DNA of 64,000 nt from IMG/VR virus record IMGVR_UViG_3300045988_176028; one strand, given 5' to 3'. Positions 1 to 64,000 of this stretch are shown one piece after another. Made by a program: the position numbers and the translations under genes. Source of the stretch: a virus. Below the pieces are notes generated by a model. The model was not told the origin of the DNA and ran no database searches. It was given only the letters and a program-made list of their open reading frames with translations. Each line of letters starts with the position of its first letter. Within the stretch, counting starts at the first letter, position 1.

Positions 1-28
1 ATTTTTTTTGTTTTTCCTTTCTGTTTTT

Positions 29-424
29 TCAGACGTACATTCCCTCATGCCAGCCGTGTAGCAAACCCCATTCGGATAGTTTCCGGAACCATTTCTCGCA
101 TTCGTCAGCCACCTTGTTGGGATAATCCAACGTCGGGTTCACGTTGAGTAAATACTGGTAGTCGTAGGGTTGGCAGAAGTTCTCGTCCAACACGTCTATC
201 TGCCAGTCGCTACCGTCCTTGGCAATCTCGACATTCAATGTCATGTCATGGTCGGGGGAGACTGAACAGCAGAGGTACCAATACCCCTCACGGTGGTCAG
301 TGAACCCCAGTCGGCGCATGGTCGAATCTTCGGCGGGACTCATGCTAAGCGCCGCATTGTTCTGATGCTTCGTGTAGGTGACGCCTATGGTCAAGAATCG
401 GGGCGTGTTCTGAGTGTCGAACAT
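29..424 (-). CDS. hypothetical protein, 131 aa
   Basis: Complete ATG ORF. It begins 9 nt below the stop of 433..804, so it is probably co-transcribed from the box at 841..859. No motif recognised. Confidence 0.55.
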   Translation of the reverse strand: MFDTQNTPRFLTIGVTYTKHQNNAALSMSPAEDSTMRRLGFTDHREGYWYLCCSVSPDHDMTLNVEIAKDGSDWQIDVLDENFCQPYDYQYLLNVNPTLDYPNKVADECEKWFRKLSEWGLLHGWHEGMYV

Positions 425-432
425 GTTCTCTC

Positions 433-804
433 CTATTCTTCGCTTTCGCGCAGGTCGATTACCGGAATATGTGTATCGGTGGAATAGTGGACGGAATAAG
501 GGTCGATTGTCCTATGCCGCCAGCTGACGCCACCTTCCACCGGCCAAGCCAGCCAGCCTATGCCGTCCAAATAGTTCAGAATGCTGACGTGGACAATCCA
601 ACGGCACCATCTTGCAGGGCATATCACGTCGAACATGGGAGTATCCTCGGTTCCCGGTCGGCAGGAATGCCGTTGCCAAGAACGCAGATACACGCGATAA
701 AGCGCATAGGAATCATCTGTTGGCAGTTCCTCAGTGTCGAACACCGCGCGAGTTGGGTGGTCATCGAAGAGGATTCGTTTGCCGAATTTAGTTGCTTGAT
801 TCAA
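433..804 (-). CDS. hypothetical protein, ~123 aa (TTG start)
   Basis: Track ORF 433..855 runs through the promoter box. AAGGAGG sits 5 nt upstream of the TTG at 804, so the start is trimmed to 804. Confidence 0.5.
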   Translation of the reverse strand: MNQATKFGKRILFDDHPTRAVFDTEELPTDDSYALYRVYLRSWQRHSCRPGTEDTPMFDVICPARWCRWIVHVSILNYLDGIGWLAWPVEGGVSWRHRTIDPYSVHYSTDTHIPVIDLRESEE

Positions 805-840
805 TGCGTCCTCCTTTTTGGTTTTTGTCTTTGTTTTTGT

Positions 841-859
841 TGTGAACAATCCCACTATA
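841..859 (-). promoter_or_regulatory. conserved promoter/leader box copy
   Basis: Coding-strand text is tatagtgggattgttcaca, preceded by TGT (extended -10). Lies upstream of the start at 804. Confidence 0.6.
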
Positions 860-893
860 ACACAAGGGGGGTAGAAAAACGCAACACGAAAAC

Positions 894-1349
894 CTAAGCC
901 AGCGTTCGATTAAAAAAGAACTCCCTCTTCCCACCTCGATACAAACCCACACGCGAGCCAGACAAACGAAAACCAAAACGACGGAAGAAACCCTCATACA
1001 CCGGCAACAGTTCCTCCGGCACCGTCACCAGAGGAAACTGCTCGCACAGCAAACCCAACGCATATTCGACCAGAGCGGAACCGACTCCTCGATTCCGAAA
1101 GCCCTCGTAAACGCATAAAGTGCAAATCTTCCGTTCCGATGAAGTTCTCTTGAGAACGCAAAACCCCGCCAACCCATCATCCGTGCGGGCTAAAAGAATC
1201 GCACGGTCTTTCCCCAAGGAGGGGAGAACCGTGCGGTCGAACCACGTATCAAAGCCGGGATAATACGTTCGGATTATCTCCGGAATAGGAATAGAAGCCG
1301 CAGTTTCAGCATCCCGAACTACGTCAATCCTCAACGAAACTGAACACAT
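894..1349 (-). CDS. GNAT-family N-acetyltransferase
   Basis: 151-aa ORF with an acetyl-CoA motif A-like segment, FRNRGVGSALVEYAL (R-x-x-G-x-G/A). Size is typical of GNAT proteins. Confidence 0.7.
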   Translation of the reverse strand: MCSVSLRIDVVRDAETAASIPIPEIIRTYYPGFDTWFDRTVLPSLGKDRAILLARTDDGLAGFCVLKRTSSERKICTLCVYEGFRNRGVGSALVEYALGLLCEQFPLVTVPEELLPVYEGFFRRFGFRLSGSRVGLYRGGKREFFFNRTLA

Positions 1350-1569
1350 GAAAATCCGTCACACACTCGACATTGACATGAGTCGTATCATCCGGCCAAA
1401 CATATAAAACCGGCATATAGCCGGACAGTTCTCGAACGGCGAGATTGCTAAAACCGTCCAAGTAGAGGGTTCCGGCCATGGGTTTGCCGTTCCAGTTGAA
1501 AATTGCGGGCTTGCCTTCGAGTTCCTTCCAGTTAATTCCGTCTTGGTAGGGGAGTTCTTTTAAGGTCAT
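1324..1569 (-). CDS. hypothetical protein, 81 aa
   Basis: Complete ATG ORF with GGAAAACCA before the ATG. Overlaps the downstream GNAT start by 26 nt. Confidence 0.5.
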   Translation of the reverse strand: MTLKELPYQDGINWKELEGKPAIFNWNGKPMAGTLYLDGFSNLAVRELSGYMPVLYVWPDDTTHVNVECVTDFHVFSFVED

Positions 1570-1586
1570 TGGTTTTCCTTCTTTGG

Positions 1587-1605
1587 TGTGGACTATCTCA
1601 CTCTA
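1587..1605 (-). promoter_or_regulatory. degenerate copy of the promoter/leader box
   Basis: Coding-strand text is tagagtgagatagtccaca. It keeps the GTCCACA end and the position upstream of the start at 1569, but the -10 hexamer is poor. Confidence 0.3.
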
Positions 1606-1650
1606 ACACAACCGGAGTGGCGTGAAGAAGAAAAATCCCCCTCCCCACAT

Positions 1651-1866
1651 TCAGAATTCCGGCTCCTCGACATTCAGCAACACCAGTTTCGGACGGCGGC
1701 GCAGAATCCTGCAATCCTCTGCCCACGCGTCCAAAATTTCGCAAGCCAATACGGGTGCTTCCGGAGCCAGAGTAGGCATGGTGTTCAGAATCGACTGGAC
1801 GGAGTCTAAGTCTGCGAAGGGAAGTTCTGTCGCATTATTGGCTGCATCCAAAAAATAGTGGGGCAT
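1651..1866 (-). CDS. hypothetical protein, 71 aa
   Basis: Track ORF 1651..1926 trimmed to the ATG at 1866 (MPHYF...), which is preceded by GGAAGGAG. Confidence 0.45.
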   Translation of the reverse strand: MPHYFLDAANNATELPFADLDSVQSILNTMPTLAPEAPVLACEILDAWAEDCRILRRRPKLVLLNVEEPEF

Positions 1867-1869
1867 TCG

Positions 1870-1913
1870 TGCTCCTTCCAAAAATTGAAAAGAAAAAGCC
1901 TGTGGGTAACGAT
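1870..1913 (-). terminator. rho-independent terminator candidate
   Basis: Stem gcctgtgg (1887..1894) pairs with ccacaggc (1906..1913). It is followed on the minus strand by TTTTTCTTTTCAATTTTT. Confidence 0.5.
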
Positions 1914-2017
1914 TTTCCACAGGCATTCTTGGCTTATTATTCGATTTCGCGAGGCTTCAGAACTTTGTCTGAAACACCAGCGCAATCGCGCTCAATAATA
2001 GACTTTTTTACCGACTT

Positions 2018-2182
2018 TTATTCGTCGCACAAGTCGGTGTTGCGTCTGCCATATTTGTTTCGTTTCTTGGCTTGCGGATTCCAAGCGCTACCTGCATCCC
2101 ATTCGATGTGAGTGGAACGGTTTTCCCTGTGAGTGTTGTTCTTGTTGGCATTGCCGGTGTTAATCCAGTCGTGGTTGCTCAT
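2018..2182 (-). CDS. small basic ORF, 54 aa (not in the ORF track)
   Basis: Hand translation gives MSNHDWINTGNANKNNTHRENRSTHIEWDAGSAWNPQAKKRNKYGRRNTDLCDE. It starts 12 nt after the stop of 2195..2569. RBS is weak. Confidence 0.3.
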   Translation of the reverse strand: MSNHDWINTGNANKNNTHRENRSTHIEWDAGSAWNPQAKKRNKYGRRNTDLCDE

Positions 2183-2194
2183 TTTTTTCTACTT

Positions 2195-2569
2195 TCAGTA
2201 GCAGTCATCGCACCAACCGGTGTCCCCGCACGGATTCTCGTTTTCGTCGGTTAGCAGACAACCGCAACCGATGCAATACATGTTGTCCGGATTGTCGGAC
2301 GAAGCGAAAAAACCTTCCCCGACAATGTTACCAGCCAAGTCGGTGATGGTGTAGATTGCCCGAGTATCGGCTTCCGGTGCGGGATAGCCGGACATGCCTA
2401 GAATCCTGTTGTACACGTTCGTCAGTAGAGTGCGAACGTTTCCCGCCTGACGAGTCCCATTCACAATGGGAGCCGTCAAATGGTCGAAGAATCCTACCGT
2501 CGTATCCCAAGAATGCTGACCTTCGTGGATTTCAATTTCCAGCTTTTCCCTACCGTCGGTGAATCGCAT
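2195..2569 (-). CDS. hypothetical protein with Cys-rich C-terminus, 124 aa
   Basis: Complete ATG ORF. C-terminal CIGCGC...CGDTGWCDDCY suggests a small metal-binding knuckle. Starts 10 nt after the stop of 2580..2942. Confidence 0.55.
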   Translation of the reverse strand: MRFTDGREKLEIEIHEGQHSWDTTVGFFDHLTAPIVNGTRQAGNVRTLLTNVYNRILGMSGYPAPEADTRAIYTITDLAGNIVGEGFFASSDNPDNMYCIGCGCLLTDENENPCGDTGWCDDCY

Positions 2570-2579
2570 TTTCGTTTTC

Positions 2580-2942
2580 CTACAATTCCCTCATGGCCTT
2601 GTCTAAATCGGACACAATCGCGTCATACAGTCCGTCAACGTTCAACGATTCCAGCTTGTGCGACGGCAAATCCACGGGAGCGTATTCCCCGTCGTCGAAA
2701 GTCCAATGCTCGACCGAAACCGTGTATACTCCTCCACTCCAACGGTAGGAACGTCTGCCGTTATGTTGCGAGTCTGCCACAAGATAGTATTCGAACATCT
2801 TGCCCATGTATGGGCATTGGAATGCGACTTCGATTCCGTCTCCGAAGATGGCGTGGGTGGCGTGTGCGCCGGTCACGTATGGGATTTTGACGAGCTTGTC
2901 AATGAGTTTCCGGTAGGTGTCTTCGCTGATTTTCGAGTACAT
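2580..2942 (-). CDS. hypothetical protein, 120 aa
   Basis: Track ORF 2580..2969 trimmed to the ATG at 2942 (MYSKISEDTYRK), downstream of the box at 2981..2999. Confidence 0.55.
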   Translation of the reverse strand: MYSKISEDTYRKLIDKLVKIPYVTGAHATHAIFGDGIEVAFQCPYMGKMFEYYLVADSQHNGRRSYRWSGGVYTVSVEHWTFDDGEYAPVDLPSHKLESLNVDGLYDAIVSDLDKAMREL

Positions 2943-2980
2943 TCTTTTTCCTTTTTCTGTATGGGTCAAACCCTTGTTTG

Positions 2981-2999
2981 TGTGGACGGTTCCAGTATA
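2981..2999 (-). promoter_or_regulatory. conserved promoter/leader box copy
   Basis: Coding-strand text is tatactggaaccgtccaca, preceded by TGA (TGn extended -10). Confidence 0.6.
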
Positions 3000-3138
3000 T
3001 CATACAAATGACGACATCCCCAAAAAACAGCACACGCCCTACTTGACCTCAGCCTTCAATGTTTGTTGGAAGATACTTTGCGACGGGGCCAGTCGAAGGA
3101 CGGCTCCCCTTGACTGACCCGTGAGGTGCCGGATGGTT

Positions 3139-3993
3139 TCAGCCGTGCAACGCGGTGATGATTTCGTCAGCGGCCTTACGGACATGCTCGGCGGTGGAAC
3201 GTACAAGCTTGGGGTCGGCATCGCTCCACCCCGCCACGTAGCGGATGGAATACTCGCCGGTGTCCATTCCCATGTATTTGGCCACCACGTACGCGACGCT
3301 TTCCGCCTCGGTCTCATAGATGCCGCGATGCCGACCGTATTCACCTTCCGGCAACCCCTGATGGAGAAGCATGTGGGCCGTTTCATGCAGGATGGTCTTG
3401 GCGTCCTGCCTCGGGCTGTTCTGCTCGTTGAGCATGATTCGTCTGCTTCCATCCATCGTGGTGTAGCCTTTGACGTCCCTTCCCATCGACTCATGCCCCA
3501 CTCGCCAATGTTTGGATTCGAGCCAAGCGGTCATGCGTCCGACGAGTCCGAGCGCGTCTGCGCCTTCAAGCTCGGACGGCTTCATCTGTTCGATGGGGTC
3601 GGTCTCCTTGTCGATGGGGTCGGTCTGGGATACGTCGAACACCGTCAAGATGGGATACCAGACTTTTTGGATAGGGTCGCCGTTCTCGTCTAACTGTGGG
3701 TTGCCGTCTTCGTCCTTGACGGTTCTGGTGCTGAAGCCGAAGATTTTCATGCCGTGTTCGCCTTTGCGCACGACGCGCCCGCGTGTCTGCCATTGGCGGA
3801 ATCCGGCGACCAGCGATGAGTTGCCGTTCGATTGCATGAGCATTAGCAGGATGTTGTTCCAGCTATATTGGTGGAAACGTCCCATGAAATCGAGGTAGCG
3901 CTGCCAAGTGCCGGAGTTTCGCAGCTCCTTCACGCCGGTTTCGATGTCCTTGCGCAGTTCTTCGATTCGTTCCCCGTGTTGTTTGCTTGCCAT
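3139..3993 (-). CDS. ardC: ArdC-like antirestriction protein (ssDNA-binding N-domain plus HExxH metalloprotease domain)
   Basis: N-terminal ArdC/DUF1738-type motifs (YSWNNILLMLMQ, FRQWQTRGRVVRKGEHGMKIFGF). C-terminal zinc motif ILHETAHMLLH. 284 aa is typical of the family. Confidence 0.8.
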   Translation of the reverse strand: MASKQHGERIEELRKDIETGVKELRNSGTWQRYLDFMGRFHQYSWNNILLMLMQSNGNSSLVAGFRQWQTRGRVVRKGEHGMKIFGFSTRTVKDEDGNPQLDENGDPIQKVWYPILTVFDVSQTDPIDKETDPIEQMKPSELEGADALGLVGRMTAWLESKHWRVGHESMGRDVKGYTTMDGSRRIMLNEQNSPRQDAKTILHETAHMLLHQGLPEGEYGRHRGIYETEAESVAYVVAKYMGMDTGEYSIRYVAGWSDADPKLVRSTAEHVRKAADEIITALHG

Positions 3994-4036
3994 TTCGTTG
4001 TTCCTTTTCGGTCACGTACGGGAGGTGTCAGCGCGG

Positions 4037-4297
4037 TCAGCAGCAGTATTCGTTGACTGCGTTGACGAGTTCAGCCATGCTCATGCCGTACACGTCGCTG
4101 TGGCGGGGGTAGATGTCTTTTGCGAAGAGTCTGTTTTGCATGATAGTGCGGGCTTCGGGACTTTGAACGAGTTTCACGCTTTCGGGGAAGGTGCTTGAGA
4201 GGGCGTTGTCGTTGATTTGTTTGGCGTATTCGGCTGCTTGTTTTTTGGGCATTTTCTTGACGTTGATTGCGCCGCCGATGTAGTGGATTGCGTACAT
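4037..4297 (-). CDS. hypothetical protein, 86 aa
   Basis: Track ORF 4037..4354 trimmed to the ATG at 4297 (MYAIHYIGG), preceded by AAAAGGAG. The removed N-terminus is just the translated promoter box. Confidence 0.55.
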   Translation of the reverse strand: MYAIHYIGGAINVKKMPKKQAAEYAKQINDNALSSTFPESVKLVQSPEARTIMQNRLFAKDIYPRHSDVYGMSMAELVNAVNEYCC

Positions 4298-4329
4298 GTT
4301 ATGTGCTCCTTTTTGCCTATCGCTCTTTA

Positions 4330-4348
4330 TGTGAACAATTCCACTATA
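4330..4348 (-). promoter_or_regulatory. conserved promoter/leader box copy
   Basis: Coding-strand text is tatagtggaattgttcaca, preceded by TGC. Upstream of the 4297 start; ardC follows with no box of its own. Confidence 0.6.
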
Positions 4349-4430
4349 GCACACTTGAGTGAAACCTCAAAACCCCAAAAAAACAAAAGCGGGACACCAA
4401 AACAGCATCCCGCCTTCCCTCCGTCAAACC

Positions 4431-5397
4431 TTAATCAGACAAACCGGCACGGGCACGCATCTTGCGTTTAATCTCGCTACCCTTGGCGAACAGGCGCTCC
4501 ATACGGGCCACGGTCTGCAACGCCTTCTTATACTCCTCCAATCGAGAAGAGATTTGCCAATTACGAGGTTCCGCCAACGACTCCTCAATCAGAGAATCGG
4601 GAACATCCCACATAAAGGACATAATCCAACGGCGGTTTTCCCCGCCCATGCGACGCCACAAGCGCACGGCACGCTTACCTTTGACCCATTCCGGATTATT
4701 AAACAAGACTTGGATGGCGGATTCGTCGGAGAGGGAGTCCAGCAATGGGTCTATGTCCGTTTCTTCCGCCAACGGTGCTGATAGGATGCGGATGGTTTCA
4801 TCATCGCTTTTCACCCAATGCTCGAAGCAGAGCCTATCGGCCAGCTTGTTTTCCACCATGTAGCGGATAACGTCGTAATCCGTTTCCTCCCAGTACAGGC
4901 TTGCAACGGTATGCTTTGCGGCGAGCTTGCGTAGTTCGGGGTCTTTGTCCTTAGCGAGGCTGGTCGCGGTCTTGTAGTTGAGTTTTCCCCTTGTATTCCA
5001 AATATTCGGCCACTTTGCGGCGAACGTCCCGACTCCGGTCTTTCAACACGGTTTCGCGTAATCCGTCGTATACGTTTCCGTCCTTGACTTCCATGTTGTA
5101 TTCCAGTTTGCAGTTGACGTAGTAGTGGCGGAACGGTAGGGGGAGAGGGAATATTCTTCCACTCTGGTAGATGTTCTTAATGCTTTCCAGCAGGTCGATT
5201 CCCTTGTTGGTAAGCTTCCAACGGTCGCGTTCCTTGTTTAGTTCGATTAGGTTGGCTTCCTTGAATTTATCTAAGGGCTTCTGGTCGATGTATGCGCTCA
5301 GTCGTTGTGAATGGGTTTCATTGTCGAAGTCTTCGAAGCAGTAAACGAGGTTGGCAGTCCACTTTTTGGTAAGACTGTTGATTGCGTCGTTGTCCAT
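4431..5397 (-). pseudogene. frameshifted paralog of the 6312..7235 repeat protein
   Basis: ORF 4951..5397 (...RRKVAEYLEYKGK) and the frame containing ORF 4431..4859 join to align colinearly with 6312..7235. The frames switch at an A4 run on the coding strand (plus tttt, 4983..4986). Confidence 0.6.
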
Positions 5398-5422
5398 GGT
5401 TTCTCCTTCTCGGCATATCTTG

Positions 5423-5441
5423 TGTGAACAATTCCAGTATA
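5423..5441 (-). promoter_or_regulatory. conserved promoter/leader box copy
   Basis: Coding-strand text is tatactggaattgttcaca. Upstream of the ATG at 5397 (RBS GAGAAGGAG). Confidence 0.6.
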
Positions 5442-5557
5442 GCCTAAGTTGAGATAAAACACAACACGCAACCAAGCCAAAACGAAGACGCAATCCCCGC
5501 CCATACGAAAAAAAGGAATACGCCCACATGATTTTCCTGCGGGCGTATTCCCATGTT

Positions 5558-5866
5558 TTAGTTCAGAAGTCCGGAGCGATACAGAATCCTGCGGATATTG
5601 ATACTGTGGACGAAAGCGGTGTCAGGCTGTCCAACGAAGTCGGCAAGCTGCTCGTCGGAGCACGTCTCGTCAACGGCGGCATCCAAAAACACCTCAGTCG
5701 GAGAGTCGAACATCCTACAGCCGACGCCAGCATGACCCTCGATGTGCTCAAACAAGGCGAAGTAGGTCATGTTCTCGTCCGCAACGCGCAACATGACATA
5801 GGAGGCATTGCCGTTGTGGAAGATGTTGTAGTCCTCTGCTCCGAATCGTGCGAAATACTCGTTCAT
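5558..5866 (-). CDS. hypothetical protein, 102 aa (paralog of 11231..11572)
   Basis: Trimmed to the ATG at 5866 (MNEYFARFGAEDYNIF...). Shares GAEDYNIF, LFEH[IV]EG and IRR[IL]L blocks with 11231..11572. Confidence 0.6.
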   Translation of the reverse strand: MNEYFARFGAEDYNIFHNGNASYVMLRVADENMTYFALFEHIEGHAGVGCRMFDSPTEVFLDAAVDETCSDEQLADFVGQPDTAFVHSINIRRILYRSGLLN

Positions 5867-5889
5867 TGTGGCTCTTTCTCTCATATTTG

Positions 5890-5908
5890 TGTGAACAATT
5901 CCAGTATA
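5890..5908 (-). promoter_or_regulatory. conserved promoter/leader box copy
   Basis: Coding-strand text is tatactggaattgttcaca, preceded by TGA. Confidence 0.6.
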
Positions 5909-6003
5909 TCATATTTAAGAGAAAGCGCAAAAGCGCAAAAAAACAAAAAGCCGTGCAAATACAAAAAGCATTCACACGACTCGGAAATTTTTACCACTAT
6001 TAG

Positions 6004-6300
6004 TTAGTCAAAGTCCGACGGTTCACCATTGACGTAGTTCAAAAACTGGTCGAAGGCATATTGCGCGGTATCCTCATAACGGCATGGCTTCGGCTGTGCG
6101 TTCTTTTCCCGCTCTTTCTGCTCTATTAACTGGTCTATTTGGCTTTGCTCATTGCGGTGTTGCCACGCGAGAGGCTCGTTGCCTTGGGCTAGGTTCTCAT
6201 ACACCGTGTATTCGTGCCCACGATAGCTGTAGACAAGATAGACCATATGTGCGTCATATCCGTGCCCGTAGTATTTCCTAATGAATGTCGCTTTTCGCAT
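6004..6300 (-). CDS. hypothetical protein, 98 aa
   Basis: Track ORF trimmed to the ATG at 6300 (MRKATFIRKYYGHGYD). Starts 12 nt after the stop of 6312..7235. Confidence 0.5.
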   Translation of the reverse strand: MRKATFIRKYYGHGYDAHMVYLVYSYRGHEYTVYENLAQGNEPLAWQHRNEQSQIDQLIEQKEREKNAQPKPCRYEDTAQYAFDQFLNYVNGEPSDFD

Positions 6301-6311
6301 TGCTGCCCCTT

Positions 6312-7235
6312 TCAGCCAATCTCGTGCTCGGCACGCTCCCAAATCTTCCGGCGAATCTCACTGTCCTCGGAAAACATGAAGCCAAGCTCCAACACTTGAC
6401 GGACGGCTTCTCGGTATTCCTCCAAACGGTCATGCAAGGCCATGTACGCGTCGCTCTTGAACGCCTGATTGATGAACGAGTCCGGCATGTCGCGCATGAC
6501 CTTGACCAGTCTGTAACATCCCACCTCGTCCGCGTTCTCCCAAGCGTTCATGACACGCTCACAAGTGGCCCACTGCGGCTCGTCGGCCAGCACATGCGCC
6601 ACATCCTGCGGGTTAAGACGGGCCAACACTTCATCCACCTTGCCGTCTTCGGTCAGGAGAGCCGCCTGAACGCGAATCTGACTGTTGGGATTGTCCAGCC
6701 AATGTTCGACGCATTCCTTATCGAAGTTATGGTTATAGATAAGGGTTTTGACCACACGCTCGTCCGACTCCTCGAAGAAGAGGTGAGGGTCTGCGTTCTT
6801 TGCCGCCATGAGTCGAATCTGATAATCCTCGTCGTGGGCCAAACCGTTCGACGTTTCCTTGTCGAGCTTGCTGAACTTGTTGAGCATTGTGGCCGCTTTC
6901 TTGCGAATCTCGGCGCTCCTGTCATGTAGGGCCACTTTGGATAGTTCCTTGACGGGTAGTTTCTTTTCGTCGTATACGCGCCAGTCGAAGTAGTAGTTAC
7001 GGACTTTCAGGGGTAGTTCGGAGAGTTTGCCGGAGTTGAAATGCTGTCTAATGTTGGCGAGTTCGTCTTCGCCTGTTTGGGTGAGAGTCCAGTCGCCCGT
7101 CTCGTTTTCCTGAATGAGTCCGGCTTTGGCGAGTTTGGTGATGTCGCGGTCGGGGAATACTCGGCGTTCGGGTTCGCGCTCGAATCGCATGAATTCGTAG
7201 ATTGCGGTTTCGTTCCAGTTGATGTTGTCGCTCAT
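6312..7235 (-). CDS. helical-repeat (HEAT/LRV-like) protein, 307 aa
   Basis: Trimmed to the ATG at 7235 (MSDNINWNE), RBS AAGGAG. Recurrent H/D-x-D/S-x-x-[IV]R-x-x-AA segments (HDRSAEIRKKAA, HDEDYQIRLMAAKN, NPNSQIRVQAA) resemble HEAT/LRV repeats. Confidence 0.65.
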   Translation of the reverse strand: MSDNINWNETAIYEFMRFEREPERRVFPDRDITKLAKAGLIQENETGDWTLTQTGEDELANIRQHFNSGKLSELPLKVRNYYFDWRVYDEKKLPVKELSKVALHDRSAEIRKKAATMLNKFSKLDKETSNGLAHDEDYQIRLMAAKNADPHLFFEESDERVVKTLIYNHNFDKECVEHWLDNPNSQIRVQAALLTEDGKVDEVLARLNPQDVAHVLADEPQWATCERVMNAWENADEVGCYRLVKVMRDMPDSFINQAFKSDAYMALHDRLEEYREAVRQVLELGFMFSEDSEIRRKIWERAEHEIG

Positions 7236-7261
7236 TTCTGCTCCTTTTGGTTTCCTGTTTG

Positions 7262-7280
7262 TGTGAACAGTTCCAGTATA
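7262..7280 (-). promoter_or_regulatory. conserved promoter/leader box copy
   Basis: Coding-strand text is tatactggaactgttcaca. Upstream of the ATG at 7235. Confidence 0.6.
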
Positions 7281-7299
7281 GTACAGAATAGAGAAATGC

Positions 7300-7677
7300 T
7301 CAACCCCGAACCCAATCAACCAAACGCCCGAAACCATCAAACGGAACCAACGAATACACCAACCAGCCAACAAGCGCCAGCAATGCAAGCGCCGCAATCG
7401 CATACACCAGCGTACCTACGAACAAGCCAGCCAAAAACACGTTCATCTGCCGTTTGCGTTGCTCCAGCAGCTCATACCATTCGCTTTCGCACCGGTCGAA
7501 TGCGTCAGCATCCATGCCGGTGCCTCCATGGGCTTGAAGCCAATCGCGTACGGTCGGCATGGGAGGCAGCGGGTCGGATATGCAAGCGTGCGGTACAAGC
7601 GCGGTTTTAAGCCCTTGCCAAACGCCGTTGAAAAAGAACGCGGGAAAACGTGCGGCCTTCACCGTGCTGGGTATCAT
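7300..7677 (-). CDS. membrane protein, 125 aa
   Basis: The ATG at 7677 overlaps the TGA of 7674..8393 (ATGA coupling). C-terminal hydrophobic stretch VFLAGLFVGTLVYAIAALALLALVGWLVY. Confidence 0.5.
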   Translation of the reverse strand: MIPSTVKAARFPAFFFNGVWQGLKTALVPHACISDPLPPMPTVRDWLQAHGGTGMDADAFDRCESEWYELLEQRKRQMNVFLAGLFVGTLVYAIAALALLALVGWLVYSLVPFDGFGRLVDWVRG

Positions 7678-8393
7678 TTTTTCACCTGCTGCCTTCGTCC
7701 GACAATCTTCTTGCCGCCCACGCTCCGCAACCATGCCAAGCCATGACCATAGGAGACCATACCGGCTTCGACGGTTGGATTCTGCTGGAACATGTAATGC
7801 ACTTCCGCGAGTCCATTGCCTCCGTTTGTTTGCAGAATACGAATCCCGTAATCCTTTTCGACTGCCTTGACCGCCATGTCCCGTTCGAGTTCGTCGAACC
7901 AGCCGTAGAGCGGGAGCATGGCGAATGCGGTCAATGCGCCTACGGCGATGAACCGCCAACATGTTTTCGCTCCTACCAACAATGCGATTGCCGCCACGAG
8001 AATTCCAATGACGGCGATTCCCGTCAACAGTTGACGCCATTTGCCGTTGCAGTCGTATTCGACGGGCGCGTACGGGTTGGTGGGGGTTGGTGTTGGAGGT
8101 GCGGTTTTGTTGGTTTTGCGTGTGGCGGGCTTGTAGGCTTTCGGAGCGGTTTTGTTTACTGTTGAAGTGGTTTTCTCGCTCGTCTTGCTGGCGGTTTCGT
8201 CGGTGTTTTCGGTGGACTTGTCCGCTGTTTTCGGTTCGAATTTCAATGGTGGTGCCGGTGGGTTCAACATCTTTCGTTCCGTCTTCTTCACGATTTCTTG
8301 CAGTTCGATGGTGGTGGACGAGTCGGGTTCATCCATCGGTTCCTGACCTAACATCATGAGGTCGTTTTCCAGTGAGATGTTCCGTTCTTTCAT
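7674..8393 (-). CDS. membrane protein with Thr/Pro/Lys-rich linker, 239 aa
   Basis: Trimmed to the ATG at 8393 (MKERNISLEND), RBS GAAAGGAAG. Two predicted TM helices (LLTGIAVIGILVAAIALLVGA, FIAVGALTAFAMLPLYGW). Confidence 0.55.
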   Translation of the reverse strand: MKERNISLENDLMMLGQEPMDEPDSSTTIELQEIVKKTERKMLNPPAPPLKFEPKTADKSTENTDETASKTSEKTTSTVNKTAPKAYKPATRKTNKTAPPTPTPTNPYAPVEYDCNGKWRQLLTGIAVIGILVAAIALLVGAKTCWRFIAVGALTAFAMLPLYGWFDELERDMAVKAVEKDYGIRILQTNGGNGLAEVHYMFQQNPTVEAGMVSYGHGLAWLRSVGGKKIVGRRQQVKK

Positions 8394-8425
8394 GTAATTC
8401 TTCCTTTCTTTTTTGCCAAATATGA

Positions 8426-8463
8426 GAGAAGTAGAAGGAAGGAGTAATACGGCAGTCTTCCAA
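8426..8463 (-). repeat. 38-nt repeat family, copy A
   Basis: Coding-strand text is ttggaagactgccgtattactccttccttctacttctc. 35/38 identical to copy B at 33890..33927. Confidence 0.75.
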
Positions 8464-8481
8464 TTCCAATCTTGGTGTGGG

Positions 8482-8790
8482 TCAGAGGATTCGGGTTCCC
8501 TTGCGGGTGACGAGCATGATTCTGTTTTCGTGACGGTTCTCGAAAACGTCCCAATTGCCACTCAGGACAGCCAAGCACACGTTGCCTTTGATGAGGTTCC
8601 AACGTTCGTCGCAGTTGGATACGACGTGCTTCCAGTTGATTGGATTGGGCTTGTGGTGGGAGGTTTCCACGATAGCTTCGTTCATGGGCTTGTCCGCGTA
8701 GGTGTGGTCGTAGGTGTTGTCTCCGGCGACTACGCTGATGGTGCCGTTGTCGTGGAAGATTGGCTGGTAGTAGGTTTTGGTGTCGTTCAT
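8482..8790 (-). CDS. hypothetical protein, 102 aa
   Basis: Trimmed to the ATG at 8790 (MNDTKTYYQPIF), RBS AAGGAG. Confidence 0.55.
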   Translation of the reverse strand: MNDTKTYYQPIFHDNGTISVVAGDNTYDHTYADKPMNEAIVETSHHKPNPINWKHVVSNCDERWNLIKGNVCLAVLSGNWDVFENRHENRIMLVTRKGTRIL

Positions 8791-8821
8791 TTGTTCTCCT
8801 TGGTTGGCTCCGCCTGTTTTA

Positions 8822-8840
8822 TGTGGACATTTCCAGTATA
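8822..8840 (-). promoter_or_regulatory. conserved promoter/leader box copy
   Basis: Coding-strand text is tatactggaaatgtccaca, preceded by TGC. Confidence 0.6.
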
Positions 8841-8918
8841 GCACGTTTGGATAAATATACAAAACAAGACACGTCCACACAAAAAGCCCCGCCAAAACGA
8901 CGGGGCCACAAACCAAAA

Positions 8919-9119
8919 CTATCGATTCATGCTCAATCGAATCTTGACCGCGACGACCAGCAACGCGACTATGAGGGCGCAGACCGACACGACGCCGAAC
9001 GTGCGGCCAAACGTGAACAGCCAAGTGCCGAACGAGTAGATGCCGAACGCGACTGCGGTGGTCACTCCACAGAACGCGATGGTGACGAGCGTCATGAGCA
9101 GAACATCCTTGATATGCAT
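8919..9119 (-). CDS. small two-TM membrane protein, 66 aa
   Basis: Trimmed to the ATG at 9119 (MHIKDVLLMTLVTIAF...), RBS AAAGGAG. Two hydrophobic helices. Confidence 0.5.
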   Translation of the reverse strand: MHIKDVLLMTLVTIAFCGVTTAVAFGIYSFGTWLFTFGRTFGVVSVCALIVALLVVAVKIRLSMNR

Positions 9120-9159
9120 TTTTCTCCTTTTGGTGACGGGTTTTGCGAACCCTTGTTTG

Positions 9160-9178
9160 TGTGAACAATTCCAGTATA
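9160..9178 (-). promoter_or_regulatory. conserved promoter/leader box copy
   Basis: Coding-strand text is tatactggaattgttcaca. Confidence 0.6.
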
Positions 9179-9252
9179 CATCATGGTGGGATACGACACG
9201 CCAAACAAAAAGCGCCCCACCCATCCAAGGGAGAGGCGCTAAAACCCGACGG

Positions 9253-9630
9253 TCAGAACTCATACTCGCAATCGGAATCGAGATACCATTTGTCGCCGTA
9301 ACCCCAAAGAACACGACGGATGGTCGCAGGGTCGTTCAGCTCCACGAACTTGGACGCCAATTCATCCACCGGCATGGCGGAAAAAGCCTTATCCACGGAA
9401 CCGTAGAATCTATCCCATTCCGCCTGTTCGGCGTCGGAATCGACAAGCTCATGGAACCGTTCGGCAAGCTTTTTGTCCGGTAGGGTGACTTCCGCAAAAT
9501 TCGTATCCTCTATGTCCAGCCAAGCGTTGAAACACTTGTCGGCCAAGGCTTCGACTGGGATGGTGAGGATGCTGGAATACGTGCCTTTCCACGCGTTCCT
9601 TTTGAAGAAGCTAACGTCTCTTGCCTTCAT
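9253..9630 (-). CDS. acidic hypothetical protein, 125 aa
   Basis: Trimmed to the ATG at 9630 (MKARDVSFFKRN), RBS AGGAGG. Asp/Glu-rich. Confidence 0.55.
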   Translation of the reverse strand: MKARDVSFFKRNAWKGTYSSILTIPVEALADKCFNAWLDIEDTNFAEVTLPDKKLAERFHELVDSDAEQAEWDRFYGSVDKAFSAMPVDELASKFVELNDPATIRRVLWGYGDKWYLDSDCEYEF

Positions 9631-9643
9631 TTTCCCGTTCCTC

Positions 9644-10137
9644 CTATTCTTCCTCGCCGTCCGTCTGACGGAGCGGGACGATACGGTTCCACTGTTCCTC
9701 ATACTCGTCCTCCGCGTCCTTGGAACCATTGTCCAGCAGTTTGTTCAACGTGGCTCGTCCTACGTCGCTGAGACGGCTGATGCTGCGGAGGATGCTCGCC
9801 ACGTCGTCGGCTTCGTATAATTTGTTGCGATTGTCCAAAAGTTCCTGATACTTCGAGTCGGTGAGGTTCCAGAGATAGTCTTCCAGTAGTTTCCAGTCTT
9901 CTTTTTCGGCAGAGGGTACTGGAATCGGCTTGGTGAGCCGCCAATCTTCGAGAATGTCCGCCCAAGGGTCGGTCTTGACATTGTATTCGCCAAGGTCTTC
10001 CTCGTGGGTGAGTTTTTCGATTCGCTGTTCTTCGCCATCCTCGTCCAAGTAGTCTATTGTGAGATATTCACTATCCACTGACAAGGTGGAGAGTTCGCGT
10101 AGTTTGGTGATTTTGAGGTTGGTGATTGTCTTAATCA
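9644..10137 (-). CDS. highly acidic hypothetical protein, 164 aa
   Basis: Trimmed to the ATG at 10137 (MIKTITNLK), RBS AAGGAGG. Very Asp/Glu-rich and ends in DGEEE. Confidence 0.55.
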
Positions 10138-10170
10138 TTTTTGTTCCTCCTTGTTGGAATCTATCTTTTG

Positions 10171-10189
10171 TGTGAACAATCCCAGTATA
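10171..10189 (-). promoter_or_regulatory. conserved promoter/leader box copy
   Basis: Coding-strand text is tatactgggattgttcaca, preceded by TGG. Confidence 0.6.
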
Positions 10190-10250
10190 CCATGTTTGGT
10201 AGAAAAACAAAAACAGCCCACCTCCCAAATCAGGAAGACGGGCTGAAAAG

Positions 10251-11075
10251 TCAGGCATTCAGCAAAGCATGGGACGAAACACCCATTTCAGACAAGCCCA
10301 AACCCACATTGTTCGCGTCGCTCACACCACAAACGAACCCAGCCTTGCTACCACGGGCGGTGGCGACGCGAGCTGCTTCCAGTTCGAGATTGTCGAAATA
10401 GTCGTTGACACGCTGGCTCTTGCGGGCCACAAGCTCACGACCGGAGGGAATGTCCAAGCTCTGCTTGCGAAGCTCCTCGAAACGTTCGCTTAAACGTTCG
10501 TTGAATCCACCGCGATAACCATAGTAGAACTTGGCGCGTGGATAATCACGACGCATGTACTGTTTGCATTCCGTCAGCGTCGGATAGGATTCATGTCCGT
10601 AATGCGTTTCGACGTATTCCTTGTTGTCCTCATAGTACGCTTTGGCGTGCTGGTCAATCATGTCCGCGTAGCTAGTGCGGGCGTGGACTGAGCAGTACAG
10701 GTCGATGCTTTGGAAGAGAATGACTGCGGCGTTCACATCGTCCTCCTCGCCTACGAACATGACGGCACGTTCCTCAATCCTTCCGCCACACCGGCTTTCG
10801 TGAAGGTAGGCGCGGCATTCGTTAGCTTGGGCGATGATGGTCGCAAGGTAGCCTTGCTGATGGTAGATGGTGGTTTTGCTTACGTTCACGCCACGTTCGA
10901 TGATTGGCTTGTTCGTGCGGGTGCGGTCGCGTTTCCAGTCTTCGATACGATATTCGTTGATGAGTTTCTGTGCCCGCTCGAACGCCATTTGCGCCTCATT
11001 GTCACTGGAAGCTTCGTTTTCGGCTATTGCCATAAGGTTGTTGATACGTTCGATGATGGTGTTGATGTCGCTCAT
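10251..11075 (-). CDS. DUF2786-like domain protein, 274 aa
   Basis: N-terminus IERINNLMAIAENEASSDNEAQMAFERAQKLINEY matches the DUF2786 pattern common in plasmid and phage genes (from memory). Confidence 0.6.
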   Translation of the reverse strand: MSDINTIIERINNLMAIAENEASSDNEAQMAFERAQKLINEYRIEDWKRDRTRTNKPIIERGVNVSKTTIYHQQGYLATIIAQANECRAYLHESRCGGRIEERAVMFVGEEDDVNAAVILFQSIDLYCSVHARTSYADMIDQHAKAYYEDNKEYVETHYGHESYPTLTECKQYMRRDYPRAKFYYGYRGGFNERLSERFEELRKQSLDIPSGRELVARKSQRVNDYFDNLELEAARVATARGSKAGFVCGVSDANNVGLGLSEMGVSSHALLNA

Positions 11076-11107
11076 TTTTTACTCCTTGTGTTTCAGACTT
11101 CTTTTTG

Positions 11108-11126
11108 TGTAAACAATTCCAGTATA
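11108..11126 (-). promoter_or_regulatory. conserved promoter/leader box copy
   Basis: Coding-strand text is tatactggaattgtttaca. Confidence 0.55.
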
Positions 11127-11230
11127 CCTGAGTATGAACACAACACGCCCAAAAACACGCAAACAACCCTCAGAAAAACAAAAACGCTCCCCAGTCCAAA
11201 AGGCAAGAAGAACGCTATCCGACAAAAACC

Positions 11231-11572
11231 TCAGGCACCAAGCTTGGAATGGTGCAGAAGCCTACGGATATGGATATTGTGAACGAACCGACTATGACCA
11301 TTAATCCTCTTGGCGAACTCCCCATCGGAATACTCACCATCCGGAATACCATTCAGAACGTTCTCCGGAATGTCTGGAAGGGACTCCGGAAGACGCTCAA
11401 ACATGTAATAGTTGACACCCTCACATCCTTCGACATGCTCGAAAAGCATGAAGTAGGCACCCTCGGGGTCGTCCATGAAACGGCTCAGAACATAGGACTT
11501 GGACTTGTTAGCGTTGGCGAAGATGTTGTAATCCTCGGCACCATATTGGGTGAAATATGTGGACTTGTTCAT
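11231..11572 (-). CDS. hypothetical protein, 113 aa (paralog of 5558..5866)
   Basis: Complete ATG ORF, RBS AAGGAG. Shares the YGAEDYNIF and LFEHVEG blocks with 5558..5866. Confidence 0.6.
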   Translation of the reverse strand: MNKSTYFTQYGAEDYNIFANANKSKSYVLSRFMDDPEGAYFMLFEHVEGCEGVNYYMFERLPESLPDIPENVLNGIPDGEYSDGEFAKRINGHSRFVHNIHIRRLLHHSKLGA

Positions 11573-11604
11573 TTTTTCTCCTTATGTCCTTCAACTTACT
11601 TTTG

Positions 11605-11623
11605 TGTGAACGATTCCAGTATA
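11605..11623 (-). promoter_or_regulatory. conserved promoter/leader box copy
   Basis: Coding-strand text is tatactggaatcgttcaca. Confidence 0.6.
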
Positions 11624-11738
11624 CCTCAAGAGAGGATAAAACACAAAAAGAGAGACGGGAACCAAAACGAAAACTGTTCCTCATTAACTTTTAAAGCATT
11701 ATACTTATTATAATTATTATAAAATCAAGGAGACAGCA

Positions 11739-12896
11739 ATGACCAACCCATTCAAACCAACCGCCGGACGCATACCCCCAATTCTTGTTGGACGAGAAGA
11801 AATCATCGAAGACTTCGACTACGCCCTAAAAGACGGAGTAGGAAGCCCCGGACGACTGATGTTTCTCACCGGAGCCAGAGGAGTCGGCAAAACCGTAATG
11901 CTGGACACATTGGGAACACACGCTCAAAAACAAGGATGGCAAGTCTACAACGAAAGCGCTGACAGCGGTTTTACACAAAGACTCGTGGACTCACTTACCG
12001 GCAAAGATACCACCCGCATATCTGCATACGACATGCCCAGTGTCGGACTGACGGGAAACACCGGAAACCTCGAACTGAGTCTGGGAAGAATCGAACTCGA
12101 ACGCAAAGAGGAACGTTCCTTGACATTGCGCCAAGCAGTCGGCAAGCGTCTAGACAAAATGAACGAAAACAGGCAAGGAATCCTCATCACCTTGGACGAA
12201 GTGCAATCCGGTTCCATGGATGAAATCAGAGCAATGTCTACCGCCGTGCAACATCTCATACGAGAGGGACGGAATATAGCTTTTATTTTCGCAGGACTAC
12301 CCTCAGCCGTAAACGACGTGCTGTCAGACAACGCCATCACATTCCTCCAACGGGCAGAACGATACCATTTAGGTTCCGTGCCCACGGAGAAGGTTCTGAA
12401 AGCATTCGAGGAATCGTTCAGCGGGGAAAAGAAAGCCGGAATGGAAACCTTGATACGGTTGACCAATGCCACTCATGGTTATCCGTTCATGATTCAGCTG
12501 GTGGGTTATTGGGCTTGGAGGGTTTCCGAAACCAACGGCCATGTGAATCAAGTGACCGAGGAGGACGCGGTCAAGGGTATCGAAAAAGCCCAAGCCAAAC
12601 TAGGGGATATGGTTCACGCCCCAGCATTGCATGGCTTGCCATCCCATGCGGTGAACTATCTGCTTGCCATGTCGGTGGATGATACGGTGTCGAATACAGG
12701 TGAAATCGCCCGTCGGTTGAACCGTTCGCCACAGTTCGCCAACGTGTATAGAACCAAGCTGATTGAGAACGATTTGATTGAGCCGGTCGGTTACGGTGAA
12801 GTCGCTTTCAAAATGCCGTATTTGCGGGATTACTTGCGTGAGCATGGGGCTTATTTGCAGATGCGGGAGAATATCAGCGAACGCTCGGAGAACTAG
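11739..12896 (+). CDS. P-loop ATPase with C-terminal winged-helix-like region (AAA/ORC-like, archaeal-ATPase type)
   Basis: Walker A LTGARGVGKTVML and Walker B-like GILITLDEVQ. C-terminal NTGEIARRLNRSPQFANVYRTKLIENDLIE looks like a wHTH. RBS AAGGAG. The upstream 60 nt is very AT-rich. Confidence 0.7.
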   Translation: MTNPFKPTAGRIPPILVGREEIIEDFDYALKDGVGSPGRLMFLTGARGVGKTVMLDTLGTHAQKQGWQVYNESADSGFTQRLVDSLTGKDTTRISAYDMPSVGLTGNTGNLELSLGRIELERKEERSLTLRQAVGKRLDKMNENRQGILITLDEVQSGSMDEIRAMSTAVQHLIREGRNIAFIFAGLPSAVNDVLSDNAITFLQRAERYHLGSVPTEKVLKAFEESFSGEKKAGMETLIRLTNATHGYPFMIQLVGYWAWRVSETNGHVNQVTEEDAVKGIEKAQAKLGDMVHAPALHGLPSHAVNYLLAMSVDDTVSNTGEIARRLNRSPQFANVYRTKLIENDLIEPVGYGEVAFKMPYLRDYLREHGAYLQMRENISERSEN

Positions 12897-12969
12897 GTTT
12901 TGTTGTTCTGGGCGGTTTAGCATGGACAAGCTGGAAGAATTCAAGCTTGCCACCATTTGACATTTACCA

Positions 12970-13003
12970 GAAAGCCCCTCAACTAAGGGGGCTTTCCTCT
13001 TTT
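12970..13003 (+). terminator. rho-independent terminator
   Basis: Stem gaaagcccc pairs with ggggctttc, followed by ctcttttg. Lies between the convergent genes ending at 12896 and 13005. Confidence 0.65.
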
Positions 13004-13004
13004 G

Positions 13005-14012
13005 CTATCCCTTGTGCGTTTTCTCATACCATTCCACGAATCCCAGCATGGCTTGCTGGAATGATGGTTTGAATTCGCCGTTTACGGGAATGTTTCTGTT
13101 GAGTGGCGTGGTCTTATAGTTTTCCGGTAAGGGTGTGGCGCACCATTCGGGTGGTATCCGGTCGGTGAATGGTTCCTCGCAATCGTCGCTGAACATGAGT
13201 CCTACGGGCTTGCCGTTGAGGAGGATTGTTGCGTGGGGGCTGATTTGTCCTTTCGCCAACCGGTATTCGCCTTTTGTCGTGTGTATTGGATAGTGGAAGG
13301 TTTCAGGTAGTCCTCCCCGCCGGTATTCGTCGCGTAATAGTCGAATCGGATTATAGTAGCGTTCCAATGCGGGGTATGCCCATTCGCATCCGCTCCAACA
13401 GTCGCGTACCCTGTCCATTCCGTCCCAGTTTTCTTTCGGATTGGGTTGGATGCTGAGTTTGCGGTATCGGTCGGTTTGGCACCAGCGGGTGGGATTGTTC
13501 AGGGCATAGTTTGGCGTGGTTTGTTCGGCTAACCGTATGAGAGTGCTGAGGGTGCATGAAGCATAATGTTGCTTGTCGTATCGTGCGACAAGCCGATACG
13601 GGTCGGCATCATCCTTGTTAAACACAGGCTTCAACACGCGTAAATGTTCCTCCGTTACGGGAATATCAAGGTCGGCTGGTAAACCCAACACTTCCATCCA
13701 ACCTCCAAGCCTGTTCGTATCCCACTTGTAATCCTTGCAGTATTGCGCTTGCAACAGCCAAACCATCCAACGGCGCACATTCCGCATCAGTACGGGATGG
13801 GACGCGAATTCGAGAGGACGCCCCAGCATGTCATGATTCACATTATCCGGCGTGGTAATACTGGTTCGATTACCGTACTCGTCCACTGCCGTCACGACGA
13901 TATTGTGTCCGGCGTCCACAGCCTTGAACATGTCGCTGATGTTGTCTTCCACGAACGTGGGCAGAATGAGACGCGACTGGACTTGACCATTAATCGGCAC
14001 GGAGAGCATCAT
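13005..14012 (-). CDS. hypothetical protein, 335 aa
   Basis: Complete ATG ORF. Its start overlaps the stop of 14009..14620 by 4 nt. Trp/Cys/Pro-rich, no family recognised. Confidence 0.6.
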   Translation of the reverse strand: MMLSVPINGQVQSRLILPTFVEDNISDMFKAVDAGHNIVVTAVDEYGNRTSITTPDNVNHDMLGRPLEFASHPVLMRNVRRWMVWLLQAQYCKDYKWDTNRLGGWMEVLGLPADLDIPVTEEHLRVLKPVFNKDDADPYRLVARYDKQHYASCTLSTLIRLAEQTTPNYALNNPTRWCQTDRYRKLSIQPNPKENWDGMDRVRDCWSGCEWAYPALERYYNPIRLLRDEYRRGGLPETFHYPIHTTKGEYRLAKGQISPHATILLNGKPVGLMFSDDCEEPFTDRIPPEWCATPLPENYKTTPLNRNIPVNGEFKPSFQQAMLGFVEWYEKTHKG

Positions 14013-14620
14013 TCACCATCCTCACTATTAGAGGCGAGTCGGGTTCGGAGTTCCCTCAACCGGCCTAACCGTTCCTCCATAGCCTGAATACGAACGTCAA
14101 CCGCAGTCAACGTGTCACCATCCGGCTCAGACAACTCATACTTGCCGGACGACAGTCGTTCCAGAAAACTGGTTGGAACATCCCATACCAATAATCGGAG
14201 TTTGTCGGGACTGAGATTCAACCCCGTGTACAAGCCGGTTTTAGGCCACATGCCATCCACGAGAGCCACATTCGGCATCATGCGCGGTGGACGGTCGGGC
14301 TGATATTTTTCGACTAGGATTCGACCAGCGAACCAGATAATGTCGCTATCCTGCTTGGAGTACGCGTACAAGTAGTCGTAGGGGTCGATGGTGACTGTGA
14401 CACGCTTTTCAGCGTCCACGCCCTTATGCCACCAGAAGTATTTGTCTAAAGCTTCGAACACCAGCCTTTCCACACGCATATCGAACGTCCAAGTCTTCAA
14501 CTTGTCATCAAACGTTCCACCCAACGCGCGGGAGCGACGGGCGAACAACGGATTATATGGAGCCTTAACCTTCAAACGGCCATCACTGCGAGTGACCGTA
14601 ATATCATCAAAACCTGCCAT
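14009..14620 (-). CDS. hypothetical protein, 203 aa
   Basis: Complete ATG ORF, RBS GAAAGGAA. C-terminal coiled-coil-like IQAMEERLGRLRELRTRL. Confidence 0.6.
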   Translation of the reverse strand: MAGFDDITVTRSDGRLKVKAPYNPLFARRSRALGGTFDDKLKTWTFDMRVERLVFEALDKYFWWHKGVDAEKRVTVTIDPYDYLYAYSKQDSDIIWFAGRILVEKYQPDRPPRMMPNVALVDGMWPKTGLYTGLNLSPDKLRLLVWDVPTSFLERLSSGKYELSEPDGDTLTAVDVRIQAMEERLGRLRELRTRLASNSEDGE

Positions 14621-14889
14621 GACAGTTTCCTTTCACTCAAACGGCATACTCTGACCAATGCGCTGATAACCTCTAAAGCCCCACATGGGCGAAGTCCCGA
14701 GGAAGGAAATGCAAGTAAACCCAGTGTAACACCAAGCTGGGAAGAAAAACTAGCCGACAAGCATGCCGAGTGAAATACGATACAATCCAAGCCTCACGAA
14801 ATCTCATCCAAACGATTGAGGAAGCGGAAGATTCTGCGCCACCGCTTCCAGCAGATTACACCCCTCCACCAATCTGGAAAGTCCGGAAA

Positions 14890-16119
14890 TCACGGGTGAA
14901 AAGCCAGCTTCCGCATTTCACAATGCCTCCGATACCACGCTTTCTCCCGAGCGCACAGTCCACGACGGTGAGTTAGACCCGACAGTGTGCTCTCATGGCT
15001 CGTCCAAGAATCCTGAACTGTCCGCAATCCCACATGCACGCCATCATATGAGCGGATAAGGTTACGCGCATGCCGTCGGCTTGCACGCAACGCCTTATGG
15101 TGCATGCGGATAAGAATACTGCCGTCATCCTGTACGCTGTATACGCGTTTCAGGAATGTGAGTTGACCGGTGCGACAGTCCACTATGCGGGTCTTGCGCT
15201 TGTTCAACCGCAATCCCAATTGATTGACATGCCGCTCGTAACCGGCCAGCACACGTTCGGCCTGTTCACGATTCTTGCAGAAACAGTAGGCATCATCCAT
15301 ATACCGTCCGTAGAATCCTTGCGACATGCACCAGTGGTCAACCTTGTTCAAATACCAGATAGCCATGGTTTGGCTTGTCTGATTGCCTAAACCCAAGTGA
15401 GGTTCGTCCAATACGAAGATTCTCAATACGGTTAGAATCCGTTCCACATCCTGCTTCTCCCGTCCGGTGCGGGCGATGCTCCGGTACAGGGTGGAAATCA
15501 TATCGAACGCTCGTTGGGAGCTGATACTTCCGAAATAGTTGGAACAGTCGAAGATGACAGCATACGGATGCTCCCATTTGCCCAAAGCCCGCTTATAGTG
15601 TAGTTCGAACCGTTTTCGGGCGAACGATGTTCCACGTTTCGGTAGGCTTGCCGCATTATCGTATATCAGTTGGCTTTCCACGATGGGGACGAGACTGTTG
15701 TCGCATAAGGCGCGTTGCACCACCCGGTCTCGGAAGGATACCGCGCTGATGTGGCGGAGTTTGCCTCGTTCGGAAATGTCGAATCGGATTGGCGCTCTCT
15801 TCTTGTATGTGCCGTCCTCTAATTCTTGGGCGAGTTTCCAACAGTTGACGGCACGCCTATTGTCGAAGTTCAACACTGTGTTTTCCCATGTGACGCCGCG
15901 TTTGCATTTTCTTGCGGCTTGGTAGAGCGCGTCGAATCCGAATGTTTGTTGGAAGTCGATGTAACGGTGGAGCTTCCTGTACTTATCATCCGAGCGTTGT
16001 TGCAGTCTGCGTTGGCGTCTTCTACGTCTTTGACTCGCATTCACGATTTTAATGCTTCCTTCACTAGGGAAAGAGAAAAGAATGGTTGAGGGCAGGTCGT
16101 CGGCAACAACCCAAGACAT
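14890..16119 (-). CDS. DGR-type reverse transcriptase
   Basis: RT motifs SFRDRVVQRAL and the YxDD box GRYMDDAY. Also the DGR-typical [ILV]GxxxSQ motif (LGLGNQTSQ). Lies about 195 nt downstream of the TR. The N-terminal ~40 aa (poly-Arg) may be over-extension. Confidence 0.88.
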   Translation of the reverse strand: MSWVVADDLPSTILFSFPSEGSIKIVNASQRRRRRQRRLQQRSDDKYRKLHRYIDFQQTFGFDALYQAARKCKRGVTWENTVLNFDNRRAVNCWKLAQELEDGTYKKRAPIRFDISERGKLRHISAVSFRDRVVQRALCDNSLVPIVESQLIYDNAASLPKRGTSFARKRFELHYKRALGKWEHPYAVIFDCSNYFGSISSQRAFDMISTLYRSIARTGREKQDVERILTVLRIFVLDEPHLGLGNQTSQTMAIWYLNKVDHWCMSQGFYGRYMDDAYCFCKNREQAERVLAGYERHVNQLGLRLNKRKTRIVDCRTGQLTFLKRVYSVQDDGSILIRMHHKALRASRRHARNLIRSYDGVHVGLRTVQDSWTSHESTLSGLTHRRGLCAREKAWYRRHCEMRKLAFHP

Positions 16120-16313
16120 GCAATGATGTTGGACGCCCAGCTTAAGGGGCGAGTATCCGTCGTTCCCGACAGTCTTAATATCTCCCTCAACCTATTTCAC
16201 ACGCAACCCATTTTTCGAGGGGCCGCGCATTCGACCATATCCCCTTCCCCTTCGGGAGGCTTTCACCCATTGGGCTACTGGCCTATCTGATGTTAGTTTT
16301 TGGTAAGAGGAAT
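16120..16313 (-). other. non-coding spacer between TR and RT (possible DGR RNA 3' region)
   Basis: No credible ORF. In characterised DGRs the segment between TR and the RT gene is part of the template/primer RNA. This is inferred from position only. Confidence 0.35.
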
Positions 16314-16467
16314 CGGGGACAACGGAGTAGCGATTGTTGGCATTGTTGTTGTAGCTGGGGTCGCCGTTCGAGTTCACTTGGAGGAAATTGTTGTTGTTGT
16401 TCGGGTTGGGCGAACGCTCCCACCAATTGTTGTTGTTAGCACCAAGAGGAGTGGAACCGGAAACGGT
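16314..16467 (-). repeat. DGR template repeat (TR)
   Basis: 154 nt colinear with 17112..17265 at a constant offset of 798 nt, no indels. Non-coding location. Translates in the VR frame as Asn-rich (ANNNNWWERSPNPNNNNNFLQVNSNGDPSYNNNANNRYSVVP). Confidence 0.9.
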
Positions 16468-16509
16468 GTCACCATAGTTTGGATATGGCCGATTTTGTTC
16501 AATTATATT

Positions 16510-17025
16510 TTAGGCTTGCGCCCGAGTATCCATTATAGTGTTCGTTTTCGACTCGGCGTTTTTAGCTTTCTTCAACTGGTCTCGCTCATACTTGACGGCT
16601 CCGGTGAACACGCCCATCGCCTTGTAGAGGGTTCCCGCATAGTTCACGAATTTCTTCTCCTTGACGACGGGATTGTATCTGGGGTCGCCTTCCGGATATT
16701 TCCTGTAGGCTTCCAAGTCTTTTTCCCGTGGAGGAAACTCCATCCAATCGTCCACAAGACCGGAGAGTGAGTTCAGCATGCCTTGGGCCTTGCACAACAG
16801 TTGCAGTTTCATCTCATGCTCTTCTACAGTGCTTGCATAAATGATGTCGGCACTGTAGGCGGAGGAGTACATTTCGTAGGCGATATGCATGACATGCACG
16901 GTTTCAATGCAGTTACGGCTTTTAGGCCATTTGCGGAACAGATTTCTGGTAGCCAAGAGCACGATTCTGGCCTGATTCGCATATTCGCTTTTGGCTTTTG
17001 TACGTTTGCTTGCGGGAACCGTCAT
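16510..17025 (-). CDS. accessory variability determinant (Avd)-like protein, by position
   Basis: 171-aa basic, apparently helical protein sitting exactly between the target gene and the TR, the canonical Avd slot. No sequence motif verified. Confidence 0.5.
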   Translation of the reverse strand: MTVPASKRTKAKSEYANQARIVLLATRNLFRKWPKSRNCIETVHVMHIAYEMYSSAYSADIIYASTVEEHEMKLQLLCKAQGMLNSLSGLVDDWMEFPPREKDLEAYRKYPEGDPRYNPVVKEKKFVNYAGTLYKAMGVFTGAVKYERDQLKKAKNAESKTNTIMDTRAQA

Positions 17026-17097
17026 AGGACTCCTTTTGTGTGAGATTTGAGTTTGGAGGGGTGGTGGGGATGAACCCCACCACCCAAGGATTGGGGA

Positions 17098-18030
17098 TTA
17101 GAAGGAGAAAGCGGGGACAACGGAGTAGCGATAGTCGGCACTGCTGATGCAGCTGGGGTCGCCGCCCGAGTCCACTCGGAGGAAATCGCTGTTGTAGTCC
17201 GGGTTGGGCGAACGCTCCCACCAAAAGTTGTAGTTAGCACCAAGAGGAGTGGAACCGGAAACGGTCTTGTAGATGCCGGAGAGAATGCTATTACCCGACC
17301 GGTTATTTGTCACCTTACCGTGGAAATACTCGTATTGGCTTCCCTCCTGATTCAACGCTTGGAAACCACCAGAGGTCTTCCAACCATCGTATAAGGTTGG
17401 TACGAGTTCACGGTAGGAGACGAGCCATACTTTGTCTGCCGTGGCTGACGCGCTTGAACCGACTGTGCTTCCGTAGGCCATGTTGTTGGTTTGTTTCAGC
17501 ACGGTTGTGACGTTGTTTTGGAAGTCGGTTGGGAATTGGTTCCAGATTTCACCATTGTTCATCTGATTGCGGAGAAGACTGTCACGCCAGCCGCCATTAT
17601 TGGTGTGACTATTGTTCATGGCATACGCTTTCGGTAACGCGTTCCAAGCCATGAACGTCAATCCTGCTTTTCGTCCACTTCCGTCGGTTTTGTCGTCGTG
17701 GAGGATGCCGATGAGTCGGAATGGGAGGTTCGAGCCGTCTGATAGGGTGAGCGTGCCTTTGACCCCGTCGGTCAGGTTCTTTTCCATTGCGGCATAGTAT
17801 GTGCTTCCTTTGCCTTTCTCGCTTAAATCGTCGGCAATCTGTTTCAATCCCGCCGCGTTATAGCCCGCGTAGCAAACCTTGTCCACGCCAGTATTGCATT
17901 TGGCTGGTTCGGCGGCTATTGCACTACCGGTGAGGAAGCCGCCGCAGACCGCGCTCATGATGGCGAGGGTGGCGAGGAGCCGCCGAACCATGTGACGGCT
18001 CCCGTGTGATTGTGTGGCGTGTTCGCCCAT
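17098..18030 (-). CDS. DGR target: secreted protein with variable C-terminal ligand-binding (C-type-lectin-fold-like) domain
   Basis: Trimmed to the ATG at 18030 (RBS AAGGAA, 12 nt after the adhesin stop). Signal-peptide-like MVRRLLATLAIMSAVCGGFLTGSAIAAEP. The VR covers roughly the last 55 codons (...NFWWERSPNPDYNSDFLRVDSGGDPSCISSADYRYSVVPAFSF). Confidence 0.8.
   Translation of the reverse strand: MGEHATQSHGSRHMVRRLLATLAIMSAVCGGFLTGSAIAAEPAKCNTGVDKVCYAGYNAAGLKQIADDLSEKGKGSTYYAAMEKNLTDGVKGTLTLSDGSNLPFRLIGILHDDKTDGSGRKAGLTFMAWNALPKAYAMNNSHTNNGGWRDSLLRNQMNNGEIWNQFPTDFQNNVTTVLKQTNNMAYGSTVGSSASATADKVWLVSYRELVPTLYDGWKTSGGFQALNQEGSQYEYFHGKVTNNRSGNSILSGIYKTVSGSTPLGANYNFWWERSPNPDYNSDFLRVDSGGDPSCISSADYRYSVVPAFSF
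17112..17265 (-). repeat. DGR variable repeat (VR)
   Basis: Differs from the TR at 17 positions by hand alignment. All are T in the TR on the plus strand, i.e. A on the coding strand. The VR ends 12 nt before the stop codon. Confidence 0.9.
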
Positions 18031-18041
18031 TCTTGTTCCTT

Positions 18042-21000
18042 TCACTGTTCTTCCTTCTTTCGTAGGAGGATGATTGCCGCGACGAGTCCGCTGATGCTGA
18101 CGAGCATGAGGAGCGGCAACAGCAATCCCATGCCCGTGTGCGGCATGGTCGCCAACCATGTTTCAGGCAGGACACCCGCATCCACATGCTCCTTGGTTGG
18201 AGCATCTTGGGTGAGGGTGATGGTCAGCTTGTTGGCTTCATCCGTGTAAGCATCCGAATCAGTGGAGCTTCCATCCGTCGCAGGAGTCTTGTCTCCCACA
18301 TCCGGCGTGGTGAAGTCCCGGTGGTTCACTTTGGTGAATTGGATACGGTATTTGTTGCCGTTCGCGTCCAGACGTTCGAAAATGTACTTGCCATCCTTGT
18401 CGGTCTTGGTGGTTGCCAACTGTTTGCCGTTCTCGTCAGTCAGAATGACCGTCTGACCGGCGAAATGCGTGTTCTCACCTTCATCTTGAATGCCGTTCTT
18501 GTTGGTATCCTCCCAATACAGGCCGCTGATGGAACCGAGTTTCTTCGCGGTGGTGGTTGGTGTGATGATGGTGCCGACTTGGTCGCAGGAGTCCTCATCG
18601 GACGTGCTGAACCAGTGTTGGCGTCCTTCCTCCGTATAGTCGGTGTCGGTGCGGCATGTCGGATTGCCGGTCACGTCATTCGTGTTCGTATCCAGTTTGG
18701 ATGCGTTCGGAGGGTCCGGCTTGGTTTTGCCGCTTGCATGTGGCGTGCCTGAGTATGGCGTGTGTTCGGAGGTGAACCATGCTTGGTTGAGAATGGTCTT
18801 CGTATTCTTCTTGACCCACTCGTCTTTCTCAGTTGGAGACCACTTGGTAGTATCCGCAGTTTCACGGTCAACGGTGCCAGTGAAATGGTAGATGACATAG
18901 CCGCCCGACTCAATCGCATACGGCAGATTGTACGTGCGGGTCGTCAACCCCTTCTCCGTGGACTCGCTCAACGGTTCGACCGGTACGGCGGTCGGGTCGG
19001 ACGATACGACCATTCCCTTCAAACCGGTGGAACGTGCGCCACCCGTCTTGCCGTCACCATACGGGTCGAAGCCCGCAATCATGACCTGCTTGCCGACAAT
19101 GAGCACGTCACGGTCGCCGCCCGCAACGTCGGATGCGGTAATGCCCGTATCGATTGGCGTGGAAACAATATCCGCGTTGCCGCTCGTACTGCCGTTGGTC
19201 CAATACCTGCCTGTACCGGTCTTACCGTTCGCTAATTGGCCGTCACCATTCCAGCCAGCCGCCCACAAGTGTTGGTTCTTGTCGATGGCGTAGAAAGTGT
19301 TGTATCCGCCACCGATACGGGTGATGTACCTCAGATTAGACACATTGGACTGGCCGATACCGCTATCACCTCCGCCGACGAGCACTATCACTGTACCCGC
19401 GTCAGTCAACCCGTAGGCGTTGCCGAATGAGGCGACAACTTGCGTGAAACCAATAGAGAAAAACTCGTCGCCGTCCACCACACAACCGCCGTAGGACGTC
19501 AACGCGACCCACCTGTACGTGCTGGCGCTGACCTGCGTGAACGTTTTACCCGACTGGATTTGCGTCCACGTTGAATACGAGGTGGAACTGACTTTTCCGA
19601 CCACCCACAAGGTGCCGTCACTTGCTATCGCCACAGTGAACTGGTTGCCGCACGCCACGTCAACAAACGTCTTATCTTCTGCGACTAGAGTCCACTGGTC
19701 ACGATTATCCGTATCACCCGTACCCAATTGGCCTTTACCGTTCCAACCAGTCGTGTACAAGTGGCCGTCCGTGCTGATGGCGGCGGAATGCTTGCCACCG
19801 GCGGCGACTTTCAGCCAACTACCGTTGACGATGGTCGGCTTGTTCACGTTCGTTGGGGTAGCGGTATTCGTCGTGTCAGGCTTGAAACCTAATTGACCAT
19901 ACTGGTTGTTACCCCACGCATACAACAAGCCCTCGTTCGTCAACACAAACTTATGGTCGCCACTCGTCGCAACCTGCTTCGCACCACCAGACTCGATAGA
20001 AACCGTACCGGCGGTAGCGGAAACATCATGCACGTCGGCGCTCATACGGTCAGAAACGACACTGGAAGTATCAAAACGACTAGTGCCAGAATTCTGTACT
20101 TTGACATCCCAGTTGATGACGCATTTCGTATCGGTGCAACTGGTGCCGGTGACGGTTTTGTCCACGGTGGCTTTCGGGTCTGGTTTCGCATACCCGTAGT
20201 CCACGTTCTTCTGGTCTGCGCCGATGCCTAGGTGGATGTCGTCGGACGTGTCTTTCGCGTTGGACTTGATTTTGTTCGACCAGCTTCGCGTGTTCGTCAC
20301 GTTTTCGAGCTTGCCATAGTAGGTTTTGACCTGCGTCTGCACGCCATCACCCGTACTGGTGCCAGTGTTGCGTTTCACCGAAGTACGGTAGGTGCCGGAG
20401 TGGAGCAGGTTGAACTCGTAGTAGCCGTCCTTGTCGGTCTTCACCGTTTTGACGGCCTGCCAGCCGCCGCTTGAATCCTGCTTGCCGAGGGTGACTTCCA
20501 CTCCTTCGATACGTTCTTCACTGTCACCGATGAGCGTGTTCTCATCCTTATCCCACCAGACGGTGCCGCTGATGCTACCGGCCACTACCTTCGCCACGTC
20601 AGGCCACGGCTGGTTGCCCGCCGGTTTGTCGGAAGCGTCGGAATAATAGTTACGGCCAAGCCACAGCGTGTACTTGTCGTCTTTCACATTGTCGGATGGG
20701 GTGAGCGTGATGGCGCCGTTCACCGCCGAATAGGACAGTTTATCGTCGGACGCGACGACTGTGCTGGTCAGTCGGATGGCGATGATGTTCTTCTTCTCGA
20801 TGGAGGACAATTCATCCCATGTCTTCCACTCGTAGTCAGCCGGATTATCCGACTTCTTTCCGGTGGTGGTTGAATAGTAGACGGTCGTACTGGTCGAATT
20901 GTCCATATTGACCGTGACGGGCTGGGTCAGTTCGTAGGAGCCATGATAGTTGCTGTATCCACGCTCATATTCGACCAGCTTGTCCTGCACGTACTTCTCA

Positions 21001-23420
21001 TCACCATTCGCAGGAAGCAGTAGCATGCTATCCATGGTGCCGGTATGTCCGCCGCCCTTGCCGTACACGTTGAACTCCCAAGTAAGCGGGTCACTGATTT
21101 CAGCCTTCGTGGTCTTCACACGCATGATGCCACTGTTGGTTTCCGCATTGGAGACAGGGAATGGGACGCTGGGCGTATTGCTTTTGATGGTTTGGGCTTG
21201 CAATGCGCCGTTCTCGTCAACGTCCACGCTCATATTCGCACTGGCGGTCACAGTCCCGGTGGCGAGATTGGATACGATGCCACTGAAATGCAGGTCAGGC
21301 AAAGTGGCCGACCCCATACGGTCTACTTCCGGCGTGACTTTGCCGGAACGTGGCGTGAACACGAGATTATTCCCGTCCACTTTCATCTGCCAGAACGAAT
21401 CATCACAGGTCGGATTGTACAAGCCTTTCGGTTTCGGCACCGTGATGGTCGGCGTCATGCTCGTATTGGACAGGAGAATGGTGCGCAATTGTTCCGTGAC
21501 CGTATAATCCACTCGCATGCCGGGAGTCAAATCGACTGCGCTTCCGGACGGGTGATTGGAACTGTTGTTCGCATACACTTGATTGCCTTCACCATCGTAG
21601 GCTTTTAGACTGATGTCGATACTGGTGGTCGGGTCTACCGGCTTGGCAATCCACACCCAATTGGTGACGCTCGCCTTATCGTCTTCGGTAAGCCATGCGG
21701 TCAGCGTATCCAAAGCTTCCACATTGCCTTTGGACACGTCGGCTATGGCGAGCGTGTTGAACGTGACCTGAACGTTCGGCGCACCCTTTCCCAAAGTCAA
21801 AGTGTCGGGGTTGAACGTCACCCGAATCTTCTTGACGTTCGGAGCGTCTGTGTCGGATGGTTCCCCGTCATGCCAATTGTCTTTGCTATCATCCCATTGA
21901 ACTTTGTAGTCGGAAACCGGAGCGCCGTTCTGGGTGACTTCCAAGCTTCCATCCCACCGCATGCGCGTATTATCCCACTCGTCCTGCATGGTCGGCGTAG
22001 TGTTTTTAAGCTTGTCCGCCGTAACGTTCGCCGCATACATTTCCAAAATGGTTTTGACTTGCGTTCCACGGGACACGGTGTCGCCGGAACCGTCGGAATA
22101 GTAATGGTAGATGTCGGCTTTGCCTTCGGCGGCGTCGAACGTCAGATTCTCCTTGTCGAACATGGTCTTGGACGCAGTGTTAGGACGTTGCAGTCCTTTG
22201 CCGAACAGTGGAATCTTGCCAGCTGGAGTCGGCTTGAGCCGTTGGATGATGGCTCGTGACCAGTCATTATTCGCGTACGGGTAGCCGACGCGGGCACCCG
22301 TATCCTTGTTGTAGGTGCTCTTGTCCCGTCCAATGTTCCAGCCGGGTTCTCCACCTTTGCCCATGTTCAACAGTGCGTCGCCGTTATCGTCTTTGACGCT
22401 GAACACGGTTTCGTCGGGAACAAGGTGGACATCGTAATATTTGACGTCTCCTTCTTTCATGTTTTTGAGCGCGTCGGTTCCGGCGGGAATCCTGTAGCTG
22501 ATTGTCGCCGCCGCACCGTTCTTGCCACTGGATACGGTCAGATACTGTTCTTTATCACTGTTACGGGTAATCCGCTGACCGCCTACAGTCCACACGGTGT
22601 TCTGCGGGAAGTCGGAAATATCCACTTTGGTAGTCCAATCGATGCTGGTGGACGCGCCCTTCGTGGACGAATAACCCGGATAGGTCAACGCGTCGGCACG
22701 AATAGTGAAATCGCCGGTCGCGTCGGTGTTCTGACTCCAATAAGTACGATGCTCATACGAGTATTGGCCTTTCACCGGATTGCCGCCATTGTCAATGACC
22801 AAGTCAGCCGCCGGAGCGGATACTACAGTCAGCTCATCCGTACGATACGTGGTTGACGTTCCACCTTCGCGGGCGACGACGATTTTCGGAATCTGACCCG
22901 GCTTGACCAAGCCTCCCGTGTCTTTTGCTTTCAGATAGAAGGTTTGGGTCATGGTTTCCACGCCACCGGCTGGAACCGTGTAGGAGCAGGAGCCGTCACT
23001 GTTTTTCTTCGCGGTGACGAGTTGTCCCGGCTGGCAGAAGCCACCACCGTCAGCAGTCTGCAAATACGGCGCGTCGTCCAAGTCGAACTTCACGTTGATG
23101 GTACGCTTGCCCGCCGCGTTGAAGTTCAACGTCAATGAATATTCGACCGTATCACCGGATGCGACCACGCCATCGGTAGGGGAATCATCGCCCGTGGCGA
23201 ACCCGTTCTTCGAATTCACGAACGTTTGCGAACTCGTGCCATGCCCCGTACCGTCGGCTTTCTTAACGATTTTCGCAGTAGCATACGCAGGTTTCAACTC
23301 GTCCGCATGCGCTTTTGGAGAGGCTACCGGATTGGTCATGCATGTCAGGCCGGATGCCAGTGTGGCGATTGCGGCCAATAATGCTACCGGATGTGCCACA
23401 TGCTTTTTGAGAATACCCAT
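18042..23420 (-). CDS. giant cell-wall-anchored adhesin (1792 aa) with RCC1-like repeats and SdrD-B/Cna-B-like domains
   Basis: N-terminal signal peptide. RCC1-like repeats (WGNNQYGQLG, GWNGKGQLGTGD, GWNGDGQLANG). Two SdrD-B-like modules (ISGTVWWDKDEN...DKDGYYEF; ISGLYWEDTNKNGIQD...DKDGKYIF). C-terminal MPHTG, a hydrophobic helix and RKKEEQ. Confidence 0.85.
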   Translation of the reverse strand: MGILKKHVAHPVALLAAIATLASGLTCMTNPVASPKAHADELKPAYATAKIVKKADGTGHGTSSQTFVNSKNGFATGDDSPTDGVVASGDTVEYSLTLNFNAAGKRTINVKFDLDDAPYLQTADGGGFCQPGQLVTAKKNSDGSCSYTVPAGGVETMTQTFYLKAKDTGGLVKPGQIPKIVVAREGGTSTTYRTDELTVVSAPAADLVIDNGGNPVKGQYSYEHRTYWSQNTDATGDFTIRADALTYPGYSSTKGASTSIDWTTKVDISDFPQNTVWTVGGQRITRNSDKEQYLTVSSGKNGAAATISYRIPAGTDALKNMKEGDVKYYDVHLVPDETVFSVKDDNGDALLNMGKGGEPGWNIGRDKSTYNKDTGARVGYPYANNDWSRAIIQRLKPTPAGKIPLFGKGLQRPNTASKTMFDKENLTFDAAEGKADIYHYYSDGSGDTVSRGTQVKTILEMYAANVTADKLKNTTPTMQDEWDNTRMRWDGSLEVTQNGAPVSDYKVQWDDSKDNWHDGEPSDTDAPNVKKIRVTFNPDTLTLGKGAPNVQVTFNTLAIADVSKGNVEALDTLTAWLTEDDKASVTNWVWIAKPVDPTTSIDISLKAYDGEGNQVYANNSSNHPSGSAVDLTPGMRVDYTVTEQLRTILLSNTSMTPTITVPKPKGLYNPTCDDSFWQMKVDGNNLVFTPRSGKVTPEVDRMGSATLPDLHFSGIVSNLATGTVTASANMSVDVDENGALQAQTIKSNTPSVPFPVSNAETNSGIMRVKTTKAEISDPLTWEFNVYGKGGGHTGTMDSMLLLPANGDEKYVQDKLVEYERGYSNYHGSYELTQPVTVNMDNSTSTTVYYSTTTGKKSDNPADYEWKTWDELSSIEKKNIIAIRLTSTVVASDDKLSYSAVNGAITLTPSDNVKDDKYTLWLGRNYYSDASDKPAGNQPWPDVAKVVAGSISGTVWWDKDENTLIGDSEERIEGVEVTLGKQDSSGGWQAVKTVKTDKDGYYEFNLLHSGTYRTSVKRNTGTSTGDGVQTQVKTYYGKLENVTNTRSWSNKIKSNAKDTSDDIHLGIGADQKNVDYGYAKPDPKATVDKTVTGTSCTDTKCVINWDVKVQNSGTSRFDTSSVVSDRMSADVHDVSATAGTVSIESGGAKQVATSGDHKFVLTNEGLLYAWGNNQYGQLGFKPDTTNTATPTNVNKPTIVNGSWLKVAAGGKHSAAISTDGHLYTTGWNGKGQLGTGDTDNRDQWTLVAEDKTFVDVACGNQFTVAIASDGTLWVVGKVSSTSYSTWTQIQSGKTFTQVSASTYRWVALTSYGGCVVDGDEFFSIGFTQVVASFGNAYGLTDAGTVIVLVGGGDSGIGQSNVSNLRYITRIGGGYNTFYAIDKNQHLWAAGWNGDGQLANGKTGTGRYWTNGSTSGNADIVSTPIDTGITASDVAGGDRDVLIVGKQVMIAGFDPYGDGKTGGARSTGLKGMVVSSDPTAVPVEPLSESTEKGLTTRTYNLPYAIESGGYVIYHFTGTVDRETADTTKWSPTEKDEWVKKNTKTILNQAWFTSEHTPYSGTPHASGKTKPDPPNASKLDTNTNDVTGNPTCRTDTDYTEEGRQHWFSTSDEDSCDQVGTIITPTTTAKKLGSISGLYWEDTNKNGIQDEGENTHFAGQTVILTDENGKQLATTKTDKDGKYIFERLDANGNKYRIQFTKVNHRDFTTPDVGDKTPATDGSSTDSDAYTDEANKLTITLTQDAPTKEHVDAGVLPETWLATMPHTGMGLLLPLLMLVSISGLVAAIILLRKKEEQ

Positions 23421-24325
23421 TAGTGTTCCTTCTTTGCGTGGTTTTTTCTACGGATGATGAGAATGGTGATGATGATTACCGCAAGCCAGAAGCCGCCGAC
23501 GTACAGCATGAGCCATTGGTTCGTGTGGTCTTTCGGCGCGTTTTCGGGTTTGGGCGCGGGGTGTGGCATGCTGGCGCGCGTGCCGGTCACCAAGAGTCGC
23601 TTGTTGTTGATGCCGTATGGCGTGCAGGTCAATAGTGTGGAGAGGTCTTTTCCGGCGACGATTTTCAGTTTAGAAAAGTCGGATGGGTCTACCACACTAA
23701 TATCCGTGACCTTGTAAGCGAGCATATGTCCGGCGGTTATCAAATAGAAGACGTCTCCCTTTTTGGCTTCACTGCCGAAGCCTCGCAGCTTGTCGAACAT
23801 GAGCTGGTCGGCCAAACCCGTGTGAGCGGATATGACAGTATGCGTGTTCTTGCCACCGACGGGGAGACTGGAACCGTATAAGTGTCCAGCTCCAGCGGCC
23901 AACACATTTTGCGACGTGCCATGCCGGATGGGCAGGTTGATGCCCAAGCGTGGATATTTGATGGTAGCCATGACCCCATCCTTGGGGGTGGATAGTTGCT
24001 TCCGATACGTGTTGTCCGTTTCGGACTTGTTGACGCCCGTCCAAGGGTCTTCCGCCTCACCAAGAATGGGCTGGCCTTCCTCGTATAGGCGTTGATTGTA
24101 GGCTTGCGCGTCCGCATACTCTTGGGCGATTCGTTTCACGTCAGTGTTTTCCACGGCTTGCGCGTGGGAGTCGGTCAACCGGTTGGATTGGCTGCTGTTC
24201 GAAATCATGAGAATGAATGGGATGGTTCCGGACAGGGCGGATAGGATTAGGCAGAGAAGTCCCGCTATGGCTCGATTTCCCAAGCCTTTCGGTTTCGCCG
24301 TATGTTTTCCCAAAACCCCTCCCAT
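23420..24325 (-). CDS. class C (pilus-assembly) sortase
   Basis: Catalytic motifs HTVISAHTG and TLLTCTPYG...R. N-terminal and C-terminal TM helices, as is typical for class C sortases. Confidence 0.88.
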   Translation of the reverse strand: MGGVLGKHTAKPKGLGNRAIAGLLCLILSALSGTIPFILMISNSSQSNRLTDSHAQAVENTDVKRIAQEYADAQAYNQRLYEEGQPILGEAEDPWTGVNKSETDNTYRKQLSTPKDGVMATIKYPRLGINLPIRHGTSQNVLAAGAGHLYGSSLPVGGKNTHTVISAHTGLADQLMFDKLRGFGSEAKKGDVFYLITAGHMLAYKVTDISVVDPSDFSKLKIVAGKDLSTLLTCTPYGINNKRLLVTGTRASMPHPAPKPENAPKDHTNQWLMLYVGGFWLAVIIITILIIRRKNHAKKEH

Positions 24326-24339
24326 GCGGTTATAAAGAA

Positions 24340-24380
24340 TCTAAAAAGTGGCGTGTCGATATTTGGGTTCCCGACACGCC
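24340..24380 (-). terminator. intra-operon terminator/attenuator candidate between pilin and sortase
   Basis: Stem ggcgtgtcg (24350..24358) pairs with cgacacgcc (24372..24380). Followed on the minus strand by ACTTTTTAG. Confidence 0.5.
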
Positions 24381-24459
24381 AAGCGGAACATTTCATGCTT
24401 TTCCAACCGTCAAACGGTCAGAAAAGTTTTCTCATACGGCAGTATTCCAATCTCCAATC

Positions 24460-26190
24460 TCACGCCTTGCGACGAAGCAGCAGGGCGGAAGCGCCAGCCA
24501 ACAGGACGGTCATCACGCCGAAGATGGACAGCCAGACCGCACCGGTCTTCGGCATGTCAGCGATGTTGCGGGCGTTGATGACGGTCACTCCATCGTCACT
24601 GGTCTTGGAGGCCAGATGGTTGGCATCATCCTTGAACTTGGTGAGGGACGAAGTGCTGGTGTTATGGTCTTTGGACTGGGCCACGCCAACGGTCAGAGTG
24701 AACTCCGGCAGAATGCTGCCGCCGAACGGACTCTTGGTTTCAGTCACCGTGTAGGCACCGTACAAGCCCTTCAAGGTGATGACGCCATTGTTCTTATCGG
24801 TGGTGGTGATGTCGGCGCTTGCGGTAGCGGCCTCAGTCGAGTCGGCAACACGATACTCGTTATCACCCACCTTGACGAACTTGACGATATTGCTCTTGGC
24901 ATCCTTGATGTTGAACACGGCACCCGCGAGCGGAGCATTGTTCGTATCGGTCTTGGTCAGAGTGAACTTGCCGACGTACACGTAGTTGGTGTCGCCCGGA
25001 GTCTTCTCATGGTCGGTGACGGTGTTCGGATTATGGGAGTATTCGACCTCGCTCGTGTTGGTGTCAACACCGTCCACGTGGGCGTTCTTGTTCACGGTCA
25101 TGTCATAAGTGACAAGCACTTCCGCATCGACCGGGAACGTGGTCTTGGCGGCGATGATGTCGGAAGAACCATCAGCGGTCGGGGCGAACAGGATATGGAA
25201 CTTGCCCGCCTCGGTCGTCACCTTGTAATCCTTGCCAGCAGTCAAAGCCTTACCACCGACAGTGACATTCACACTATCCGGGTTGAAAGTCAGACCATCC
25301 GAATACGTATCGTTGAGCGCATAATAATAATGGTCGTAGCCAGTCCAAACAGGCACCGCGCCGCCCATCGTGAAAGAGACCTTCTTGCCGATGGAGGTCT
25401 TGGCTACCGCATAATATTTCTTCCCTGCTTGGCGAGCCCCCTCATCCTCATGGTCCTCACCGATTTTCTCATCCACATCACCATTCTCAACAGAGGTGAT
25501 AGCCTTCCTGACTGCGGCGTCATGCACCTTATAGTCCACGGTGCCCAGCGTGTAGGTCTTGTCGCCGTTCTTCAACGTGGTCTTGCCGTCGATGCCGGTG
25601 CCGTTGAACATGACGATGGACGCCTGACCGGCCGTGGTGGTGTCCACGACCGCATACACGCCCGGACGGACTGATGCGGTCATATGCTTGGCGTCGGCGC
25701 CCTTGGCGAACGCGGTGCCCTTGTCGCCGGTGACGGCGGCCTCGTTCTTCAACTGGTCGATGAAGTCACGAAGCTTGCCAGCCCACGGGCTGTTCTCGGA
25801 ATCAAGGAGATTCTGCACGACCCACACCATCGGATTGGACGCATTATAGTCGTATCCGGCAGTCTGGTCTTTCTTGGACTGGGTGTCAATATGGGCTTTA
25901 GTCAGTGCGTCAGCAATGGCAGAAGCCTTGCCCGCGTCAATCAGGTCAAAGCCGGTAATATTAGTACCATCAGTCTGCGCATACGAATAGTAGGCGAGCG
26001 GCACAGCCTTCAACGTGCGATTGCTAATATCACCATTAGCAGCGACGGTCAACGTCTGACGAGCAGCCTCACCAAGCTTGGATGCGTCAACACGAGTATC
26101 AGCCGCCATGGCGGAGCCAACTCCAGCCAAACCCATGGCACCGGCCACAAGCGTGGCGACCGTTGCCTTCAACAGGTTTTTGGTTTTCAC
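24460..26190 (-). CDS. sortase-dependent major pilin (576 aa)
   Basis: Signal peptide MKTKNLLKATVATLVAGAMGLAGVGSAMA. E-box-like YTVTETKSPFGG. C-terminal MPKTG, a hydrophobic helix and RRKA. Confidence 0.8.
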   Translation of the reverse strand: MKTKNLLKATVATLVAGAMGLAGVGSAMAADTRVDASKLGEAARQTLTVAANGDISNRTLKAVPLAYYSYAQTDGTNITGFDLIDAGKASAIADALTKAHIDTQSKKDQTAGYDYNASNPMVWVVQNLLDSENSPWAGKLRDFIDQLKNEAAVTGDKGTAFAKGADAKHMTASVRPGVYAVVDTTTAGQASIVMFNGTGIDGKTTLKNGDKTYTLGTVDYKVHDAAVRKAITSVENGDVDEKIGEDHEDEGARQAGKKYYAVAKTSIGKKVSFTMGGAVPVWTGYDHYYYALNDTYSDGLTFNPDSVNVTVGGKALTAGKDYKVTTEAGKFHILFAPTADGSSDIIAAKTTFPVDAEVLVTYDMTVNKNAHVDGVDTNTSEVEYSHNPNTVTDHEKTPGDTNYVYVGKFTLTKTDTNNAPLAGAVFNIKDAKSNIVKFVKVGDNEYRVADSTEAATASADITTTDKNNGVITLKGLYGAYTVTETKSPFGGSILPEFTLTVGVAQSKDHNTSTSSLTKFKDDANHLASKTSDDGVTVINARNIADMPKTGAVWLSIFGVMTVLLAGASALLLRRKA

Positions 26191-26312
26191 CTTTGTTTTC
26201 CTTTCCTTACTAGACCCGGCGCGCGTTCATTCCTCGAACGGGGTCAATATCGGATTACATTCCTAATATACCGCACGCACCCTCATTAAAAACCTTGAAA
26301 GAATGCTTTCAG

Positions 26313-26351
26313 CCCTTAAAAATAAGGAGGGCATGGCTTCCCATACCCTCC
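26313..26351 (-). terminator. rho-independent terminator after the flotillin gene
   Basis: Stem ggagggcatgg pairs with ccataccctcc (10/11). Followed on the minus strand by TTATTTTTAAG. Confidence 0.6.
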
Positions 26352-26369
26352 AACATATCCCTGAACGGG

Positions 26370-27767
26370 TTAGTTTCCGGACTGTTCGGAACCTTTCCCA
26401 CCTAGTGCGGAACCGGCGGCATGACCGGCCACCATACTGTTCAGCAAGGCTTTCAAATCGATGCCCAAGGATTGAGACAATCCCTCACTCAACTGGCTCA
26501 CACTGTTCACCGTGTCGCCCACGAGCTTCGTGCTGTTTCCGTCGCCATACATGGTGATGTGGTCAACCTTGGTGAGCGGTTCGGCGGCGGCTCGAACCAT
26601 GTCGGGGAGAATCTGAATGTACTGTTGGGCGAGGATGTACGTGTTGTTCATCGAGTTGTACGCCTCGCCCTGAGCGCGGATTGCCTCCGCCTCGCCCACG
26701 CCCTTGGCCTGTGCGGCGGAACCTTCAGCCTTGCCTTTGACCTCGGTCGCGTGCGCGTCCGCGTCGGCGGTGGATTGGGTGGCCTGAGCCTCCTGCTGGC
26801 GTAGATACAGTTCCGCATCCGCATGCTTGCGGGTCGTGTACACTTGCGCGTCGGCCTGCTGTTCGGCGGCGTATCTGTCGGCGTCGGCCTTCTTGCGGAT
26901 GGTCGCGTTCAGTTTTTGCTCTTCGATTTCGGCGTTCTTCTGTTCGAGGACTGCCTTCTTTTCGGCGGCGGCGATTTCCGCCTCCTGCTCCTTGACCTTG
27001 AGGGTCTTGGACTGTTCGGCGGCGGTGATGCCCTTCACCGCGTCAGCCTCGGCCTGCGCCTTGTCGGAGATGGATTGGAGTTCGGCTCGTTTCAGGTCGA
27101 GCTGGTTCTGACGGACGGCCACATCCTGTTCCGCGTTGATGGACGCGAGCTTCGCATTCCGGCTGATTTCGGCGGCCATTTCAGCGCCCATGTTGGCGAT
27201 GACGTTCTGACGGTCGGTGAAGTCTTGAATGTTGAACGTGGTCAATTGAAGGCCAAGCCGTTCCATGTCCACGCGGGCGGATTCGGCCACGGTCGCAGCG
27301 AACGTGTCCCTGTTCTCCATGAGCTCCTTCAACTCGGTCTTGCCGATGACCTCGCGCAGCTTGCCCAAAAGCACCTGCGTCACGTCCTTCTCCATGCGCT
27401 CCTTGGACTGGTTCAGATAGTTCTTGGCGGCGTTCTCCAACGCCTTCACCTGTTTACCGTTCTCGTCCACGGTCATGGTCTCGGATGCTATCTGGAAGTT
27501 CGCGACGGCGTTCACGTCGATGAGGATTGCGTCCTTCGTCGGAATCGGCGTGTCGGTTCTCAGGAGCGACTGCACCGCTCCGAGGGAGAGCTAGTCCACG
27601 CGCATGATGAAGGGTATGATGAACGCGCTTCCGCCGGAAACGAAGCGTCGTCCACCCGGCCCGGTGATGACCATGACTCGGTCGGCGGGGCAGACCTTGT
27701 AGCTTGCGGTTGCGAGCAGGATGATGAGTATCGCCACTGCCGCGACGATTATCAATGTTGTTGGCAT
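26370..27767 (-). pseudogene. SPFH/flotillin-family gene interrupted by an in-frame TAG
   Basis: The ATG at 27767 gives MPTTLIIVAAVAILIILLATASYKVCPADRVMVITGPGGRRFVSGGSAFIIPFIMRVD. A TAG follows (plus cta, 27591..27593). The same frame then continues LSLGAVQSLLRTD... into track ORF 26370..27575, which has long Ala/Glu/Gln coiled-coil repeats typical of flotillins. Confidence 0.7.
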
Positions 27768-27818
27768 TGACTTTTTCCTTTCTTTTTTGTGGGAGTACCC
27801 ACTATGACAGAACTTGTT

Positions 27819-29159
27819 TCAGAACTCGTTTTCGAAACCTGCGGCCATGTCCGCGAATTTGGAGCATTCGCCCATGAACGCAAGGTTGAACGTTTCGGTA
27901 GGCCCGTTGCGATGTTTGGCGAGAATCACGTCGGCTTCGCCCGGACGTTCCTCACGGTCGTAGTATTCGGGACGATGCACGAGAAACACCATGTCGGCGT
28001 CCTGTTCGATGGAACCGGACTCTCGCAGGTCGGACAGTTCCGGCTTCTTGTCGGCACGCTGTTCCGCATTACGGTTCAACTGGGACAGCACGACCACGGG
28101 ACATTGCAGTTCCTTGGCGAGCATTTTGCATTGGCGGGAGAAGTTCGACACTTCCTGCTGACGGTTCTCGACGGTTTTACCGGAGGACATGAGTTGCAGG
28201 TAGTCGATGACGATAAGCTTCAACCCGTTGACCTTGCGGCTGAGAGCACGGCATTTCGCACGGATGGTGCTCATGTTGATGATGGCGGAATCATCAACCC
28301 ACAATGGTGCCTTCTCGACCTGATGGCAGAGCGCGTTGAGTTTGTTCCAATCATTCGAGTTCAGATTCTCGGGATGTTGGAACGATGCGAGACGGATGCC
28401 TGTTTCGGCTGCGAACATGCGTTGCATGAGTTCGTGACCGCCCATTTCCAGACTGAAAATCACAGTCGGCAGACCCTTGTGCAGTGCGGCGTTACGGGCG
28501 AAATCCATGCCGAGAGTACTCTTGCCCATGCCCGGACGTCCCGCGACTATGACCATTTGTCCGGCTTGCAATCCGTGTGTCAACGCGTCGATGTCACGGA
28601 AGCCGGTGGGTGTTCCGAACTCGTTCGGATTCTGTGACATTTCATCCAACTGTTGGAGCATTTCGTCGGACAGACGGTATGCGGTCTTCAACTCGTCGTC
28701 TTCGGAACGACTCGAATCCTCCAACGAGAACGCGGCCTCCAACGACTTGCTGAGCACATCTTCGGCTGACGCGTCGGACACGTTGCTCATCTGCTGCAAC
28801 TGTTGTCCGACCACGTTGATGTGGCGGAGGATGGCCGCGTCACGAATCTGCTTGATGAAATAGTCACTGTTGTTCGACGTGGGCGCGGAGCCGACAAGCT
28901 GGGCGATATAGTCGATACCGCCGACCTGTTCCAACTGTCCGTTGTCCATCATGTGCGAGGACAGCATTTGCGCGTCCACACGGTTATTGTCTGCGGCCAG
29001 TTCCTTTATATTATGAAAGATGGTCTGGTTGGTCGGCTGGTAGAAGTCCTCTTCGGAAAGTTGGCTGATGACCTTGTCCAACGTTTCCGAGTCTTGAAGC
29101 ATGGCCCCCAACAATACTTGTTCGGCCATATCCTTGTGGATTGGTGTGGGGACGCTCAC
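27819..29159 (-). CDS. dnaB: replicative DNA helicase DnaB
   Basis: 446 aa. DnaB N-domain start (AEQVLLGAML), Walker A GRPGMGKSTLGMDFA, and IDYLQLM, VVVLSQLNR and SGSIEQDAD motifs. Confidence 0.9.
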   Translation of the reverse strand: MSVPTPIHKDMAEQVLLGAMLQDSETLDKVISQLSEEDFYQPTNQTIFHNIKELAADNNRVDAQMLSSHMMDNGQLEQVGGIDYIAQLVGSAPTSNNSDYFIKQIRDAAILRHINVVGQQLQQMSNVSDASAEDVLSKSLEAAFSLEDSSRSEDDELKTAYRLSDEMLQQLDEMSQNPNEFGTPTGFRDIDALTHGLQAGQMVIVAGRPGMGKSTLGMDFARNAALHKGLPTVIFSLEMGGHELMQRMFAAETGIRLASFQHPENLNSNDWNKLNALCHQVEKAPLWVDDSAIINMSTIRAKCRALSRKVNGLKLIVIDYLQLMSSGKTVENRQQEVSNFSRQCKMLAKELQCPVVVLSQLNRNAEQRADKKPELSDLRESGSIEQDADMVFLVHRPEYYDREERPGEADVILAKHRNGPTETFNLAFMGECSKFADMAAGFENEF

Positions 29160-29533
29160 TTGTCGCCGTTCTCCTTCTTGCCGGTGTTGGTCTGATTCTT
29201 GTTCAACGTCTCATACAGGCGGTGTTCCGCTTGCCAACGTTTGACACGGGATTTGCTGGGATGGTTGACCCACCGGTATACGCAACGTTCTATGCGCTTG
29301 TATCCGAGGACTTCCGGCCCGAGATTGTGACTGCGGAATATCTCCGAGGGACGTTCCCCTTGCAGATATCGGAGGGTCACTTCGTCTTGGAATTGGGTGG
29401 TGAAGATTACCCACCATCCGTGCTTGTTTTTCAAGACGTTGACGACTTCCGGTCGTCTTCCCAAGGCCAAAGCTTCGTCTGCGGTCAGAAGCTTCGCCGG
29501 GGATGTGTTCGGTTTTTTCGGTTTTTCGACCAT
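29156..29533 (-). CDS. HTH-domain protein (IS3 OrfA-like helix-turn-helix repeat), 125 aa
   Basis: Segment TLRYLQGERPSEIFRSHNLGPEVLGYKRIERCVYRW resembles transposase-N-terminal-like HTH repeats. Overlaps the dnaB start by 4 nt. Confidence 0.45.
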   Translation of the reverse strand: MVEKPKKPNTSPAKLLTADEALALGRRPEVVNVLKNKHGWWVIFTTQFQDEVTLRYLQGERPSEIFRSHNLGPEVLGYKRIERCVYRWVNHPSKSRVKRWQAEHRLYETLNKNQTNTGKKENGDK

Positions 29534-29555
29534 GCTTTGTTTGTCCTTTCCAAGG

Positions 29556-31319
29556 TCAGATTGCGTCCGGGAACTGTTCGTTCGGAGAGAATTTGAGGAG
29601 TTTCACAGTCGCTCCCTCACGCCATTTGTTCCACGCTTTGATGGTGATTCCGACGATGCGTCGGCGGGTTGGACGGTCGCTGTGCGCTCCACGCTTGTTG
29701 ATGTCGAACAGCGTGTTGCGGAGTACGAGAATGGGGCTTCCCTCGTCAAGGTTGGCGCCGGTGGCGAGCATGTCGAAGAACCGTTCGCACGCCTCACCGT
29801 CGATTTCGTTGAACGTCCAGTAGAGGAGCGCGGCCATGCTGATGGACATGAGATGGTTGCTTTTCGTGTAGAACGTGCTGGCCTGTCGTAGCGTATCCTC
29901 CAATTGCGGAGTGCTTTCGATGAATGCCAACAGTTCATTTCGGGTCGGTGACATGTTGTTGACGCATGCGGCTTCCACACCCAACTGTTCGCTCAGATAG
30001 ATGGAACGGGCCACGGTGGAAAGCTGTTTGGCGTTGTTACGGCCTTTCAGTTCGAGCACGTTAGCCATGGTGCGGCTCTTGCCCGCATCCATGGTCTCCT
30101 GCGTGTCTTCGGGCAGTCCGCGAATGACCAGAGTGCGGAACGGAACACCGGATTCGACGCATGCGAGGAGCCTGTGCTGGCCGTCCAACAAGCGTCCCGT
30201 GTTGCTGAATTTGATGGCTTCGCCGTTCATTTTCCAAGCCTTCTGCGCCATGGTTCGGGCGAACAGTTCGACCTGTGTGCGGCTCACGTTGCGGTTGTTG
30301 GTGTTCACGCCGAGCATTTCCTTGGCAACGTCCGGAGTGATGGTTTCGACCCGTCCGGTGATGCTATCCCAATCGTATTCGTCGGTTTCACCGGCATAGG
30401 ATGGCGTGGCCTTGGGTGCTGGCTCTTCCGGTTTCAAATGGATGAGCAACGTGGTTTTCGGAGCGCCGGAATGACGTCTGATTTCGGTTTTCGGTGGTTT
30501 CACTTCGACCGTCTCGTACTGTTCGGATTCCTCGACCTGATTCATGGCGAACGCGAACGCTGTCATGGTGAAAGCGAGCATGAACCTGTCCACGCTACGT
30601 TTCGGAGGGAACTGTCTCATCCCGTCGATGATGCGGGTGGCGTCCGAATGGGTGATGTATGGGCAGTGGTTCACAACCGTGTCCAGTCCGTCCTCGTATT
30701 CCTTATGGGTGAGGAAGACGAATGGTGCGAGGGGAGTACGCGCCTGTGCCATTCCCCTGAAGCATTGGCCGACCTCATTGTAGATTTCACCAACCTGACG
30801 GTAACGTGAAACAGTGTCGATGCCGTACTCGTCCACGGGATTCGTGTACTCGTATTCGTTGCTTTTGAAGATGCGTTCGTTGTATCGACTGGCTTCGCGT
30901 AGTCCGGGGCAACGTCCGAAACCGAGTGTGGTTCCGCTGCTTTTCGTACCGTCAGTCCGTTTCAGATTGTTCTTGCTCAGCCAGTAGGCTTCCATGTCCG
31001 CGATGAATGTTTTCGCCGCGACTTTCTTGTCGAGGTTTCGTCCGGTCATACGGGCGAAGTATTCGCCTTCGACGCCGGTGAGTACCGGCAGTCCGGTTCC
31101 GACGAACAGATTATCAGGCAGTAGGCCGTACCATTCGGGGTTGATTTCATGGTCGCTCATGTAGGAGAGAATCCGTCCTACGCTGTCACGGTCGATGAAC
31201 ACGGTTCGCGCGTTGGCGAACGGGTCAACGTCGAGATTCAACGCCTTGCATGTCGGGAGGAGGTCTTTCTGAATCATGGTCATGAACCGTGGTTCGGTTT
31301 TAATGTCTTTATTAGGCAT
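29556..31319 (-). CDS. ParB/Srx-like nuclease-domain protein, 587 aa
   Basis: Central NNRNVSRTQVELFARTMAQKAWKMNGEAIKFSNTGRLLDGQHRLLA matches the ParB N-terminal-like DGQHR family. Confidence 0.7.
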   Translation of the reverse strand: MPNKDIKTEPRFMTMIQKDLLPTCKALNLDVDPFANARTVFIDRDSVGRILSYMSDHEINPEWYGLLPDNLFVGTGLPVLTGVEGEYFARMTGRNLDKKVAAKTFIADMEAYWLSKNNLKRTDGTKSSGTTLGFGRCPGLREASRYNERIFKSNEYEYTNPVDEYGIDTVSRYRQVGEIYNEVGQCFRGMAQARTPLAPFVFLTHKEYEDGLDTVVNHCPYITHSDATRIIDGMRQFPPKRSVDRFMLAFTMTAFAFAMNQVEESEQYETVEVKPPKTEIRRHSGAPKTTLLIHLKPEEPAPKATPSYAGETDEYDWDSITGRVETITPDVAKEMLGVNTNNRNVSRTQVELFARTMAQKAWKMNGEAIKFSNTGRLLDGQHRLLACVESGVPFRTLVIRGLPEDTQETMDAGKSRTMANVLELKGRNNAKQLSTVARSIYLSEQLGVEAACVNNMSPTRNELLAFIESTPQLEDTLRQASTFYTKSNHLMSISMAALLYWTFNEIDGEACERFFDMLATGANLDEGSPILVLRNTLFDINKRGAHSDRPTRRRIVGITIKAWNKWREGATVKLLKFSPNEQFPDAI

Positions 31320-31863
31320 GGTTTCCTTCCTTCAATCGTTTCAGCATCCGGTAGGTTTTGGGAGCGCAACCGGATGGATTGTGTTCCTCTTTCCGATACT
31401 GTTTTTCGAGTTCGCTCCAATGGTCGATGATGGTTTTCCAATCGTCCGACACGTCGCGCATGAGACTCAGATAGGCACGTGCGACTGGCACCATGTCGAA
31501 CATTCCGAGTATCCGACGTAGGTCTCCGGGGTCTTTCGGAGTGTCCTCGCAACCATGTTCGCGCGTGCCGTTCACGGTCATTGTGATTCCGGTGAGCCGT
31601 TGGACGATGGCGAGCGAGCTGAGGCCCACGTCACCGTTGGCGAGCCATGCGGCGAACAGTTCCAACGGAAGTCTGGGACTGTCCGTCATGCCGTCGGAGG
31701 CTGGGTTGAGGTTGGCAACGAGCCTGTTCTTCGGAACGTCCGCGATGATGTCCGGCTGGGTTTCGGAGTCGGGCATCCGACCGTAGACGAGATGGTTATT
31801 GACGAGTATGGATGGTTGTCGGCCACCATATACGCCGATGGTGCAAACGGTGTCTTCGACCAT
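31312..31863 (-). CDS. hypothetical protein, 183 aa
   Basis: Complete ATG ORF. Overlaps the downstream gene start by 8 nt. Confidence 0.55.
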   Translation of the reverse strand: MVEDTVCTIGVYGGRQPSILVNNHLVYGRMPDSETQPDIIADVPKNRLVANLNPASDGMTDSPRLPLELFAAWLANGDVGLSSLAIVQRLTGITMTVNGTREHGCEDTPKDPGDLRRILGMFDMVPVARAYLSLMRDVSDDWKTIIDHWSELEKQYRKEEHNPSGCAPKTYRMLKRLKEGNHA

Positions 31864-31866
31864 GGT

Positions 31867-32091
31867 TCACGCTTCCATCCAGTGGATGCTTTCGTTGAGG
31901 AAGTCTCTGATTTTGCGGAGGGTTTCTATGTCGTTGACGACGACGCTGGTCGCGGTGTCGCTGTCGGTGATGGTGAACATGAGTTCCTTGCCGAAGCTGG
32001 GGGATTGGAGGATGGTGAGCTTGTTTGTTCCCTCGTTGTCGATGACTTGGAGTGTGGATGTGTTGCCGTTGTCGTATTTGGTTGCGCTCAT
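31867..32091 (-). CDS. hypothetical protein, 74 aa
   Basis: Complete ATG ORF and the first gene of the long minus-strand block. Its stop lies 3 nt before the next start. Confidence 0.5.
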   Translation of the reverse strand: MSATKYDNGNTSTLQVIDNEGTNKLTILQSPSFGKELMFTITDSDTATSVVVNDIETLRKIRDFLNESIHWMEA

Positions 32092-32221
32092 TGTTTCTGT
32101 GGTCTTTCCCGTTCTTGTGGAATGTTCTGTGTGGGCGAGGTCAGCTTAACACATTAGGTGGGGGTGTGCAACCGTTCGGGGATTCGCGGTCGGATGATTT
32201 GCGTTCGACCATACCCTTTGT

Positions 32222-32240
32222 TATACTGGAATCGTCCACA
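32222..32240 (+). promoter_or_regulatory. conserved promoter/leader box copy
   Basis: Text is tatactggaatcgtccaca, preceded by TGT. Sits in the divergent intergenic region upstream of the ATG at 32292. Confidence 0.6.
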
Positions 32241-32291
32241 AAAAAAGGGAGCCACACACTCCCAACCACGCCAGAAAAAAAAGAAGAAACC

Positions 32292-32468
32292 ATGAGCAAA
32301 CAGACGGAAAACAACATCAACCTGACATTGACACTCATCACAATCGTCAGCGCACTCCTCATGTGGAGACAGGATTACGGCCACGTGGTAATGGCAATCA
32401 CCAGCATCACATTTCTACTCAGCTCCACCGCACTGTTCGCTCACTTCATCAAGAAACTCGACGCCTAA
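32292..32468 (+). CDS. small two-TM membrane protein, 58 aa
   Basis: Internal ATG of track ORF 32052..32468 (MSKQTENNINLTLTLITIVSALLMW...ITFLLSSTALFAHFI). Confidence 0.5.
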   Translation: MSKQTENNINLTLTLITIVSALLMWRQDYGHVVMAITSITFLLSSTALFAHFIKKLDA

Positions 32469-32538
32469 AAAACAAAAAGGAATGCCCCAGCCCGAACGGA
32501 CTGGGGCATAGGCATGTTCGCAAGAACGAAGGAAACCA

Positions 32539-32919
32539 ATGGACGATAAAAACAACACCGAACGAGAGCCGAGAACCGAAGTGGAACGACTCCTGTTCAA
32601 AAACGAACGCATGCAGGACGCGTTACTCAGCCTCAAGGACACCATGAGCAGAATGATTGGCGAAGGCCGACTGCCAAACGACGACGAGGTACACCAATGG
32701 TTTGAGGGAATCGACCGCAAACTCGAACACGAGGCCGCTGACCGTGAGGTGTTGCTGTTCAACCATGGGGCCATGACCACAGTGCTCCCGAAGTCCACTG
32801 AACGATACCAACCCGACCTTCAAGTCCGATATCAGGAAATTCTCACCACATGCAACAAAGCGTATGCGGACGCCGACTACAAATATTGGATTGGCCGTTT
32901 CCAACAGGCCGGACTCTGA
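32539..32919 (+). CDS. hypothetical protein, 126 aa
   Basis: Complete ATG ORF, RBS GAAGGAAA. Confidence 0.55.
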   Translation: MDDKNNTEREPRTEVERLLFKNERMQDALLSLKDTMSRMIGEGRLPNDDEVHQWFEGIDRKLEHEAADREVLLFNHGAMTTVLPKSTERYQPDLQVRYQEILTTCNKAYADADYKYWIGRFQQAGL

Positions 32920-32978
32920 CCTGAAAAACGCAATCCGAGCACAGTGGACAACACTGAAAGGAGTATTCGGACAGGACA

Positions 32979-33320
32979 ATGCCGGAAACCATACAGACAT
33001 ACCATCCAACGTTCGAGAAGGCCAAGAAGCTCTTCAACCTGCGTAAAAGATTGTGGGAGATAGCCGACGGTAAAAGCGACGGAACAATCTCATATGAGGA
33101 GGCGAACCATCTCGCCGTGGACGCGGTGGCGACCGCCAACGGAGGAATGCCACGCGCCACGAGCGGCCCCATGGTACGACTCTGCAAGCTTTGCACCAAC
33201 GGTTGGATTCGTGAAGCGGCAAACGAGATGGGCTTGGTTTACCCGGACTTGGACTGCCCGGAACGGTGGGGCAAACATCGAGACCATAGCCGTAAAAAGG
33301 AAAGGAAGGCAACGGTTTGA
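32979..33320 (+). CDS. hypothetical protein, 113 aa (WIREA family, copy 1)
   Basis: Complete ATG ORF. Shares ...G[KT]I[ST][FY][EQ][EQ]AN... and C-x-NGWIREA-x(6)-[LV]YP-x-LD-x-P with the next gene. Confidence 0.6.
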   Translation: MPETIQTYHPTFEKAKKLFNLRKRLWEIADGKSDGTISYEEANHLAVDAVATANGGMPRATSGPMVRLCKLCTNGWIREAANEMGLVYPDLDCPERWGKHRDHSRKKERKATV

Positions 33321-33658
33321 GCGGCAACGGATTCGGCAAGGAAGACATAAGCAGAACAGCCATTCCGGCACGCCCATACGCCAAGGATATGGCTACCATC
33401 AACCGTCTGATAGCAAGGTTGCAAACCATTTCGGACGATAAGGCCAAAGGGAAAATCACATTCCAACAGGCGAACAAGAAGGCTGTGGAAGCAATCCACA
33501 AGGCACGGAACACCAAGTCGAAGTCCCTGCAACGCAAGCCATTAGATTATTTAGAACGTATCTGCGAGAACGGTTGGATTCGGGAAGCTGTGCGAAAGAT
33601 TCCCGAACTGTACCCGTATCTCGACCATCCAGATTTGTGGCTTCGTAAAGGCGTCTGA
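33317..33658 (+). CDS. hypothetical protein, 113 aa (WIREA family, copy 2)
   Basis: The TTG start overlaps the previous stop. Tandem paralog of 32979..33320 (ICENGWIREAVRKIPELYPYLDHP). Confidence 0.55.
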   Translation: MSGNGFGKEDISRTAIPARPYAKDMATINRLIARLQTISDDKAKGKITFQQANKKAVEAIHKARNTKSKSLQRKPLDYLERICENGWIREAVRKIPELYPYLDHPDLWLRKGV

Positions 33659-33888
33659 TGTATTCCAAAGAGCAGATATGTTGCATGGTTTCTCTCATAA
33701 TATTGTCGGCGTTGAGCTTGGCCGCGCTGGTGCATTACGCTCGACTGTCGATAGGGAGAATGAGTCGGATGCCTGACGAGAAATCCCGTTCAGACCTGTT
33801 CAACTATCGGCTGATGACCGTCGTGTCACTGCTGGTGTTGTCGGTTTCGGTGGGTTCCATCATCGTCTACGGTTCCTCTCTCAAATAG
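33658..33888 (+). CDS. two-TM membrane protein, 76 aa
   Basis: The ATG overlaps the previous stop. Hydrophobic helices MVSLIILSALSLAALV and VVSLLVLSVSVGSIIVY. Confidence 0.5.
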   Translation: MYSKEQICCMVSLIILSALSLAALVHYARLSIGRMSRMPDEKSRSDLFNYRLMTVVSLLVLSVSVGSIIVYGSSLK

Positions 33889-33889
33889 A

Positions 33890-33927
33890 TTGGAAGACTG
33901 CCATATTACTAATTCCTTCTACTTCTC
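33890..33927 (+). repeat. 38-nt repeat family, copy B
   Basis: Text is ttggaagactgccatattactaattccttctacttctc. Starts 2 nt after the stop at 33888 and lies 22 nt upstream of the 33949 start. Confidence 0.75.
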
Positions 33928-33948
33928 AAACATTGACCATAACGTTTA

Positions 33949-34941
33949 TTGACAAAAATCATTTTCAGAAAGCAGGAAGGTCAGTTGTTAAACAGCACGG
34001 AAATGCTTCGACTGGTCAGAGCCGCATGCAACGGAGACCATTTGAAACTGTCCCAGCAAATCGACTTGCTGGCCGACTCGGTGGAGAAAGCCAAGCCGAC
34101 CGCCTACACTACGAATCTGCGTCGGCTGGCAGAGTCGGAACGAGAGAAGGGACTGTCCGTCAACACGAATCTGGCACCGGTTGACGGGTTGACCGAACCG
34201 TTGCTCCCACCGGACGGTACTCATAAGCCTGTGTGGGATAAGACCATGCGGGGATTGTTGGACGGACTGGTTGCCGAATATGGGAAACTGGATGTCCTGA
34301 CCGCGCATAATCTCGCTCCCCGTAATCGAATCATGCTCACGGGAGCGCCCGGCACAGGCAAGACCACCTTCGCTTCCATCCTGTCGGAGAGGCTTGGACT
34401 GGACGGGGTCATCCTTCGTGCAGACCGTGTTATCAGCAGTCAGCTCGGTAAGACGTTAACCAATATCGCCTTGGTGTTCGACCGGCTCCACATGGAACGC
34501 AAGCTCCTGTTCATAGACGAATGCGACATGCTTCTGGCACGACGCGACAACTCCCATGACGTTGCCGAAATGCGTCGGGCAACCAATCTCATGTTACAGA
34601 AAATAGACCTGCTTCCGGAGGATTGCATTCTCATCTGCGCGACCAACATGGACGGTCTCATCGACCGTGCCGCATGGCGTCGGTTCGACGTTCGAGTTCG
34701 CATGACACTTCCCGACAAGACTACGACAAGGCTTATTATCATGCACCGGCTTAAGGAGTTGAATATCCAAGCCGACGTTCGACCATGCGACATCAATGTA
34801 GAGAACATAAGTCCAGCCCTTATCGTCCAAACAGTGGACAATCTTGCCCGTAAGACTTTGATTTCCGGTTCGGAAACCATTCCGGCCGACCTGTTCGTCA
34901 ATGCTTTCAACTCTCTGAAGATGGAGGTTTCCAACCAGTGA
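33949..34941 (+). CDS. AAA+ family ATPase, ~330 aa
   Basis: Walker A LTGAPGTGKTTFA, Walker B LLFIDECDML, sensor/arginine region ICATNMDGLIDRAAWRRFD. The start is uncertain (TTG 33949 or later). Confidence 0.75.
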   Translation: MTKIIFRKQEGQLLNSTEMLRLVRAACNGDHLKLSQQIDLLADSVEKAKPTAYTTNLRRLAESEREKGLSVNTNLAPVDGLTEPLLPPDGTHKPVWDKTMRGLLDGLVAEYGKLDVLTAHNLAPRNRIMLTGAPGTGKTTFASILSERLGLDGVILRADRVISSQLGKTLTNIALVFDRLHMERKLLFIDECDMLLARRDNSHDVAEMRRATNLMLQKIDLLPEDCILICATNMDGLIDRAAWRRFDVRVRMTLPDKTTTRLIIMHRLKELNIQADVRPCDINVENISPALIVQTVDNLARKTLISGSETIPADLFVNAFNSLKMEVSNQ

Positions 34942-35204
34942 ACCGTGACGGATACAAGTTCGATATCAATGTCCGCAGAAACGGTTTCATGTCATATCTG
35001 TGGAGTGCTGAAGTGGAAGATGAAGGATTCTTCACTCCCATTGCGAACGGTACTGCCCACACTCTCAACGGCGGCAAGAAAGCCGCTATGAAACAAGCGA
35101 GAAAGTGGGCGCAACACCAGCTCGCCCACCCCAGTGAAAAGGAAAGGTGGGCGGAATGTACGACGATGAGCAACACCAAAACCAGACACCGGCGAAGTCA
35201 CTGA
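34938..35204 (+). CDS. hypothetical protein, 88 aa
   Basis: The GTG start overlaps the AAA+ stop (GTGA). Confidence 0.4.
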   Translation: MNRDGYKFDINVRRNGFMSYLWSAEVEDEGFFTPIANGTAHTLNGGKKAAMKQARKWAQHQLAHPSEKERWAECTTMSNTKTRHRRSH

Positions 35205-35455
35205 AACGTTCCGGAAGGCAACCGAAACTATCCGACGTCGTCATGCTCGACCGGGGTTGTCAACTGTGGATTCGTGAAGCCCGTAAAGGGAACATCACTG
35301 ACACGTCGAAGACCTTGGAGAAGATTCGGTATCAGCTTCGATTGGAACGTCGTGTGGCCGGACAATCCGGTTCTGGACTTCGTAGACCTGTGGGTAGGGA
35401 TAAAAAACCCGATACGGATGGGAACGGTTCAAAGCCGGATAGGAAAGACTTGTAA
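35156..35455 (+). CDS. hypothetical basic protein, 99 aa (contains CQLWIREA)
   Basis: ATG at 35156 (MYDDEQHQ), RBS GGAAAGG. Carries a third copy of the C-x-x-WIREA motif. Confidence 0.45.
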   Translation: MYDDEQHQNQTPAKSLKRSGRQPKLSDVVMLDRGCQLWIREARKGNITDTSKTLEKIRYQLRLERRVAGQSGSGLRRPVGRDKKPDTDGNGSKPDRKDL

Positions 35456-35463
35456 CCCATTAG

Positions 35464-35499
35464 GGTGCCGGTGGACGGTGCTGTCAACCGGCACCTTTT
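35464..35499 (+). terminator. rho-independent terminator
   Basis: Stem ggtgccgg (35464..35471) pairs with ccggcacc (35488..35495), followed by tttt. Confidence 0.65.
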
Positions 35500-35579
35500 G
35501 GTATCCGACCTCACAATACTGGGGGTATCATTGTGTTATCGACGGAACCACACGCCCGTCATTTTTATAAGGAGACACA

Positions 35580-36344
35580 ATGAACGAAGGAACCTATGGG
35601 CTGGAGACCCTGAAAGCCGACTATCATACGATACTCGGCTACGATATCGGCTATCTCACCGCGGAATCCTATCCACTGTTCGCACCCTATCGTGCGAAAA
35701 CCAAGAACAGTTTCTCCGGTAGAGTACCGAGACTGTTAAGCATAATCATCACCACTCTCATTAACACGCCAAGCCGCGAATGGGATGCGGAAACCCGCAC
35801 GCTCACCATCGGCGACGACTTCTTCTTCCTCGCCAACAAATGCGGTTTGAACAGTGGAGGAGACGGACGCACTACCGTCCGGAACCAGCTTCTCATGCTC
35901 TCGTCAATCCAGTTCACCGGAGCGGACGGAGTCAAAGTCACGCCGGTCGAACACACCGAAATCACCGCCGACAGTCTCACTATCGAGCATCGGAAAATCA
36001 CGTTCACGGAACCGTTCGTAAAAATGATGACAAGGAACGTCCGGCAGATGCCGTTGAAGTGTCTGTACCCCAACGCGGGTAGCGCCATAGCGATAGACCT
36101 GCTCGCATTGGCGGCATTGTATTGTCCGAACGACCATAGGCTCATCATCGAACGGGCAGACCTTCCATCACTGCTTCCAGCAAGCAGGCAAAGCCTCTCC
36201 AAGCAGAATCTTCTAAATAGATTCAAGGAGTTAAACGACAGTCAGAACGAGTGGACGTATCGTATAACGAAATACAGTGTGACCATCAGCCCGTTCGGAG
36301 TGTACTCATCCGAAGACGCTTTGAGATTACGTCGCAGACAATAG
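35580..36344 (+). CDS. hypothetical protein, 254 aa; weak resemblance to RepA-family initiators
   Basis: Complete ATG ORF, RBS AAGGAG. GRVPRLLSIIITTLIN...FFFLANKCGL...GGDGRTTVRNQLLMLSSIQF loosely parallels the YG-x-PR-x(4)-I...GG...L...L layout of the RepA at 50525..51394. Confidence 0.4.
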   Translation: MNEGTYGLETLKADYHTILGYDIGYLTAESYPLFAPYRAKTKNSFSGRVPRLLSIIITTLINTPSREWDAETRTLTIGDDFFFLANKCGLNSGGDGRTTVRNQLLMLSSIQFTGADGVKVTPVEHTEITADSLTIEHRKITFTEPFVKMMTRNVRQMPLKCLYPNAGSAIAIDLLALAALYCPNDHRLIIERADLPSLLPASRQSLSKQNLLNRFKELNDSQNEWTYRITKYSVTISPFGVYSSEDALRLRRRQ

Positions 36345-36410
36345 TCCAAGCATGAAAAGAGGGGAGCCGACCGTAAGGCCGACTCCCCTCAATGATGTCG
36401 GGTTGGAAAC

Positions 36411-37133
36411 TCAGATTTTCAGCTCATCGATAACGGAAAGGTCAACACCGTCACCCCAATTATCGACAATCTTGCTCAGGTTCTTACGCATTCCGGCAGG
36501 AGACTGGTCGTCAACCGGACGTCCGAAATTCTTCTCCGGCGCGACCGCGTTCAGCACGGAGAACAGCAGGTTGGTCATATCCTTGCCCTGCGCGAACACC
36601 AACGTCACCTCTGCGGCAATCATGCCCGGCTCGGCTGTAGCCAACCCTTCCAACGCGGACGCGAACTCAGAGATTCGACGTTGGTTCTTCGGCTCAGTCA
36701 ATGCGTCCAGCACTGCTTCCGGAGTGCTCTTCTTCGTATCAGTCAACGCCTTGGCGAGAGAAACCACACGCTCGTCATCCAACGATTTGACAAGAGGAAT
36801 CAGCTTCTTGCCGAACTGTTCCTCGATGTGCGGCATGGTCTTCTCACGCGGTTTGCGATTGGAACGGCCCTTACCCTTCCCCCTCGGCTTGTCTTCGGTT
36901 TCAGTGGACTCAGCGTCCACGTTCACATCCTCACCATCAGCCGGTGCGGACACGTCAGAGACAGGCTCCGAACTCTCCTGATTAAGAGAATCGGATTCCG
37001 TCTGCGACTCCTCGACAGAAGACTGCTCCGGTTCAGCATAATTGTCGGAACCGTAACCATTGTCCTGCTCCGACTGCTGGTTGTTGTTGAATCCCCAATT
37101 GGTGAAGTCTGGCATCATACCTTCTTTCGTCAT
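36411..37133 (-). CDS. acidic low-complexity N-terminus plus helical C-domain protein, 240 aa
   Basis: Complete ATG ORF convergent with 35580..36344. The N-terminal ~110 aa is rich in Asp, Glu, Ser and Gln. Confidence 0.6.
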   Translation of the reverse strand: MTKEGMMPDFTNWGFNNNQQSEQDNGYGSDNYAEPEQSSVEESQTESDSLNQESSEPVSDVSAPADGEDVNVDAESTETEDKPRGKGKGRSNRKPREKTMPHIEEQFGKKLIPLVKSLDDERVVSLAKALTDTKKSTPEAVLDALTEPKNQRRISEFASALEGLATAEPGMIAAEVTLVFAQGKDMTNLLFSVLNAVAPEKNFGRPVDDQSPAGMRKNLSKIVDNWGDGVDLSVIDELKI

Positions 37134-37279
37134 ATCCAGCGAACACTCCGGTCGTACAGGCTGTTAACAGTCGGAACGAGGTGTTCTGTATTTTCAATTC
37201 ACGAGTGTAACGCCCGACAGCATCCCTAAACGGGGAAAACGGGAAAAACAATTCCCCGCGCCGCCCGCGCCGGTAGTTC

Positions 37280-38010
37280 CAACAGAAAAGCGGAACCAAA
37301 AAGAGTCCCCAACAAATATGAAAAAAGGAACAACACCCGACCATTATCAGAAAAAACATGAAAACCATCCAGTCCACGCCGGTAGGTCAACATGAATAGC
37401 AGACTCAAAAAAAAGAGAAAAACCAAAAATCAAAAAGACTAAAAGAAAGGAAGCACTACCCACCAAAAAATCAGAAAAAGAAACCAAACACCATCACATC
37501 AAAAAAGAATAACCAAGAAAATCAGAAAGAAAAGAAAAACCAAAAGGAAGAAAAGGAGAATATAAGAGCAGCAATCTTAATCAAATAGAAGCAACAGAAG
37601 AACAGGACAATAAAAGAAGAAACACCTACCCCTAAATCGGGAATACAACGTATGAAAACAACAGAAGCAACGCAACCATCCACAAAGGAACAGCACATCA
37701 ACCCATATGGCATACAAAACAGAAGAACAACAGCACCAAACACCCCAAGAAACAAGAAAAGCCAAGCAACAGCACCACAAGGCAACAGGTCAAGCACCAG
37801 CACCAGCACAAACAACAACCAACAGCCACTACAACAACAAAAACAACAAAAAGGTCAATAGTCTCACTAACAAGGTCAACGACAATCAAAACAAGGTAAC
37901 ATCAATACAGGAACAGCCAATGCAATGAAAAAAGCAACAGCAAAACCAACAAAAAACTAAATATCAAAAAACTATAAATGCCAGAACTCGGACAAAACCG
38001 TAAACGTTCC
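37280..38010. other. ~0.75-kb non-coding A/C-rich, T-depleted tract
   Basis: Hand count gives 15 T in the 240 nt of 37621..37860 (about 6%). G is also scarce, there is no clear tandem periodicity, and no credible ORF. Confidence 0.8.
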
Positions 38011-38027
38011 GATGAAAACAACGGAAC

Positions 38028-39242
38028 ATGACCCATCAGGAGGCGGTCTTATTGGAAAAACGAACGATTTCCCTGATAATCGGCTCCGGAGGGCTTCTCA
38101 CAACTATCAAAAAGGCCCTTACGAGAGCTGGAAACATGCGTTGGCAGGTGCCCGCCGCAGACAATATTCAAGCACAGGCCGACTATCTGGTAAGACATCC
38201 GGTGCCCTCCGGGTTCAAGGGAATCATCTTCACTGACAGGGCTGGAAACTGGCTTCCGATAGCCAACGCCGGATACATGGTCTACTGGTGCAACACCGGT
38301 CAGATACCGGTCGGAGCCATAGGCATGAGCGAACAGATGTTACGCATGAGCGTGGCTGATTTCGCACGGACTTATTGGGGAATCCAGCTTGCGGACAAGC
38401 GTCTCGTAGTCGATATCCTCCAAAACAAAGTGAAGGAAACTGCGGTTCTCCTACCCATCACATCCAACACCGGAGGAGTGGGGAAGACCACGTCCAGCCG
38501 ACAGTTGGCAGACCGTGCGTCGCAAGCCGGATTGCGTGTTCTGCTCATCGACGGCAACATCAGACAGTCCAGTCAACGTAGTTTTTTCGACCCGAGACAG
38601 GACAAGCCATTGCATACGATAGCCGACTGGCGACCGGGCATGCAGGTGCAGGTCGGAGCCAATCGAGGACGTGACCTTGGGGTTCCATACGACATCTGTT
38701 TCGCACCTCCAGCAGGCGTCGGAGTGGACTGGCAGATATACCGTCAGTACATCCAAGCGGCACGCCGACTGTGGGATTTCGTCGTGCTCGACCTTGACCG
38801 AATCAGCGCGGACGATTTGGATGATAGGGAGAATATCGCCAACGGTTTACTGCTTCCATACATTCAATCGGGAGACCCTTGTCTGGTTATCATCAAGGCT
38901 GGAAGGCAGACGCAGATAGACGCGTTGAATCTGCTGACGGCCTTGGCTGAGCATCATCTTCCGAAGGAACTCATCGGAATCAAGGACACCGTTCCGGTCG
39001 GACTGCAAGGTTACAGACGACTCGACTATACGAGATACGGAACGTTTCTCGGAACCGAATATCAGACGGTCGAGGCAAGCAACCATATCGCCAACGGTGA
39101 TGTCAGATGGGATGACCCCGGTCTTGCTTTTGCTAGGGAGAACATTCTTAACTGGGCTTTGCCCGACCGTGGTTTCAATCCGGAAAGATTCAATCCGAAC
39201 GCTAAGAACAGTGAAGGAAAGAAAGGTCGTGGGCGTAAGTGA
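38028..39242 (+). CDS. ParA/MinD-superfamily P-loop ATPase with N-terminal extra domain (CpaE/TadZ-like layout)
   Basis: Deviant Walker A context ITSNTGGVGKTTSSRQLA...LLIDGN around residue 150. An alternative start is the TTG at 38052, 8 nt after AGGAGG. Confidence 0.65.
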   Translation: MTHQEAVLLEKRTISLIIGSGGLLTTIKKALTRAGNMRWQVPAADNIQAQADYLVRHPVPSGFKGIIFTDRAGNWLPIANAGYMVYWCNTGQIPVGAIGMSEQMLRMSVADFARTYWGIQLADKRLVVDILQNKVKETAVLLPITSNTGGVGKTTSSRQLADRASQAGLRVLLIDGNIRQSSQRSFFDPRQDKPLHTIADWRPGMQVQVGANRGRDLGVPYDICFAPPAGVGVDWQIYRQYIQAARRLWDFVVLDLDRISADDLDDRENIANGLLLPYIQSGDPCLVIIKAGRQTQIDALNLLTALAEHHLPKELIGIKDTVPVGLQGYRRLDYTRYGTFLGTEYQTVEASNHIANGDVRWDDPGLAFARENILNWALPDRGFNPERFNPNAKNSEGKKGRGRK

Positions 39243-40435
39243 CATTCGATGACCGTTTTCTTTTCGACCCGAACGACGAGAATCTTTGGAAGACCGGAAG
39301 CATTGCCGACTGGTATAAAGGCAACGACATGTTCGAGATGGAGCATCCCGGATTGTTCGCGCAGACCCACCCGTGGTTCGTTGCGAACAAACTGTTCGCG
39401 GAGACAATGGTGAAAGCGAACAGCGAACTCGTTTCGAGTATCCTCGGCGCATTGTTCACTTGGAAGACATGCACGGTTGACCAACTACGTGCGGGACTTT
39501 CCATCAAAGGCGCTCCCGCTTTCGAACGTGACGAACCGAACCTGTATGGTGCGATGAACCGTTTGGGAATCATCAACGTCGGTTTCAGTCAGGCGGAACG
39601 ATTGTACGGTCAGACCGTGAATCATGTTTGGCTTTCACCGTCGAACAGTCCACGTCTTATCAACCGTGCGATGAAATTGTACGGGATGGAAAAGTGGATG
39701 CGTGAGACGATGGCGGTTTCCTATTACGCGGGGAATCGTTTCCATGTTCGGCATAACACTTATGCGGCGCACGCGGGATTGATGTTGGCACGCGATTCAC
39801 GCGTGAAATTCTCATCCGGTGATGGTTGGGGAAAATTCCGTAGCGTTGACCCACAGGCTGTTGCCGAGTCGAAGGTCGGCAAGGCTTGCGCGACCGACGT
39901 GGTGACGTTGTGCCGGAACAATGTGTTGGCGGGTATCGAAATCCAAACGTCCAACAGCGAATTGGATAAGAAGATGCAGAACTGGGCTAAGATGCTCGCC
40001 TATTCTCCGATGAAGCGTCGCGGACTCATCTGCGTATGGTTGCAGATACCGAAGGCAAACGAAGGTTACGAATCGTTCAACGCGGTGGTACAACGCACGC
40101 AAGGCATGACGGAAATGGTCGTGGGCAATCCTACCGTGTCGCAACGAATGGGAATCGCGGTCTGGGACGAATGGTTCGAGCATGGGATGCCGACCGACAG
40201 GTTCGGTGACTATACGGATATGAGTGGAACACGACGCAACATTTTCTCCGACGAGTGGGCGCAATATACTCCGCAGGTTCGTGACGTTCGCAAAGTCAGC
40301 GAATGGGGTTGGGACGTGACGCGAGACATCATAAAGAAGGATTGGGGTTGGGATGTTTCCGGTTGGACAATGCCGGAAGCGTACCGTGGCGGTTTCTACG
40401 GTTTCATTGGAAAGGATTGCGATGGTCTCCACTGA
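39239..40435 (+). CDS. replication-relaxation (Replic_Relax)-like protein, candidate relaxase
   Basis: N-terminal wHTH-like ILGALFTWKTCTVDQLRAGL. Later H...D...E-x-Q arrangement (HVRHNTYAAHAGL; ATDVVTL; GIEIQTSNSELDKK), as I recall for PF13814. Unverified. Confidence 0.45.
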   Translation: MTFDDRFLFDPNDENLWKTGSIADWYKGNDMFEMEHPGLFAQTHPWFVANKLFAETMVKANSELVSSILGALFTWKTCTVDQLRAGLSIKGAPAFERDEPNLYGAMNRLGIINVGFSQAERLYGQTVNHVWLSPSNSPRLINRAMKLYGMEKWMRETMAVSYYAGNRFHVRHNTYAAHAGLMLARDSRVKFSSGDGWGKFRSVDPQAVAESKVGKACATDVVTLCRNNVLAGIEIQTSNSELDKKMQNWAKMLAYSPMKRRGLICVWLQIPKANEGYESFNAVVQRTQGMTEMVVGNPTVSQRMGIAVWDEWFEHGMPTDRFGDYTDMSGTRRNIFSDEWAQYTPQVRDVRKVSEWGWDVTRDIIKKDWGWDVSGWTMPEAYRGGFYGFIGKDCDGLH

Positions 40436-40862
40436 GGAATCATTCCAACAGACGCAGGACGCGTTGGATGTAGCAAGATTGGAACGTGCGCGGGCTTTGC
40501 AACAGGTTCAGACATTATGTGAGACGGGACGTAGACATTTGGTCATTCCGTTTCTGATGGCGAACATGCAACGTGTTCCCGCATTACGGAAGATACGACT
40601 CTGGCAATTGGATTCGATAATGTTCAACACTTCCCGGCGGATTGCGAACAAAACAATCCGCGTCATGCGTGAAACCATCAACGATGATTCGAGCGTGAAC
40701 GACGGTTACGTGACATTGGGTTGGGCTTTGGAGTCGAAGGAGAAAACCGTCCGTATGACTACATGGCTTCTCCAATTGTCGTTACGTGAGAAGCTTTCCA
40801 CTTTCCAGAAGCCGGAAGGTTTCCCATACGCGCAGTTGTATCAGCAGAGCACGAATGATTAA
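40422..40862 (+). CDS. hypothetical protein, 146 aa
   Basis: Internal ATG at 40422 (MVSTEESFQQ), RBS AAAGGA. Overlaps the previous gene end by 14 nt. Confidence 0.45.
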   Translation: MVSTEESFQQTQDALDVARLERARALQQVQTLCETGRRHLVIPFLMANMQRVPALRKIRLWQLDSIMFNTSRRIANKTIRVMRETINDDSSVNDGYVTLGWALESKEKTVRMTTWLLQLSLREKLSTFQKPEGFPYAQLYQQSTND

Positions 40863-40887
40863 ACAAAAAAGGAAAGGAAGGTAAAAC

Positions 40888-43548
40888 ATGGGTAATCCGA
40901 ACTGGTATCAGATAACCAGAACGTTGCAACAGTTAGACCCGGACGAGCAACGTTCTAAAGTGGAGAGCATTCCAGCCGAACTGGATGGTTGCACCCTTCT
41001 CCTCATCAAGAAGGGCGAGGAGCCGGTCAAGGAATATATTTACGGTGACGGCGAGGGAATCGTCAACGCCGGACAGTTGGCTGGTTTTGACGCGAGACTG
41101 GTCGAAGACGACGACGGGCCGGTGTTGCCGGATGGCGTGAACAGTGCGGCGCATCCTCTTGTACCATTTCGCGCCCGGTTGAACTCGAAAAGCAACATGG
41201 AGAAGATGCGGACGAACTATTCCGGCGTTCGTACAAGCATCGAGAAGGTCATGCCGCCGGACAGTTATGTGAGCGTCACGCTTCGCAATCAGGGATACTT
41301 CGAGCAGATTCGCATTCGTAATTGGATTAGCGACGAATACAATGCGGTGGAGGATTCAAGCGAACTCGCTTCGACCAACACGATGTGCGCCCGTGTGAGT
41401 TTCGGTTGCCGTCAGGCTTCGCGTAACCGACAGCTTGCGCAGAAGATTGGTCAAATCATCTGTCCGCTCATATCCAACATGTCCAGTCATGCGAGCCGTC
41501 CGAAATTCGGTTTGCTGTTCGTCAGCATGCTGTTGGAAGTGTTGTCCGTGATTTGGAGTGTGTGCGGTCTTGCAAGAGGATACGTGATGGATGGCGTGTT
41601 CCCATTGTTCCATTCCGCTTGGGGTTTCGGAATCGCGCTTCCACTGCTTGCGGTGACGTTGGTCGTGTTCCTGTTCCTCATGCTGTTGTCGTGCATTCCG
41701 TTCGTTTACATTCCGCGACCTCAGATTGCCGGTGGCGCGGTGGCTCTCATGCTTTACCTGCTGTTGGGGTTGCTTCCGCTCCCGACATTCATTCCGATTC
41801 TTTTCGTTCCTCTTCTTGTATTCGCGTTCATCCGTTGGAAGAATTGGACGTTGTGGGATGACATTTTCCAAACGCCACGCAGATATTATGCGATTGCGAA
41901 CGACCGTGGCGCGAACGAGTCCGATAATCAGACCCGTCTTGGCGTGCGAACTCATAAGGAGCGTGTGTCGGCTTATGGTGCGCAACGTACCACGTTGATT
42001 CTTTCCCCGATTATCGTGAGTTCCGTGTTCACTCCGGTCACTCAGGGAGTGGCGATGAAGCAGGAGTTGCATCCGGTTCCGGAAGTATTGTCTCATGATG
42101 GCATCTTCCTCGGGAAAGACGATACGGGACGTAACTGTTATCTCGACCCGTCGCAATTGTTCGGCGGTATCGCCATCAACGGTGAAGCCGGTTCCGGTAA
42201 GACAGTTCTCACTCATGGCATCAGCCAGTGGGCAATCAGCGCACGAGAAACCACCAGTCCGAAAATCTGGGGGCGCGACTCCCGTATCATCCATTTTTGG
42301 ATGAAGGATGATACCGGCGTCAACGTGTTGGAACGTTATCGCAAACGTCACGGTTTCACCAGTCCGCAGCGAGTCGTCTACTTGGCAGACCCGAACAGTG
42401 TATGTTTGGACATGCTTGGCATGAAGGACGGGAACAATGCGATGGAGACTGCGGCGAGCGTGGCGAAAACCATGCGCTACTCGTTCGATGACGGTGATAT
42501 TCTGAACGACTCGCAGAACATCATCACCCAAGCGTTGACCATCGGCGTGGCGGTTGACCGTTACGTGCAGGAGGAGCGCAAGCATAATCCCGAATCCGCG
42601 AACAAGGATTGGGAAAGCGAGATTGTGAAACGTTGCCACCAGCTCGAACAATCGTATCCGGGTGCGGAACAGTTGCGAATGCAGTTGAGTCCAATCGGAT
42701 GGGCCGTCGTCGCATTATGCGGTTCCGACGGTCAGGCCGGTTCCGCGAAAGCGTTGGGCCATGTGTGCCGCGCGTTGAGCATGGAGTTGAAGAGTGGCTA
42801 CATGTTCGAGGAGATGACGTATGCGGCTCGTGCGGCCGAACAATTGTATGGCCGTCCGGATGCGGCTGGTCATACGGTTCGTTCCGACCGTGACATTCTT
42901 ACGAAGACGAACGCTTCGTTGAACAAGGTGAACCAGTTCCTTCCCATCGAACACATGTTCACCGCACGCCGTGGCAAGGTGACTTGGACGAACATTCTCG
43001 ACCATGCTGGCGATTATCACATTGTGCTCGCACCACATAATGGTTATTCGTTGCCGGAACGTATGGATAAGATTCTCGGCGGCTGGCTCATGTACCGTTT
43101 CTGGAATACGGTGTTCGCGCATTGCAAGGATTGGGACAAGGCGGGCAAGTGGACGATGCTCGTGTGCGACGAGTTGAGCCTGTTGGCTAACGGCAATGAT
43201 GGCATCATGCCCGCATTGCGCGAGCAGGGCCGTTCGTTCGGTCTTCTTCTCGTGTTCGCCACCCAGTATCCGACCCAGTTGTCCGACGCGATGTTGGATT
43301 CGTTCATCGGCTATTCGACGTTCATCACATACAATACGACGATTCCGCGTATCGCCGATATGACGGCGAAGCGTCTGACGAACAATGACGGGGAGGATGG
43401 TTGGCGTTCAGGTGCGGTCATGAATCTTCCGCGTTATGCGGCGGCTGTTCGCACTCGAACCCAAGAACAGTTGCAGCCGACATTCCTTGTCCATGTGAAC
43501 GATTTCGATAACGGTTATCGCAATGGTGACATGGACGATGATGACTAG
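40888..43548 (+). CDS. membrane-anchored P-loop ATPase of the transfer apparatus (VirD4/TcpA-type coupling protein or VirB4-type; not discriminated)
   Basis: 886 aa. Four to five hydrophobic helices around residues 200-330. Walker A INGEAGSGKTVL and Walker B MLVCDELSLL. RBS GGAAAGGAAGG. Confidence 0.65.
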   Translation: MGNPNWYQITRTLQQLDPDEQRSKVESIPAELDGCTLLLIKKGEEPVKEYIYGDGEGIVNAGQLAGFDARLVEDDDGPVLPDGVNSAAHPLVPFRARLNSKSNMEKMRTNYSGVRTSIEKVMPPDSYVSVTLRNQGYFEQIRIRNWISDEYNAVEDSSELASTNTMCARVSFGCRQASRNRQLAQKIGQIICPLISNMSSHASRPKFGLLFVSMLLEVLSVIWSVCGLARGYVMDGVFPLFHSAWGFGIALPLLAVTLVVFLFLMLLSCIPFVYIPRPQIAGGAVALMLYLLLGLLPLPTFIPILFVPLLVFAFIRWKNWTLWDDIFQTPRRYYAIANDRGANESDNQTRLGVRTHKERVSAYGAQRTTLILSPIIVSSVFTPVTQGVAMKQELHPVPEVLSHDGIFLGKDDTGRNCYLDPSQLFGGIAINGEAGSGKTVLTHGISQWAISARETTSPKIWGRDSRIIHFWMKDDTGVNVLERYRKRHGFTSPQRVVYLADPNSVCLDMLGMKDGNNAMETAASVAKTMRYSFDDGDILNDSQNIITQALTIGVAVDRYVQEERKHNPESANKDWESEIVKRCHQLEQSYPGAEQLRMQLSPIGWAVVALCGSDGQAGSAKALGHVCRALSMELKSGYMFEEMTYAARAAEQLYGRPDAAGHTVRSDRDILTKTNASLNKVNQFLPIEHMFTARRGKVTWTNILDHAGDYHIVLAPHNGYSLPERMDKILGGWLMYRFWNTVFAHCKDWDKAGKWTMLVCDELSLLANGNDGIMPALREQGRSFGLLLVFATQYPTQLSDAMLDSFIGYSTFITYNTTIPRIADMTAKRLTNNDGEDGWRSGAVMNLPRYAAAVRTRTQEQLQPTFLVHVNDFDNGYRNGDMDDDD

Positions 43549-43578
43549 CTTTTAGCGTTCATCATATTGCTTTTCAAA

Positions 43579-43615
43579 ATCCGTTCGGAACTTTCAACTT
43601 CCGGACGGATTTTTT
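43579..43615 (+). terminator. rho-independent terminator
   Basis: Stem atccgttcgg pairs with ccggacggat (one mismatch), followed by ttttt. Confidence 0.6.
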
Positions 43616-43714
43616 ATACCTAAAAACCTCGCTATGACTGTAAACAACCGCGTAGGTTGATAGGATGAAAAATGCAGGAGAGTTCCGTTTGGAAAACGAA
43701 AGGGAACTCAAAAA

Positions 43715-44059
43715 ATGGGTGGAACCATTACCTTGGCTGGAAGCAGCCTTGAGAGCACCTATCATAAGATGTTCGACACCATTTTGAGCAGTAGCGCGGG
43801 AACCGTGTTGACCAACATCGGTCTTGCCGCCGCAGTGCTTCTCGCACTCGGCCTTATCGTCGGTGGCATTTGCAAGGCGTTGGGACGCCAAAACAAGCTC
43901 GTGCAGATGTTCTGCCCGAACATCGGACGTATTCTCGTCGTCCTCGCAGTCGGATTCATTCTCGCTGGCCCGACCTTCACCATTCCGGCAATTCTTAAGT
44001 TGATTGACTGGTTCGTTGACGCGGTTGGCGGCAGTGGAAAGACCTATCTGGGAATCTGA
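43715..44059 (+). CDS. small membrane protein, 114 aa (VirB2/TrbC-like topology)
   Basis: Complete ATG ORF with two long hydrophobic helices. Function is inferred from position in the transfer block only. Confidence 0.5.
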   Translation: MGGTITLAGSSLESTYHKMFDTILSSSAGTVLTNIGLAAAVLLALGLIVGGICKALGRQNKLVQMFCPNIGRILVVLAVGFILAGPTFTIPAILKLIDWFVDAVGGSGKTYLGI

Positions 44060-44164
44060 CATCCGCAGAAGGAAAACCGGAGTGGATATGCGAAGAGGAC
44101 CTTTCCGGTTCTGTTCCCACTCCGGTTTTCTTTTAAGAACCTTACGTACGAAAAGAGTTGAATC

Positions 44165-44587
44165 ATGAGCGATGAGGAAGACGAAGGATACAAAGGCCCC
44201 TTGCATCCGAGGTTGACAATGGACGACATCACGGAAGTGTCCGGCCCGGAGGAAATCGAACGGAAGAACACGTTCCAGATAACCAAGAACACTGAGGCCC
44301 GTTCCAAAACCGTGTTCTCCGTTATCGTCGGCGCATTGGCGGGCTTGGCTCTTTGCCTCATATTCGCCCCGTTGCTCGGATACATGTTCAGCTCGTTCTT
44401 CGTACTGTTGGGCGGAATACTGGCTCCGTTCTTCGCAGTCGGCACCATTAGAGACCGCACCCAACAGACACGGTGGAAGAGAACCTTGCAGGATATGAAG
44501 AGCCGCAAGATTGAAGGGCAGGTCTTCTACCCGAATTCCACTCAGCCGGAAAACATTATCGACCTTCAAGAAATGGAAATCCGTTGA
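44165..44587 (+). CDS. membrane protein, 140 aa
   Basis: Complete ATG ORF with a central pair of hydrophobic helices (VFSVIVGALAGLALCLIFAPLLGYMFSSFFVLLGGILAPFFAV). Confidence 0.55.
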   Translation: MSDEEDEGYKGPLHPRLTMDDITEVSGPEEIERKNTFQITKNTEARSKTVFSVIVGALAGLALCLIFAPLLGYMFSSFFVLLGGILAPFFAVGTIRDRTQQTRWKRTLQDMKSRKIEGQVFYPNSTQPENIIDLQEMEIR

Positions 44588-47500
44588 ATACAAAATATCG
44601 AGACCCAGTGAAACGGGCGGGTAGAAGGAACCTGCTCGTCATTCTGATGTTGTGCGTGGTCATGACATTGTTCGTCTTGCCGTCCAGCGTGTTCGCCGCA
44701 CAGGTCAACGATTCGACCACGACGATAACATGCGCCAACGGCGGGACTGACAGTGCTACATCAGACATCTCTAGTTGTCTTCCTTCCGGACGTTGGGGAA
44801 ACTACGTTGGGGAAATCACTTCGCGTACGGAACCGTACAGTGGCAGCGATGTCGCCGGTTGGTTCTCGAACGTCAAGCAGACCATCAGCTCGCAGACCCA
44901 TATCGTCCTTCCCAACATTCTGATGCAGTTGACTCAGGTCTGCTGGTCTTCCGCATTGTCCATCAGCCAGTTCGCCGCTTCGTTCGAACCGATGAAACAG
45001 GCTGGTGCGAACATCGACTCCGCAGTGTCCACCATGGTGACGAGTCTGATGGACGGCGGTATCCCCGCCACCATCGCAGTGCTCGGCATCGTGGCTTGGG
45101 TTGGCGCGGCTGGATTCCAAATCGGCACCGTCAAAGAGGCGAGCAAACGAATCGTCATCATGGTTCTCTGCTTCGCTTCAATCACGATGCTTGGAGCTGG
45201 AGCGGCCAAAACCGGAAAGAACGCCACAGAACCGGCGACCGGAAGCCCATGGTGGGTCGTGCAGACAATCAACAACACCATCAACAAGCTTTCGGTCAAC
45301 CTCGACCTTGACGGCATGGCAGACAGTGATAAAAACATGATGTCCTACCATCATGCGGCGAACGGTGCGAAAACCAATTGTCAGGATTACCTGTACTTCA
45401 TGCATCAGGCGTATGACGAACAGGCGAAGTCCAACGGCAATCAGGATACAAGCAACATCACCAAGGCCATCAACCGTATTTGGGAGGAGACCTCCCTTCG
45501 CTCGTTCGTGACCATGCAGTACGGAAACCCGCAGACCACCGGAACATCCTCGTTCCGTATCGCGGAAAACGCCCGGCAAGGTTACTGCCACGTGTTGGAG
45601 ATGAAAGCCAACACGAACACGACCATCCAGAAGGATTTGACCAACAAGGCCATGGCGTTGCACATCAGCGACCAGCGAGCCAAATGGTTGTTCTCCGTGG
45701 ACGGTTGGGTAGACCCGCGTAATCCTTACTTCACCGACAAACCGTTGGAAAGGGAGAACGCGACATATCTCAGCCGTGCGGGCGTGTTCTGGGAAACCTG
45801 TGGCACGAAACGCAATCAGGAAATCTACGCGCGAGCCGGATGGGCGACACTCATCAACAACCTCGGTGACACAGGAACCAAGAACATCAAGAACGGCAGT
45901 ACGAAAGTACGTGTCAAGATTGACGACTTGGACAATGTGAAACCGACCAACGGTGGCAAAGGCGTGATGGACGCGAAACAGAACGGCAGTGAAGACGAAA
46001 CCATCCAACAGACCACTTCGGTCTGCCAGACGATTCTCAAACAGGGTTCCGTAATCTTCTCCCGTTCCACCGATATCAACAAGGAGGATGACGGAACATA
46101 TAAAGACCAGCAGAACGACACCAACTGGGGCGACTCCGCTACGGTCGGATGGCGTTTCGACGTGCCGAACGTTTCCGGAACTTGGAGTGAGGCGAATCTT
46201 CGTGACGCTCAGGATGATTCCACTGTCACGGGCGGTGCGAAGAAAACCATCGACTACATGTATGGCAACAACAACGTCGATACGTTGGGTGCTTGCGGAA
46301 CACTTATCGGAGGCATCGTCAATCTCGTGGTCTGGGGATTGTTGAGCCTTGTTCTAATACTGACGAAGCTCATGCTGATAATGATGGCGTTGTTCCTCGT
46401 GGTCACGTTCCTTGTCCAAGCGTTCCCGATTGGCGAGAAGCCGAAGAACGCGTTGAAGAACTGGGCGACGTACACCTGCCAGTTGAGTATGGTAGGAGCG
46501 TTGTACGGTGCGCTCGGTACTCTCGCAACATTCATTTGTGGCCTGACGTTGAAGTTCACCTCTGCCAGCAGTGGTTCGTTCACCTACCAGTTGATTGCGG
46601 GATTGAGTCCGGTGTTGGCTATCGCCGCAATCGGCATGTTCTGTTCGAAAGTGTTGAAGTGGGGTAATCCGTTCAGCATCAACGCTCTCATGGGAATGGC
46701 GGGTGGAACCGCAATGGCTTCCGGTCTTCGCAAGGGAATGCACATGATTGGACAGCACCGTATGATTCGCGCCATGCGTGGCGGATTCCGTCGTGGCGGC
46801 AATGGTGTCGGACGTTTGTCCACGAACGGTACCGGCGCTGGCATGGCCCATAACGGAGCACGTCAAAGCGAGACCGTCCTAAGCAAGATGAGCCGCGCAC
46901 AACAGGATTCGTTGAGTCAGGGCGATAGGAATCTGATGAATCGTAACGCCAAGGAGTTCGAGGCGATTCAGACGCGTGGACGCGGAAGCAAGAACTGGGC
47001 ACGAATGGACAAGAGCACAGTGAGAGGAAGTCTTGCCGGTGCGAAACTCCATTTTGAGGATTCCACGGGCAAGTTCAAGGGACGGTTGAACAAAGCCGTT
47101 TCCAAGTTCCATGGCGAGGACAATACGGAGGCGTTCGCCCATAGTATCGCCCAACGTCACCCGGGCATGTCCCTCAACGATGTGCAACGCAAAGCACAAA
47201 GGATGAACCATCTGAACAATGCCGGACGCAAACTCCAAGGTGCGGCAAGAGTCGCCGGAGCCGGAGCCGCAATGGCCGGTGCCGGTCTCGCTTTCGCCGC
47301 ACGAGCCGCGAAGAGCGCACCGTTGCGTAACGTCGTAGCACGTGGCGCGAAGGTCGCCGCGAAAGCCGCTGTCACCGGAGCTTTGTTCTCCAATCCGATT
47401 ACCGCACCGTTGGGATTGATTGCCGCTGGAAAGCTGGCCGCCGACCGTAACCTGCATCATGGTATAGCGGTGGGTGCGGGAGCCGCGATGGATAAAATCC

Positions 47501-48591
47501 GCGACATCAGGAACGCCGCTCCCGGCAGTATGAGAGAACGCGACCAGTGGCGTCGCGACGTGTTGGGCATGGCTAATGGTGACGCTCCGTTGTCGTCTCC
47601 GTTCTCCGGCGCCGGTGACGGTGGTTCCGACAATGGTGACAGTCCTATGCCTTCTCCGTCGGCTCCGAATCCGGATGTCCCAACCCAAACCGGTGGTGTC
47701 GGTGGCGCGTCGCCGATTCCGACGGACGCGCAGACTGAGACGATTCCGATTGGCGCTCCGACTGGTCCGATTCCAGCGGACGCCCAAGGACAGCATGCTC
47801 CGGTGTTGACTGAACAGTCCGCGTTCAATCAGGTTCGTGAGGGAATGATGGCCGACTTCGTGGATAACCAGCACATGTCCCAAGAGGATGCGGAACAGGC
47901 TTTCCAAGAGGCCGTCTCCTCCGGCGAGGTCGATAATTCCGTCCAAGCGTATATGAGCCAGAACAATCAATCTCCTAATGAGAATGCGACAGCTCAACCC
48001 GAAACGAACGCCAACCAGCCGGTGTACAACACTGAGACAGGTGAGATTGTTGGTGAGACCCTACCCTCCGGAACGATGGACGCCGCCGTGTCCTCCGCCT
48101 CCACTTGGCAGAAGGCAACCGACAATGCGACTCCGATGCCTGAATCGGTGAACAATTCACTGCAACAGGCGTACATGCGCGAGAATCCGGTGCAACAGTC
48201 TCCGGAGGAGCATTTGCGGATGGCTCAGGAGGAATGGACTGCGACGACCGGACTGCCGGGGTCTACGATGCCGTCGGGTGCCGAACGGGCTATGAACCCG
48301 AATGGAATTCAGCCGAGTAGAAAATTCACGGTGGATTCCGGGCAGACGCAACAGCAGGGTTCGGTACAGGCGCAAGCTCCGCGACAGCAGTCTCAACCGC
48401 AGCCACAAGCTCAGGTAAGACAACAGCCGTCGGTTCGAATGCAACCGCCAACCACACCTTCCCCGACCGTCAAACAGCCGGTGGACGCCAACCCGTCAAA
48501 CCTGACAGGTTTCCCCTCCGTAGGCAATCTTCGTATGAAGAAACCGCCGACCGGAGGACAGCCGACACCCAAACCGCCGTTCATGAAGTGA
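44584..48591 (+). CDS. large polytopic membrane protein (1335 aa), VirB6/TrbL-like candidate with Pro/Gln/Ala-rich tail
   Basis: The TTG start overlaps the previous stop. Signal-like N-terminus and multiple TM helices (residues ~150-200 and ~570-700). The last ~450 aa are low-complexity. Confidence 0.7.
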   Translation: MNTKYRDPVKRAGRRNLLVILMLCVVMTLFVLPSSVFAAQVNDSTTTITCANGGTDSATSDISSCLPSGRWGNYVGEITSRTEPYSGSDVAGWFSNVKQTISSQTHIVLPNILMQLTQVCWSSALSISQFAASFEPMKQAGANIDSAVSTMVTSLMDGGIPATIAVLGIVAWVGAAGFQIGTVKEASKRIVIMVLCFASITMLGAGAAKTGKNATEPATGSPWWVVQTINNTINKLSVNLDLDGMADSDKNMMSYHHAANGAKTNCQDYLYFMHQAYDEQAKSNGNQDTSNITKAINRIWEETSLRSFVTMQYGNPQTTGTSSFRIAENARQGYCHVLEMKANTNTTIQKDLTNKAMALHISDQRAKWLFSVDGWVDPRNPYFTDKPLERENATYLSRAGVFWETCGTKRNQEIYARAGWATLINNLGDTGTKNIKNGSTKVRVKIDDLDNVKPTNGGKGVMDAKQNGSEDETIQQTTSVCQTILKQGSVIFSRSTDINKEDDGTYKDQQNDTNWGDSATVGWRFDVPNVSGTWSEANLRDAQDDSTVTGGAKKTIDYMYGNNNVDTLGACGTLIGGIVNLVVWGLLSLVLILTKLMLIMMALFLVVTFLVQAFPIGEKPKNALKNWATYTCQLSMVGALYGALGTLATFICGLTLKFTSASSGSFTYQLIAGLSPVLAIAAIGMFCSKVLKWGNPFSINALMGMAGGTAMASGLRKGMHMIGQHRMIRAMRGGFRRGGNGVGRLSTNGTGAGMAHNGARQSETVLSKMSRAQQDSLSQGDRNLMNRNAKEFEAIQTRGRGSKNWARMDKSTVRGSLAGAKLHFEDSTGKFKGRLNKAVSKFHGEDNTEAFAHSIAQRHPGMSLNDVQRKAQRMNHLNNAGRKLQGAARVAGAGAAMAGAGLAFAARAAKSAPLRNVVARGAKVAAKAAVTGALFSNPITAPLGLIAAGKLAADRNLHHGIAVGAGAAMDKIRDIRNAAPGSMRERDQWRRDVLGMANGDAPLSSPFSGAGDGGSDNGDSPMPSPSAPNPDVPTQTGGVGGASPIPTDAQTETIPIGAPTGPIPADAQGQHAPVLTEQSAFNQVREGMMADFVDNQHMSQEDAEQAFQEAVSSGEVDNSVQAYMSQNNQSPNENATAQPETNANQPVYNTETGEIVGETLPSGTMDAAVSSASTWQKATDNATPMPESVNNSLQQAYMRENPVQQSPEEHLRMAQEEWTATTGLPGSTMPSGAERAMNPNGIQPSRKFTVDSGQTQQQGSVQAQAPRQQSQPQPQAQVRQQPSVRMQPPTTPSPTVKQPVDANPSNLTGFPSVGNLRMKKPPTGGQPTPKPPFMK

Positions 48592-48606
48592 CGTCGGTTT
48601 GACCAT

Positions 48607-48660
48607 CCGGCGTCGAATGTTTTGAGCATCTTCCACAGCATTCGACGCCGGTTTCCCTTT
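48607..48660 (+). terminator. rho-independent terminator
   Basis: Perfect 13-bp stem: ccggcgtcgaatg (48607..48619) pairs with cattcgacgccgg (48639..48651). Followed by tttcccttt. Confidence 0.6.
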
Positions 48661-48694
48661 CGAAAAACCTTCCAACGTCAAGGAGATTAGAAAA

Positions 48695-49048
48695 ATGGAA
48701 GAGGTAGGAAACCAAGCCGCTGACACTGCGGGACGAACGTTGGGTGACGTGCTCACTGTGTTCTTCTCTTGGGTGTTCACGCCGACGGGCGCAATCCTCA
48801 CTTTGTTGATGATTATTATTTGCGCCGGTAGTGTCGTGTTCGCCATCTTGCAGAAAAGCACCCGCGCGTTGATGACCGCGTTGACCATCTGCGCGTTCCT
48901 GTTGTTCGTGTGGATTATCACCGGTGTCTTGGAGGTCATGGGTTTGCCCGTGCGTGAATGGATGAAGGATATCGCGGCCCAGATGCCTGATATCGGTTCA
49001 CTGTTCATGGAGTTCCTTCGCAAACTGGTGTTCACTGCTACCGAGTAA
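48695..49048 (+). CDS. membrane protein, 117 aa
   Basis: Complete ATG ORF, RBS AAGGAG. Three hydrophobic helices. Confidence 0.55.
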   Translation: MEEVGNQAADTAGRTLGDVLTVFFSWVFTPTGAILTLLMIIICAGSVVFAILQKSTRALMTALTICAFLLFVWIITGVLEVMGLPVREWMKDIAAQMPDIGSLFMEFLRKLVFTATE

Positions 49049-49055
49049 AAACGAA

Positions 49056-49099
49056 AGAAAGCCGTATCCGTTTCATCGCGGACGCGGCTTTCTGTTTTT
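49056..49099 (+). terminator. rho-independent terminator
   Basis: Stem agaaagccg pairs with cggctttct, with an inner tccg/cgga pairing. Followed by gttttt. Confidence 0.65.
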
Positions 49100-49135
49100 C
49101 TGTTCCGCCTGTAAACCTGTACGCCGTTCCATTGT

Positions 49136-49154
49136 TTTACTGGAATGTTTCTCC
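49136..49154 (+). promoter_or_regulatory. degenerate copy of the promoter/leader box
   Basis: Text is tttactggaatgtttctcc. It keeps the ACTGGAATGTT core. Upstream of parA. Confidence 0.35.
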
Positions 49155-49267
49155 GAACGGTTTTCCAGTTCGGCGTGCCGACTTTTCGCCGTTGTTATCA
49201 TCGAAACAAAAAACATACCCCCACCATGATTCCGTCCACACCGGAAGCAGAAAAAGGAAACCAGAAC

Positions 49268-49930
49268 ATGAGAGTCAAAAACCATACGGTCATCATCACC
49301 GTCGCAATCATCAAAGGCGGTTCAGGAAAAACAACCACATCAATGGCATTGGCCGAACTATTGCACAAACGCGGGGAACAAGTCACAGTCTTGGACTCCG
49401 ACAACACGGGCGGCGCGACCATGTGGGAAATGTACGTCGAACAGGAAAACCGCAGACGCAGACAGGACAATCCGGACGCGAAACCATACACGCTCGGCTT
49501 CCCCGTCGTGCAAACCAACGAAGCCGTATTGAACAATCCGGAACTCATCCGCGAAAAATATTCAGGCTGGGTCATCATCGACACCCCACCGTCCGACGCG
49601 GGAGTGGTACAGGCGGCGATAAACGCGGGCGACGTGGTGATAATCCCATGCCAGCCATCCGTATCCGATTTGACTCACGCGGGACGCACATACGCGGCGG
49701 CACGCAACGGCATCGTCCTGTTGACACGCGTGAAGCCGAGAACGAAACTCGCCCGGAACAGCATCAGCGAACTGGATGAGGAAGGCATCGCACGGTTCGA
49801 AACCGTCATCACGGAACGTGAAGCCGTCAAGAACATGTACGGCACAACCGAAATCGACAACAAGGAATATTCCAGCGTCGTGCAGGAACTCATCGACTAT
49901 CTGTCTGAAATCAATCTGGTGGAAGAATAA
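49268..49930 (+). CDS. parA: ParA-family partition ATPase
   Basis: Trimmed to the ATG at 49268 (MRVKNHTVIITVAIIKGGSGKTTTSMALA), a deviant Walker A right at the N-terminus as in small ParAs. VIIDTPPS is the Walker B region. Confidence 0.85.
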   Translation: MRVKNHTVIITVAIIKGGSGKTTTSMALAELLHKRGEQVTVLDSDNTGGATMWEMYVEQENRRRRQDNPDAKPYTLGFPVVQTNEAVLNNPELIREKYSGWVIIDTPPSDAGVVQAAINAGDVVIIPCQPSVSDLTHAGRTYAAARNGIVLLTRVKPRTKLARNSISELDEEGIARFETVITEREAVKNMYGTTEIDNKEYSSVVQELIDYLSEINLVEE

Positions 49931-49960
49931 AAACAGGAGCAGGGGAGTAAGTAGGCAATC

Positions 49961-50416
49961 ATGGTCAAGAACATCAAACGCAACGCTTTCGCAACAGGAA
50001 TGCAGGACAAGCGTGACATGCGCCCATTGGAATCACCGGAAAACATTAGCGAACCGAACACGGAGCAGGAACCGACACAGGCCGTTTCTGAAACGCGGGA
50101 ACCGTCAGACCAGTCAGTCCAAACGTCCGCCGACATGCACGCCCAAACGCTCACGGAGGAAGAAGCCGACCGTCGGGCACGGCTCATCACCGACATAACC
50201 CATCCTGAAACACCGGCACCATCCGAAACGCATCAGCCGCCGAAAGAGAAAAGAATCGGCAGCAACGTCACCGTCGAGAACTGGCGGGCATGGAAATTGA
50301 AAAGCATCGAATACGGGACGAAACAGGCTGTATTGTTGAATGCCGCGATGGACTACTGCTTCCAGCAGGGACACTTCGACCAGACGCTCATCGACAAGTA
50401 CGAGCAGAAGGAATAG
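49961..50416 (+). CDS. putative partition adaptor (ParB/ParG-like by position), 151 aa
   Basis: Immediately follows parA. Acidic disordered N-half and a short helical C-domain. No motif verified. Confidence 0.45.
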   Translation: MVKNIKRNAFATGMQDKRDMRPLESPENISEPNTEQEPTQAVSETREPSDQSVQTSADMHAQTLTEEEADRRARLITDITHPETPAPSETHQPPKEKRIGSNVTVENWRAWKLKSIEYGTKQAVLLNAAMDYCFQQGHFDQTLIDKYEQKE

Positions 50417-50444
50417 GTTCCGGTATACTAATATTCGGATGAAC

Positions 50445-50470
50445 AAAAAGACTTCACCGAAGTCTTCCAG
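50445..50470 (-). terminator. terminator candidate after repA
   Basis: Stem agacttc pairs with gaagtct, followed on the minus strand by TTTTTG. Lies between convergent genes. Confidence 0.45.
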
Positions 50471-50524
50471 ATGGGGCGACACTCACAACAGAGCGGACGC
50501 CCCATTGGTTTCTCTAAAACACAG

Positions 50525-51394
50525 TTAGGATACGAACGGGTTCATCGGCTCTTCATCGTCTGCCACGCCCGCGTCCGTGTCGGCATCATCGTTAGCCGAC
50601 TGGATGGAAGGGAGACTGGGACGGACTATGACACCGGTTTCCGTGACTTCGACTTTCAATTCCGGCCATGCGAGCTGAATCTTCTCCAACGCTCTCTTGA
50701 ACTTGCGTCTGAATTCACGCATCGGATACCCGTCATACTTGAACTGCATCAACAGGGCTTCCCATGTCACGCGCGTCTCATGGCGCATGGCATGGGCACG
50801 GAACGCGAGCCACTGGTATACGTCCAACGCGAGGGCATCGTTGCGAAGCTGGCGAACGATGGATGGGTTGAGAGGAACGCAGTTCTCCGTCAGCAGTGCC
50901 CACATCTCGGGGGAGAACTTTATGTAAGACTTCTTCGCCCCGTCATCGTCGTAGTTGAGTGACACTATGTTGGCAACGAAGAAAGAGTGGGCTGTGAATC
51001 CGCCAGTGGACCAGTTTTCAAGGACGATGGAGGTTGTCGCTAGATTCCTGACCATGTTCATTACCGTCTCCTTGCTGGACCCTGAATAGTGGATTCCAGT
51101 GCTCTTGCAGAATGAACGATAGGTGTCGTCCAAGTAGACGGTATGATTCTCTGCGTCCACACAGTCGCTACTGTTCTTGATGAGAGAACGGATGTGGATG
51201 AGGAACATTCTGGGGGCTGCTCCGTATGCCCATTCTCCGGTGGAGGCCGAGACTGTGATTGACGAGTTTCCGTTAATTTTTCTCATGGACTGAGATTCCG
51301 GTTTCGACTGCGGCAGGAAACTCAGCTTAGACATAACCGACGGCGTGTAGTTGTATGTATTCGACTTGTAGAGGTCTTTGCTATGATTGGTCAT
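50525..51394 (-). CDS. repA: plasmid replication initiator, RepA family (RepA_C-type)
   Basis: Layout YGAAPRMFLIHIRSL...SIVRQLRNDALALDVYQWLAFRA...VTWEALLMQFKYDGYPMREFRRKFKRALEKIQLAWPEL matches the plasmid-encoded RepA pattern I recall. Iterons lie about 240 nt upstream. Confidence 0.75.
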   Translation of the reverse strand: MTNHSKDLYKSNTYNYTPSVMSKLSFLPQSKPESQSMRKINGNSSITVSASTGEWAYGAAPRMFLIHIRSLIKNSSDCVDAENHTVYLDDTYRSFCKSTGIHYSGSSKETVMNMVRNLATTSIVLENWSTGGFTAHSFFVANIVSLNYDDDGAKKSYIKFSPEMWALLTENCVPLNPSIVRQLRNDALALDVYQWLAFRAHAMRHETRVTWEALLMQFKYDGYPMREFRRKFKRALEKIQLAWPELKVEVTETGVIVRPSLPSIQSANDDADTDAGVADDEEPMNPFVS

Positions 51395-51634
51395 GTGACC
51401 ACGACTCCTTCAGTGTTAGGTGGTTGCCATTCCCCGGCTGGTTCCAACAGTGCGGGGATTTTCTTTTCTCAGAACAGTATACGTCACTACCTACCCCTTA
51501 TAGATTCTTTTCTACCCTCCGTCTTTTTGTAGCTTCGAACTGCTTGCGAAAAAGGTCGAACGGGGCATGAGGAAGTGCCACAGAACGTGAGAAAGCGGAA
51601 CCAAAAGTTGGAACTTCTGACACACATAGACAAA

Positions 51635-51700
51635 AAAGTGGGCACTTTCGACACGGAAAGTGGGCACTTTCGACACGGAAAGTGGGCACTTTCGACACGC
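51635..51700. repeat. iterons: three tandem 22-bp direct repeats (origin of replication)
   Basis: Unit aagtgggcactttcgacacgga at 51635, 51657 and 51679 (third copy 20/22). A tttcgacac half-site recurs at about 51732. Confidence 0.85.
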
Positions 51701-51744
51701 TTTCAACCCGAAACGCCTACTCCCATAAGGGATTTCGACACCTG

Positions 51745-51870
51745 CAAAAGGTATACAAAAGATTACAAAAGATATTAATATCCCTTGTATTCCCTTCTTT
51801 TTCAAAAAACAAGTTTTTCAAAAAGAAGCAAAAAATCAAAAAATTAGAATAAAACCATTTTTTGATTCTA
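51745..51870. other. AT-rich stretch next to the iterons (candidate DNA-unwinding element)
   Basis: Markedly AT-rich with short repeats (acaaaag x2; tttttcaaaaa x2). Sits beside the iterons and repA. Confidence 0.45.
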
Positions 51871-52125
51871 CGTTCAGACAGGGTGAACCCTGAGCAACGA
51901 TTATCCTCAATGCTGTTTTTCGTTTCAACAACGTTGACGTTTAGACAGGTCTGAATGTTTTCGAGGGAAGAGAGAAAAAGAAAAGTTCCGGAAAAAGAAA
52001 AACAGAGAAGCCGACACCGCCGGTGGATGCATGTAGAAAACCCCGAAGCCGATATAGGAAACCTCGGACGGAAGGTAGACTTGAAGACAGTGCATGACAA
52101 GCGGAAATGAATTCGGAGCGGAACT

Positions 52126-53406
52126 GTGTTCGGAAGCAAGAAAGACAAGAACGGCAAACAGCCGATGGGCCAGCAGAAGGCGAAGCAGAACCCGAACAAT
52201 GAGACCGACCTGTTCGCTGATGAAAAAGAACGCAAGGACGAGATAGAACTCACCGCGTGGAAGAAGGCGTTGAAGAACACACAGAAGTGGAAGGTTCTCA
52301 TCATCCTGTTCATCTGCACCGGTCTGGTCGCCCCGATGATTTCCGTCCGCGCAATCAACACGTTGAACGAAATGGGTTCCTACCTGACGGAGAAGTACAA
52401 GGAAATCAGCGGCGACAAGCCCGGCAAGCAGGTCGCATTGCAAGCCGTGTACAGTTGGCTGGATGATGACAAGGGCGCTTTCCAATATGGGTATGCGAAT
52501 TTGTGGTGGAATGGTGCCACTGAAGTCAGCACTTCCACGTCGGATGATTCCGATGGTGCCACGACTCAGTATTGGAGCCATCAGATGTCCCTCACCGATA
52601 AGTCGGATGGAAGCACGAGGGATATCACCCAGCTTGTCGCCGTCACCGATGGTGTGGCTACTGCGGTGGGAACGCCGACCGTGCTTCCCAAGACCGTCAC
52701 TTCGAACAGCAATACGGACACGTACCGTCCCGACGGTTACATTCAGCTTGACCAGAACACAAGCCTGACGAACGTGGTCAGCGCTTGGTCTAAAGCGTAC
52801 ATCGGCAAAGACGCCAACGCTTTGACGGTACTTGTCGGAGACCCGAACAGCGACCACATGTACCAGCCAGCAAGCTTGGGTTCGTATCTGAACTCGTCCC
52901 TCGACTGGCTTGTGCAATGCACCAAGGACGGCAAGACCGTTGACAAGCAGAACAAGTCCGACAATCCCGAATGGGCGGCGGCGAGCGTCAGCATCTCGTT
53001 CAAACCCTACGAGAAGAAGGTTGACGCAAGCACCGCCAACGACCCGAACGCGGACACTGGTTCAACGAGCAACGTGGAGACGAGCGTCACCGTCCTCATC
53101 CATAATCCGACCCGTGGTAGCGCGAAAATCGTTGACTGGGGTGCCGAAGGCAGTCTGACCACGTTGAAGGCGTTCAGCAATGCCATCGACCGTTCGCTGA
53201 TTGGCTCTTCCAGCAGTGATGACGATGATGATTCTTCCGATTCCAGTTCATCGGATTCCGATAGCGGTTCCGGTGATGACGGTTCCGACAATGACGATTC
53301 CGACTCCTCCGATTCGGATTCGTCCGACAACAACGGCAGTAGTTCATCCCAGAATTCCGATGACGGTTCCGTAACCGGCGACCCCAATGAGGGGCCGAAC
53401 GACTAA
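52126..53406 (+). CDS. membrane-anchored extracytoplasmic protein with Ser/Asp-rich tail, 426 aa (TcpC/VirB8-like position)
   Basis: GTG start 7 nt after GGAG. One N-terminal TM helix (WKVLIILFICTGLVAPMISV). C-terminal SSSDDDDDSSDSSSSDSDSGSGDD... The functional analogy is positional only. Confidence 0.6.
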   Translation: MFGSKKDKNGKQPMGQQKAKQNPNNETDLFADEKERKDEIELTAWKKALKNTQKWKVLIILFICTGLVAPMISVRAINTLNEMGSYLTEKYKEISGDKPGKQVALQAVYSWLDDDKGAFQYGYANLWWNGATEVSTSTSDDSDGATTQYWSHQMSLTDKSDGSTRDITQLVAVTDGVATAVGTPTVLPKTVTSNSNTDTYRPDGYIQLDQNTSLTNVVSAWSKAYIGKDANALTVLVGDPNSDHMYQPASLGSYLNSSLDWLVQCTKDGKTVDKQNKSDNPEWAAASVSISFKPYEKKVDASTANDPNADTGSTSNVETSVTVLIHNPTRGSAKIVDWGAEGSLTTLKAFSNAIDRSLIGSSSSDDDDDSSDSSSSDSDSGSGDDGSDNDDSDSSDSDSSDNNGSSSSQNSDDGSVTGDPNEGPND

Positions 53407-53424
53407 TCCGAAAGGAAAACTAAA

Positions 53425-53559
53425 TTGACAGGACATAACAAGCCCAGTGAGGGTGACAAGTTCGCTGAGTTCATCAACAGCAATGGCCCGTTGACCGGTG
53501 CGATTATCGCCATCGCGTTCATCGTGTGTCTCGTCATCAGCATCATCTTGAACCTGTGA
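53425..53559 (+). CDS. small single-TM protein, 44 aa (not in the ORF track)
   Basis: TTG after AAAGGAAAA. Hand translation ends ...GPLTGAIIAIAFIVCLVISIILNL. Confidence 0.3.
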   Translation: MTGHNKPSEGDKFAEFINSNGPLTGAIIAIAFIVCLVISIILNL

Positions 53560-53581
53560 TGAGATTTTTTGGAGGTTTCCT

Positions 53582-54607
53582 ATGGCTAAGAAGAAAGGCG
53601 GAATGTCCGCCGGTTCCCTGCTTGGCGGCATTCTGGTCGTGTTGACGGCCATGGTGCTCATCGTGAATCTTGGATTGTGGACTCCCATGTCGAAGATTTT
53701 CGGATTGCCGGAAATCAACAGTCTATCCCAGTTGATGCCGGGTGAGGATTCCAAGGTGAAGCCGGATGTGAAATTAGGGTTGAAGGAGCCTTCCTTGAAG
53801 TCGTCCGGCTCCAATTCGCAAACCAATACTCCAGAAGCCGCAGAAACGCCCTCAGAAACGACGCAGACACAAAATGGGGACAATTCCTCAAGTCAAGCAC
53901 AAAAAGCCTCCACAAGCGTTCCTGAAGGTGCTTTAAGCCCTATCAGCACGAAACAGGCGCTTGACAAACTCGCTGACATCGAAACCGCAACCCCGCACAC
54001 CAAAGGATACAATCGCAAAACCGACTTCGGCACATGGCAGAACAGCAACCAGCTCTGCGGATACGGCACCACCCGCGACTACATCCTCAAACGCGACATG
54101 ACCGACGTGACCATGGACAAGAACTGCAAGGTGCTCACCGGCACCCTCCAAGACCCATATACAGGCAATGCCATCAAATTCCAGCGCGACACCTACGAGA
54201 CCGTCAACGGCAAACAGAAGAAAACAGGCGGAGACAGCATGGCCGTCCAAATCGACCATGTGGTGGCTGTCAACGACGCTTGGGCCAGCGGACTGTGGAA
54301 GGACTCGCGCAAGGGCGACCGCATCACCTATGCGAACGACCCGGAAGTGCTCGTCGCGTCCGAAGGAGAAGCGAACAACATCAAACAGCAGGGCGTGAAC
54401 CTTGTTAAGGACGAGGCGTTGAACGGTTCCTCGACCAGGTGGAAGGACGCAACGCCCAGCATTTGGCTCCCGTCCAACAAGACGTACCAATGCTCGTATA
54501 TGGCTAAACGCGTGTACATCAAAGACAAGTACAAACTGTCCATGAGCAGTTGGGAAAAAGCCGAAACGAAGTCGTTCCTCACGCAATGCGTGGCCGACGG
54601 GAACTGA
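53582..54607 (+). CDS. membrane-anchored extracellular DUF1524/HNH-type nuclease
   Basis: N-terminal TM helix. C-domain GYNRKTDFGTWQ...CGYGTTRDYILKRD...DPYTGNAIKF...VQIDHVVAVNDAW...YANDPEVLVASEGEANNIKQ...WLPSNKTYQC matches the actinobacterial DUF1524 nuclease pattern. Confidence 0.7.
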   Translation: MAKKKGGMSAGSLLGGILVVLTAMVLIVNLGLWTPMSKIFGLPEINSLSQLMPGEDSKVKPDVKLGLKEPSLKSSGSNSQTNTPEAAETPSETTQTQNGDNSSSQAQKASTSVPEGALSPISTKQALDKLADIETATPHTKGYNRKTDFGTWQNSNQLCGYGTTRDYILKRDMTDVTMDKNCKVLTGTLQDPYTGNAIKFQRDTYETVNGKQKKTGGDSMAVQIDHVVAVNDAWASGLWKDSRKGDRITYANDPEVLVASEGEANNIKQQGVNLVKDEALNGSSTRWKDATPSIWLPSNKTYQCSYMAKRVYIKDKYKLSMSSWEKAETKSFLTQCVADGN

Positions 54608-54625
54608 TAGCCGGTTTCTCCATGA

Positions 54626-54687
54626 GACCCGTCGCCTGTAATCTATGGTTATAGAGATTCCATATGAGGGCGGCGGGTCGTCTTTTT
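54626..54687 (+). terminator. terminator candidate after the nuclease gene
   Basis: 11-bp stem: gacccgtcgcc pairs with ggcggcgggtc (one G-U pair). The loop is long, and gtcttttt follows. Confidence 0.4.
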
Positions 54688-54895
54688 GCGCGAGAGATAA
54701 GGGTTCATCTAGAAGAGAAAAACACCCGTTAAACCCCTTGTTGGGAAAATTTTTCCTGTTTTTCCGGTTTTTCACCAGATGAATGTTCGAGGTCGTTTAC
54801 TGTAACAGTTGAGACCGGGTTTTCGTGGTATATCTTCCACCATCTGGTTTCTTTCCCGGTCTCTGTGGAACGCTCCTCACGGGGAGTGTGTTTCG

Positions 54896-54940
54896 GGTTC
54901 CGCCACCCGTGTGTGGATTCTTTTTTTGGGTGGCGGAACC
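54896..54940. repeat. perfect 13-bp inverted repeat (hairpin)
   Basis: ggttccgccaccc (54896..54908) pairs with gggtggcggaacc (54928..54940). The loop is 19 nt and T-rich, and attttctttt follows. Confidence 0.8.
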
Positions 54941-54988
54941 ATTTTCTTTTCTAATCGACATTGTGGCGATTTGAGAAGAGAATGATGT

Positions 54989-55007
54989 TATACTAGAAGC
55001 GTTCACA
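54989..55007 (+). promoter_or_regulatory. conserved promoter/leader box copy
   Basis: Text is tatactagaagcgttcaca, preceded by TGT. Confidence 0.55.
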
Positions 55008-55040
55008 CAATAACAGAAAAAGCCAGCCAAGGAGAAAAAC

Positions 55041-55412
55041 ATGAGCAACTACTTCAACAGCATCGAACATCAAATCAACCTCATGCTCGACAGGGAACAA
55101 GACCTCCAAGACGAACAGGAACAGCGCCTACGGGATATTCACGACGGCATCGGAGACTACGTGCTGTTGCCCGAAGGCGACCCGTGGAACATCGATGACT
55201 ACGAGCAAGACCCACAGCCCACCAACGTCAACAACACTTGCAGTCACGGACTCTATGTTGACGAAGGTGTGAAATCTGGAACCATGTATCATCTCAACCC
55301 TGACCTCGGACTGTGGGCGGCTTGTGACGACTACGAGGACATAGAAAAAATGGTCAGGGAAGGCAAAACGCTCACCCAGCCCATCGACGATTACGATTCG
55401 AAGCTCGCCTGA
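55041..55412 (+). CDS. acidic hypothetical protein, 123 aa
   Basis: Complete ATG ORF, RBS AAGGAG. Asp/Glu-rich. Confidence 0.6.
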   Translation: MSNYFNSIEHQINLMLDREQDLQDEQEQRLRDIHDGIGDYVLLPEGDPWNIDDYEQDPQPTNVNNTCSHGLYVDEGVKSGTMYHLNPDLGLWAACDDYEDIEKMVREGKTLTQPIDDYDSKLA

Positions 55413-55457
55413 GAAAGAATTTTTCCTGCAACCTTCCTTGTTTGCGAAAAACTACGT

Positions 55458-55476
55458 TATAGTGGAACCAGTCACA
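55458..55476 (+). promoter_or_regulatory. conserved promoter/leader box copy
   Basis: Text is tatagtggaaccagtcaca. Confidence 0.5.
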
Positions 55477-55494
55477 AACAAGGAAGGTTCCTTT

Positions 55495-55827
55495 TTGAAC
55501 ACCGAAACGGACATCACGGACAGTCAAACCCAAGAACGTTCCCGTCCGCGCAAAGACCTTGACACCGTAGGAGGGTTCCTTGACTCCTGCAAGGACGAGA
55601 CGCCAATCCTGCTTTACTTCAACACAAACGACGGAATACAAAGAATCCCCCACATCCTAGGAGACCCGCCCACCGTCGGACAACTCCGACTCAACAAATA
55701 TCTGCGGCCACTGAAAATCCAACGAAGAGTCCGCTACCAGATTGCCGGAACCAGCGACACCGGCTGGGTCATCCGGGTCGATGAACGATTCAAGAAAAAG
55801 AAATACGTCAAAGCGTCGAAAGCCTGA
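55495..55827 (+). CDS. hypothetical protein, ~110 aa (TTG start)
   Basis: Track ORF 55438..55827 contains the box. AAGGAAGG lies 7 nt before the TTG at 55495. Confidence 0.45.
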   Translation: MNTETDITDSQTQERSRPRKDLDTVGGFLDSCKDETPILLYFNTNDGIQRIPHILGDPPTVGQLRLNKYLRPLKIQRRVRYQIAGTSDTGWVIRVDERFKKKKYVKASKA

Positions 55828-56581
55828 ATACTTGGAATATCAGAACAACACCGTGAACAAAAACTGCCTATACTCCAACGGAGACCGGGAAGCAGTCTTG
55901 CAGACCATCTTCCGTAGGGGAGTCCTCCCACAGGTCGTGGTGTACGCGCTCGGACTACTGGTGGCGGTATGGCTTCTCGCATATTCGAACTCCCTGACGG
56001 GAGGATGGAAAATCATCTTCCTGTTCCTGTCCATCCTGAACTTCGTGTCCGGAATCCGAGGACTCGTCAAGGTAAGCGCCAGCTGGACAACGCTCCGTGA
56101 CTGCGCGTATCCGAACATCGACGCGAACGCGGCTGAAACATGGGATTTGGCAGTATGGCTCGCCAACAGTCCGCAATTCGGAGGAACCCCAATCCGGGAT
56201 ATGCGACAGCAGGAACTACGTGAGGCATTGGATGAGTACGGGCCACTGTTCCAAGCGAACAATCTCGAAGACGTGACCATCCAACTGAACCGGTTGGAAC
56301 GGCTCATGCACGAAGTGGATTGGACAGGCCAATACGTTCATGCTCTCCTTCTATTCCGACAGTTGAAAGACTCGCATCTCAAATATTGGAGCCAACTGGA
56401 CGGAGCCTACCGTCAAACGTTAATAAAACTGACGTCAGGCATGCGTTTGGAAAACCTACGCGAAGACGTGCAACTCTCCCCACACCGCATGGTCATCTTG
56501 GACGGATTGCAGATTAACTGCGGACTGCACGGTACCGCAGGAAAGTACACCGTCGGCTATGAGGACGGCGGTGTACTGTGA
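55742..56581 (+). CDS. membrane protein, up to 279 aa (start uncertain)
   Basis: Two TM helices (VVVYALGLLVAVWLLAY, IIFLFLSILNFVSGI). Candidate starts are 55742, 55781, 55853 and the TTG at 55898 (after GGGAAG). Confidence 0.5.
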   Translation: MPEPATPAGSSGSMNDSRKRNTSKRRKPEYLEYQNNTVNKNCLYSNGDREAVLQTIFRRGVLPQVVVYALGLLVAVWLLAYSNSLTGGWKIIFLFLSILNFVSGIRGLVKVSASWTTLRDCAYPNIDANAAETWDLAVWLANSPQFGGTPIRDMRQQELREALDEYGPLFQANNLEDVTIQLNRLERLMHEVDWTGQYVHALLLFRQLKDSHLKYWSQLDGAYRQTLIKLTSGMRLENLREDVQLSPHRMVILDGLQINCGLHGTAGKYTVGYEDGGVL

Positions 56582-56895
56582 ACTATCAGATGCTACGGGA
56601 CGCTCGTAGTGGACGAATCCACATGTTCTCCGACAATTGCTGGATGCTCCGGGACTGGGTGGCGAAAAACATCGGGCTGGAAGAGAACGGCGTAGCACTC
56701 ATACGCAGACTCGACCTGTTGGAAATGGAAAAATACTCCACCAAAATGATGGACAATCCCGAATCGTCCAGCGAGGAATACTGGCAAGCGAAAACCATGC
56801 ATGACGGCGTGGTCAGAACCTTCAAAGAACTATCGCCGGTGGCGCTACTCGAATACTGGGACTGTCTGAACGACACTCCCGTCAACATCCTCTGA
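56578..56895 (+). CDS. hypothetical protein, 105 aa
   Basis: The GTG start overlaps the previous stop (GTGA). Confidence 0.5.
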   Translation: MNYQMLRDARSGRIHMFSDNCWMLRDWVAKNIGLEENGVALIRRLDLLEMEKYSTKMMDNPESSSEEYWQAKTMHDGVVRTFKELSPVALLEYWDCLNDTPVNIL

Positions 56896-56932
56896 GCTTA
56901 GAAAAACCCCAAAACCTCTGAAAGGAGCAGCA

Positions 56933-57376
56933 TTGGACGAAGAATCCTCCACCCAACGTTTCCGTGTCCTCATGGCCGGTATCAGCGAAGGTGAGACCAG
57001 AATCCTCTACAACATCGAAAATGGAAGGTTGACCGCCGACATTCTCAAAAGCAACATCGGCAGACGACTGCTGGATGCCGGACTCATCCGACGTAACGGG
57101 CAATCAGCCCCGTCCCTCACCAAGGATGGCATGCGCCTCGTATCCACGCTCGCCCAAGGCGAGGCAGACCGTCCAATCCGACTATACGAGCGCAACAGCG
57201 AAACGCTGCTCCGCCAAGCCGGACAGGGAACGGCCAACGCATACAAGACCGGTTTCGAAAACGCCGCCGTCGAACTGTTGACCGACCGGCTTGTCCGACT
57301 TGACATCGCCTCCGGAACCCTCACCCTGCTTCCTGCGGGAACGGAACTCCTGTCCAAGCTCGACAAGGCGGCTTGA
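56933..57376 (+). CDS. hypothetical protein, 147 aa (possible winged-helix)
   Basis: TTG start 5 nt after AAAGGAG. Confidence 0.5.
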   Translation: MDEESSTQRFRVLMAGISEGETRILYNIENGRLTADILKSNIGRRLLDAGLIRRNGQSAPSLTKDGMRLVSTLAQGEADRPIRLYERNSETLLRQAGQGTANAYKTGFENAAVELLTDRLVRLDIASGTLTLLPAGTELLSKLDKAA

Positions 57377-57377
57377 C

Positions 57378-57581
57378 ATGCTGGGCTGGCTGACTCAACA
57401 GAACGTGCTTGTGGCGATTGCTATTGGAGCCATCATCCTACTGCTCATGTTCCTCATCCCCGCCGTCGAGGAACTGGTCGGCACGTATACTCCGTTGGGA
57501 GAATTCTGCGAAAGGCCGAACATGAGATGGGCTGTGGTCATCCTGACCATCGTAGCGGTTCTCACGGTAGTGGTCATCTGA
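57378..57581 (+). CDS. small two-TM membrane protein, 67 aa
   Basis: ATG at 57378 (MLGWLTQQNVLVAIAIGAIILLLMFLIP...WAVVILTIVAVLTVVVI). Confidence 0.5.
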   Translation: MLGWLTQQNVLVAIAIGAIILLLMFLIPAVEELVGTYTPLGEFCERPNMRWAVVILTIVAVLTVVVI

Positions 57582-57595
57582 CTTTTTCCCTTGAC

Positions 57596-57623
57596 GGGGA
57601 CGGCTTGATGCCGTCCCTTTTTT
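57596..57623 (+). terminator. rho-independent terminator
   Basis: Stem ggggacggc pairs with gccgtccc, followed by tttttt. Confidence 0.7.
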
Positions 57624-57696
57624 GTTTCCCGCATCAAGTATGGGACAGTGTTCCAGCCGACTAATCTAGGAAAGGAAAGACTCGAAAGGTGGAAAC

Positions 57697-57981
57697 GTGA
57701 AAGGCTTCCTAAAGAACCTATTGGCTTTGACCGGGCTGGCGTCCATCATCACCATGCTCGGCTCCCTCGCATATGTGGATAAGAAACTACATGATGTGGG
57801 CAACGAATACAAGTACGGCCCCGCACGGCATCTGGAGTATTTGAGCGCGCTGTTGCACTCCTTCAACCGTTCTATAGATGTTATTGCCGCCGACACGCAT
57901 CGGAAGGTGTGCGATGAGGAGAATCGGAAGTATGACCGTTTGGAGGATGAGCGGGAGAGGGCTTGGAGCGCGGCCCGCTGA
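57697..57981 (+). CDS. membrane-anchored hypothetical protein, 94 aa
   Basis: GTG start after AAAGGTGGA. N-terminal hydrophobic helix. Confidence 0.5.
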   Translation: MKGFLKNLLALTGLASIITMLGSLAYVDKKLHDVGNEYKYGPARHLEYLSALLHSFNRSIDVIAADTHRKVCDEENRKYDRLEDERERAWSAAR

Positions 57982-58011
57982 GTATTTGGTTTTCTTTGCG
58001 TCTGTCTATGT

Positions 58012-58030
58012 TATAGTGGAACTGTTCACA
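58012..58030 (+). promoter_or_regulatory. conserved promoter/leader box copy
   Basis: Text is tatagtggaactgttcaca, preceded by TGT. Confidence 0.6.
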
Positions 58031-58053
58031 TAAAACAGATTCGAAGGAAGACT

Positions 58054-58311
58054 ATGAACCAAAAAGTCCTCATCACTCTCAACAACGGAGCGAAACGTAT
58101 CGTATACCGTGACGACCTCTGCCACGAGCTGGCCGACCTGCTCCGGCTCTACCTGCACGCCGACGCGTTGCCGGGAACAGGGGAACGTTGGGAACTGTTG
58201 AGGACGCTTGCATCCACTCTCATTGGTCGCGCTATCGAAAAAGGGCTTTTTGAGGACTGCGCCCGCGTGAACGTGTATCCGGTTTCTTTCCAAATGGTTC
58301 GGCCTGATTGA
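58054..58311 (+). CDS. hypothetical protein, 85 aa
   Basis: Complete ATG ORF, RBS GAAGGAAG. Confidence 0.55.
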   Translation: MNQKVLITLNNGAKRIVYRDDLCHELADLLRLYLHADALPGTGERWELLRTLASTLIGRAIEKGLFEDCARVNVYPVSFQMVRPD

Positions 58312-58330
58312 CATATTCAACAAACTGAGT

Positions 58331-58349
58331 TACAGTGGAACTGTTCACA
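58331..58349 (+). promoter_or_regulatory. conserved promoter/leader box copy
   Basis: Text is tacagtggaactgttcaca. Confidence 0.55.
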
Positions 58350-58375
58350 CATATAGACCCAAAGGAGAAAACCAA

Positions 58376-58639
58376 ATGACCGTCAACGAACTCATCGAAC
58401 AATTAAAGAACCTACCCAAGGAAGTACGCGAACGCCCCATCATGGACGGCAATCCGAACAATGAATACTGGTTGGCCGACCTCCGCGCGATTTCAGTCGC
58501 CAAGGTCGTTGTATCCGGCGATGGCGCTTGTAACATGTACGACCCGGTACTTTCCGACGAGGAAAACATCGAAGAACTGGAAGACAGATACGACATGTCA
58601 ATGCATGTCGAACATCGGGCATTGGCATTCTTCAATTGA
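58376..58639 (+). CDS. hypothetical protein, 87 aa
   Basis: Complete ATG ORF, RBS AAAGGAG. Confidence 0.55.
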   Translation: MTVNELIEQLKNLPKEVRERPIMDGNPNNEYWLADLRAISVAKVVVSGDGACNMYDPVLSDEENIEELEDRYDMSMHVEHRALAFFN

Positions 58640-58655
58640 GATAGGGGTCGTACAA

Positions 58656-59105
58656 ATGGACGCGAACACTCCCATTAACATTCCCATCCGTCTTGAACAG
58701 TGGATACATGACAACTACATGGAAGTCGAAACCATTATCATCGATGCCCGGACAATCCTAGACGCAACCGATTTCGATAATCTTCCCGAATGGGAGGATT
58801 GGGATACGGACTTCATCGCGGAGGACGCTCAAAGAATTGGGCTGCTGAAAATGTGGTCTGGGCCATTCACCGTCGAACTATTCAACTGTGACGAGTATCC
58901 CGACTATCTCGAATGGCGCAAAACTCATAAGACCGTCGAAGGTGCCGCAGAACACATTCTCGACTTGAGCAAGAAGGAACTACTGTGGCAAATCGAAGAA
59001 ACCAAGAAGCAACTAGACAAGTATGTTAGCCAATATGAGGCGTTAAGCGGGGAGAATCCGCGTCAAACTTCTAGAACGGCACTGGTTGGCAGACCACTCG
59101 TCTAA
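58656..59105 (+). CDS. acidic hypothetical protein, 149 aa
   Basis: Internal ATG at 58656 (MDANTPINIPIRLEQW). Asp/Glu/Trp-rich (DFDNLPEWEDWDTDFIAED). Confidence 0.5.
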   Translation: MDANTPINIPIRLEQWIHDNYMEVETIIIDARTILDATDFDNLPEWEDWDTDFIAEDAQRIGLLKMWSGPFTVELFNCDEYPDYLEWRKTHKTVEGAAEHILDLSKKELLWQIEETKKQLDKYVSQYEALSGENPRQTSRTALVGRPLV

Positions 59106-59131
59106 CATCCGAGAGAAAAGAAGAAAACCAA

Positions 59132-59500
59132 ATGGTATGCAAAAATACCCCGGACAACTGGGCTACCCGCCGAGTCCTCGCAATCTCATACAGTCCGGAC
59201 GGCAGATATAAGGAAACACTATTCGAGCGTGAAGAAGATGGAAACTATTATGCGGGCTGTGGAAGATTCTACGCCAGCGATATCGAGGATAGAACCAAGT
59301 TCTATCCGATTCCGGACGACGAGAAACTATCTCGCTGGGTGTTGAAGGATGGAACGGTAATCACTTCGTCCGAGAATAGTGACATCCTTAACCCGGAGGC
59401 CATGCGTGTTATGACTTTCGACGGCACTCGTATCGTAATCCCAGCCGAACAGCTTAACTACGTGCAGGACATGTGTGAGGATACCAATGCAGAATACTGA
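59132..59500 (+). CDS. hypothetical protein, 122 aa
   Basis: Complete ATG ORF. Confidence 0.5.
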   Translation: MVCKNTPDNWATRRVLAISYSPDGRYKETLFEREEDGNYYAGCGRFYASDIEDRTKFYPIPDDEKLSRWVLKDGTVITSSENSDILNPEAMRVMTFDGTRIVIPAEQLNYVQDMCEDTNAEY

Positions 59501-59846
59501 ACAAAACCGTTGGATATTACTGGATATGGCTCGTGCCATGGGTGGCTACGGCTACGACGAGATGTGGTGGGCTGACGTTTTTGAGCCGGACGAATTGGAG
59601 TATTCCGCTCCCGACTTGTATGAGAAGTTCGTCAACTCGTCCGACTACGACCCTGCTGCTCATTGGTTCCGTCGTAAGGAATACGGTGTCGGTTTCGAGT
59701 CGGTCACGGACGAGAGCCTGTTGGCGGATGCTTGGCATATGCGGGATGATATTGTCGAATTGGCTTCTCGTAGGGATGTGTGGCTGAATATTCCGGATAT
59801 CGATTTTGTTTCGCGTATTCGGAAGCTTGGGGTTGTGGTTTCTTAG
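59487..59846 (+). CDS. hypothetical protein, 119 aa
   Basis: ATG at 59487 (MQNTEQNRW), 5 nt after GAGGA. Overlaps the previous gene by 14 nt. Confidence 0.5.
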   Translation: MQNTEQNRWILLDMARAMGGYGYDEMWWADVFEPDELEYSAPDLYEKFVNSSDYDPAAHWFRRKEYGVGFESVTDESLLADAWHMRDDIVELASRRDVWLNIPDIDFVSRIRKLGVVVS

Positions 59847-59871
59847 GATTGTCTCTCTGAAAATTCCATGC

Positions 59872-59890
59872 TATACTGGAAACGTTCACA
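59872..59890 (+). promoter_or_regulatory. conserved promoter/leader box copy
   Basis: Text is tatactggaaacgttcaca, preceded by TGC. Confidence 0.6.
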
Positions 59891-59917
59891 AAAAAGTTTT
59901 CGGAAAGAGCAAGAAAA

Positions 59918-60117
59918 ATGAGCGACATCAAGACGCCTGTCACCCCAATAGACGAGGAACGGGTCAAAAAAACTGGTACCCTCGCTACTCGCATTCAGAC
60001 ATGAACGACAATATTCGCCTCCGCTTGAACAAGGCGATTGAAACCACCGATTCTGAGGAATTCGTGGACATTGCCTACAAGCTGGGACTGTTCCTTACGG
60101 AAGGGGAAGACGATTGA
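59918..60117 (+). CDS. two coupled micro-ORFs (28 aa, 59918..60004; 38 aa, 60001..60117), or one gene split at an A7 run
   Basis: MSDIKTPVTPIDEERVKKTGTLATRIQT stop, then an ATGA overlap into MNDNIRLRLNKAIETTDSEEFVDIAYKLGLFLTEGEDD. An A7 run at 59967..59973 could equally hide a frameshift. Confidence 0.3.
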
Positions 60118-60662
60118 GCGTCGAAGAAACAGGAGTTTGGACGGAAACTTATCCAAAAGAACCTTGCCCATTCTGCGGAAAAACGGTTGCTATTCGAATC
60201 AGCGAGATTCTTATTGTGGACAAAAAATACTGGAAAGTCCGTATTTTCGACGATAGTGGTTGCCCGTTGTCCGCAATGTTCGAGCGGGGCTTGCGAATGG
60301 GGTCAGCGGGGGAAGTGTGTGCCGTTCTTAAAAAGGATTGGCATGAGATTGTGGAAACCGTTTCCACTATGCCGGTTTGTCCCGAATGTGGACGCTCCCC
60401 GGTTTGTCGTTATTCCACGAACCTCGACCGTTGGATTATCCTTTGCGAAAAAGGACATTTGAGAACGGATGAGGCTTTCGTTCTCTCTGCCATGAGGAAT
60501 TGGAACAAGAAAGTCGGTCAATATGTTTGCGACAATCAGAACCAACGACTCGGTCAATGTCTGATGGAGTTCTGGCATCAAGGGGATACGTCGGACGAGA
60601 ATCTTCCGGAATTCATGCGGCAAAGTTGGCGGATAAAACACGCCGATTGGGAGAGAAAGTGA
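60114..60662 (+). CDS. tandem Lar-like zinc-ribbon protein (restriction-alleviation family candidate), 182 aa
   Basis: Two modules: EPCPFCGKTV...YWKV...C and MPVCPECGRS...WIILC...AFVLSAMRNWNKK. They resemble the CPFCG...W-x-V-x-C...AWNRR pattern of Lar-family proteins (from memory). Confidence 0.5.
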   Translation: MSVEETGVWTETYPKEPCPFCGKTVAIRISEILIVDKKYWKVRIFDDSGCPLSAMFERGLRMGSAGEVCAVLKKDWHEIVETVSTMPVCPECGRSPVCRYSTNLDRWIILCEKGHLRTDEAFVLSAMRNWNKKVGQYVCDNQNQRLGQCLMEFWHQGDTSDENLPEFMRQSWRIKHADWERK

Positions 60663-61018
60663 ACGAAAACGTAAATTACCATCCGCTACGCCGTTGCGTC
60701 ATCTGCAACGAATCAGTGGAGGCCGACGACCCGACATGCGCGGTCTGCGGCCAACCGGCTTGCAGTAACCACGCTTACGACGTGGGTGGCGGCGAATGGT
60801 ATTGCGCCGACTGCCACCACGGAAAAACTCACCCGTGCGCGGACTGTGGTACGCCATCCCATTGGCGGTGCAAGGATTGCGGCAAATGGGTTTGCAAAAA
60901 CCATTCGACATTCGTCGCGGTTCAAGGTGAGGAATTCTATACTCTTTTCGGCTACTACTGCGATAATGATTTACGTTGGGAACTAGCGGAAGAACAAGCT
61001 AAGGAGGTGACGTTGTGA
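60659..61018 (+). CDS. Cys-rich zinc-finger protein, 119 aa
   Basis: The GTG start overlaps the previous stop. Four CxxC pairs (CVIC, CAVC, CADC, CADC/CKDC). Confidence 0.5.
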   Translation: MNENVNYHPLRRCVICNESVEADDPTCAVCGQPACSNHAYDVGGGEWYCADCHHGKTHPCADCGTPSHWRCKDCGKWVCKNHSTFVAVQGEEFYTLFGYYCDNDLRWELAEEQAKEVTL

Positions 61019-61076
61019 GCGAGAAAACCAGACGGGATAAGACGTTGAAGCTTATCGAGGACGGCGATGACGATGA

Positions 61077-61111
61077 TTGGAAGACTGCCGTATTTATACT
61101 TCCTTCTACTC
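61077..61111 (+). repeat. 38-nt repeat family, copy C
   Basis: Text is ttggaagactgccgtatttatacttccttctactc. Lies just upstream of the terminator at 61124. Confidence 0.65.
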
Positions 61112-61123
61112 GCTTGAGTTTTG

Positions 61124-61156
61124 GCCGCTCCTTTTCTGGGAGCGGCTTTTATTTTT
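61124..61156 (+). terminator. rho-independent terminator
   Basis: Stem gccgctcc pairs with ggagcggc, followed by ttttattttt. Confidence 0.7.
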
Positions 61157-61169
61157 CTCATCCAGATGT

Positions 61170-61188
61170 TATAGTGGAATTGTTCACA
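61170..61188 (+). promoter_or_regulatory. conserved promoter/leader box copy
   Basis: Text is tatagtggaattgttcaca, preceded by TGT. Confidence 0.6.
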
Positions 61189-61210
61189 AAAAATGGTTAA
61201 GGAGAAAAAT

Positions 61211-61939
61211 ATGAGCGACAAAAACACCACACCAAAACTTCCCAAGTACAAGAAGACCATCGACGCTACCGGATTCGGACTATCCTGCGTCACCGAATAC
61301 GGGTTCGATGACGCAGGGCTGTTCCACCACTCATACACGTACAACTACAAGAACAGGAAGGCCGTCATCCAAGTGATGGGAAGCCAGCAGCCCGCCGACT
61401 GGCATACCCGCCAAAGCGCCTACGCCTCCTACTATGAGGATGGGAAACAGGTAGGCCGAACCCGTGCCTATAACATTCTTGAAAACGCTCAAATCAAGGC
61501 AGTCCGTTGGATTATGGGCTTCGGCTCGGATAGCAAGGCGGAAGAAGCCTATCGTGCCGTTCGACTGGAGAAAAGCCATCGCAATCAGCAAATCTGCCGT
61601 CGCATCCCCAAACCATTGCGCATGGAAGTCGAGGGGCTTGCAAATAAGCTGGGTTTGAAAATCCACGGCGACGAAGACAACAGCATTGTGGAAACGTTCG
61701 TGAACACGTATCTCGCCACTGCGGAACAGAATGGTCTGATTGAACTGAGAGAACGTCAATACGGTTACGAAAAGTCGATGACCGTATGGCTGGACGGGGA
61801 TGCGAGCCGCAAAACCGAAGACGCCCCCGACTGGGAGAAGTTCAAGGAAACCGTCGTGGAAATCGTCCCACTCTATTTGGAATGTAGACGGAAAACGGCG
61901 GAAAGCGTTGGTCTGGGGGAGAAGCTGGCTGAAAACTAA
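61211..61939 (+). CDS. hypothetical protein, 242 aa
   Basis: ATG at 61211 (MSDKNTTPKLPKYKK), RBS AAGGAG. Confidence 0.6.
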   Translation: MSDKNTTPKLPKYKKTIDATGFGLSCVTEYGFDDAGLFHHSYTYNYKNRKAVIQVMGSQQPADWHTRQSAYASYYEDGKQVGRTRAYNILENAQIKAVRWIMGFGSDSKAEEAYRAVRLEKSHRNQQICRRIPKPLRMEVEGLANKLGLKIHGDEDNSIVETFVNTYLATAEQNGLIELRERQYGYEKSMTVWLDGDASRKTEDAPDWEKFKETVVEIVPLYLECRRKTAESVGLGEKLAEN

Positions 61940-62429
61940 TCCTGATGGTTGGGACAGAAAACTGCTCCAACCATTTTTGTTGCGTTCTCCAATATCTGCC
62001 TATAATCCTCAAGGACACCTACTGTCACGTTTAAGTCCACGGCCATTGGGAAAAGCTCACCCTCATAGATTCGTTCGGATTGGATATATTCGAACGGATT
62101 GATAAGCAGTATCGCCGTCTCCTTACGAACGTATGATTCAGCCTTGTCATCGTATTGTTTCCAGCAACAAGTATCACCGTGAGTCCAATGGAATAGTTCA
62201 TGCGTTAACGTGCATCGTTTCTGCCGCTCGTTCAACCGTGGGTCTATGACGATGATGCGGGTTTCCTCGTCATATACGCCGTATATACGCCGTTGATGTT
62301 TTCCGGAAGTTCCTCCTCGAAAACGTATGGCGCTTGACGTGTGAGTCCTACCATCCGTTTTATCTCTTCATAGCACATTCGCCGGTCGATGGCGACGCTT
62401 CTGTTGTCTACTGGGGGATGTTTCAGCAA
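61936..62429 (-). pseudogene. ImmA/IrrE-type HExxH metallopeptidase gene disrupted by an 11-bp tandem duplication
   Basis: ORFs 62244..62429 and 61936..62235 are one gene split by atatacgccgt duplicated exactly (62272..62282 and 62283..62293). Removing one copy restores ...ENINGVYDEETRIIVIDPRLNERQKRCTLTHELFHW. Confidence 0.7.
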
Positions 62430-62803
62430 GCGTCCTCGCTTTCCGATTCCGCTTGCTTGTTGGGGTCGTGGTTTGCGGCCAATGTGAGGTCGCCGGAATT
62501 GATTTTACGCAGGACGGCTTGAAGCTGCTGTTCCACAACGGATTGCGTGGAATGGTATCCGTTGTGTCCGGCGATGAGTTCTTCTGGGGTCATGTTCCAT
62601 GCGTGGGCGAGTTTTTCCACGTCGGCGGGGAGCCATTCGACCGTTTCGTTGTATCGTGTGGTGACGTAGCTGGGGCTTTTGCCTAGTTGACGTGCGATGT
62701 CCCGTGCGGAGAGCCGTCGGATTCCGGCTTCCGCTAGGATGCGTTGGTTGATTCTTCTGTTGAATTCGCTGGTTTGGTTTTTTCTTTTTCCCATGTTTTC
62801 CAT
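62423..62803 (-). CDS. XRE-family HTH transcriptional regulator (ImmR-like)
   Basis: HTH segment LSARDIARQLGKSPSYVTTRYNETVEWLPADVEKLAHAWNMTPEELI. Overlaps the ImmA-like start by 7 nt, matching the immR-immA gene order. Confidence 0.75.
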   Translation of the reverse strand: MENMGKRKNQTSEFNRRINQRILAEAGIRRLSARDIARQLGKSPSYVTTRYNETVEWLPADVEKLAHAWNMTPEELIAGHNGYHSTQSVVEQQLQAVLRKINSGDLTLAANHDPNKQAESESEDAC

Positions 62804-62841
62804 GATAACTGATTTTTAACATGAAACGCGTGGTTTTAGAT

Positions 62842-62869
62842 TTGACAGCATACTTTTATATGCTATTGT
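62842..62869 (+). promoter_or_regulatory. sigma-70-like promoter candidate facing the 63116 gene
   Basis: TTGACA (62842..62847), a 16-nt spacer containing the inverted repeat gcata/tatgc, then TATTGT (62864..62869). Confidence 0.4.
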
Positions 62870-62879
62870 CTGTAATTAC

Positions 62880-62891
62880 GAACACTTGTTC
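62880..62891. promoter_or_regulatory. palindromic operator candidate GAACActTGTTC
   Basis: Perfect 5+5 palindrome about 10 nt downstream of the candidate -10. Its right arm plus flank, TTGTTCAC, equals the conserved 8-mer of the promoter/leader box. Confidence 0.4.
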
Positions 62892-63029
62892 ACTCGAAGA
62901 AACAGGAAGTCAATGCATAACATGAGTTACGACAAGGCACGGACGCCCTTGTGGACAGTCAGGTAGACACCTCCAAGAAACCCGTTCCACATACCCCGCC
63001 TCAAAATTGGAGGGACACACCCCCAATTT

Positions 63030-63048
63030 TGTGAATACGCCCAGTATG
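63030..63048 (-). promoter_or_regulatory. degenerate copy of the promoter/leader box
   Basis: Coding-strand text is catactgggcgtattcaca (14/19 to consensus). Directly abuts the 9-bp inverted repeat caaaattgg/ccaattttg (63002..63031). Confidence 0.3.
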
Positions 63049-63115
63049 ACTAGAATAAAAAAACGTCCACACAATATAAGCCAGACTCCACACAGGCCAG
63101 ACCAAAAGGAATGTT

Positions 63116-64000
63116 TTGAGAAAGACAATAGACCAGAAAATCCTCTTGGATAAACACTTCACAAAATTGGACATCCTAGGCCAGCACCTATGGATGATGC
63201 TCCAACTGCATCCGAAGACCAATGCTCTCGGCGTATGTGATTGGACGTTTGGAAAAATCAACGCTTACACTCACGGAAACACTCCCACCCTATTCCAACA
63301 GGCGGGACGGGAACTCGTAAACGAAGGACTACTGGTCATAGACGAGGACACCGAAGAAGCACTCCTCCTCGACCACATCGACCTCACGGCGGACTCCGGA
63401 ACCATCGAATCCGCATACCTTGGAACCGCCAGCCCAAGACTGCGCAGAATCCTAGTCAGTGAACTGAACCGAACCCTCCGACAGGGAAAGCACTTCCCGT
63501 TCGAATGGGAGGAGATTCATGACATCCTCAGTGAATCGAATGCCGACTCCGACGAATATGAGGAGCCGCATCCAAGCGTGGAACCCGTCGAGGATGATTC
63601 CCTAAACACCTCCCAGACAGATAATTCCACCTCCAAAAAGGAAAAAGAACCCGCCAAGCAGGACGATACCGAAACCTCAAGCGTGAAACCCGTAGAAGCG
63701 GAAGACAAGCCCGTCGGGAAGCGTCGCGGTCGCCCACGCAAGAATCCACTCCCTCCGGAAGGAGAAGACAAACCGAAGCGTCGGCGCGGTCGCCCACGCA
63801 AGTACAAACCCGAACCGGTCGAACTGATGGACGGAACCATGGAGCCTCCGTTCGAGGAGCCGATGACCATGGAACAGGTCGAGGTTCTGCCCCAATACGA
63901 TTCCAACGCTCCAATCGACGTGGATGATGACGGGGAACCCAAGTATTTGCAGTGGGATGAAATCCCGCAACAGCTTTGGTTCTGGCATCCTCTGCCGGAA
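63116..64000 (+). CDS. AT-hook-containing protein (5' partial view; runs off the window)
   Basis: Hand translation is open from the TTG at 63116 (after AAAGGAA) to the window end, so it is absent from the ORF track. Two GRPRK AT-hook cores (KRRGRPRKNP, RRRGRPRKYK). Confidence 0.6.
   Translation, partial: MRKTIDQKILLDKHFTKLDILGQHLWMMLQLHPKTNALGVCDWTFGKINAYTHGNTPTLFQQAGRELVNEGLLVIDEDTEEALLLDHIDLTADSGTIESAYLGTASPRLRRILVSELNRTLRQGKHFPFEWEEIHDILSESNADSDEYEEPHPSVEPVEDDSLNTSQTDNSTSKKEKEPAKQDDTETSSVKPVEAEDKPVGKRRGRPRKNPLPPEGEDKPKRRRGRPRKYKPEPVELMDGTMEPPFEEPMTMEQVEVLPQYDSNAPIDVDDDGEPKYLQWDEIPQQLWFWHPLPE

What the first reader, a model, noticed from the sequence alone, without database searches (positions are those of the whole stretch)
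29..11623. Island of about 24 small same-strand genes with ArdC and very acidic proteins: candidate establishment/anti-defence region
- All genes from 29 to 11572 are on the minus strand and short. They are arranged in 1-3-gene units, each behind the conserved box.
- The only recognisable products are an ArdC-like antirestriction protein (3139..3993), a GNAT acetyltransferase and a DUF2786-like protein.
- Several products are strongly acidic (9253..9630, 9644..10137). This is the composition seen in DNA-mimic anti-restriction proteins.
- Known conjugative plasmids concentrate anti-defence and establishment genes in a unidirectional leading region. This island has that architecture.
- No oriT is identified here, so the assignment is an inference.
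Basis: partly seen in the sequence, partly recalled or inferred. Interest (0 to 1): 0.65.

Follow-up and report, generated by a model that had tools for sequence, protein, structure and literature searches.

The report
Promoter-box gene cassette array on Bifidobacterium-type megaplasmid
This is the first 11.6 kb of a roughly 26-kb run of small, mostly unknown genes on a common gut (Bifidobacterium-type) conjugative megaplasmid, each little group switched on by the same plasmid-specific promoter box. One gene is a credible anti-restriction factor, but the claim that the whole block is an anti-defence "leading region" is plausible and unproven.

Summary
There are 23 minus-strand genes (54-307 aa), all under purifying selection. 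They sit in 12 cassettes, about half of them with a detected terminator just upstream, each behind a conserved box (TGnTATACT-GGAAyTGTTCACAyAAA; 16 matches in the window against 0.01 expected).

Pfam recognises only an ArdC-like protein, a GNAT and a DUF2786/DUF7168 protein.

Three things need correcting:
- **Extent.** The island is not bounded at position 29. It continues about 15 kb further left through about 27 more same-strand genes, into a VirB4-like ATPase and a cell-wall hydrolase.
- **The box.** It is the published 34-bp motif of the Bifidobacterium megaplasmid pMP7017. It also drives plus-strand genes elsewhere in the window. It is an ordinary double-strand extended -10 promoter, not an Frpo-like single-strand promoter.
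- **Acidity.** Only one product is markedly acidic (net -20 over 164 aa), and its predicted fold matches no known DNA mimic.

The element is an uncharacterised but very common lineage, about 215-225 kb, of the pMP7017 family. Cassette content varies between relatives; ArdC itself comes and goes.

My best reading is a co-regulated, hypervariable establishment or counter-defence regulon. Leading-region status cannot be tested, because no oriT or relaxase is known for this family.

The parts
11603..11623 (-). promoter box 1 (core TATACTGGAATCGTTCACACA in gene orientation); drives g23
   Evidence: matrix score 43.0
11231..11572 (-). g23, 113 aa, no family; paralogue of g13 (42% identity)
   Evidence: dN/dS 0.27
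11106..11126 (-). promoter box 2; drives g22
10251..11075 (-). g22, 274 aa, DUF2786 + DUF7168 (phrog_421); 30% identical homologue in pMP7017
10214..10245 (-). intrinsic terminator after g22
10169..10189 (-). promoter box 3; drives g21-g20
9644..10138 (-). g21, 164 aa, the one markedly acidic product (net -20, pI 4.36); family restricted to these megaplasmids; predicted beta-sheet plus helical fold with no match in PDB or BFVD
9253..9630 (-). g20, 125 aa, moderately acidic (net -10); no family; dN/dS not tested (best relatives 36-50% identical)
9211..9240 (-). terminator hairpin plus T-run after g20
9158..9178 (-). promoter box 4; drives g19
8919..9119 (-). g19, 66 aa, two predicted membrane helices
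8885..8907 (-). intrinsic terminator after g19
8820..8840 (-). promoter box 5; drives g18-g17-g16
8482..8790 (-). g18, 102 aa, no family
7674..8393 (-). g17, 239 aa, basic, two predicted membrane helices
7300..7515 (-). g16, 71 aa, membrane protein; weak homologue in pMP7017
7260..7280 (-). promoter box 6; drives g15-g14
6312..7235 (-). g15, 307 aa, N-terminal winged-helix-like domain plus HEAT-like alpha-solenoid (AF2 pLDDT 87); present in every relative examined including pMP7017
6004..6300 (-). g14, 98 aa, no family
5948..5982 (-). intrinsic terminator after g14
5888..5908 (-). promoter box 7; drives g13
5558..5866 (-). g13, 102 aa, acidic; paralogue of g23
5508..5558 (-). inverted repeat (terminator-like) after g13
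   Evidence: I3
5421..5441 (-). promoter box 8; drives g12-g11
4951..5397 (-). g12, 148 aa: N-terminal half of a 321-aa g15 paralogue, cut by a 1-nt insertion at about 4997
4431..4859 (-). g11, 142 aa: C-terminal half of the same split gene (intact in L002, L003 and L007)
4385..4417 (-). intrinsic terminator after g11
4328..4348 (-). promoter box 9; drives g10 and ArdC
4037..4297 (-). g10, 86 aa, no family; kept in relatives that lack ArdC
3139..3993 (-). g9, ArdC-like: ArdcN ssDNA-binding domain (residues 10-114) plus M78/IrrE-type zinc peptidase domain with HETAH at residue 203; absent from relatives L024 and L025
2979..2999 (-). promoter box 10; drives g8-g5
2580..2942 (-). g8, 120 aa, no family
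2195..2569 (-). g7, 124 aa, acidic (pI 4.27), Cys-rich C-terminus
2018..2182 (-). g6, 54 aa, very hydrophilic
1651..1866 (-). g5, 71 aa, acidic
1585..1605 (-). degenerate box (matrix score 23); probably drives g4-g3
1324..1569 (-). g4, 81 aa; 45% identical to part of a pMP7017 protein
894..1349 (-). g3, 151 aa, GNAT acetyltransferase
839..859 (-). promoter box 11; drives g2-g1 and onward
433..804 (-). g2, 123 aa (TTG start behind AAGGAGG), no family
29..424 (-). g1, 131 aa, no family; the array continues beyond the window edge

Best explanation
The region is the promoter-proximal 11.6 kb of a roughly 26-kb, roughly 50-gene, single-strand array. It lies on a 215-225-kb conjugative megaplasmid of the Bifidobacterium pMP7017 family, in a lineage that has not been characterised.

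**How it is built (shown).** The array consists of 12 cassettes of 1-4 small genes, about half with a detected terminator just upstream. Each cassette is driven by one copy of a family-specific box. The box is an extended -10 promoter (TGnTATACT) fused to a near-invariant GGAAyTGTTCACAyAAA, which spans the predicted transcription start. A Shine-Dalgarno site and start codon follow 21-38 nt later. This box is the homologue of the 34-bp motif that precedes about a quarter of pMP7017 genes.

**How it is regulated (inferred).** The conserved +1 to +17 part is probably the operator of a plasmid-encoded regulator, most simply a repressor. Every cassette would then be co-regulated and would be expressed most strongly when the regulator is scarce, for example just after the plasmid enters a new cell. 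Expression starts from double-stranded DNA, not from a folded transferred strand.

**What it does (inferred).** The cargo is accessory and turns over quickly. Whole cassettes, ArdC included, are present in some relatives and absent in others. I read the cargo as establishment and counter-defence functions. These include the ArdC-like ssDNA-binding metalloprotease against restriction, a GNAT, DUF2786/DUF7168, three small membrane proteins and HEAT-repeat proteins. A DnaQ-like exonuclease and an RNA ligase lie further downstream.

Only ArdC has homology-based support for an anti-defence role.
For: - Element identity: DnaB is 52-53% identical to pMP7017 and B. longum megaplasmids, and the CobQ-like / 398 aa / 886-aa ATPase / 1335 aa / ParA block is syntenic. 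g15 homologues occur in B. pseudocatenulatum and B. catenulatum. The exact ArdC protein is indexed in 986 collection blocks, on contigs up to 226 kb.
- Box statistics and anatomy. The same motif is published for pMP7017 as a probable transcription-factor site overlapping the -10 (PMC10832533). I recovered 12 copies in pMP7017 with a strict pattern.
- Terminators lie upstream of boxes.
- The genes are real: dN/dS is below 0.65 for the 22 genes that could be tested.
- Cassette turnover: ArdC is absent in L024 and L025, g21 is absent in L006 (with only a 37%-identical g20 relative elsewhere in that locus), and g23 is absent in L006. The two clean indel junctions fall within 60 nt upstream of boxes.
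- ArdC domains and the HExxH motif are intact, with 0 nonsynonymous against 15 synonymous differences to L006.
- The pMP7017 regulon includes an SSB, an N6/N4 methyltransferase, a DnaQ-like exonuclease and an RNA ligase.
- 42 of 47 families of box-proximal genes across relatives have no Pfam domain.
Against: - No regulator has been identified, and no expression data could be obtained for this element.
- In pMP7017, six box promoters were first found upstream of genes highly expressed in log-phase carriers. This does not fit tight repression.
- The pMP7017 regulon also holds Cas genes, a sortase and a WhiB. It is therefore broader than establishment or anti-defence.
- 20 of 23 island products have no significant family match, and the two structures I predicted resemble no known anti-defence protein.
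- The conserved downstream half of the box would also be the first 10-15 nt of every transcript. An RNA-level role is not excluded.
Confidence: 0.55

Rival explanations
1. It is a classical leading region. The array would be the first DNA to enter the recipient. Its genes would be encoded so that the transferred strand is the template, and they would be expressed early to block recipient defences.
For: - The array is unidirectional and contains an ArdC-like gene.
- It points toward, and is co-oriented with, a VirB4-like ATPase and a peptidoglycan hydrolase. This is the same geometry as F: leading genes, then oriT, then tra genes.
- In Cellulomonas plasmid p110066 the ArdC-like gene sits in a same-strand array with ParB-like genes, pointing toward mobC.
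- Leading regions concentrate anti-defence genes on the T-strand (PMC11541004).
Against: - No oriT, nic site, relaxase or MobC was found in the window or in pMP7017. PLSDB types pMP7017 as non-mobilizable.
- pMP7017 carries FtsK/SpoIIIE-type translocases, so even single-strand transfer is an assumption.
- The 11 box regions do not fold better than shuffled controls as ssDNA (z from -1.9 to +1.4). They are not Frpo-like.
- The same box drives genes on the opposite strand at 32-61 kb.
- Co-orientation covers the whole arm of more than 55 kb, not just the island.
Confidence: 0.25
2. It is ordinary accessory cargo behind a strong, reusable promoter module. The box would simply be the plasmid's preferred constitutive promoter, and the small genes would serve diverse, mostly non-defence roles such as surface, metabolic or maintenance functions.
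For: - Box-driven genes are highly expressed at steady state in pMP7017, and that regulon is functionally mixed, with Cas genes, a sortase, a WhiB and carbohydrate-related genes.
- Three island products are small membrane proteins.
- No family or fold links 20 of the 23 products to defence.
Against: - Fifteen nucleotides downstream of the -10 are conserved across lineages whose proteins are only 23-53% identical. A bare promoter does not need this.
- An ArdC-like gene is present, and SSB and methyltransferase genes occur in the homologous regulon.
- Cassette-level turnover is typical of conflict loci.
Confidence: 0.15
3. It is the early, host-takeover region of a giant phage or phage-plasmid, with many small early genes each behind a strong conserved promoter.
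For: - IMG/VR lists many box-bearing contigs of 110-205 kb as viral.
- There are phage-associated families: DUF2786 (phrog_421), DUF3310 and a PHA02142-type RNA ligase.
- pMP7017 carries tRNAs, a tmRNA and CRISPR-Cas, as huge phages do.
Against: - The complete pMP7017 record has no capsid, portal or terminase annotated.
- pMP7017 is reported as conjugative and replicates from an iteron/RepB origin (PMC8313286).
- The window carries sortase-dependent pilus and adhesin genes, two ParA-type ATPases and T4SS-like ATPases.
Confidence: 0.05

Closest known systems
The 34-bp promoter-overlapping motif regulon of Bifidobacterium breve megaplasmid pMP7017 (Dineen et al. 2024, PMC10832533)
   Same: - The box is homologous: TATACTGAATATGTCCACATAAA against TATACTGGAATTGTTCACACAAA, same length and same position over the -10.
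- It lies within 60 nt upstream of start codons, occurs in many copies per plasmid, and is specific to the plasmid family.
- The backbone is homologous (DnaB 53%, syntenic T4SS/ParA block).
- DUF2786, the g15-like HEAT protein, a DnaQ-like exonuclease and an RNA ligase are box-driven in both.
   Different: - Only 4 of the 23 island proteins have any homologue in pMP7017, at 23-45% identity.
- There is no nucleotide match to any PLSDB plasmid.
- pMP7017 has no ArdC-like gene of this type.
- Here the boxes are packed into one dense array, 12 in 11.6 kb. My strict pattern found only 12 copies across the whole 190 kb of pMP7017.
Leading-region anti-defence islands of conjugative plasmids (Samuel et al. 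2024, PMC11541004)
   Same: It is a unidirectional run of small genes, many uncharacterised. It contains an anti-restriction gene, varies between relatives, and lies on a conjugative element.
   Different: - No oriT is known, so leading status is untested.
- The promoters are ordinary double-strand promoters with a shared operator-like element, not folded single-strand Frpo/ssi promoters.
- The same promoter is used on both strands of the plasmid.
CUP-controlled leading-region regulon of IncN plasmid pKM101/R46 (ArdK-repressed repeated upstream elements; recalled from the literature, not tested here)
   Same: A repeated conserved upstream element precedes each of several small leading-region operons, including anti-restriction genes. 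This gives one-regulator control and a burst of expression on entry.
   Different: - The host phylum and the sequence are different.
- The CUP repeats are much longer.
- The regulator here is unknown, and the link to transfer polarity has not been shown.
ArdC of IncW plasmids pSa/R388 (ssDNA-binding anti-restriction metalloprotease; knowledge of the family)
   Same: It has the N-terminal ArdcN domain and a C-terminal HExxH zinc-peptidase domain, in a conjugative plasmid.
   Different: - The peptidase domain scores as M78/IrrE-type.
- The closest relatives (44-47% identity) are on Micrococcales plasmids.
- There is no sequence-level hit to any solved structure.
- Activity is untested.

Membership tests
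pMP7017-family 34-bp motif regulon | Conserved motif that overlaps the -10 hexamer TATACT and extends about 17 nt downstream | tested here: met
   Alignment of 17 window copies. Per-position information content is high from the -10 to +17. pMP7017 copies were recovered with a related pattern.
pMP7017-family 34-bp motif regulon | Motif lies within about 60 nt upstream of translation starts and recurs across the plasmid | tested here: met
   Distances from box to start codon are 21-38 nt for the 11 island copies. There are 17 strong copies in 64 kb, on both strands.
pMP7017-family 34-bp motif regulon | Host replicon is a pMP7017-related megaplasmid | tested here: met
   The best DnaB plasmid hits are pMP7017 and B. 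longum megaplasmids at 52-53%. A T4SS/ParA block is syntenic. Contigs are 214-226 kb. RepB and its iterons were not seen in this window.
Plasmid leading-region anti-defence island | Lies next to oriT on the side that enters the recipient first | tested here: inconclusive
   Pfam and NCBIfam hits from scans of most larger window ORFs include no relaxase or MobC. No 3-His relaxase motif occurs in any real ORF of the window or pMP7017. pMP7017 is typed non-mobilizable. About 26 kb of the array was followed without meeting an oriT-like landmark.
Plasmid leading-region anti-defence island | Genes encoded so that the transferred strand is the template | not testable with these tools
   All 23 genes share one strand, but which strand is transferred is unknown.
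Plasmid leading-region anti-defence island | Single-strand (Frpo/ssi-type) promoters upstream of the genes | tested here: not met
   The 11 box regions, folded as 150-nt ssDNA, give z-scores from -1.9 to +1.4 against shuffles. The -10 is not held in a conserved hairpin.
Plasmid leading-region anti-defence island | Contains recognised anti-defence, SSB, methyltransferase or SOS-inhibitor genes | tested here: inconclusive
   Only the ArdC-like gene lies in the island. SSB and methyltransferase genes occur in the homologous pMP7017 regulon. No ArdA, PsiB, Acr or SSB was detected here by Pfam or PHROGs.
Plasmid leading-region anti-defence island | Early, transient expression in new transconjugants | not testable with these tools
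pMP7017 data cover steady-state cultures only.
ArdC anti-restriction proteins | N-terminal ArdcN ssDNA-binding domain | tested here: met
   PF08401 at 48.2 bits against a cut-off of 22.6, residues 10-114.
ArdC anti-restriction proteins | C-terminal zinc metalloprotease domain with HExxH | tested here: met
   Peptidase_M78 at 35.8 bits against a cut-off of 22. HETAH lies at residue 203.
ArdC anti-restriction proteins | Protects incoming DNA from type I restriction in the recipient | not testable with these tools
   This is a functional assay. Only sequence conservation was seen: 0 nonsynonymous against 15 synonymous changes to L006.
DNA-mimic anti-restriction proteins (ArdA, Ocr type) | Extreme negative charge density | tested here: inconclusive
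   g21 is -0.12 per residue and g20 is -0.08. From memory, ArdA and Ocr are roughly -0.17 to -0.25.
DNA-mimic anti-restriction proteins (ArdA, Ocr type) | Fold or sequence related to a known mimic | tested here: not met
   For the g21 model (pLDDT 78), the best Foldseek E-value is 0.38 in PDB and 0.07 in BFVD, with TM at most 0.24. There is no Pfam or PHROG hit.

The most novel reading that the evidence does not exclude
The box-cassette array could be a plasmid-wide 'entry burst' regulon. In this reading one plasmid repressor sits on the +1 box of some 50 genes, so they all fire when the plasmid arrives in a cell that lacks the repressor. Many of the roughly 20 families without known relatives would be new counter-defence proteins aimed at the restriction-modification and CRISPR systems of bifidobacteria. 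Cassettes would be swapped between plasmids by recombination at or beside the boxes, which would make the array an integrase-free cassette exchanger.
Probability: 0.2. Interest if true: 0.75.

Novelty: new member of a known kind. Interest (0 to 1): 0.45.

Why it matters
- **Practical value.** Bifidobacteria are hard to engineer, partly because of their restriction-modification systems (stated in the introduction of PMC8313286). This plasmid lineage is very common in the metagenome collection, where the exact ArdC protein appears in 986 blocks. If part of the array really neutralises recipient defences, it offers about 20 conserved, compact candidate proteins. It also offers a ready-made portable promoter for improving DNA delivery into these bacteria.
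- **Plasmid biology.** It would extend the 'anti-defence island' idea to an actinobacterial megaplasmid family that uses repeated double-strand promoter-operator boxes instead of single-strand promoters.
- **If untrue.** The region is still a clean example of the pMP7017 motif regulon in a new lineage.

Tried and rejected
- **Nucleotide search.** Megablast of the island against PLSDB gave no match.
- **Family scans.** Pfam and PHROGs scans of all 23 island products gave significant hits for only three. NCBIfam scans of g15, g17 and eight larger unknown proteins elsewhere in the window gave only one weak hit, below cut-off, to a mobilome membrane protein. PADLOC gave the GNAT only a weak match to a candidate family, PDC-M11A (E 3e-05), and no match to a named defence system.
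- **Host search.** The ArdC protein was searched in one genome per GTDB species. There were no close relatives, so the host could not be named directly.
- **DNA-mimic idea for the acidic protein.** There was no fold match.
- **g15 fold.** It is a generic HEAT-like solenoid with a winged-helix-like head, which gives no functional assignment.
- **Frpo-like single-strand promoters.** Rejected.
- **Relaxase hunt.** A 3-His motif search found only spurious-frame hits.
- **Other searches.** Rfam gave nothing for the whole window. PDB sequence searches for ArdC and DUF2786 gave nothing. The leading-region paper does not mention DUF2786, DUF3846, DUF3310 or ArdC. The 2015 pMP7017 discovery paper is not held.
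- **GNAT as a toxin.** I considered and dropped a TacT/AtaT-type toxin role. The upstream partner g4 is not DUF1778, and its pMP7017 homologue is not next to a GNAT.

Full report
**What is there**

Between 29 and 11572 every credible gene is on the minus strand. I refined starts with Shine-Dalgarno sites and compared them with independent gene calls on near-identical metagenome contigs. This gives 23 genes of 54-307 aa. They are real genes: 22 of the 23 have orthologues at 55% identity or more in at least one of three diverged relatives, with dN/dS of 0.03-0.62. The exception is g20, whose best matches are only 36-50% identical.

Pfam recognises only three products:
- an ArdC-like protein at 3139-3993, with an ArdcN domain plus an M78/IrrE-type peptidase domain and an intact HETAH at residue 203;
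- a GNAT at 894-1349;
- a DUF2786+DUF7168 protein at 10251-11075.

PHROGs adds nothing beyond an unknown-function family for DUF2786.

Other features of the set:
- Three products are small membrane proteins (g16, g17, g19).
- g13 and g23 are paralogues.
- g12 plus g11 are the two halves of a 321-aa paralogue of g15. They are split in this window by a single inserted base near 4997. The gene is intact in some otherwise near-identical contigs.

**The conserved box**

The 21-nt core occurs 16 times in the window within 3 mismatches, against 0.01 expected. A position matrix finds 11 strong copies and one degenerate copy inside the island. All are oriented with the genes and lie 21-38 nt upstream of a start codon.

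Read in gene orientation, the box is TGnTATACT followed directly by GGAAyTGTTCACAyAAA. That is an extended -10 promoter with a weak, variable -35, fused to about 17 conserved bases that span the expected transcription start.

Six cassettes are preceded by a terminator hairpin just upstream of the box. The island is therefore a string of 12 cassettes of 1-4 genes, about half of them terminator-insulated.

The box is not private to the island. Six strong copies face the other way and precede plus-strand genes at 32222, 54989, 58012, 58331, 59872 and 61170.

**What the element is**

There is no nucleotide match in PLSDB. At protein level, the DnaB helicase is closest (52-53%) to the Bifidobacterium breve megaplasmid pMP7017 and to B. 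longum megaplasmids. A block consisting of a CobQ-like ATPase, a 398-aa protein, an 886-aa ATPase, a 1335-aa membrane protein and ParA is syntenic with pMP7017.

The window also carries a sortase, a pilin and a 1792-aa adhesin. Homologues of g15 at 64% identity are annotated in B. pseudocatenulatum and B. catenulatum.

The exact ArdC protein is indexed in 986 blocks of the metagenome collection, on contigs of 214-226 kb. One contig is 100% identical to the window across the 10.4 kb of the island that the fetched stretch covers. This is therefore a very common but undescribed lineage of the pMP7017 family. No representative genome in GTDB holds a close relative.

**The box is already known in this family**

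Dineen et al. 2024 (PMC10832533) described a 34-bp motif in pMP7017, AWAYATGY-TATACT-GAATATGTCCACATAAAAWA. It overlaps the -10 and occurs in 19 copies. They predicted that it drives 56 genes, about 24% of the plasmid's coding capacity.

They found it absent from bifidobacterial chromosomes and proposed it as a transcription-factor site. Six copies were found because they precede highly expressed genes in log-phase carriers.

I recovered 12 copies in pMP7017 with a strict pattern, and they align without gaps to the window's box. Their regulon table includes Cas genes, a WhiB, a DnaQ-like exonuclease, an RNA ligase, an N6/N4 methyltransferase and an SSB.

**The island is larger than reported and is mosaic**

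On near-identical contigs the same-strand array continues past the window edge. It runs through a DnaQ-like exonuclease, an RNA ligase, a DUF3310 protein and more small genes behind weaker boxes. It then reaches an 886-aa AAA_10 (VirB4-like) ATPase and a 777-aa CHAP/glucosaminidase hydrolase. In all this is about 26 kb and about 50 genes.

To the right, nearly every gene up to about 32 kb is also on the minus strand. Co-orientation is therefore a property of a whole plasmid arm, not of the island.

Cassette content differs between relatives:
- ArdC is present in the window lineage and in L006, with 0 nonsynonymous against 15 synonymous differences.
- ArdC is absent from L025 and from the B. 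pseudocatenulatum contig L024.
- g21 is absent from L006, which has only a 37%-identical g20 relative at a different position; g23 is also missing there.
- Extra cassettes and an IS200/IS605 insertion appear in L006.
- The two clean indel junctions lie within 60 nt upstream of boxes.

Synonymous divergence jumps from 0.03 to 1.4 between neighbouring genes, which indicates recombination. Only 4 of the 23 proteins have any homologue in pMP7017.

Across 228 box-proximal genes collected from relatives, 42 of 47 families have no Pfam domain.

- *Leading region.* I could find no relaxase, MobC or oriT in the window or in pMP7017. PLSDB types pMP7017 as non-mobilizable. pMP7017 carries FtsK/SpoIIIE translocases. 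Transfer polarity, and even single-strand transfer, are therefore unknown for this family.
- *Geometry.* The array is transcribed toward, and is co-oriented with, T4SS-type genes. This is what the F paradigm would predict. The closest ArdC-like gene in a Cellulomonas plasmid sits in a comparable array pointing at mobC. This is suggestive only.
- *Single-strand promoters.* The 11 box regions fold no better than shuffled controls as ssDNA, with z from -1.9 to +1.4. They are not Frpo-like, so expression needs double-stranded DNA.
- *Acidity.* Only g21 stands out (net -20 over 164 aa). g20 is ordinary for this replicon, and a more acidic box-driven protein lies at 55041-55412.
- *g21 structure.* g21 is confined to this plasmid family. 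Its AlphaFold model (pLDDT 78) has no match in PDB or BFVD.
- *g15 structure.* g15 models well (pLDDT 87) as a winged-helix-like head on a HEAT-like solenoid, which is a generic binding scaffold.

**Most likely mechanism**

Shown: a dense array of promoter-box cassettes on a pMP7017-family megaplasmid. It carries one credible anti-restriction gene and many conserved genes of unknown function, with cassette-level turnover.

Inferred: the conserved +1 to +17 element is an operator for a plasmid-encoded regulator. All cassettes would then be co-regulated and would be expressed most strongly when the regulator is scarce, as just after entry. On this reading the cargo serves establishment and counter-defence.

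Arguments against a simple repressor model:
- Expression of some pMP7017 box genes is high at steady state.
- That regulon is functionally mixed.
- An RNA-level role for the shared 5' leader is not excluded.

g15 is box-driven, has a winged-helix-like domain and is conserved in every relative. That makes it a speculative candidate for the regulator.

**Verdict**

Its defining test, position relative to oriT, cannot be made, and the single-strand promoter test fails.

The feature is a new member of a known kind. It is the pMP7017 motif regulon in a new, common lineage, arranged as a hypervariable cassette array. It is moderately interesting as a source of candidate counter-defence genes for bifidobacteria.

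Noticed in passing
window 32222-34941 (+): A box at 32222 heads a plus-strand run of five small unknown genes. The run ends in a 330-aa AAA ATPase that matches IetA of the IetAS defence system (PADLOC E 5e-62). No obvious IetS protease partner was identified.
   Followed up: partly
window 11739-16119: Directly upstream of the island lie a divergent 385-aa AAA_16 ATPase and then, on the minus strand, a 409-aa reverse transcriptase with two unknown downstream genes (203 and 335 aa). The reverse transcriptase gives generic or DRT-like PADLOC hits. This may be a defence-type RT module. It is absent from the B. pseudocatenulatum relative L024.
   Followed up: partly
window 37150-38027: An unusual non-coding stretch of about 850 nt with 42% GC and AT skew +0.55 (A-rich on the plus strand). 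It lies just upstream of the CobQ/ParA-like gene that opens the T4SS-like block. There is no Rfam hit. It could be a long leader, a centromere or an origin-like region.
   Followed up: no
window 4431-5397: A 321-aa HEAT-repeat gene is split into two ORFs by one inserted base near 4997. Both the split and the intact forms occur in otherwise at least 99.9% identical metagenome contigs, so this looks like a polymorphism present in several assemblies rather than an assembly error.
   Followed up: yes
window 55041-55412 (+): This is the most acidic protein of the window (123 aa, pI 4.07, net -0.16 per residue). It lies immediately behind a box at 54989, outside the reported island. It has no Pfam family.
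   Followed up: partly
IMG/VR contigs (loci L028-L084): Dozens of box-bearing contigs of 110-205 kb are catalogued as viral genomes in IMG/VR. pMP7017 has no annotated virion genes and is reported as conjugative. These are probably megaplasmids misfiled as viruses, or else an unrecognised phage-plasmid lifestyle.
   Followed up: partly
window 17098-26190 (-): A cluster for a sortase-dependent surface structure: a DUF6273 protein, a 1792-aa RCC1/SdrD-B adhesin, a sortase and a backbone pilin. It parallels the sortase, pilin and adhesin genes of pMP7017.
   Followed up: no
L027 14540-14600 (about 14.6 kb left of the window start): A tandem pair AGTCGAAACCA ... AGTCGAAACCA lies between a strong terminator and the VirB4-like ATPase gene. 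This is where the small-gene array ends, which makes it a place to look for an operator or oriT-like site.
   Followed up: no
window 53582-54607 (+): A 341-aa protein with a GmrSD C-terminal (DUF1524-type) nuclease domain. pMP7017 has a DUF1524 protein at a comparable place. It may be a restriction enzyme for modified DNA.
   Followed up: no
window 3139-3993 vs L006 10001-10855: The ArdC protein is 100% identical between two lineages whose flanking genes are 66-98% identical. This points to very strong constraint or to recent exchange of this one cassette.
   Followed up: partly

Follow-up and report, generated by a model that had tools for sequence, protein, structure and literature searches.

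Promoter boxes with an invariant GTYCACA heptamer in a relative of the bifidobacterial megaplasmid pMP7017

A promoter-like box recurs in front of small genes in the window, the whole 64,000-nucleotide stretch of DNA analysed here. The motif TATASTGGAANNGTYCACA was found as 12 exact matches, against 0.00 expected from 100 shuffles, and as 19 matches when up to 3 mismatches were allowed (0.35 expected; shuffle maximum 2). The 18 copies with up to 2 mismatches lie exactly where a sequence-only reading of this DNA had placed its clear copies, 11 on the minus strand (841-11623) and 7 on the plus strand. The copies and the genes they are predicted to drive are as follows.

841..859, minus strand: box, 1 mismatch; drives ORF 433-804
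1587..1605, minus strand: degenerate box, 3 mismatches; drives ORF 1324-1569, which has an orthologue in pMP7017
2981..2999, minus strand: exact box; drives ORF 2580-2942
4330..4348, minus strand: exact box; drives ORF 4037-4297 and the ArdC-N/M78 protein 3139-3993; terminator directly upstream; mosaic junction
5423..5441, minus strand: exact box; drives ORF 4951-5397
5890..5908, minus strand: exact box; drives ORF 5558-5866; terminator upstream
7262..7280, minus strand: exact box; drives ORF 6312-7235; mosaic junction on both sides
8822..8840, minus strand: exact box, ATGTCCACA variant; drives ORF 8482-8790; terminator upstream; mosaic junction
9160..9178, minus strand: exact box; drives small membrane-like ORF 8919-9119
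10171..10189, minus strand: box, 1 mismatch; drives ORF 9644-10138; strong terminator upstream; mosaic junction
11108..11126, minus strand: box, 1 mismatch; drives DUF2786/DUF7168 gene 10251-11075; orthologous to the pMP7017 copy at 28290
11605..11623, minus strand: exact box; drives ORF 11231-11572; divergent from AAA_16 ATPase gene 11739-12896
32222..32240, plus strand: exact box; heads the plus-strand block from 32292; orthologous to the pMP7017 copy at 56070
54989..55007, plus strand: box, 1 mismatch; drives ORF 55041-55412; orthologous to the pMP7017 copy at 35196
55458..55476, plus strand: box, 2 mismatches, AGTCACA; drives ORF 55495-55827; orthologous to the pMP7017 copy at 36118
58012..58030, plus strand: exact box; drives ORF 58054-58311
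58331..58349, plus strand: box, 1 mismatch, TACAGT; drives ORF 58376-58639
59872..59890, plus strand: exact box; 28-codon ORF 59918-60004 alone behind it; mosaic junction
61170..61188, plus strand: exact box; drives ORF 61211-61939
63030..63048, minus strand: degenerate copy cATACTGGGCGTATTCACA; points towards ImmR-like HTH gene 62423-62803

Every copy is followed in the same orientation by a Shine-Dalgarno (SD) sequence and start codon, as had been claimed, with 17-51 nt between motif end and start codon. Terminators lie directly upstream of many copies, and the boxes head insulated transcription units. TGn directly precedes the hexamer in 12 of the 19 window copies, in agreement with its reported presence in most of them, and all TGnTATAnT sites in the window (11/11) carry the box. 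The leaders behind the boxes are A-rich and unstructured; no structure was detected in the leader RNA (mean z -0.17) or in the single-stranded DNA (mean z -0.66). Of three degenerate copies proposed earlier, that at 1587 is genuine and that at 63030 is a plausible member of the family. The site at 49136, with 4 mismatches, could not be told from chance. The 'truncated' copy at about 51476 consists only of a TATACT hexamer with GTTC directly behind it and falls outside the family.

By its genes, the window is related to the B. breve megaplasmid pMP7017 but has diverged from it. Orthologues of 33 window genes occur on pMP7017 in syntenic order, with proteins only about 30-60% identical, and the window coupling protein is 59% identical to those of pMP7017 and the B. 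longum megaplasmids. A megablast search with the window element gave no match. On pMP7017 a 34-bp promoter-overlapping motif, present in 19 copies with a presumed regulon of 56 genes, has already been described (Dineen et al. 2024, Microb Biotechnol 17:e14405, PMC10832533). The motif was found via the most highly transcribed genes, highly transcribed units lie behind it in RNA-seq, and the published starts derive from RNA-seq coverage with manual refinement (PMC10832533). Its authors guessed at a transcription-factor site (PMC10832533); the shared operator or common 5′-leader of the sequence-only reading is the same guess. Our scan of pMP7017 detected TATACT-GAATAT-GTCCACA-TAAA in about 26 copies. 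The window boxes share with this motif the succession TATAsT, 6 nt, GTYCACA and (T/C)AAA in the same register, the class of copy number (19-20 in the 64-kb window), the position upstream of SD and start codon, and four promoter pairs at orthologous positions. They differ in carrying GGAAtt and GTTCACAc where pMP7017 has GAATAT and GTCCACAT, and in pMP7017 the whole 5′-UTR is conserved down to the SD, which is not so in the window. The window boxes are thus a new relative of an already known plasmid-wide control signal, and each copy quite possibly forms a promoter module complete in itself, on a bifidobacterial megaplasmid of the pMP7017 family. The motif does not represent a generic consensus of the host: in a genome_contigs scan of 185,579 species, one genome per species, multiple copies were present only on small contigs of one Bifidobacteriaceae MAG.

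To describe the anatomy of the box, a family logo was built from 147 non-redundant copies. It displays TRTGn before the TATAsT hexamer and a weak -35 TTG at 17 bp: positions -23/-22 are T in 63-65%, and 42% of the copies have TTG with a spacer of 16-18 bp. GG follows the hexamer in 92%, position 11 is Y in 90% and position 12 is G in 97%. The Y/G pair falls on the expected -1/+1, with a purine start 7 nt past the hexamer, and GTYCACA is 95-100% conserved. The same TRTGn-TATAsT, weak -35 TTG, 17 bp spacer and start distance characterize Gram-positive extended -10 ('-16 region') sigma-A promoters; ordinary sigma-A promoters, in contrast, have no invariant heptamer at +1 to +7 at a fixed distance in every copy. 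From the sequence and the published RNA-seq on pMP7017 (PMC10832533), the upstream half is a canonical, strong host sigma-A promoter (weak -35 TTG, TRTGn extended -10, TATAsT, GG discriminator), which bears out the earlier suggestion of an extended -10 promoter. The hexamer and GTYCACA are separated by 6 nt in 209 of 209 copies, and GTYCACA probably begins at +1. When a collection was seeded on TGnTATAnT alone, the exact heptamer stood at the fixed offset in 81 of 133 sites. TATAsT-G and GTYCACA are the sole parts common to the pMP7017, window-type, L114-type and MAG lineages. Discriminator and tail are uniform inside each lineage and different between lineages (GGAAnn in the window, GAATAT in pMP7017), the flanks drifting in concert; of the 13 nt earlier called invariant, GTYCACA is so, while the discriminator varies. 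The MAG lineage has lost the AAA tail, and its SD directly follows the heptamer. Common descent and gene conversion could account for part of the strict spacing and of the similarity between copies.

Within the promoter module, the heptamer is tentatively read as the binding site of a trans-acting protein, a reading held at slightly under even probability. Invariant and asymmetric, GTYCACA would be a fixed-position site for one sequence-specific DNA-binding protein. Since a protein seated on -2 to +7 must be expected to compete with RNA polymerase, it would throttle about 20 (window) to 28 (pMP7017) transcription units together, these being small accessory or establishment genes. Such joint throttling would parallel the global repressors of other conjugative plasmids, exemplified by KorA/KorB of IncP and the ArdK/KorA/StbA-type networks of IncN/IncW. 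There, too, one short operator recurs at many promoters, where it extends over core promoter elements, and genes for establishment and anti-restriction are among those covered; the putative regulon here includes ArdC-like and DUF2786 genes in the window and ssb in pMP7017. Those regulons, however, have palindromic operators, known plasmid-encoded repressors and promoters that are otherwise dissimilar, whereas the site in the window is asymmetric and the whole promoter is repeated. The box, asymmetric and single, is also unlike most dimeric repressor operators, which argues against the binding-protein reading, and invariance from the presumed +1 is just as compatible with a role for the 5′ end of the RNA. 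Any repression would be partial in growing plasmid-bearing cells, because the pMP7017 motif came from the most highly transcribed genes. The reader could be some plasmid protein, or host DnaA, a candidate because the box is a weak-to-medium DnaA-box look-alike. A Pfam scan of about 75 of the 80 window ORFs detected no sigma factor, DnaA domain IV or WhiB and a single ImmR-like HTH; this protein belongs to an ImmR/ImmA-like pair, the only one found, and its sole tie to the box is the degenerate copy upstream of its gene. The stoperators of cluster A mycobacteriophages, asymmetric sites of about 13 bp in 20-30 intergenic copies read by a monomeric repressor (L5 gp71), likewise belong to an actinobacterial mobile element and are oriented with transcription. 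They lie mostly away from promoters and block elongation, whereas in the window the heptamer without promoter is no commoner than chance (20 occurrences against about 16 by our own estimate).

That host DnaA is the reader seems unlikely on balance. The 9-mers bound by DnaA are asymmetric, which would account for the same property of the plasmid box, and a box overlapping the start site is a known mode of DnaA repression. The 9-mer that ends the motif, TTGTTCACA or TTGTCCACA in the window and ATGTCCACA in pMP7017, would be a DnaA box at -2 to +7, ending like DnaA boxes in YCACA. If DnaA reads it, either one in four plasmid genes is gated by the chromosomal replication initiator or DnaA is titrated by the plasmid. 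The positions invariant across lineages are DnaA-box positions 3-9, and the sole variable base in GTYCACA is position 5, which varies between species and among the retrieved oriC boxes (C, T or G). TTGTCCACA is the high-affinity box of Mycobacterium/Streptomyces, the corresponding boxes being TTATCCACA in E. coli/B. subtilis and TCATTCACA in H. pylori (PMC4285127, Table 1), and it is found with TTATTCACA among the predicted boxes of B. longum oriC (PMC2430713). DnaA is nowhere mentioned in the pMP7017 transcriptome paper (PMC10832533). Against a matrix of 16 boxes from a B. bifidum-type oriC, TTGTTCACA scores 10.65 bits, in the top 9e-5 of all 9-mers, but only 8 of 19 window copies score inside the range of oriC boxes. 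The same 16 bifidobacterial boxes have A at position 3 in 14 cases, where the plasmid box has G in 97%; variants such as ACATTCACA, in which this G deviates, do occur. The host oriC favours TTATCCACA (six times) over TTGTCCACA (once), and positions 1-2 of the plasmid box are weakly conserved, position 1 being T in the window and A in pMP7017. DnaA-regulated promoters usually carry clusters of boxes, whereas the plasmid promoters have a single one.

The conserved part might instead act after transcription, which we regard as improbable. The mRNAs of the regulon would begin 5′-GUYCACA(y)AAA, a common unstructured leader read by an RNA-binding protein, an RNase or a complementary small RNA, or aiding stability or translation. 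Invariance across lineages starts at the presumed +1 while the six bases upstream drift, the fixed spacing from the -10 hexamer would set an exact 5′ end, and the A-rich, unstructured leaders and the UTR conservation of pMP7017 are consistent with such a role. Neither a conserved structure nor a complementary RNA was identified, however; the sole anti-leader match of 13-15 nt, near 8873, sits in the T-rich tail of a terminator and seems to be fortuitous. Seven unstructured nucleotides make a short tag for an RNA to be recognized specifically, and the MAG lineage has given up the AAA tail.

The module also serves as a crossover point for the exchange of gene cassettes between related plasmids, because it is identical in front of unrelated genes. 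Homology breakpoints between these plasmids lie within 30 nt of a box centre in 13 of 54 cases, against 1.5 expected; when the null was restricted to intergenic positions, 8 of 25 fell within 15 nt, against 1.7 expected (p about 2e-4). In the alignments, homology switches inside the box. Comparable exchange points between otherwise unrelated sequences are the PeSL of T4-like phages. These small composites of terminator and early promoter occur in plastic regions, on either side of small ORFs whose function is not known (Arbiol et al. 2010, PMC2839356; Comeau et al. 2014, PMC4122927). The PeSL belong to lytic phages and the window boxes to a plasmid of a Gram-positive host, the sequences are unrelated, and no stem-loop is conserved within the window repeat.

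Cassette shuffling would be the main consequence if the box were simply a very good sigma-A promoter, with its discriminator and start-site context, copied ahead of genes as they arrived, with recombination and gene conversion keeping the copies alike. We give this explanation, which dispenses with a dedicated reader, a low probability. The coincidence of breakpoints with the box speaks for it, as do the alikeness of the whole UTR among pMP7017 copies, the concerted evolution of flanks inside lineages and the 25 nt that the L119 copies at 11269 and 11720 share upstream beyond the core. A GG discriminator and Y/G at -1/+1 are contacts of RNA polymerase in E. coli, and the module matches them. 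The bases at +3 to +7 (YCACA), on the other hand, are not known to be read by RNA polymerase, and they stay invariant across lineages whose proteins are only 30-60% identical, beside neighbours that drift, which indicates purifying selection on those bases themselves.

It is very improbable that the motif is the promoter of a plasmid-encoded sigma factor or RNA polymerase: although it resembles the conserved block of about 25 nt across the start site that is typical of phage-type RNA polymerase promoters, and several large window proteins have no Pfam match, its upstream half, with TRTGn and a TTG at the correct spacing, is a housekeeping promoter of the textbook kind, neither a sigma nor an RNA polymerase domain appears in the window Pfam scan or in the pMP7017 annotation, and the large proteins are orthologues of pMP7017 transfer-region genes, the 886-aa one being a type IV coupling protein homologue.

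Peptides recurring in ORF translations had been attributed to the box, and this holds: TAT ACT GGA ATT GTT CAC ACA is translated to YTGIVHT, and TAC TGG AAT TGT TCA CAC AAA to YWNCSHK.

The repetition of the promoter box in the window is real and lies far above chance. TATASTGGAANNGTYCACA was matched exactly 12 times, where shuffled sequences gave an expectation of 0, and 19 times when up to three mismatches were allowed (0.35 expected; shuffle maximum 2). The box coordinates listed in the sequence-only reading were reproduced by pattern search of the window, in two groups:

841-11623, minus strand: 12 box copies, made up of 11 with at most one mismatch and the copy at 1587.
32222, then 54989-61188, plus strand: 7 box copies, from the pattern search.

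Each copy was said to precede a Shine-Dalgarno sequence and start codon, and these were found downstream of every one, 17-51 nt past the motif end. TGn, noted directly 5' of the hexamer in most copies, is present in 12 of the 19. Among the additional copies proposed, 63030-63048 (minus strand) is a plausible degenerate member; the one at 49136 has four mismatches to the motif, and the supposedly truncated copy near 51476 consists of the TATACT hexamer only. That the recurring YTGIVHT/YWNCSHK peptides are translated box follows from the genetic code. A generic host promoter consensus had been named as a possible refutation. Across the genome_contigs collection, in which each of 185,579 species is represented by a single genome, the multi-copy motif was confined to the small contigs of one Bifidobacteriaceae MAG, and it was absent from two chromosomal loci, those of the AAA_16 homologues.

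Megablast against PLSDB/plasmid and phage collections gave no near-identical public record, and the kinship of the window to known plasmids was visible at the protein level only. Judged from its predicted proteins (sortase, SpaA-type pilin, a 1792-aa RCC1/SdrD adhesin, DnaB, RepA_C, ParA, a GmrSD-like nuclease and reverse transcriptase), the element is Gram-positive and plasmid-like; no tRNA or Rfam match was obtained in the window. An 886-aa protein shares 59% identity with the type IV coupling protein homologue of pMP7017, a Bifidobacterium breve megaplasmid, and of five B. longum megaplasmids. Orthologues in pMP7017 were found for 33 window genes (28-69% identity), with synteny between window 32-56 kb and pMP7017 56-35 kb. 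Contigs of 110-190 kb in IMG/VR match the window in mosaic blocks at 85-99% identity and carry the same motif many times; other fragments bearing the motif are also family members at the protein level. These contigs (L099-L156, from metagenome 3300045988), listed as viral, are relatives of this family of conjugative megaplasmids and not obvious phages. The AAA_16 (Orc1/DnaA-clade) ATPase at 11739-12896 is 87% identical to a Bifidobacterium panos chromosomal gene and has homologues across the genus (loci L161 and L162), the B. panos locus having 60.5% G+C against about 52% in the window. This kinship and the G+C gap hint at which clade the host belongs to, and suggest a plasmid lower in G+C than its host. 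Upstream of the RepA_C gene (50525-51394, minus strand) lie four direct 22-bp repeats, AAAGTGGGCACTTTCGACACGG, at 51604-51700, which are probably the iterons of the window repA. The repeats are unrelated to the promoter box, and Rep iterons were rejected as an explanation of it.

[quoted passage not shown] 2024, PMC10832533). It is present there in 19 copies, and 56 genes, making up 24% of the coding capacity, were predicted to form its regulon; it occurs in related plasmids and not in bifidobacterial chromosomes, highly transcribed units lie behind it in RNA-seq of pMP7017, and it was read as a likely transcription-factor binding site (PMC10832533). The paper makes no mention of DnaA, its supplement gives no start-site coordinates, and no paper naming a motif-binding factor was found in the later literature. 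Our scan of pMP7017 yielded about 26 copies in a register identical to that of the window motif, and four copies precede orthologous genes in the two replicons (window 11108, 32222, 54989 and 55458 correspond to pMP7017 28290, 56070, 35196 and 36118). The window motif thus shares with the pMP7017 type the fixed-distance arrangement of TATAsT, a GTCCACA-type box and an A-rich tail. It also shares the placing of many copies within 60 bp before start codons, with 19-20 copies in 64 kb here, and carriage by related megaplasmids ahead of comparable genes, as seen from the coupling protein, the syntenic orthologues and the four promoter pairs. The pMP7017-type motif is absent from bifidobacterial chromosomes, and the restriction to small contigs of a single MAG is in line with this. 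The window motif is another, diverged member of an already published motif family, not a novelty.

The genes driven by the box are small and nearly all without family matches; PHROGs gave no match for ten first genes of units. Family matches were obtained for two proteins:

3139-3993: ArdC-N/M78 protein, second gene in the unit behind the box at 4330.
10251-11075: DUF2786/DUF7168 protein, box-driven.

In pMP7017, ssb is immediately preceded by a motif copy, and further copies are found upstream of the operon containing a WhiB-family gene and inside the CRISPR-cas region. The box-driven genes have an establishment or accessory flavour, unlike the transfer, partition or replication core.

The anatomy of the promoter was derived from a family logo of 147 copies less than 85% identical over 124 nt. 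T at -23/-22 from the hexamer start represents a weak -35 TTG with a 17-bp spacer; TTG occurs at 16-18 bp spacing in 42% of the 147 copies, the -35 match is limited to these three bases, and a sigma-70 scan of window 1-12500 picked up two of its 12 copies. A T-rich spacer is followed by T-R-T-G-n, the Gram-positive '-16' element, and then by TATAsT. With G at -2 in 73%, T at -3 in 59% and T at -5 in 66% of the family, the window copies and their relatives show the defining feature of a sigma-A extended -10 promoter, TAnnnT with TGn or TRTGn directly upstream. GG follows the hexamer in 92% of the copies, then A, A and two weakly conserved bases; position 11 is a pyrimidine in 90%, and G-T-Y-C-A-C-A (95-100%) and a cAAA tail come next. 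Since the Y/G pair at positions 11/12 sits at the expected -1/+1, the transcripts probably begin with GUYCACA.

The heptamer is tied to the promoter. It is separated from the hexamer by 6 nt in all 209 copies from the window, pMP7017 and the IMG/VR loci; all 11 TGnTATAnT sites of the window carry the box, and among 133 sites seeded on TGnTATAnT only, 81 have the exact heptamer at the fixed offset. Heptamers lacking a promoter number 20 in the window against about 16 by chance, by our own estimate; the box is therefore unlike the stoperators of the L5 gp71 type, which are dispersed in transcribed regions independently of promoters. Many copies are immediately preceded by intrinsic terminators (at least 6 of the 12 in window 1-12500), making most units insulated single cassettes.

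TATAsT-G and GTYCACA are the sole parts common to the pMP7017, window-type, L114-type and MAG lineages, L114 being one of the IMG/VR contigs. The discriminator reads GGAAtt, GAATAT or GGGGAT according to lineage, and the tail is cAAA, TAAA, TAcagc or absent, the Shine-Dalgarno sequence then following directly. The flanks are uniform inside each lineage and different between lineages. The picture that emerges from this comparison is one of concerted evolution of the flanks and purifying selection on the heptamer. RNA polymerase contacts of the kind established in E. coli can explain the hexamer, the GG and the Y/G pair. Such contacts are not known to involve positions +3 to +7, and a reader of specific sequence, in DNA or RNA, is thereby implied. 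The reading with the best support is that of a modular sigma-A promoter carrying, at a fixed position on the start site, an asymmetric, putative binding box by which many small cassettes would be jointly controlled.

The box also doubles as a recombination joint between cassettes. Breakpoints of homology between the window and related elements fell within 30 nt of a box centre in 13 of 54 clusters (1.5 expected; maximum 7 in 2000 simulations), and under an intergenic-only null 8 of 25 lay within 15 nt of a box against 1.7 expected (p ~2e-4). In alignments at 4339, 7271, 8831 and 10180, relatives match either the upstream flank alone or the downstream gene alone, and the homology switch falls within the box. 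The same junction behaviour has been described for the PeSL promoter-terminator cassettes of T4-like phages (PMC2839356, PMC4122927). In these, a promoter and an adjacent terminator flank small ORFs, as seen here for the terminator-bearing copies, and the cassettes form junctions between unrelated sequences in related genomes, as the box does.

The candidates for the reader are a plasmid protein, the host DnaA or a factor acting at the RNA level. The 9-mer that ends the motif, TTGTTCACA or TTGTCCACA in the window and ATGTCCACA in pMP7017, resembles a DnaA box; TTGTTCACA is the commonest (33 of the 133 TGnTATAnT-seeded sites), and the other two also occur among these sites. High-affinity DnaA boxes are TTGTCCACA in Mycobacterium and Streptomyces, TTATCCACA in E. 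coli and B. subtilis and TCATTCACA in H. pylori (PMC4285127), and the predicted boxes of the B. longum oriC include TTGTCCACA and TTATTCACA (PMC2430713). Against this consensus, the box 9-mers have at most two mismatches to TTATCCACA or are identical to the actinobacterial TTGTCCACA. A B. bifidum-type oriC contig (L163) was obtained through the DnaA domain I sequence (PMC13270200 supplement), the proteins matching it and the contig encoding one of them. Its 16 DnaA boxes flank dnaA at 4741-5092 and 6673-7271; six are TTATCCACA, two TTATTCACA, and TTGTCCACA and TAGTCCACA occur once each, with A at position 3 in 14 of the 16. The dnaA gene of this contig was called as two ORFs (5093-5536 and 5482-6672), a possible assembly frameshift. 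By a matrix of these 16 boxes, TTGTTCACA reaches 10.65 bits and ranks among the highest 9e-5 of all 9-mers, yet it is level with the weakest origin boxes, and only 8 of the 19 window copies reach the score range of this one oriC. Positions 1-2 of the box are weakly conserved and lineage-dependent, which counts against a strong DnaA site. The presence of a single box per promoter counts against it too; clustering for cooperative DnaA binding was not observed, as no second box recurs at a set distance. It is possible that the box is a weak or medium DnaA box. We consider it rather unlikely that the heptamer is a deliberately sub-optimal DnaA box on the start of 20-28 strong promoters, coupling a quarter of the plasmid genes (anti-restriction, ssb, CRISPR-Cas, tRNA and accessory cassettes) to the host replication initiator, with the plasmid conversely a possible DnaA sink altering host replication timing.

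Plasmid-encoded proteins fare no better than DnaA as candidates. The sole HTH protein found in the window is ImmR-like (62423-62803, minus strand) and adjoins an ImmA-like HExxH peptidase (61936-62235, minus strand). A degenerate box lies upstream of the ImmR-like gene, and its pMP7017 orthologue likewise has a degenerate motif-like promoter. A global repressor of the KorA/KorB type would be a cognate plasmid DNA-binding regulator, and the search of the window found only the ImmR/ImmA-like pair. The KorA/KorB-type operator is also palindromic, whereas the box has only a 3-bp GAA/TTC symmetry that, in our reading of the consensus, is lost in pMP7017; a palindromic reading of the box was rejected on this ground.

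The divergently placed AAA_16 initiator-clade ATPase was rejected as a DnaA-like plasmid reader, its homologues being ordinary chromosomal genes in many Bifidobacterium species at loci without the motif. Sites of the CRP, LexA, PhoP and MtrA type do not fit in our reading, as half-site spacings differ and there is no second repeat unit. A structured RNA leader was dismissed, neither leader RNAs nor single-stranded DNA showing excess folding over shuffled controls; nor does the box fit an Frpo/ssi-like single-strand promoter, since those of plasmid leading regions rebuild a duplex promoter through a long hairpin and here the single-stranded DNA fold has a mean z of -0.66 and inverted repeats are not conserved. 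The scan of about 75 window ORFs and the pMP7017 annotation revealed no domain of a sigma factor or RNA polymerase, and guidance of the Cas3-less type I-E Cascade of pMP7017 to the 34-bp motif was rejected, the best of 25 spacers matching at most 16 of 35 positions.

Megaplasmids of the pMP7017 type are the sole conjugative plasmids to have been characterised in Bifidobacterium. In a survey of gut metagenomes from infants and mothers, they were reported for about 10% of the samples (PMC10832533). One 25-nt module appears to govern about a quarter of their genes, is kept in a lineage much more distant than pMP7017 with the constraint limited to TATAsT-G and GTYCACA, and serves as a joint for swapping cargo genes. 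The question now concerns a target of 7 bases and two candidates for its reader, a plasmid protein and host DnaA; the latter, if true, would tie plasmid gene expression to host replication control. For genetic work in bifidobacteria, the module also offers a strong promoter that is compact and portable.

Several further features were noted in the window and in pMP7017. A good plus-strand sigma-70-like promoter at 62842-62869 (TTGACA, 16 nt, TATTGT) is followed at 62880-62891 by GAACacttGTTC, a Cheo/LexA-type SOS box, in the divergent region by the ImmR-like and ImmA-like genes; this module may be SOS-controlled. RS00140, the ImmR-like orthologue of pMP7017 (L157), is preceded in its divergent region by a 17-bp perfect inverted repeat, GCGTGTTCCTCGTCGCA ... 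TGCGACGAGGAACACGC, at 24814-24880, and the RS00140 transcript is probably leaderless, as only 6 nt separate a TACAAT hexamer from its start codon. In the window, an inverted repeat with perfect 13-nt arms, CCAATTTTGTGAA / TTCACAAAATTGG, occupies 63023-63035 and 63158-63170, the arms being 122 nt apart; both arms contain the box tail TTCACAAAA, and one belongs to the degenerate promoter copy at 63030-63048. The parA start (49268) is preceded at a distance of 34 nt by a GTCCACA heptamer (49234-49240) that has no -10 hexamer at the canonical distance. The sole ORF downstream of the box promoter at 59872 has 28 codons, and a lone perfect TTGTCCACA lies at 60213-60221 (minus strand) inside a poorly coding stretch of about 59.9-61.1 kb, which may hold a non-coding RNA or a further cis element. 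At 17098-26190 (minus strand) there is a sortase-dependent pilus/adhesin cluster comprising a DUF6273 protein, the 1792-aa RCC1/SdrD-B adhesin, sortase and SpaA-type pilin, and analogous genes are present on pMP7017. The reverse transcriptase RVT_1 (14890-16119, minus strand) adjoins two ORFs without assigned function, 13005-14012 and 14009-14620, and together they may form a defence locus of the retron, Abi or DRT type (13005-16119).

Follow-up and report, generated by a model that had tools for sequence, protein, structure and literature searches.

A large Bifidobacterium plasmid carries a complete diversity-generating retroelement whose DUF6273 target gene follows a pilus operon

The 64-kb stretch of DNA analysed here, referred to as the window, carries a genuine and complete diversity-generating retroelement (DGR), in which a target gene, an accessory gene, a template region (TR) and a reverse transcriptase (RT) follow one another on the minus strand, the same order that a preliminary description of the DNA had given (Table 1). 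We consider it very probable that this complete DGR has been active in nature and that it resides on a large (~220 kb) plasmid of Bifidobacterium. To our knowledge, DGRs are the sole natural systems of targeted protein hypervariation in prokaryotes. The human gut is the densest known DGR habitat, and Bifidobacterium is a health-relevant, infant-associated genus. Targets with DUF6273 are already on record, as are DGRs as such and their occurrence in Actinobacteria and on plasmids. The element adds to a known kind of DGR and leaves the concept unchanged; within Bifidobacterium it is a clean case outside phages and appears to be active.

Table 1. Features of the retroelement and of the neighbouring pilus operon (window coordinates).
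Feature	Position	Strand	Evidence or remarks
Reverse transcriptase, 409 aa	14890..16119	-	Pfam RVT_1; LGNQTSQ at residue 244; YMDD
Spacer, TR to RT	16120..16299	-	conserved islands across lineages
Stop-duplex strand in spacer (putative)	16231-16242	-	GGATATGGTCGA
Purine-rich spacer element	16241-16253	-	GAAGGGGAAGGGG
TR-specific 3' tail	16300..16313	-	ATTCCTCTTACCAA
Template region (TR)	16314..16467	-	non-coding; between accessory gene and RT; 43 adenines
Upstream-of-TR strand of 12-bp duplex with spacer	16481..16492	-	TCGGCCATATCC
Accessory gene, 171 aa, pI 9.4	16510..17025	-	divergent Avd-like four-helix bundle by predicted fold
GC-rich inverted repeat	17059..17085	-	11-bp stem, loop TTCAT; 12 nt past target stop codon
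VR-specific 3' tail, including stop codon	17098..17111	-	CTTTCTCCTTCTAA; IMH counterpart; 5 fixed differences from TR tail
Variable region (VR)	17112..17265	-	last ~51 codons of target; 17/17 differences at TR adenines
Target gene, DUF6273 with N-terminal signal peptide	17098..18030	-	Pfam PF19789, E 5.7e-15
Sortase-dependent pilus operon (context, outside the retroelement)	18042..26190	-	Pfam
RCC1/SdrD-B adhesin, 1792 aa	18042-23420	-	Pfam; directly followed by the DGR target gene
Sortase	23420-24325	-	Pfam
Backbone pilin	24460-26190	-	Pfam

The core evidence is the pattern of differences between TR and VR. The preliminary description had aligned the two copies by hand and reported 17 mismatches, every one at a minus-strand adenine, and no indels; a computed ungapped comparison and a repeat finder bear this out. 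The copies are colinear at a constant offset of 798 nt over 154 nt, and each of the 17 mismatches (11 A>G and 6 A>T in the direction TR to VR) falls on a T of the plus strand in the 16.3-kb copy, that is, on an A of the minus (coding) strand. Given 43 A in the 154 nt of TR, the chance of all 17 landing on this base is ~2e-11 (hypergeometric) or 4e-10 (binomial), and a plain duplication would not confine all the differences to one base of one copy. A weaker similarity extends for another 14 nt to positions 16300 and 17098, where the VR copy ends with the stop codon; three of the five mismatches in this tail are at non-A bases, which places it outside the mutagenised stretch. Read in the VR frame, in which it has 17 AAY codons, TR gives ...ANNNNWWERSPNPNNNNNFLQVNSNGDPSYNNNANNRYSVVP..., and VR gives ...ANYNFWWERSPNPDYNSDFLRVDSGGDPSCISSADYRYSVVP...; both translations are as first written. 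The 16.3-kb copy had also been called intergenic, and no gene is called over it in an identical public contig. A second VR-like copy of TR was not found in the 64-kb window.

VR had been described as the C-terminal tail of a secreted protein, and it indeed closes a DUF6273 gene with a signal peptide. The product has 310 aa when translated from the ATG at 18030, 12-13 nt past the stop codon of the pilus adhesin gene, or 297 aa from the alternative ATG at 17991, a start also chosen by gene callers; its N-terminus, as read from the sequence, is hydrophobic and contains AIA|AEP. The 191 homologues carry Bifidobacterium names and are mostly 310 aa long. In 39 close homologues the hypervariable columns coincide with the AAC/AAT codons of TR, and the peaks of protein-level entropy fall precisely on the AAY codons of TR. 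Among DGR target domains, DUF6273 is one of the C-type-lectin-like kind (PMC10743442, PMC11792537), and the Pfam match together with this literature suggests that the target is a C-type-lectin-like protein. It has no LPXTG-type signal, no pilin domain and no tail-fibre N-terminal domain.

Related loci, designated here by L numbers, point to turnover of VR in natural populations. TR is identical in the window, L005, L007 and L009 and near-identical in other loci, and the VRs of the three same-TR loci from human-gut metagenomes (window, L007 and L009) differ pairwise at 19-25 sites, all of them at TR adenines except for one C>T in L009. Over eight related loci 149 of 154 TR/VR mismatches are at TR adenines, with 18/18 in L039, whose RT is 67% identical, and 16/17 in the distant L004. 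Such divergence of VR under a common TR means that the element has been active in nature. L009 differs from the window at 3/765 positions upstream of VR, 19/154 within VR and 3/2300 downstream; with flanks 99.6-99.9% identical and VR 12% different, homing would be more recent than the divergence of the plasmids. In L012 and L015, non-A changes of TR recur in the cognate VRs, which indicates transfer from TR to VR. At the level of the population, mutagenic retrohoming has thus probably occurred. The DGR could instead be real and the window copy a fossil that has lost homing and whose TR/VR differences are historical, a reading that we regard as unlikely. Decay is seen in related loci: ~4 kb is missing from L001/L002 of B. 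pseudocatenulatum (GCA_020526265.1), corresponding to window positions 16868 down to 12847 and including most of the accessory gene, TR and RT, and L026 retains only frameshifted DGR remnants. The VR of the window is moreover identical to that of L005, which is possibly from the same source. In the window, however, all ORFs are intact, and the finding of one TR with different VRs in several samples, between almost unchanged flanks, argues against a fossil.

The RT is of the DGR type. The YMDD and LGxxxSQ motifs named in the preliminary description are both present in its ORF, and the [I/L/V]GxxxSQ motif is missing in four group II RTs. In a neighbour-joining tree the RT falls into the DGR clade with 100% bootstrap, and the DGR/group II split receives 94-100%. 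Likewise, tblastn with the RT scores DGR RTs at 94-167 bits and group II RTs at 57-67 bits. Its best PDB match is 8ub7 (E 3e-13), a 328-aa chain named only 'Reverse transcriptase' that we take to be the bRT of Bordetella phage BPP-1, and no group II or retron RT occurs among its PDB matches at E<=0.01. The alternative that the RT stems from a group II intron or retron, and that the 154-nt repeat arose independently of it when part of the DUF6273 3' end was duplicated, could draw on a match to NCBIfam group_II_RT_mat (TIGR04416; E 9.5e-25, 87 bits) and on weak retron and Drt matches, but the scores are far under the curated cut-offs (87 vs 300 bits for TIGR04416, 25.9 vs 235 bits for the retron family NF038233), and positions 12-20 kb give no Rfam match at E<=1, group II intron and retron RNAs included. 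Both a group II intron and a retron were rejected on these grounds, and we assign this alternative a negligible probability. Compared with the RT of BPP-1, the DGR RT of the window has an extra N-terminal extension of ~50 residues.

The gene between VR and TR, which also occupies this position in L004, L037 and L039, had been called avd. The predicted fold, a weak profile match, the basic pI and the position speak for the designation, whereas membership in an Avd sequence family does not hold: the protein matches neither Pfam bAvd (PF22296) nor PF05635, and together with 21 family members it yields no Pfam or NCBIfam match at E<=1. A sequence relative in the PDB was not found either, profile search included, and a search of 1.84 billion cluster representatives returned 30 relatives at E<=0.001. 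The AF2 model (pLDDT 88) has four long helices, the third and fourth separated by an insertion (residues ~97-122), and its best Foldseek matches are 2gsc and 2rld (probability 1.0, TM 0.79-0.82 on the target structure, E only 0.016), proteins of the PF05635 type. Of these, 2GSC has Avd (4DWL) as a homologue (PMC10053308). Alignment with four annotated Avds by hhalign is weak (probability 50%, E 1.6e-4), and the pI of 9.4 compares with 9.5 +/- 0.7 for Avd (PMC5758913). The accessory protein is therefore best described as probably Avd-like. Unlike bAvd of BPP-1, to which it has no sequence match, it is 171 aa long and carries the insertion; the Avd of Roseburia phage Shimadzu is missed by the Pfam bAvd model too. 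Because standard models miss this very divergent Avd-like family, cassettes of this kind could be mis-scored as Avd-less in surveys.

The sequences at the 3' end of VR differ from those after TR in the way by which DGRs are recognised, with an IMH-type end and a GC hairpin only after VR. The repeat closes with an A-free segment of 14 nt, CTCCGTTGTCCCCG, which falls short of a pure GC run; the pure (GC)14 element of BPP-1 has no equivalent here. The VR-specific tail is unchanged in all loci, and the AFSF that it encodes is unchanged in all homologues. The inverted repeat beyond it has no counterpart after TR. Its DNA fold has an energy of -15.4 kcal/mol (z -4.4; none of 200 shuffles equal it), changes in its stem are compensated in L012/L014/L015, L016 and L039 while the loop remains constant, and it is followed by no T-run. 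BPP-1 likewise has a GC-rich inverted repeat just past the TR/VR homology (PMC3240598), and by analogy the hairpin of the window is a candidate hairpin/cruciform element for target recognition. Its stem is 11 bp long and its loop 5 nt (TTCAT), where BPP-1 has a stem of 8 bp and a GRNA tetraloop, and the loop of the window lies outside the GRNA tetraloop consensus of phage DGR hairpins.

The spacer contains islands that are conserved in lineages whose RT is as little as 67% identical (L039), and in the distant locus L004 as well. One of them can pair with the segment just upstream of TR over 11-12 bp; in none of three lineages do more than 2 of 500 shuffles attain such a duplex. From the window to L039 it shows a compensatory change of A-U to G-C, and in L004 the sequence is unrelated, yet the pairing is kept. 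These comparisons support the view that it is the analogue of the avd:Sp 'cPRT Stop' duplex of BPP-1, which also adjoins the TR 3' end (bioRxiv 10.1101/2023.10.23.563531), so that the RNA architecture of BPP-1 would be conserved in a distant lineage, a further data point in which the Stop duplex adjoins the TR 3' end. Within the TR tail, TTCCTCTT (16305-16312), which begins beside the last base identical in TR and VR, can pair with the purine-rich spacer element. RNAalifold predicts here a helix of 18 pairs with two compensatory changes, and the contiguous duplex of 5-8 bp is not significant alone; the TR-specific tail may tentatively be seen as the template strand of a template:primer duplex.

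BPP-1, the prototype (mtd-avd-TR-brt), shares with the element the order target-accessory-TR-RT, adenine-specific mutagenesis, a target of the C-type-lectin type with VR at its 3' end, and common RT motifs. Its replicon is a phage and its target a tail-fibre trimer, whereas here the replicon is a plasmid and the target a secreted DUF6273 protein. The roles proposed below for cis-priming, the hairpin and the accessory protein are modelled on BPP-1 (bioRxiv 10.1101/2023.10.23.563531, PMC3240598). The RNA of the upstream region, TR and spacer would fold such that the spacer pairs just upstream of TR in the Stop-like duplex, for which there is comparative support, and probably, if tentatively, also with the TR-specific 3' tail. 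The RT and the basic four-helix-bundle accessory protein would then copy TR into cDNA with misincorporation opposite adenines, and this cDNA would replace VR, homing being guided by the A-free repeat 3' end together with the VR-specific tail and the GC hairpin that follows. This would randomise some 20 codons, AAY in 17 cases, at the C-terminal face of the presumed secreted C-type-lectin-like protein, giving at least 1e20 possible proteins.

The element of the window is found on contigs of 221-222 kb, and the replicon is a plasmid of Bifidobacterium, ~220 kb in size and a distant relative of pMP7017. The plasmids that best match the DnaB of the window (52-53.5% aa identity) belong to the pMP7017 family of conjugative megaplasmids (B. 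breve, B. longum; 184-198 kb), with 53% identity to DnaB of pMP7017 itself, and ParA-type ATPases and ArdC are encoded as well; at the nucleotide level the family and the window share no similarity. Bifidobacterium plasmid records contain no DUF6273 homologue of the target by tblastn, no Bifidobacterium record is among the RT matches listed or tallied, and the paper on pMP7017 is silent on reverse transcriptases and DGRs. A DGR of a phage or prophage that switches host range through a diversified tail fibre, the case in BPP-1, Roseburia phage Shimadzu and the Faecalibacterium phages, would fit the nearest annotated RT, which is that of Shimadzu (34% identity, sister at 100% bootstrap), where the target is a DUF6273 tail fibre, and a match of the RT to a PHROG RT family at 192 bits. 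It is nevertheless very improbable: 50,697 phage records hold no DNA match, no capsid, tail, terminase or lysis domains appear in the larger window ORFs (33 against Pfam, 11 against PHROGs), the surroundings are plasmid-like, and the target has a signal peptide in place of a tail-fibre N-terminal domain and stands behind a sortase pilus operon that, as a module with DUF6273, is chromosomal in B. moukalabense, beside gpsA and ddl. The DGRs by which phages of gut Firmicutes diversify DUF6273 proteins (Roseburia phage Shimadzu; Faecalibacterium phages Lelie, CP11, Roos and Pioen; nd4 and nd12) likewise have VR at the C-terminus of the DUF6273 domain (PMC10743442, PMC11792537), but their targets are tail fibres or tentaclins, in contrast to the stand-alone secreted protein in a pilus operon of an actinobacterial plasmid.

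Returning to the plasmid-borne DGR, the target is the last gene of a pilin-sortase-adhesin operon, and for this reason its most likely role would be to vary ligand-binding specificity in adhesion, with host or dietary glycans or other cells as candidate ligands. A link of the target protein to the pilus is suggested by gene order. It is possible, though rather doubtful, that the DUF6273 protein works together with the upstream pilus, for example as a secreted lectin docking on the RCC1/SdrD tip adhesin. In that event no earlier Gram-positive DGR would have been linked to a sortase pilus; a bifidobacterial megaplasmid would both carry and spread it, and a gut commensal could re-programme its adhesion specificity or its recognition of mating partners. 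In Bacteroides, DGRs on ICEs vary the subunits of type V pili (Macadangdang et al., bioRxiv 10.1101/2024.11.15.621889). They too are non-phage DGRs of gut commensals on a mobile element with a genetic tie to a pilus/adhesion locus; they differ in phylum and in pilus type (type V there, sortase-dependent Gram-positive here), and the protein diversified here is no pilin. The four-gene module pilin-sortase-adhesin-DUF6273 recurs in L025, L026, L036 and L039, so in further lineages of bifidobacteria, and the adhesin and DUF6273 ORFs frequently overlap. This recurrence is consistent with a functional unit, in which case the module would predate the DGR and would have gained or lost the retroelement repeatedly. 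The module is known with the DGR attached, decayed or absent, on plasmid and chromosomes, and this series on one pilus and lectin module is useful for asking what purpose diversification serves.

A preliminary description of the window, made from the sequence alone, had proposed a complete diversity-generating retroelement (DGR), with an intergenic template region (TR) and a variable region (VR) at the 3' end of the target gene. An ungapped comparison shows the two repeats to be colinear at an offset of 798 without indels. They differ at 17 positions in 154 nt, and at 17/17 of these the 16.3-kb copy has a T on the plus strand, i.e. an adenine on the minus strand, as had been counted by hand; the translations of TR and VR offered at that stage were likewise exact. 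Read from TR to VR on the minus (coding) strand, the differences comprise 11 A>G and 6 A>T. As adenines account for 43 of the 154 nt of the TR, all 17 mismatches would fall on A by chance with a probability of about 2e-11. A repeat finder recovered the same pair as 168-nt copies with 87% identity, and a weaker similarity extends 14 nt further, to 16300/17098, with five differences, three of them at non-A bases; the VR copy of this 14-nt tail carries the final four codons and the stop codon of the target gene. No third copy of the TR, including additional remote VRs, was found within the 64-kb window. The theoretical repertoire generated from the 17 AAY codons exceeds 1e20.

Features of the DGR cassette and its surroundings in the window
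Feature	Position	Strand	Description
ArdC-like antirestriction protein	3139-3993		
Reverse transcriptase (RT)	14890-16119	-	409 aa; Pfam RVT_1, PHROG 1423
Spacer strand of duplex	16231-16242		GGATATGGTCGA; pairs with upstream-of-TR strand
TR	16314-16467	-	
Upstream-of-TR strand of duplex	16481-16492		TCGGCCATATCC; 13 nt upstream of TR
Accessory gene	16510-17025	-	171 aa
GC hairpin	17059-17085		12 nt past stop codon; z -4.4
VR	17112-17265	-	3' end of target gene
Target	17098-18030	-	310 aa; ATG at 17991 also used by gene callers (297 aa); matches DUF6273
Sortase-dependent pilus operon	18042-26190	-	backbone pilin, sortase, 1792-aa RCC1/SdrD-B adhesin; upstream of target, same strand
SPFH/flotillin	26370-27575		
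ParA-type ATPases (two)	38028-39242, 49145-49930		
GmrSD_C-like nuclease	53582-54607		

An RT identical or almost identical to that of the window is encoded by 18 human-gut metagenome loci; over the eight loci with both repeats, TR adenines account for 149 of 154 TR/VR mismatches. The TR is identical in the window and two close relatives (L007 and L009), while their VRs differ pairwise at 19-25 sites, all at TR adenines save one C>T in L009. The latter locus differs from the window at 3/765 nt upstream of the VR, 19/154 in the VR and 3/2300 downstream. In two other close relatives (L012 and L015), non-A variants of the TR recur in their own VRs. As judged from these natural variants, the VR is shown to be rewritten from the TR in this DGR family in a directional and adenine-specific manner.

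DUF6273 has been reported as a C-type-lectin-like domain in DGR targets, the VR lying at the C-terminal end of the domain (PMC10743442, PMC11792537). In the 39 closest homologues of the target, nearly all variation falls on residues whose TR codon is AAC or AAT, and a second lineage (59-65% identical) displays the same pattern of variability. At its N-terminus the target has a basic stretch, then a hydrophobic one, then AIA|AEP, an arrangement that by eye reads as a putative signal peptide; no LPXTG-type signal is present in the protein.

In order to place the RT, we compared it with all PDB sequences, where the best match is 8ub7 (E 3e-13), a chain of 328 aa under the deposited name 'Reverse transcriptase', which we take to be the Bordetella phage bRT. 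The motifs named in the preliminary description are present in this alignment, LGNQTSQ aligning on IGSLTSQ and YMDD on YMDD. The alternative of a group II intron or retron RT finds no match among the PDB hits at E 0.01, and the scores against the NCBIfam models for group II and retron RTs fall far short of the cut-offs. In annotated phages the top-scoring matches are RTs of DGRs, namely those of Roseburia phage Shimadzu (34%), Faecalibacterium phages, nd4/nd12 and Bordetella phages. A search of plasmids with the RT gave 94-103 bits for RTs within or next to annotated DGR cassettes, recognised by annotated Avd and/or FGE-family target genes, and 57-67 bits for group II RTs. In a small neighbour-joining tree (318 columns, 200 bootstraps), the RT of the window groups with that of Shimadzu (100%) inside the DGR clade (100%), apart from four group II RTs (94%), in line with the DGR assignment; the [ILV]GxxxSQ motif occurs in 5/5 DGR-type sequences and 0/4 group II RTs of this set. 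No Rfam family matched in the 12-20 kb region, even at E 1.

The gene between VR and TR had been labelled avd. Neither its product by itself nor a profile of 21 family members matched anything in Pfam, NCBIfam or the PDB sequences. A search of 5.8 billion clusters yielded six close homologues, and one of 1.84 billion representatives yielded 30 relatives at E<=0.001. A single-sequence AF2 model (pLDDT 63), for which Foldseek returned generic helical bundles, was replaced by a model built from the family alignment (pLDDT 88), which shows four long helices, the third and fourth of them separated by a short inserted beta-hairpin at residues ~97-122. The best Foldseek matches of this model in the PDB are 2gsc and 2rld (probability 1.0, target-normalised TM 0.8, E only 0.016); 2GSC is the representative of PF05635 and homologous to Avd 4DWL (PMC10053308). 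Profile-profile comparison of the family with four annotated Avds gave a probability of 50% and an E of 1.6e-4, with RKWPKSR aligned on the Avd PK..RF motif and the insertion skipped. The protein has a pI of 9.4, compared to 9.5 +/- 0.7 for Avd (PMC5758913), and family members sit between the DUF6273 VR and the TR in L037, in L039, whose RT is 67% identical, and in the distant locus L004. Weighing predicted fold, profile match, pI and position against the missing matches to sequence families, we conclude that this is a highly divergent Avd-like protein outside the curated Avd families. The author-annotated Avd of Shimadzu, the phage with the closest annotated RT (orf23, L030 1625-2035), also fails the Pfam bAvd model, so that standard models appear to under-detect Avd in this gut DGR lineage.

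Within the accessory gene, a 22-nt stretch (16673-16694) is identical at 19/22 positions to 16349-16370 of the TR and 17147-17168 of the VR. It codes for EGDPRY, within the insertion that separates helices 3 and 4, and its TR and VR counterparts code for NGDPSY and GGDPSC, respectively. In L004, accessory gene and TR resemble each other in a similar way over 30 nt (1419-1448 versus 1567-1596). A rough estimate suggests that a chance origin of these sequence resemblances is unlikely.

The strand upstream of the TR can pair with a strand in the spacer. Equivalent pairs are found in L039 (CGGCCATGTCC / GGACATGGTCG), with a compensatory A-U to G-C change, and in L004 (GGTGCGCATCC / GGGTGCGCACC). 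As RNAduplex with free interior loops proved non-discriminating, tests of contiguous duplexes were used instead, in which each of the three duplexes was matched by <=2/500 shuffles. The spacer strand shares two nt with the 3' terminus of the conserved purine-rich element GAAGGGGAAGGGG, which is able to pair with the TR-specific tail TTCCTCTT that starts one base past the last TR/VR-identical position; this second duplex is non-significant by itself in the contiguous-duplex test, and the fold of the whole TR-spacer RNA shows no gain over shuffles (z -0.3). [quoted passage not shown]

The GC hairpin following the VR is missing after the TR. In L012/L014/L015, L016 and L039 the stem carries compensated changes, and the loop stays the same. 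An intrinsic terminator after the target gene was considered and rejected, as the hairpin lacks a T-run and a conserved hairpin at this place is a known DGR feature. Its position and behaviour are those of the hairpin/cruciform on which target recognition depends in BPP-1, although the stem there is 8 bp long and the loop is GRNA (PMC3240598), compared with an 11-bp GC stem and a TTCAT loop here. By analogy, a complex of RT and accessory protein would carry out cis-primed reverse transcription on the folded TR-spacer RNA, and VR tail and hairpin would guide homing.

Nucleotide searches with the cassette and 20 kb of flank gave no match to phages or plasmids, the window has no nucleotide match in PLSDB, and PHROG and Pfam scans of the flanking ORFs found neither phage structural nor conjugation markers. 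The window, with a GC content of 48-57% and no tRNAs, is not phage-like. Its DnaB (27819-29159) is 52-53.5% identical to DnaB of the pMP7017-family bifidobacterial megaplasmids, the RT of the window also occurs on contigs of 221-222 kb, and a B. pseudocatenulatum assembly (GCA_020526265.1) includes a 185-kb contig with a version that is 83% identical. On these grounds the host replicon is taken to be a large Bifidobacterium plasmid (~221 kb) distantly related to pMP7017. As the RT found no relatives among GTDB representative genomes, the host call rests on that one NCBI contig, the named homologues and DnaB. Only some RT relatives carry a source name, and these are far more distant (33-38% identical) and generically labelled 'RNA-directed DNA polymerase' or 'hypothetical protein'. 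Two minus-strand ORFs without Pfam match (13005-14620; 203 and 335 aa) come immediately after the RT in the window, L005, L006 and L037; in L039 they do not. Two plus-strand ORFs (40888-43548 and 44584-48591; 886 and 1335 aa) lack Pfam domains and have weak PHROG matches of unannotated function.

DGRs and DUF6273 targets are already known, as are plasmid-borne DGRs (2%; PMC5758913) and actinobacterial DGRs (PMC5758913; bioRxiv 10.1101/2024.11.15.621889); we found no paper on this element, or on any DGR on a bifidobacterial megaplasmid. Its noteworthy features are the unrecognisable Avd, the linkage to a pilus operon and a natural series of gain and loss. The genes for pilin, sortase and adhesin, the latter with a C-terminal membrane anchor, are always followed by the DUF6273 gene (window, L025, L026, L036, L039), and in several loci the adhesin ORF ends inside the DUF6273 ORF, often with ~14 nt shared. 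From the gene order, the diversified lectin-like protein might act with or alongside the pilus in adhesion.

This module occurs on the plasmid and on Bifidobacterium chromosomes, with the DGR attached, decayed or absent. The DGR is complete in L039 and L040, which have different flanks and an RT 67% identical. L026, with the flank type of L039, retains frameshifted accessory-gene remnants; these, along with fragments of a second DUF6273 gene, lie at 9066-9403, 9667-9818 and 11295-11669 beside the intact module. In the chromosomal loci of B. moukalabense (L025) and Bifidobacteriaceae bacterium MCC02031 (L036), which adjoin gpsA and ddl, no DGR was detected in the 8-kb flanks, by sequence check and by gene list, respectively. 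A more distant homologue sits beside a pilin gene on an element carrying a TrwC relaxase. On the plasmid-like contig of B. pseudocatenulatum (L001/L002), the DGR was lost through a ~4-kb deletion (10965-11464; window 16868 to 12847), which takes two-thirds of the accessory gene at its 3' end as well as the TR and the RT, together with the 203- and 335-aa ORFs downstream and the end of an AAA_16 ATPase gene. What is left comprises a frozen VR and the hairpin with one G-T mismatch, and an IS605-type OrfB gene lies ~3 kb off.
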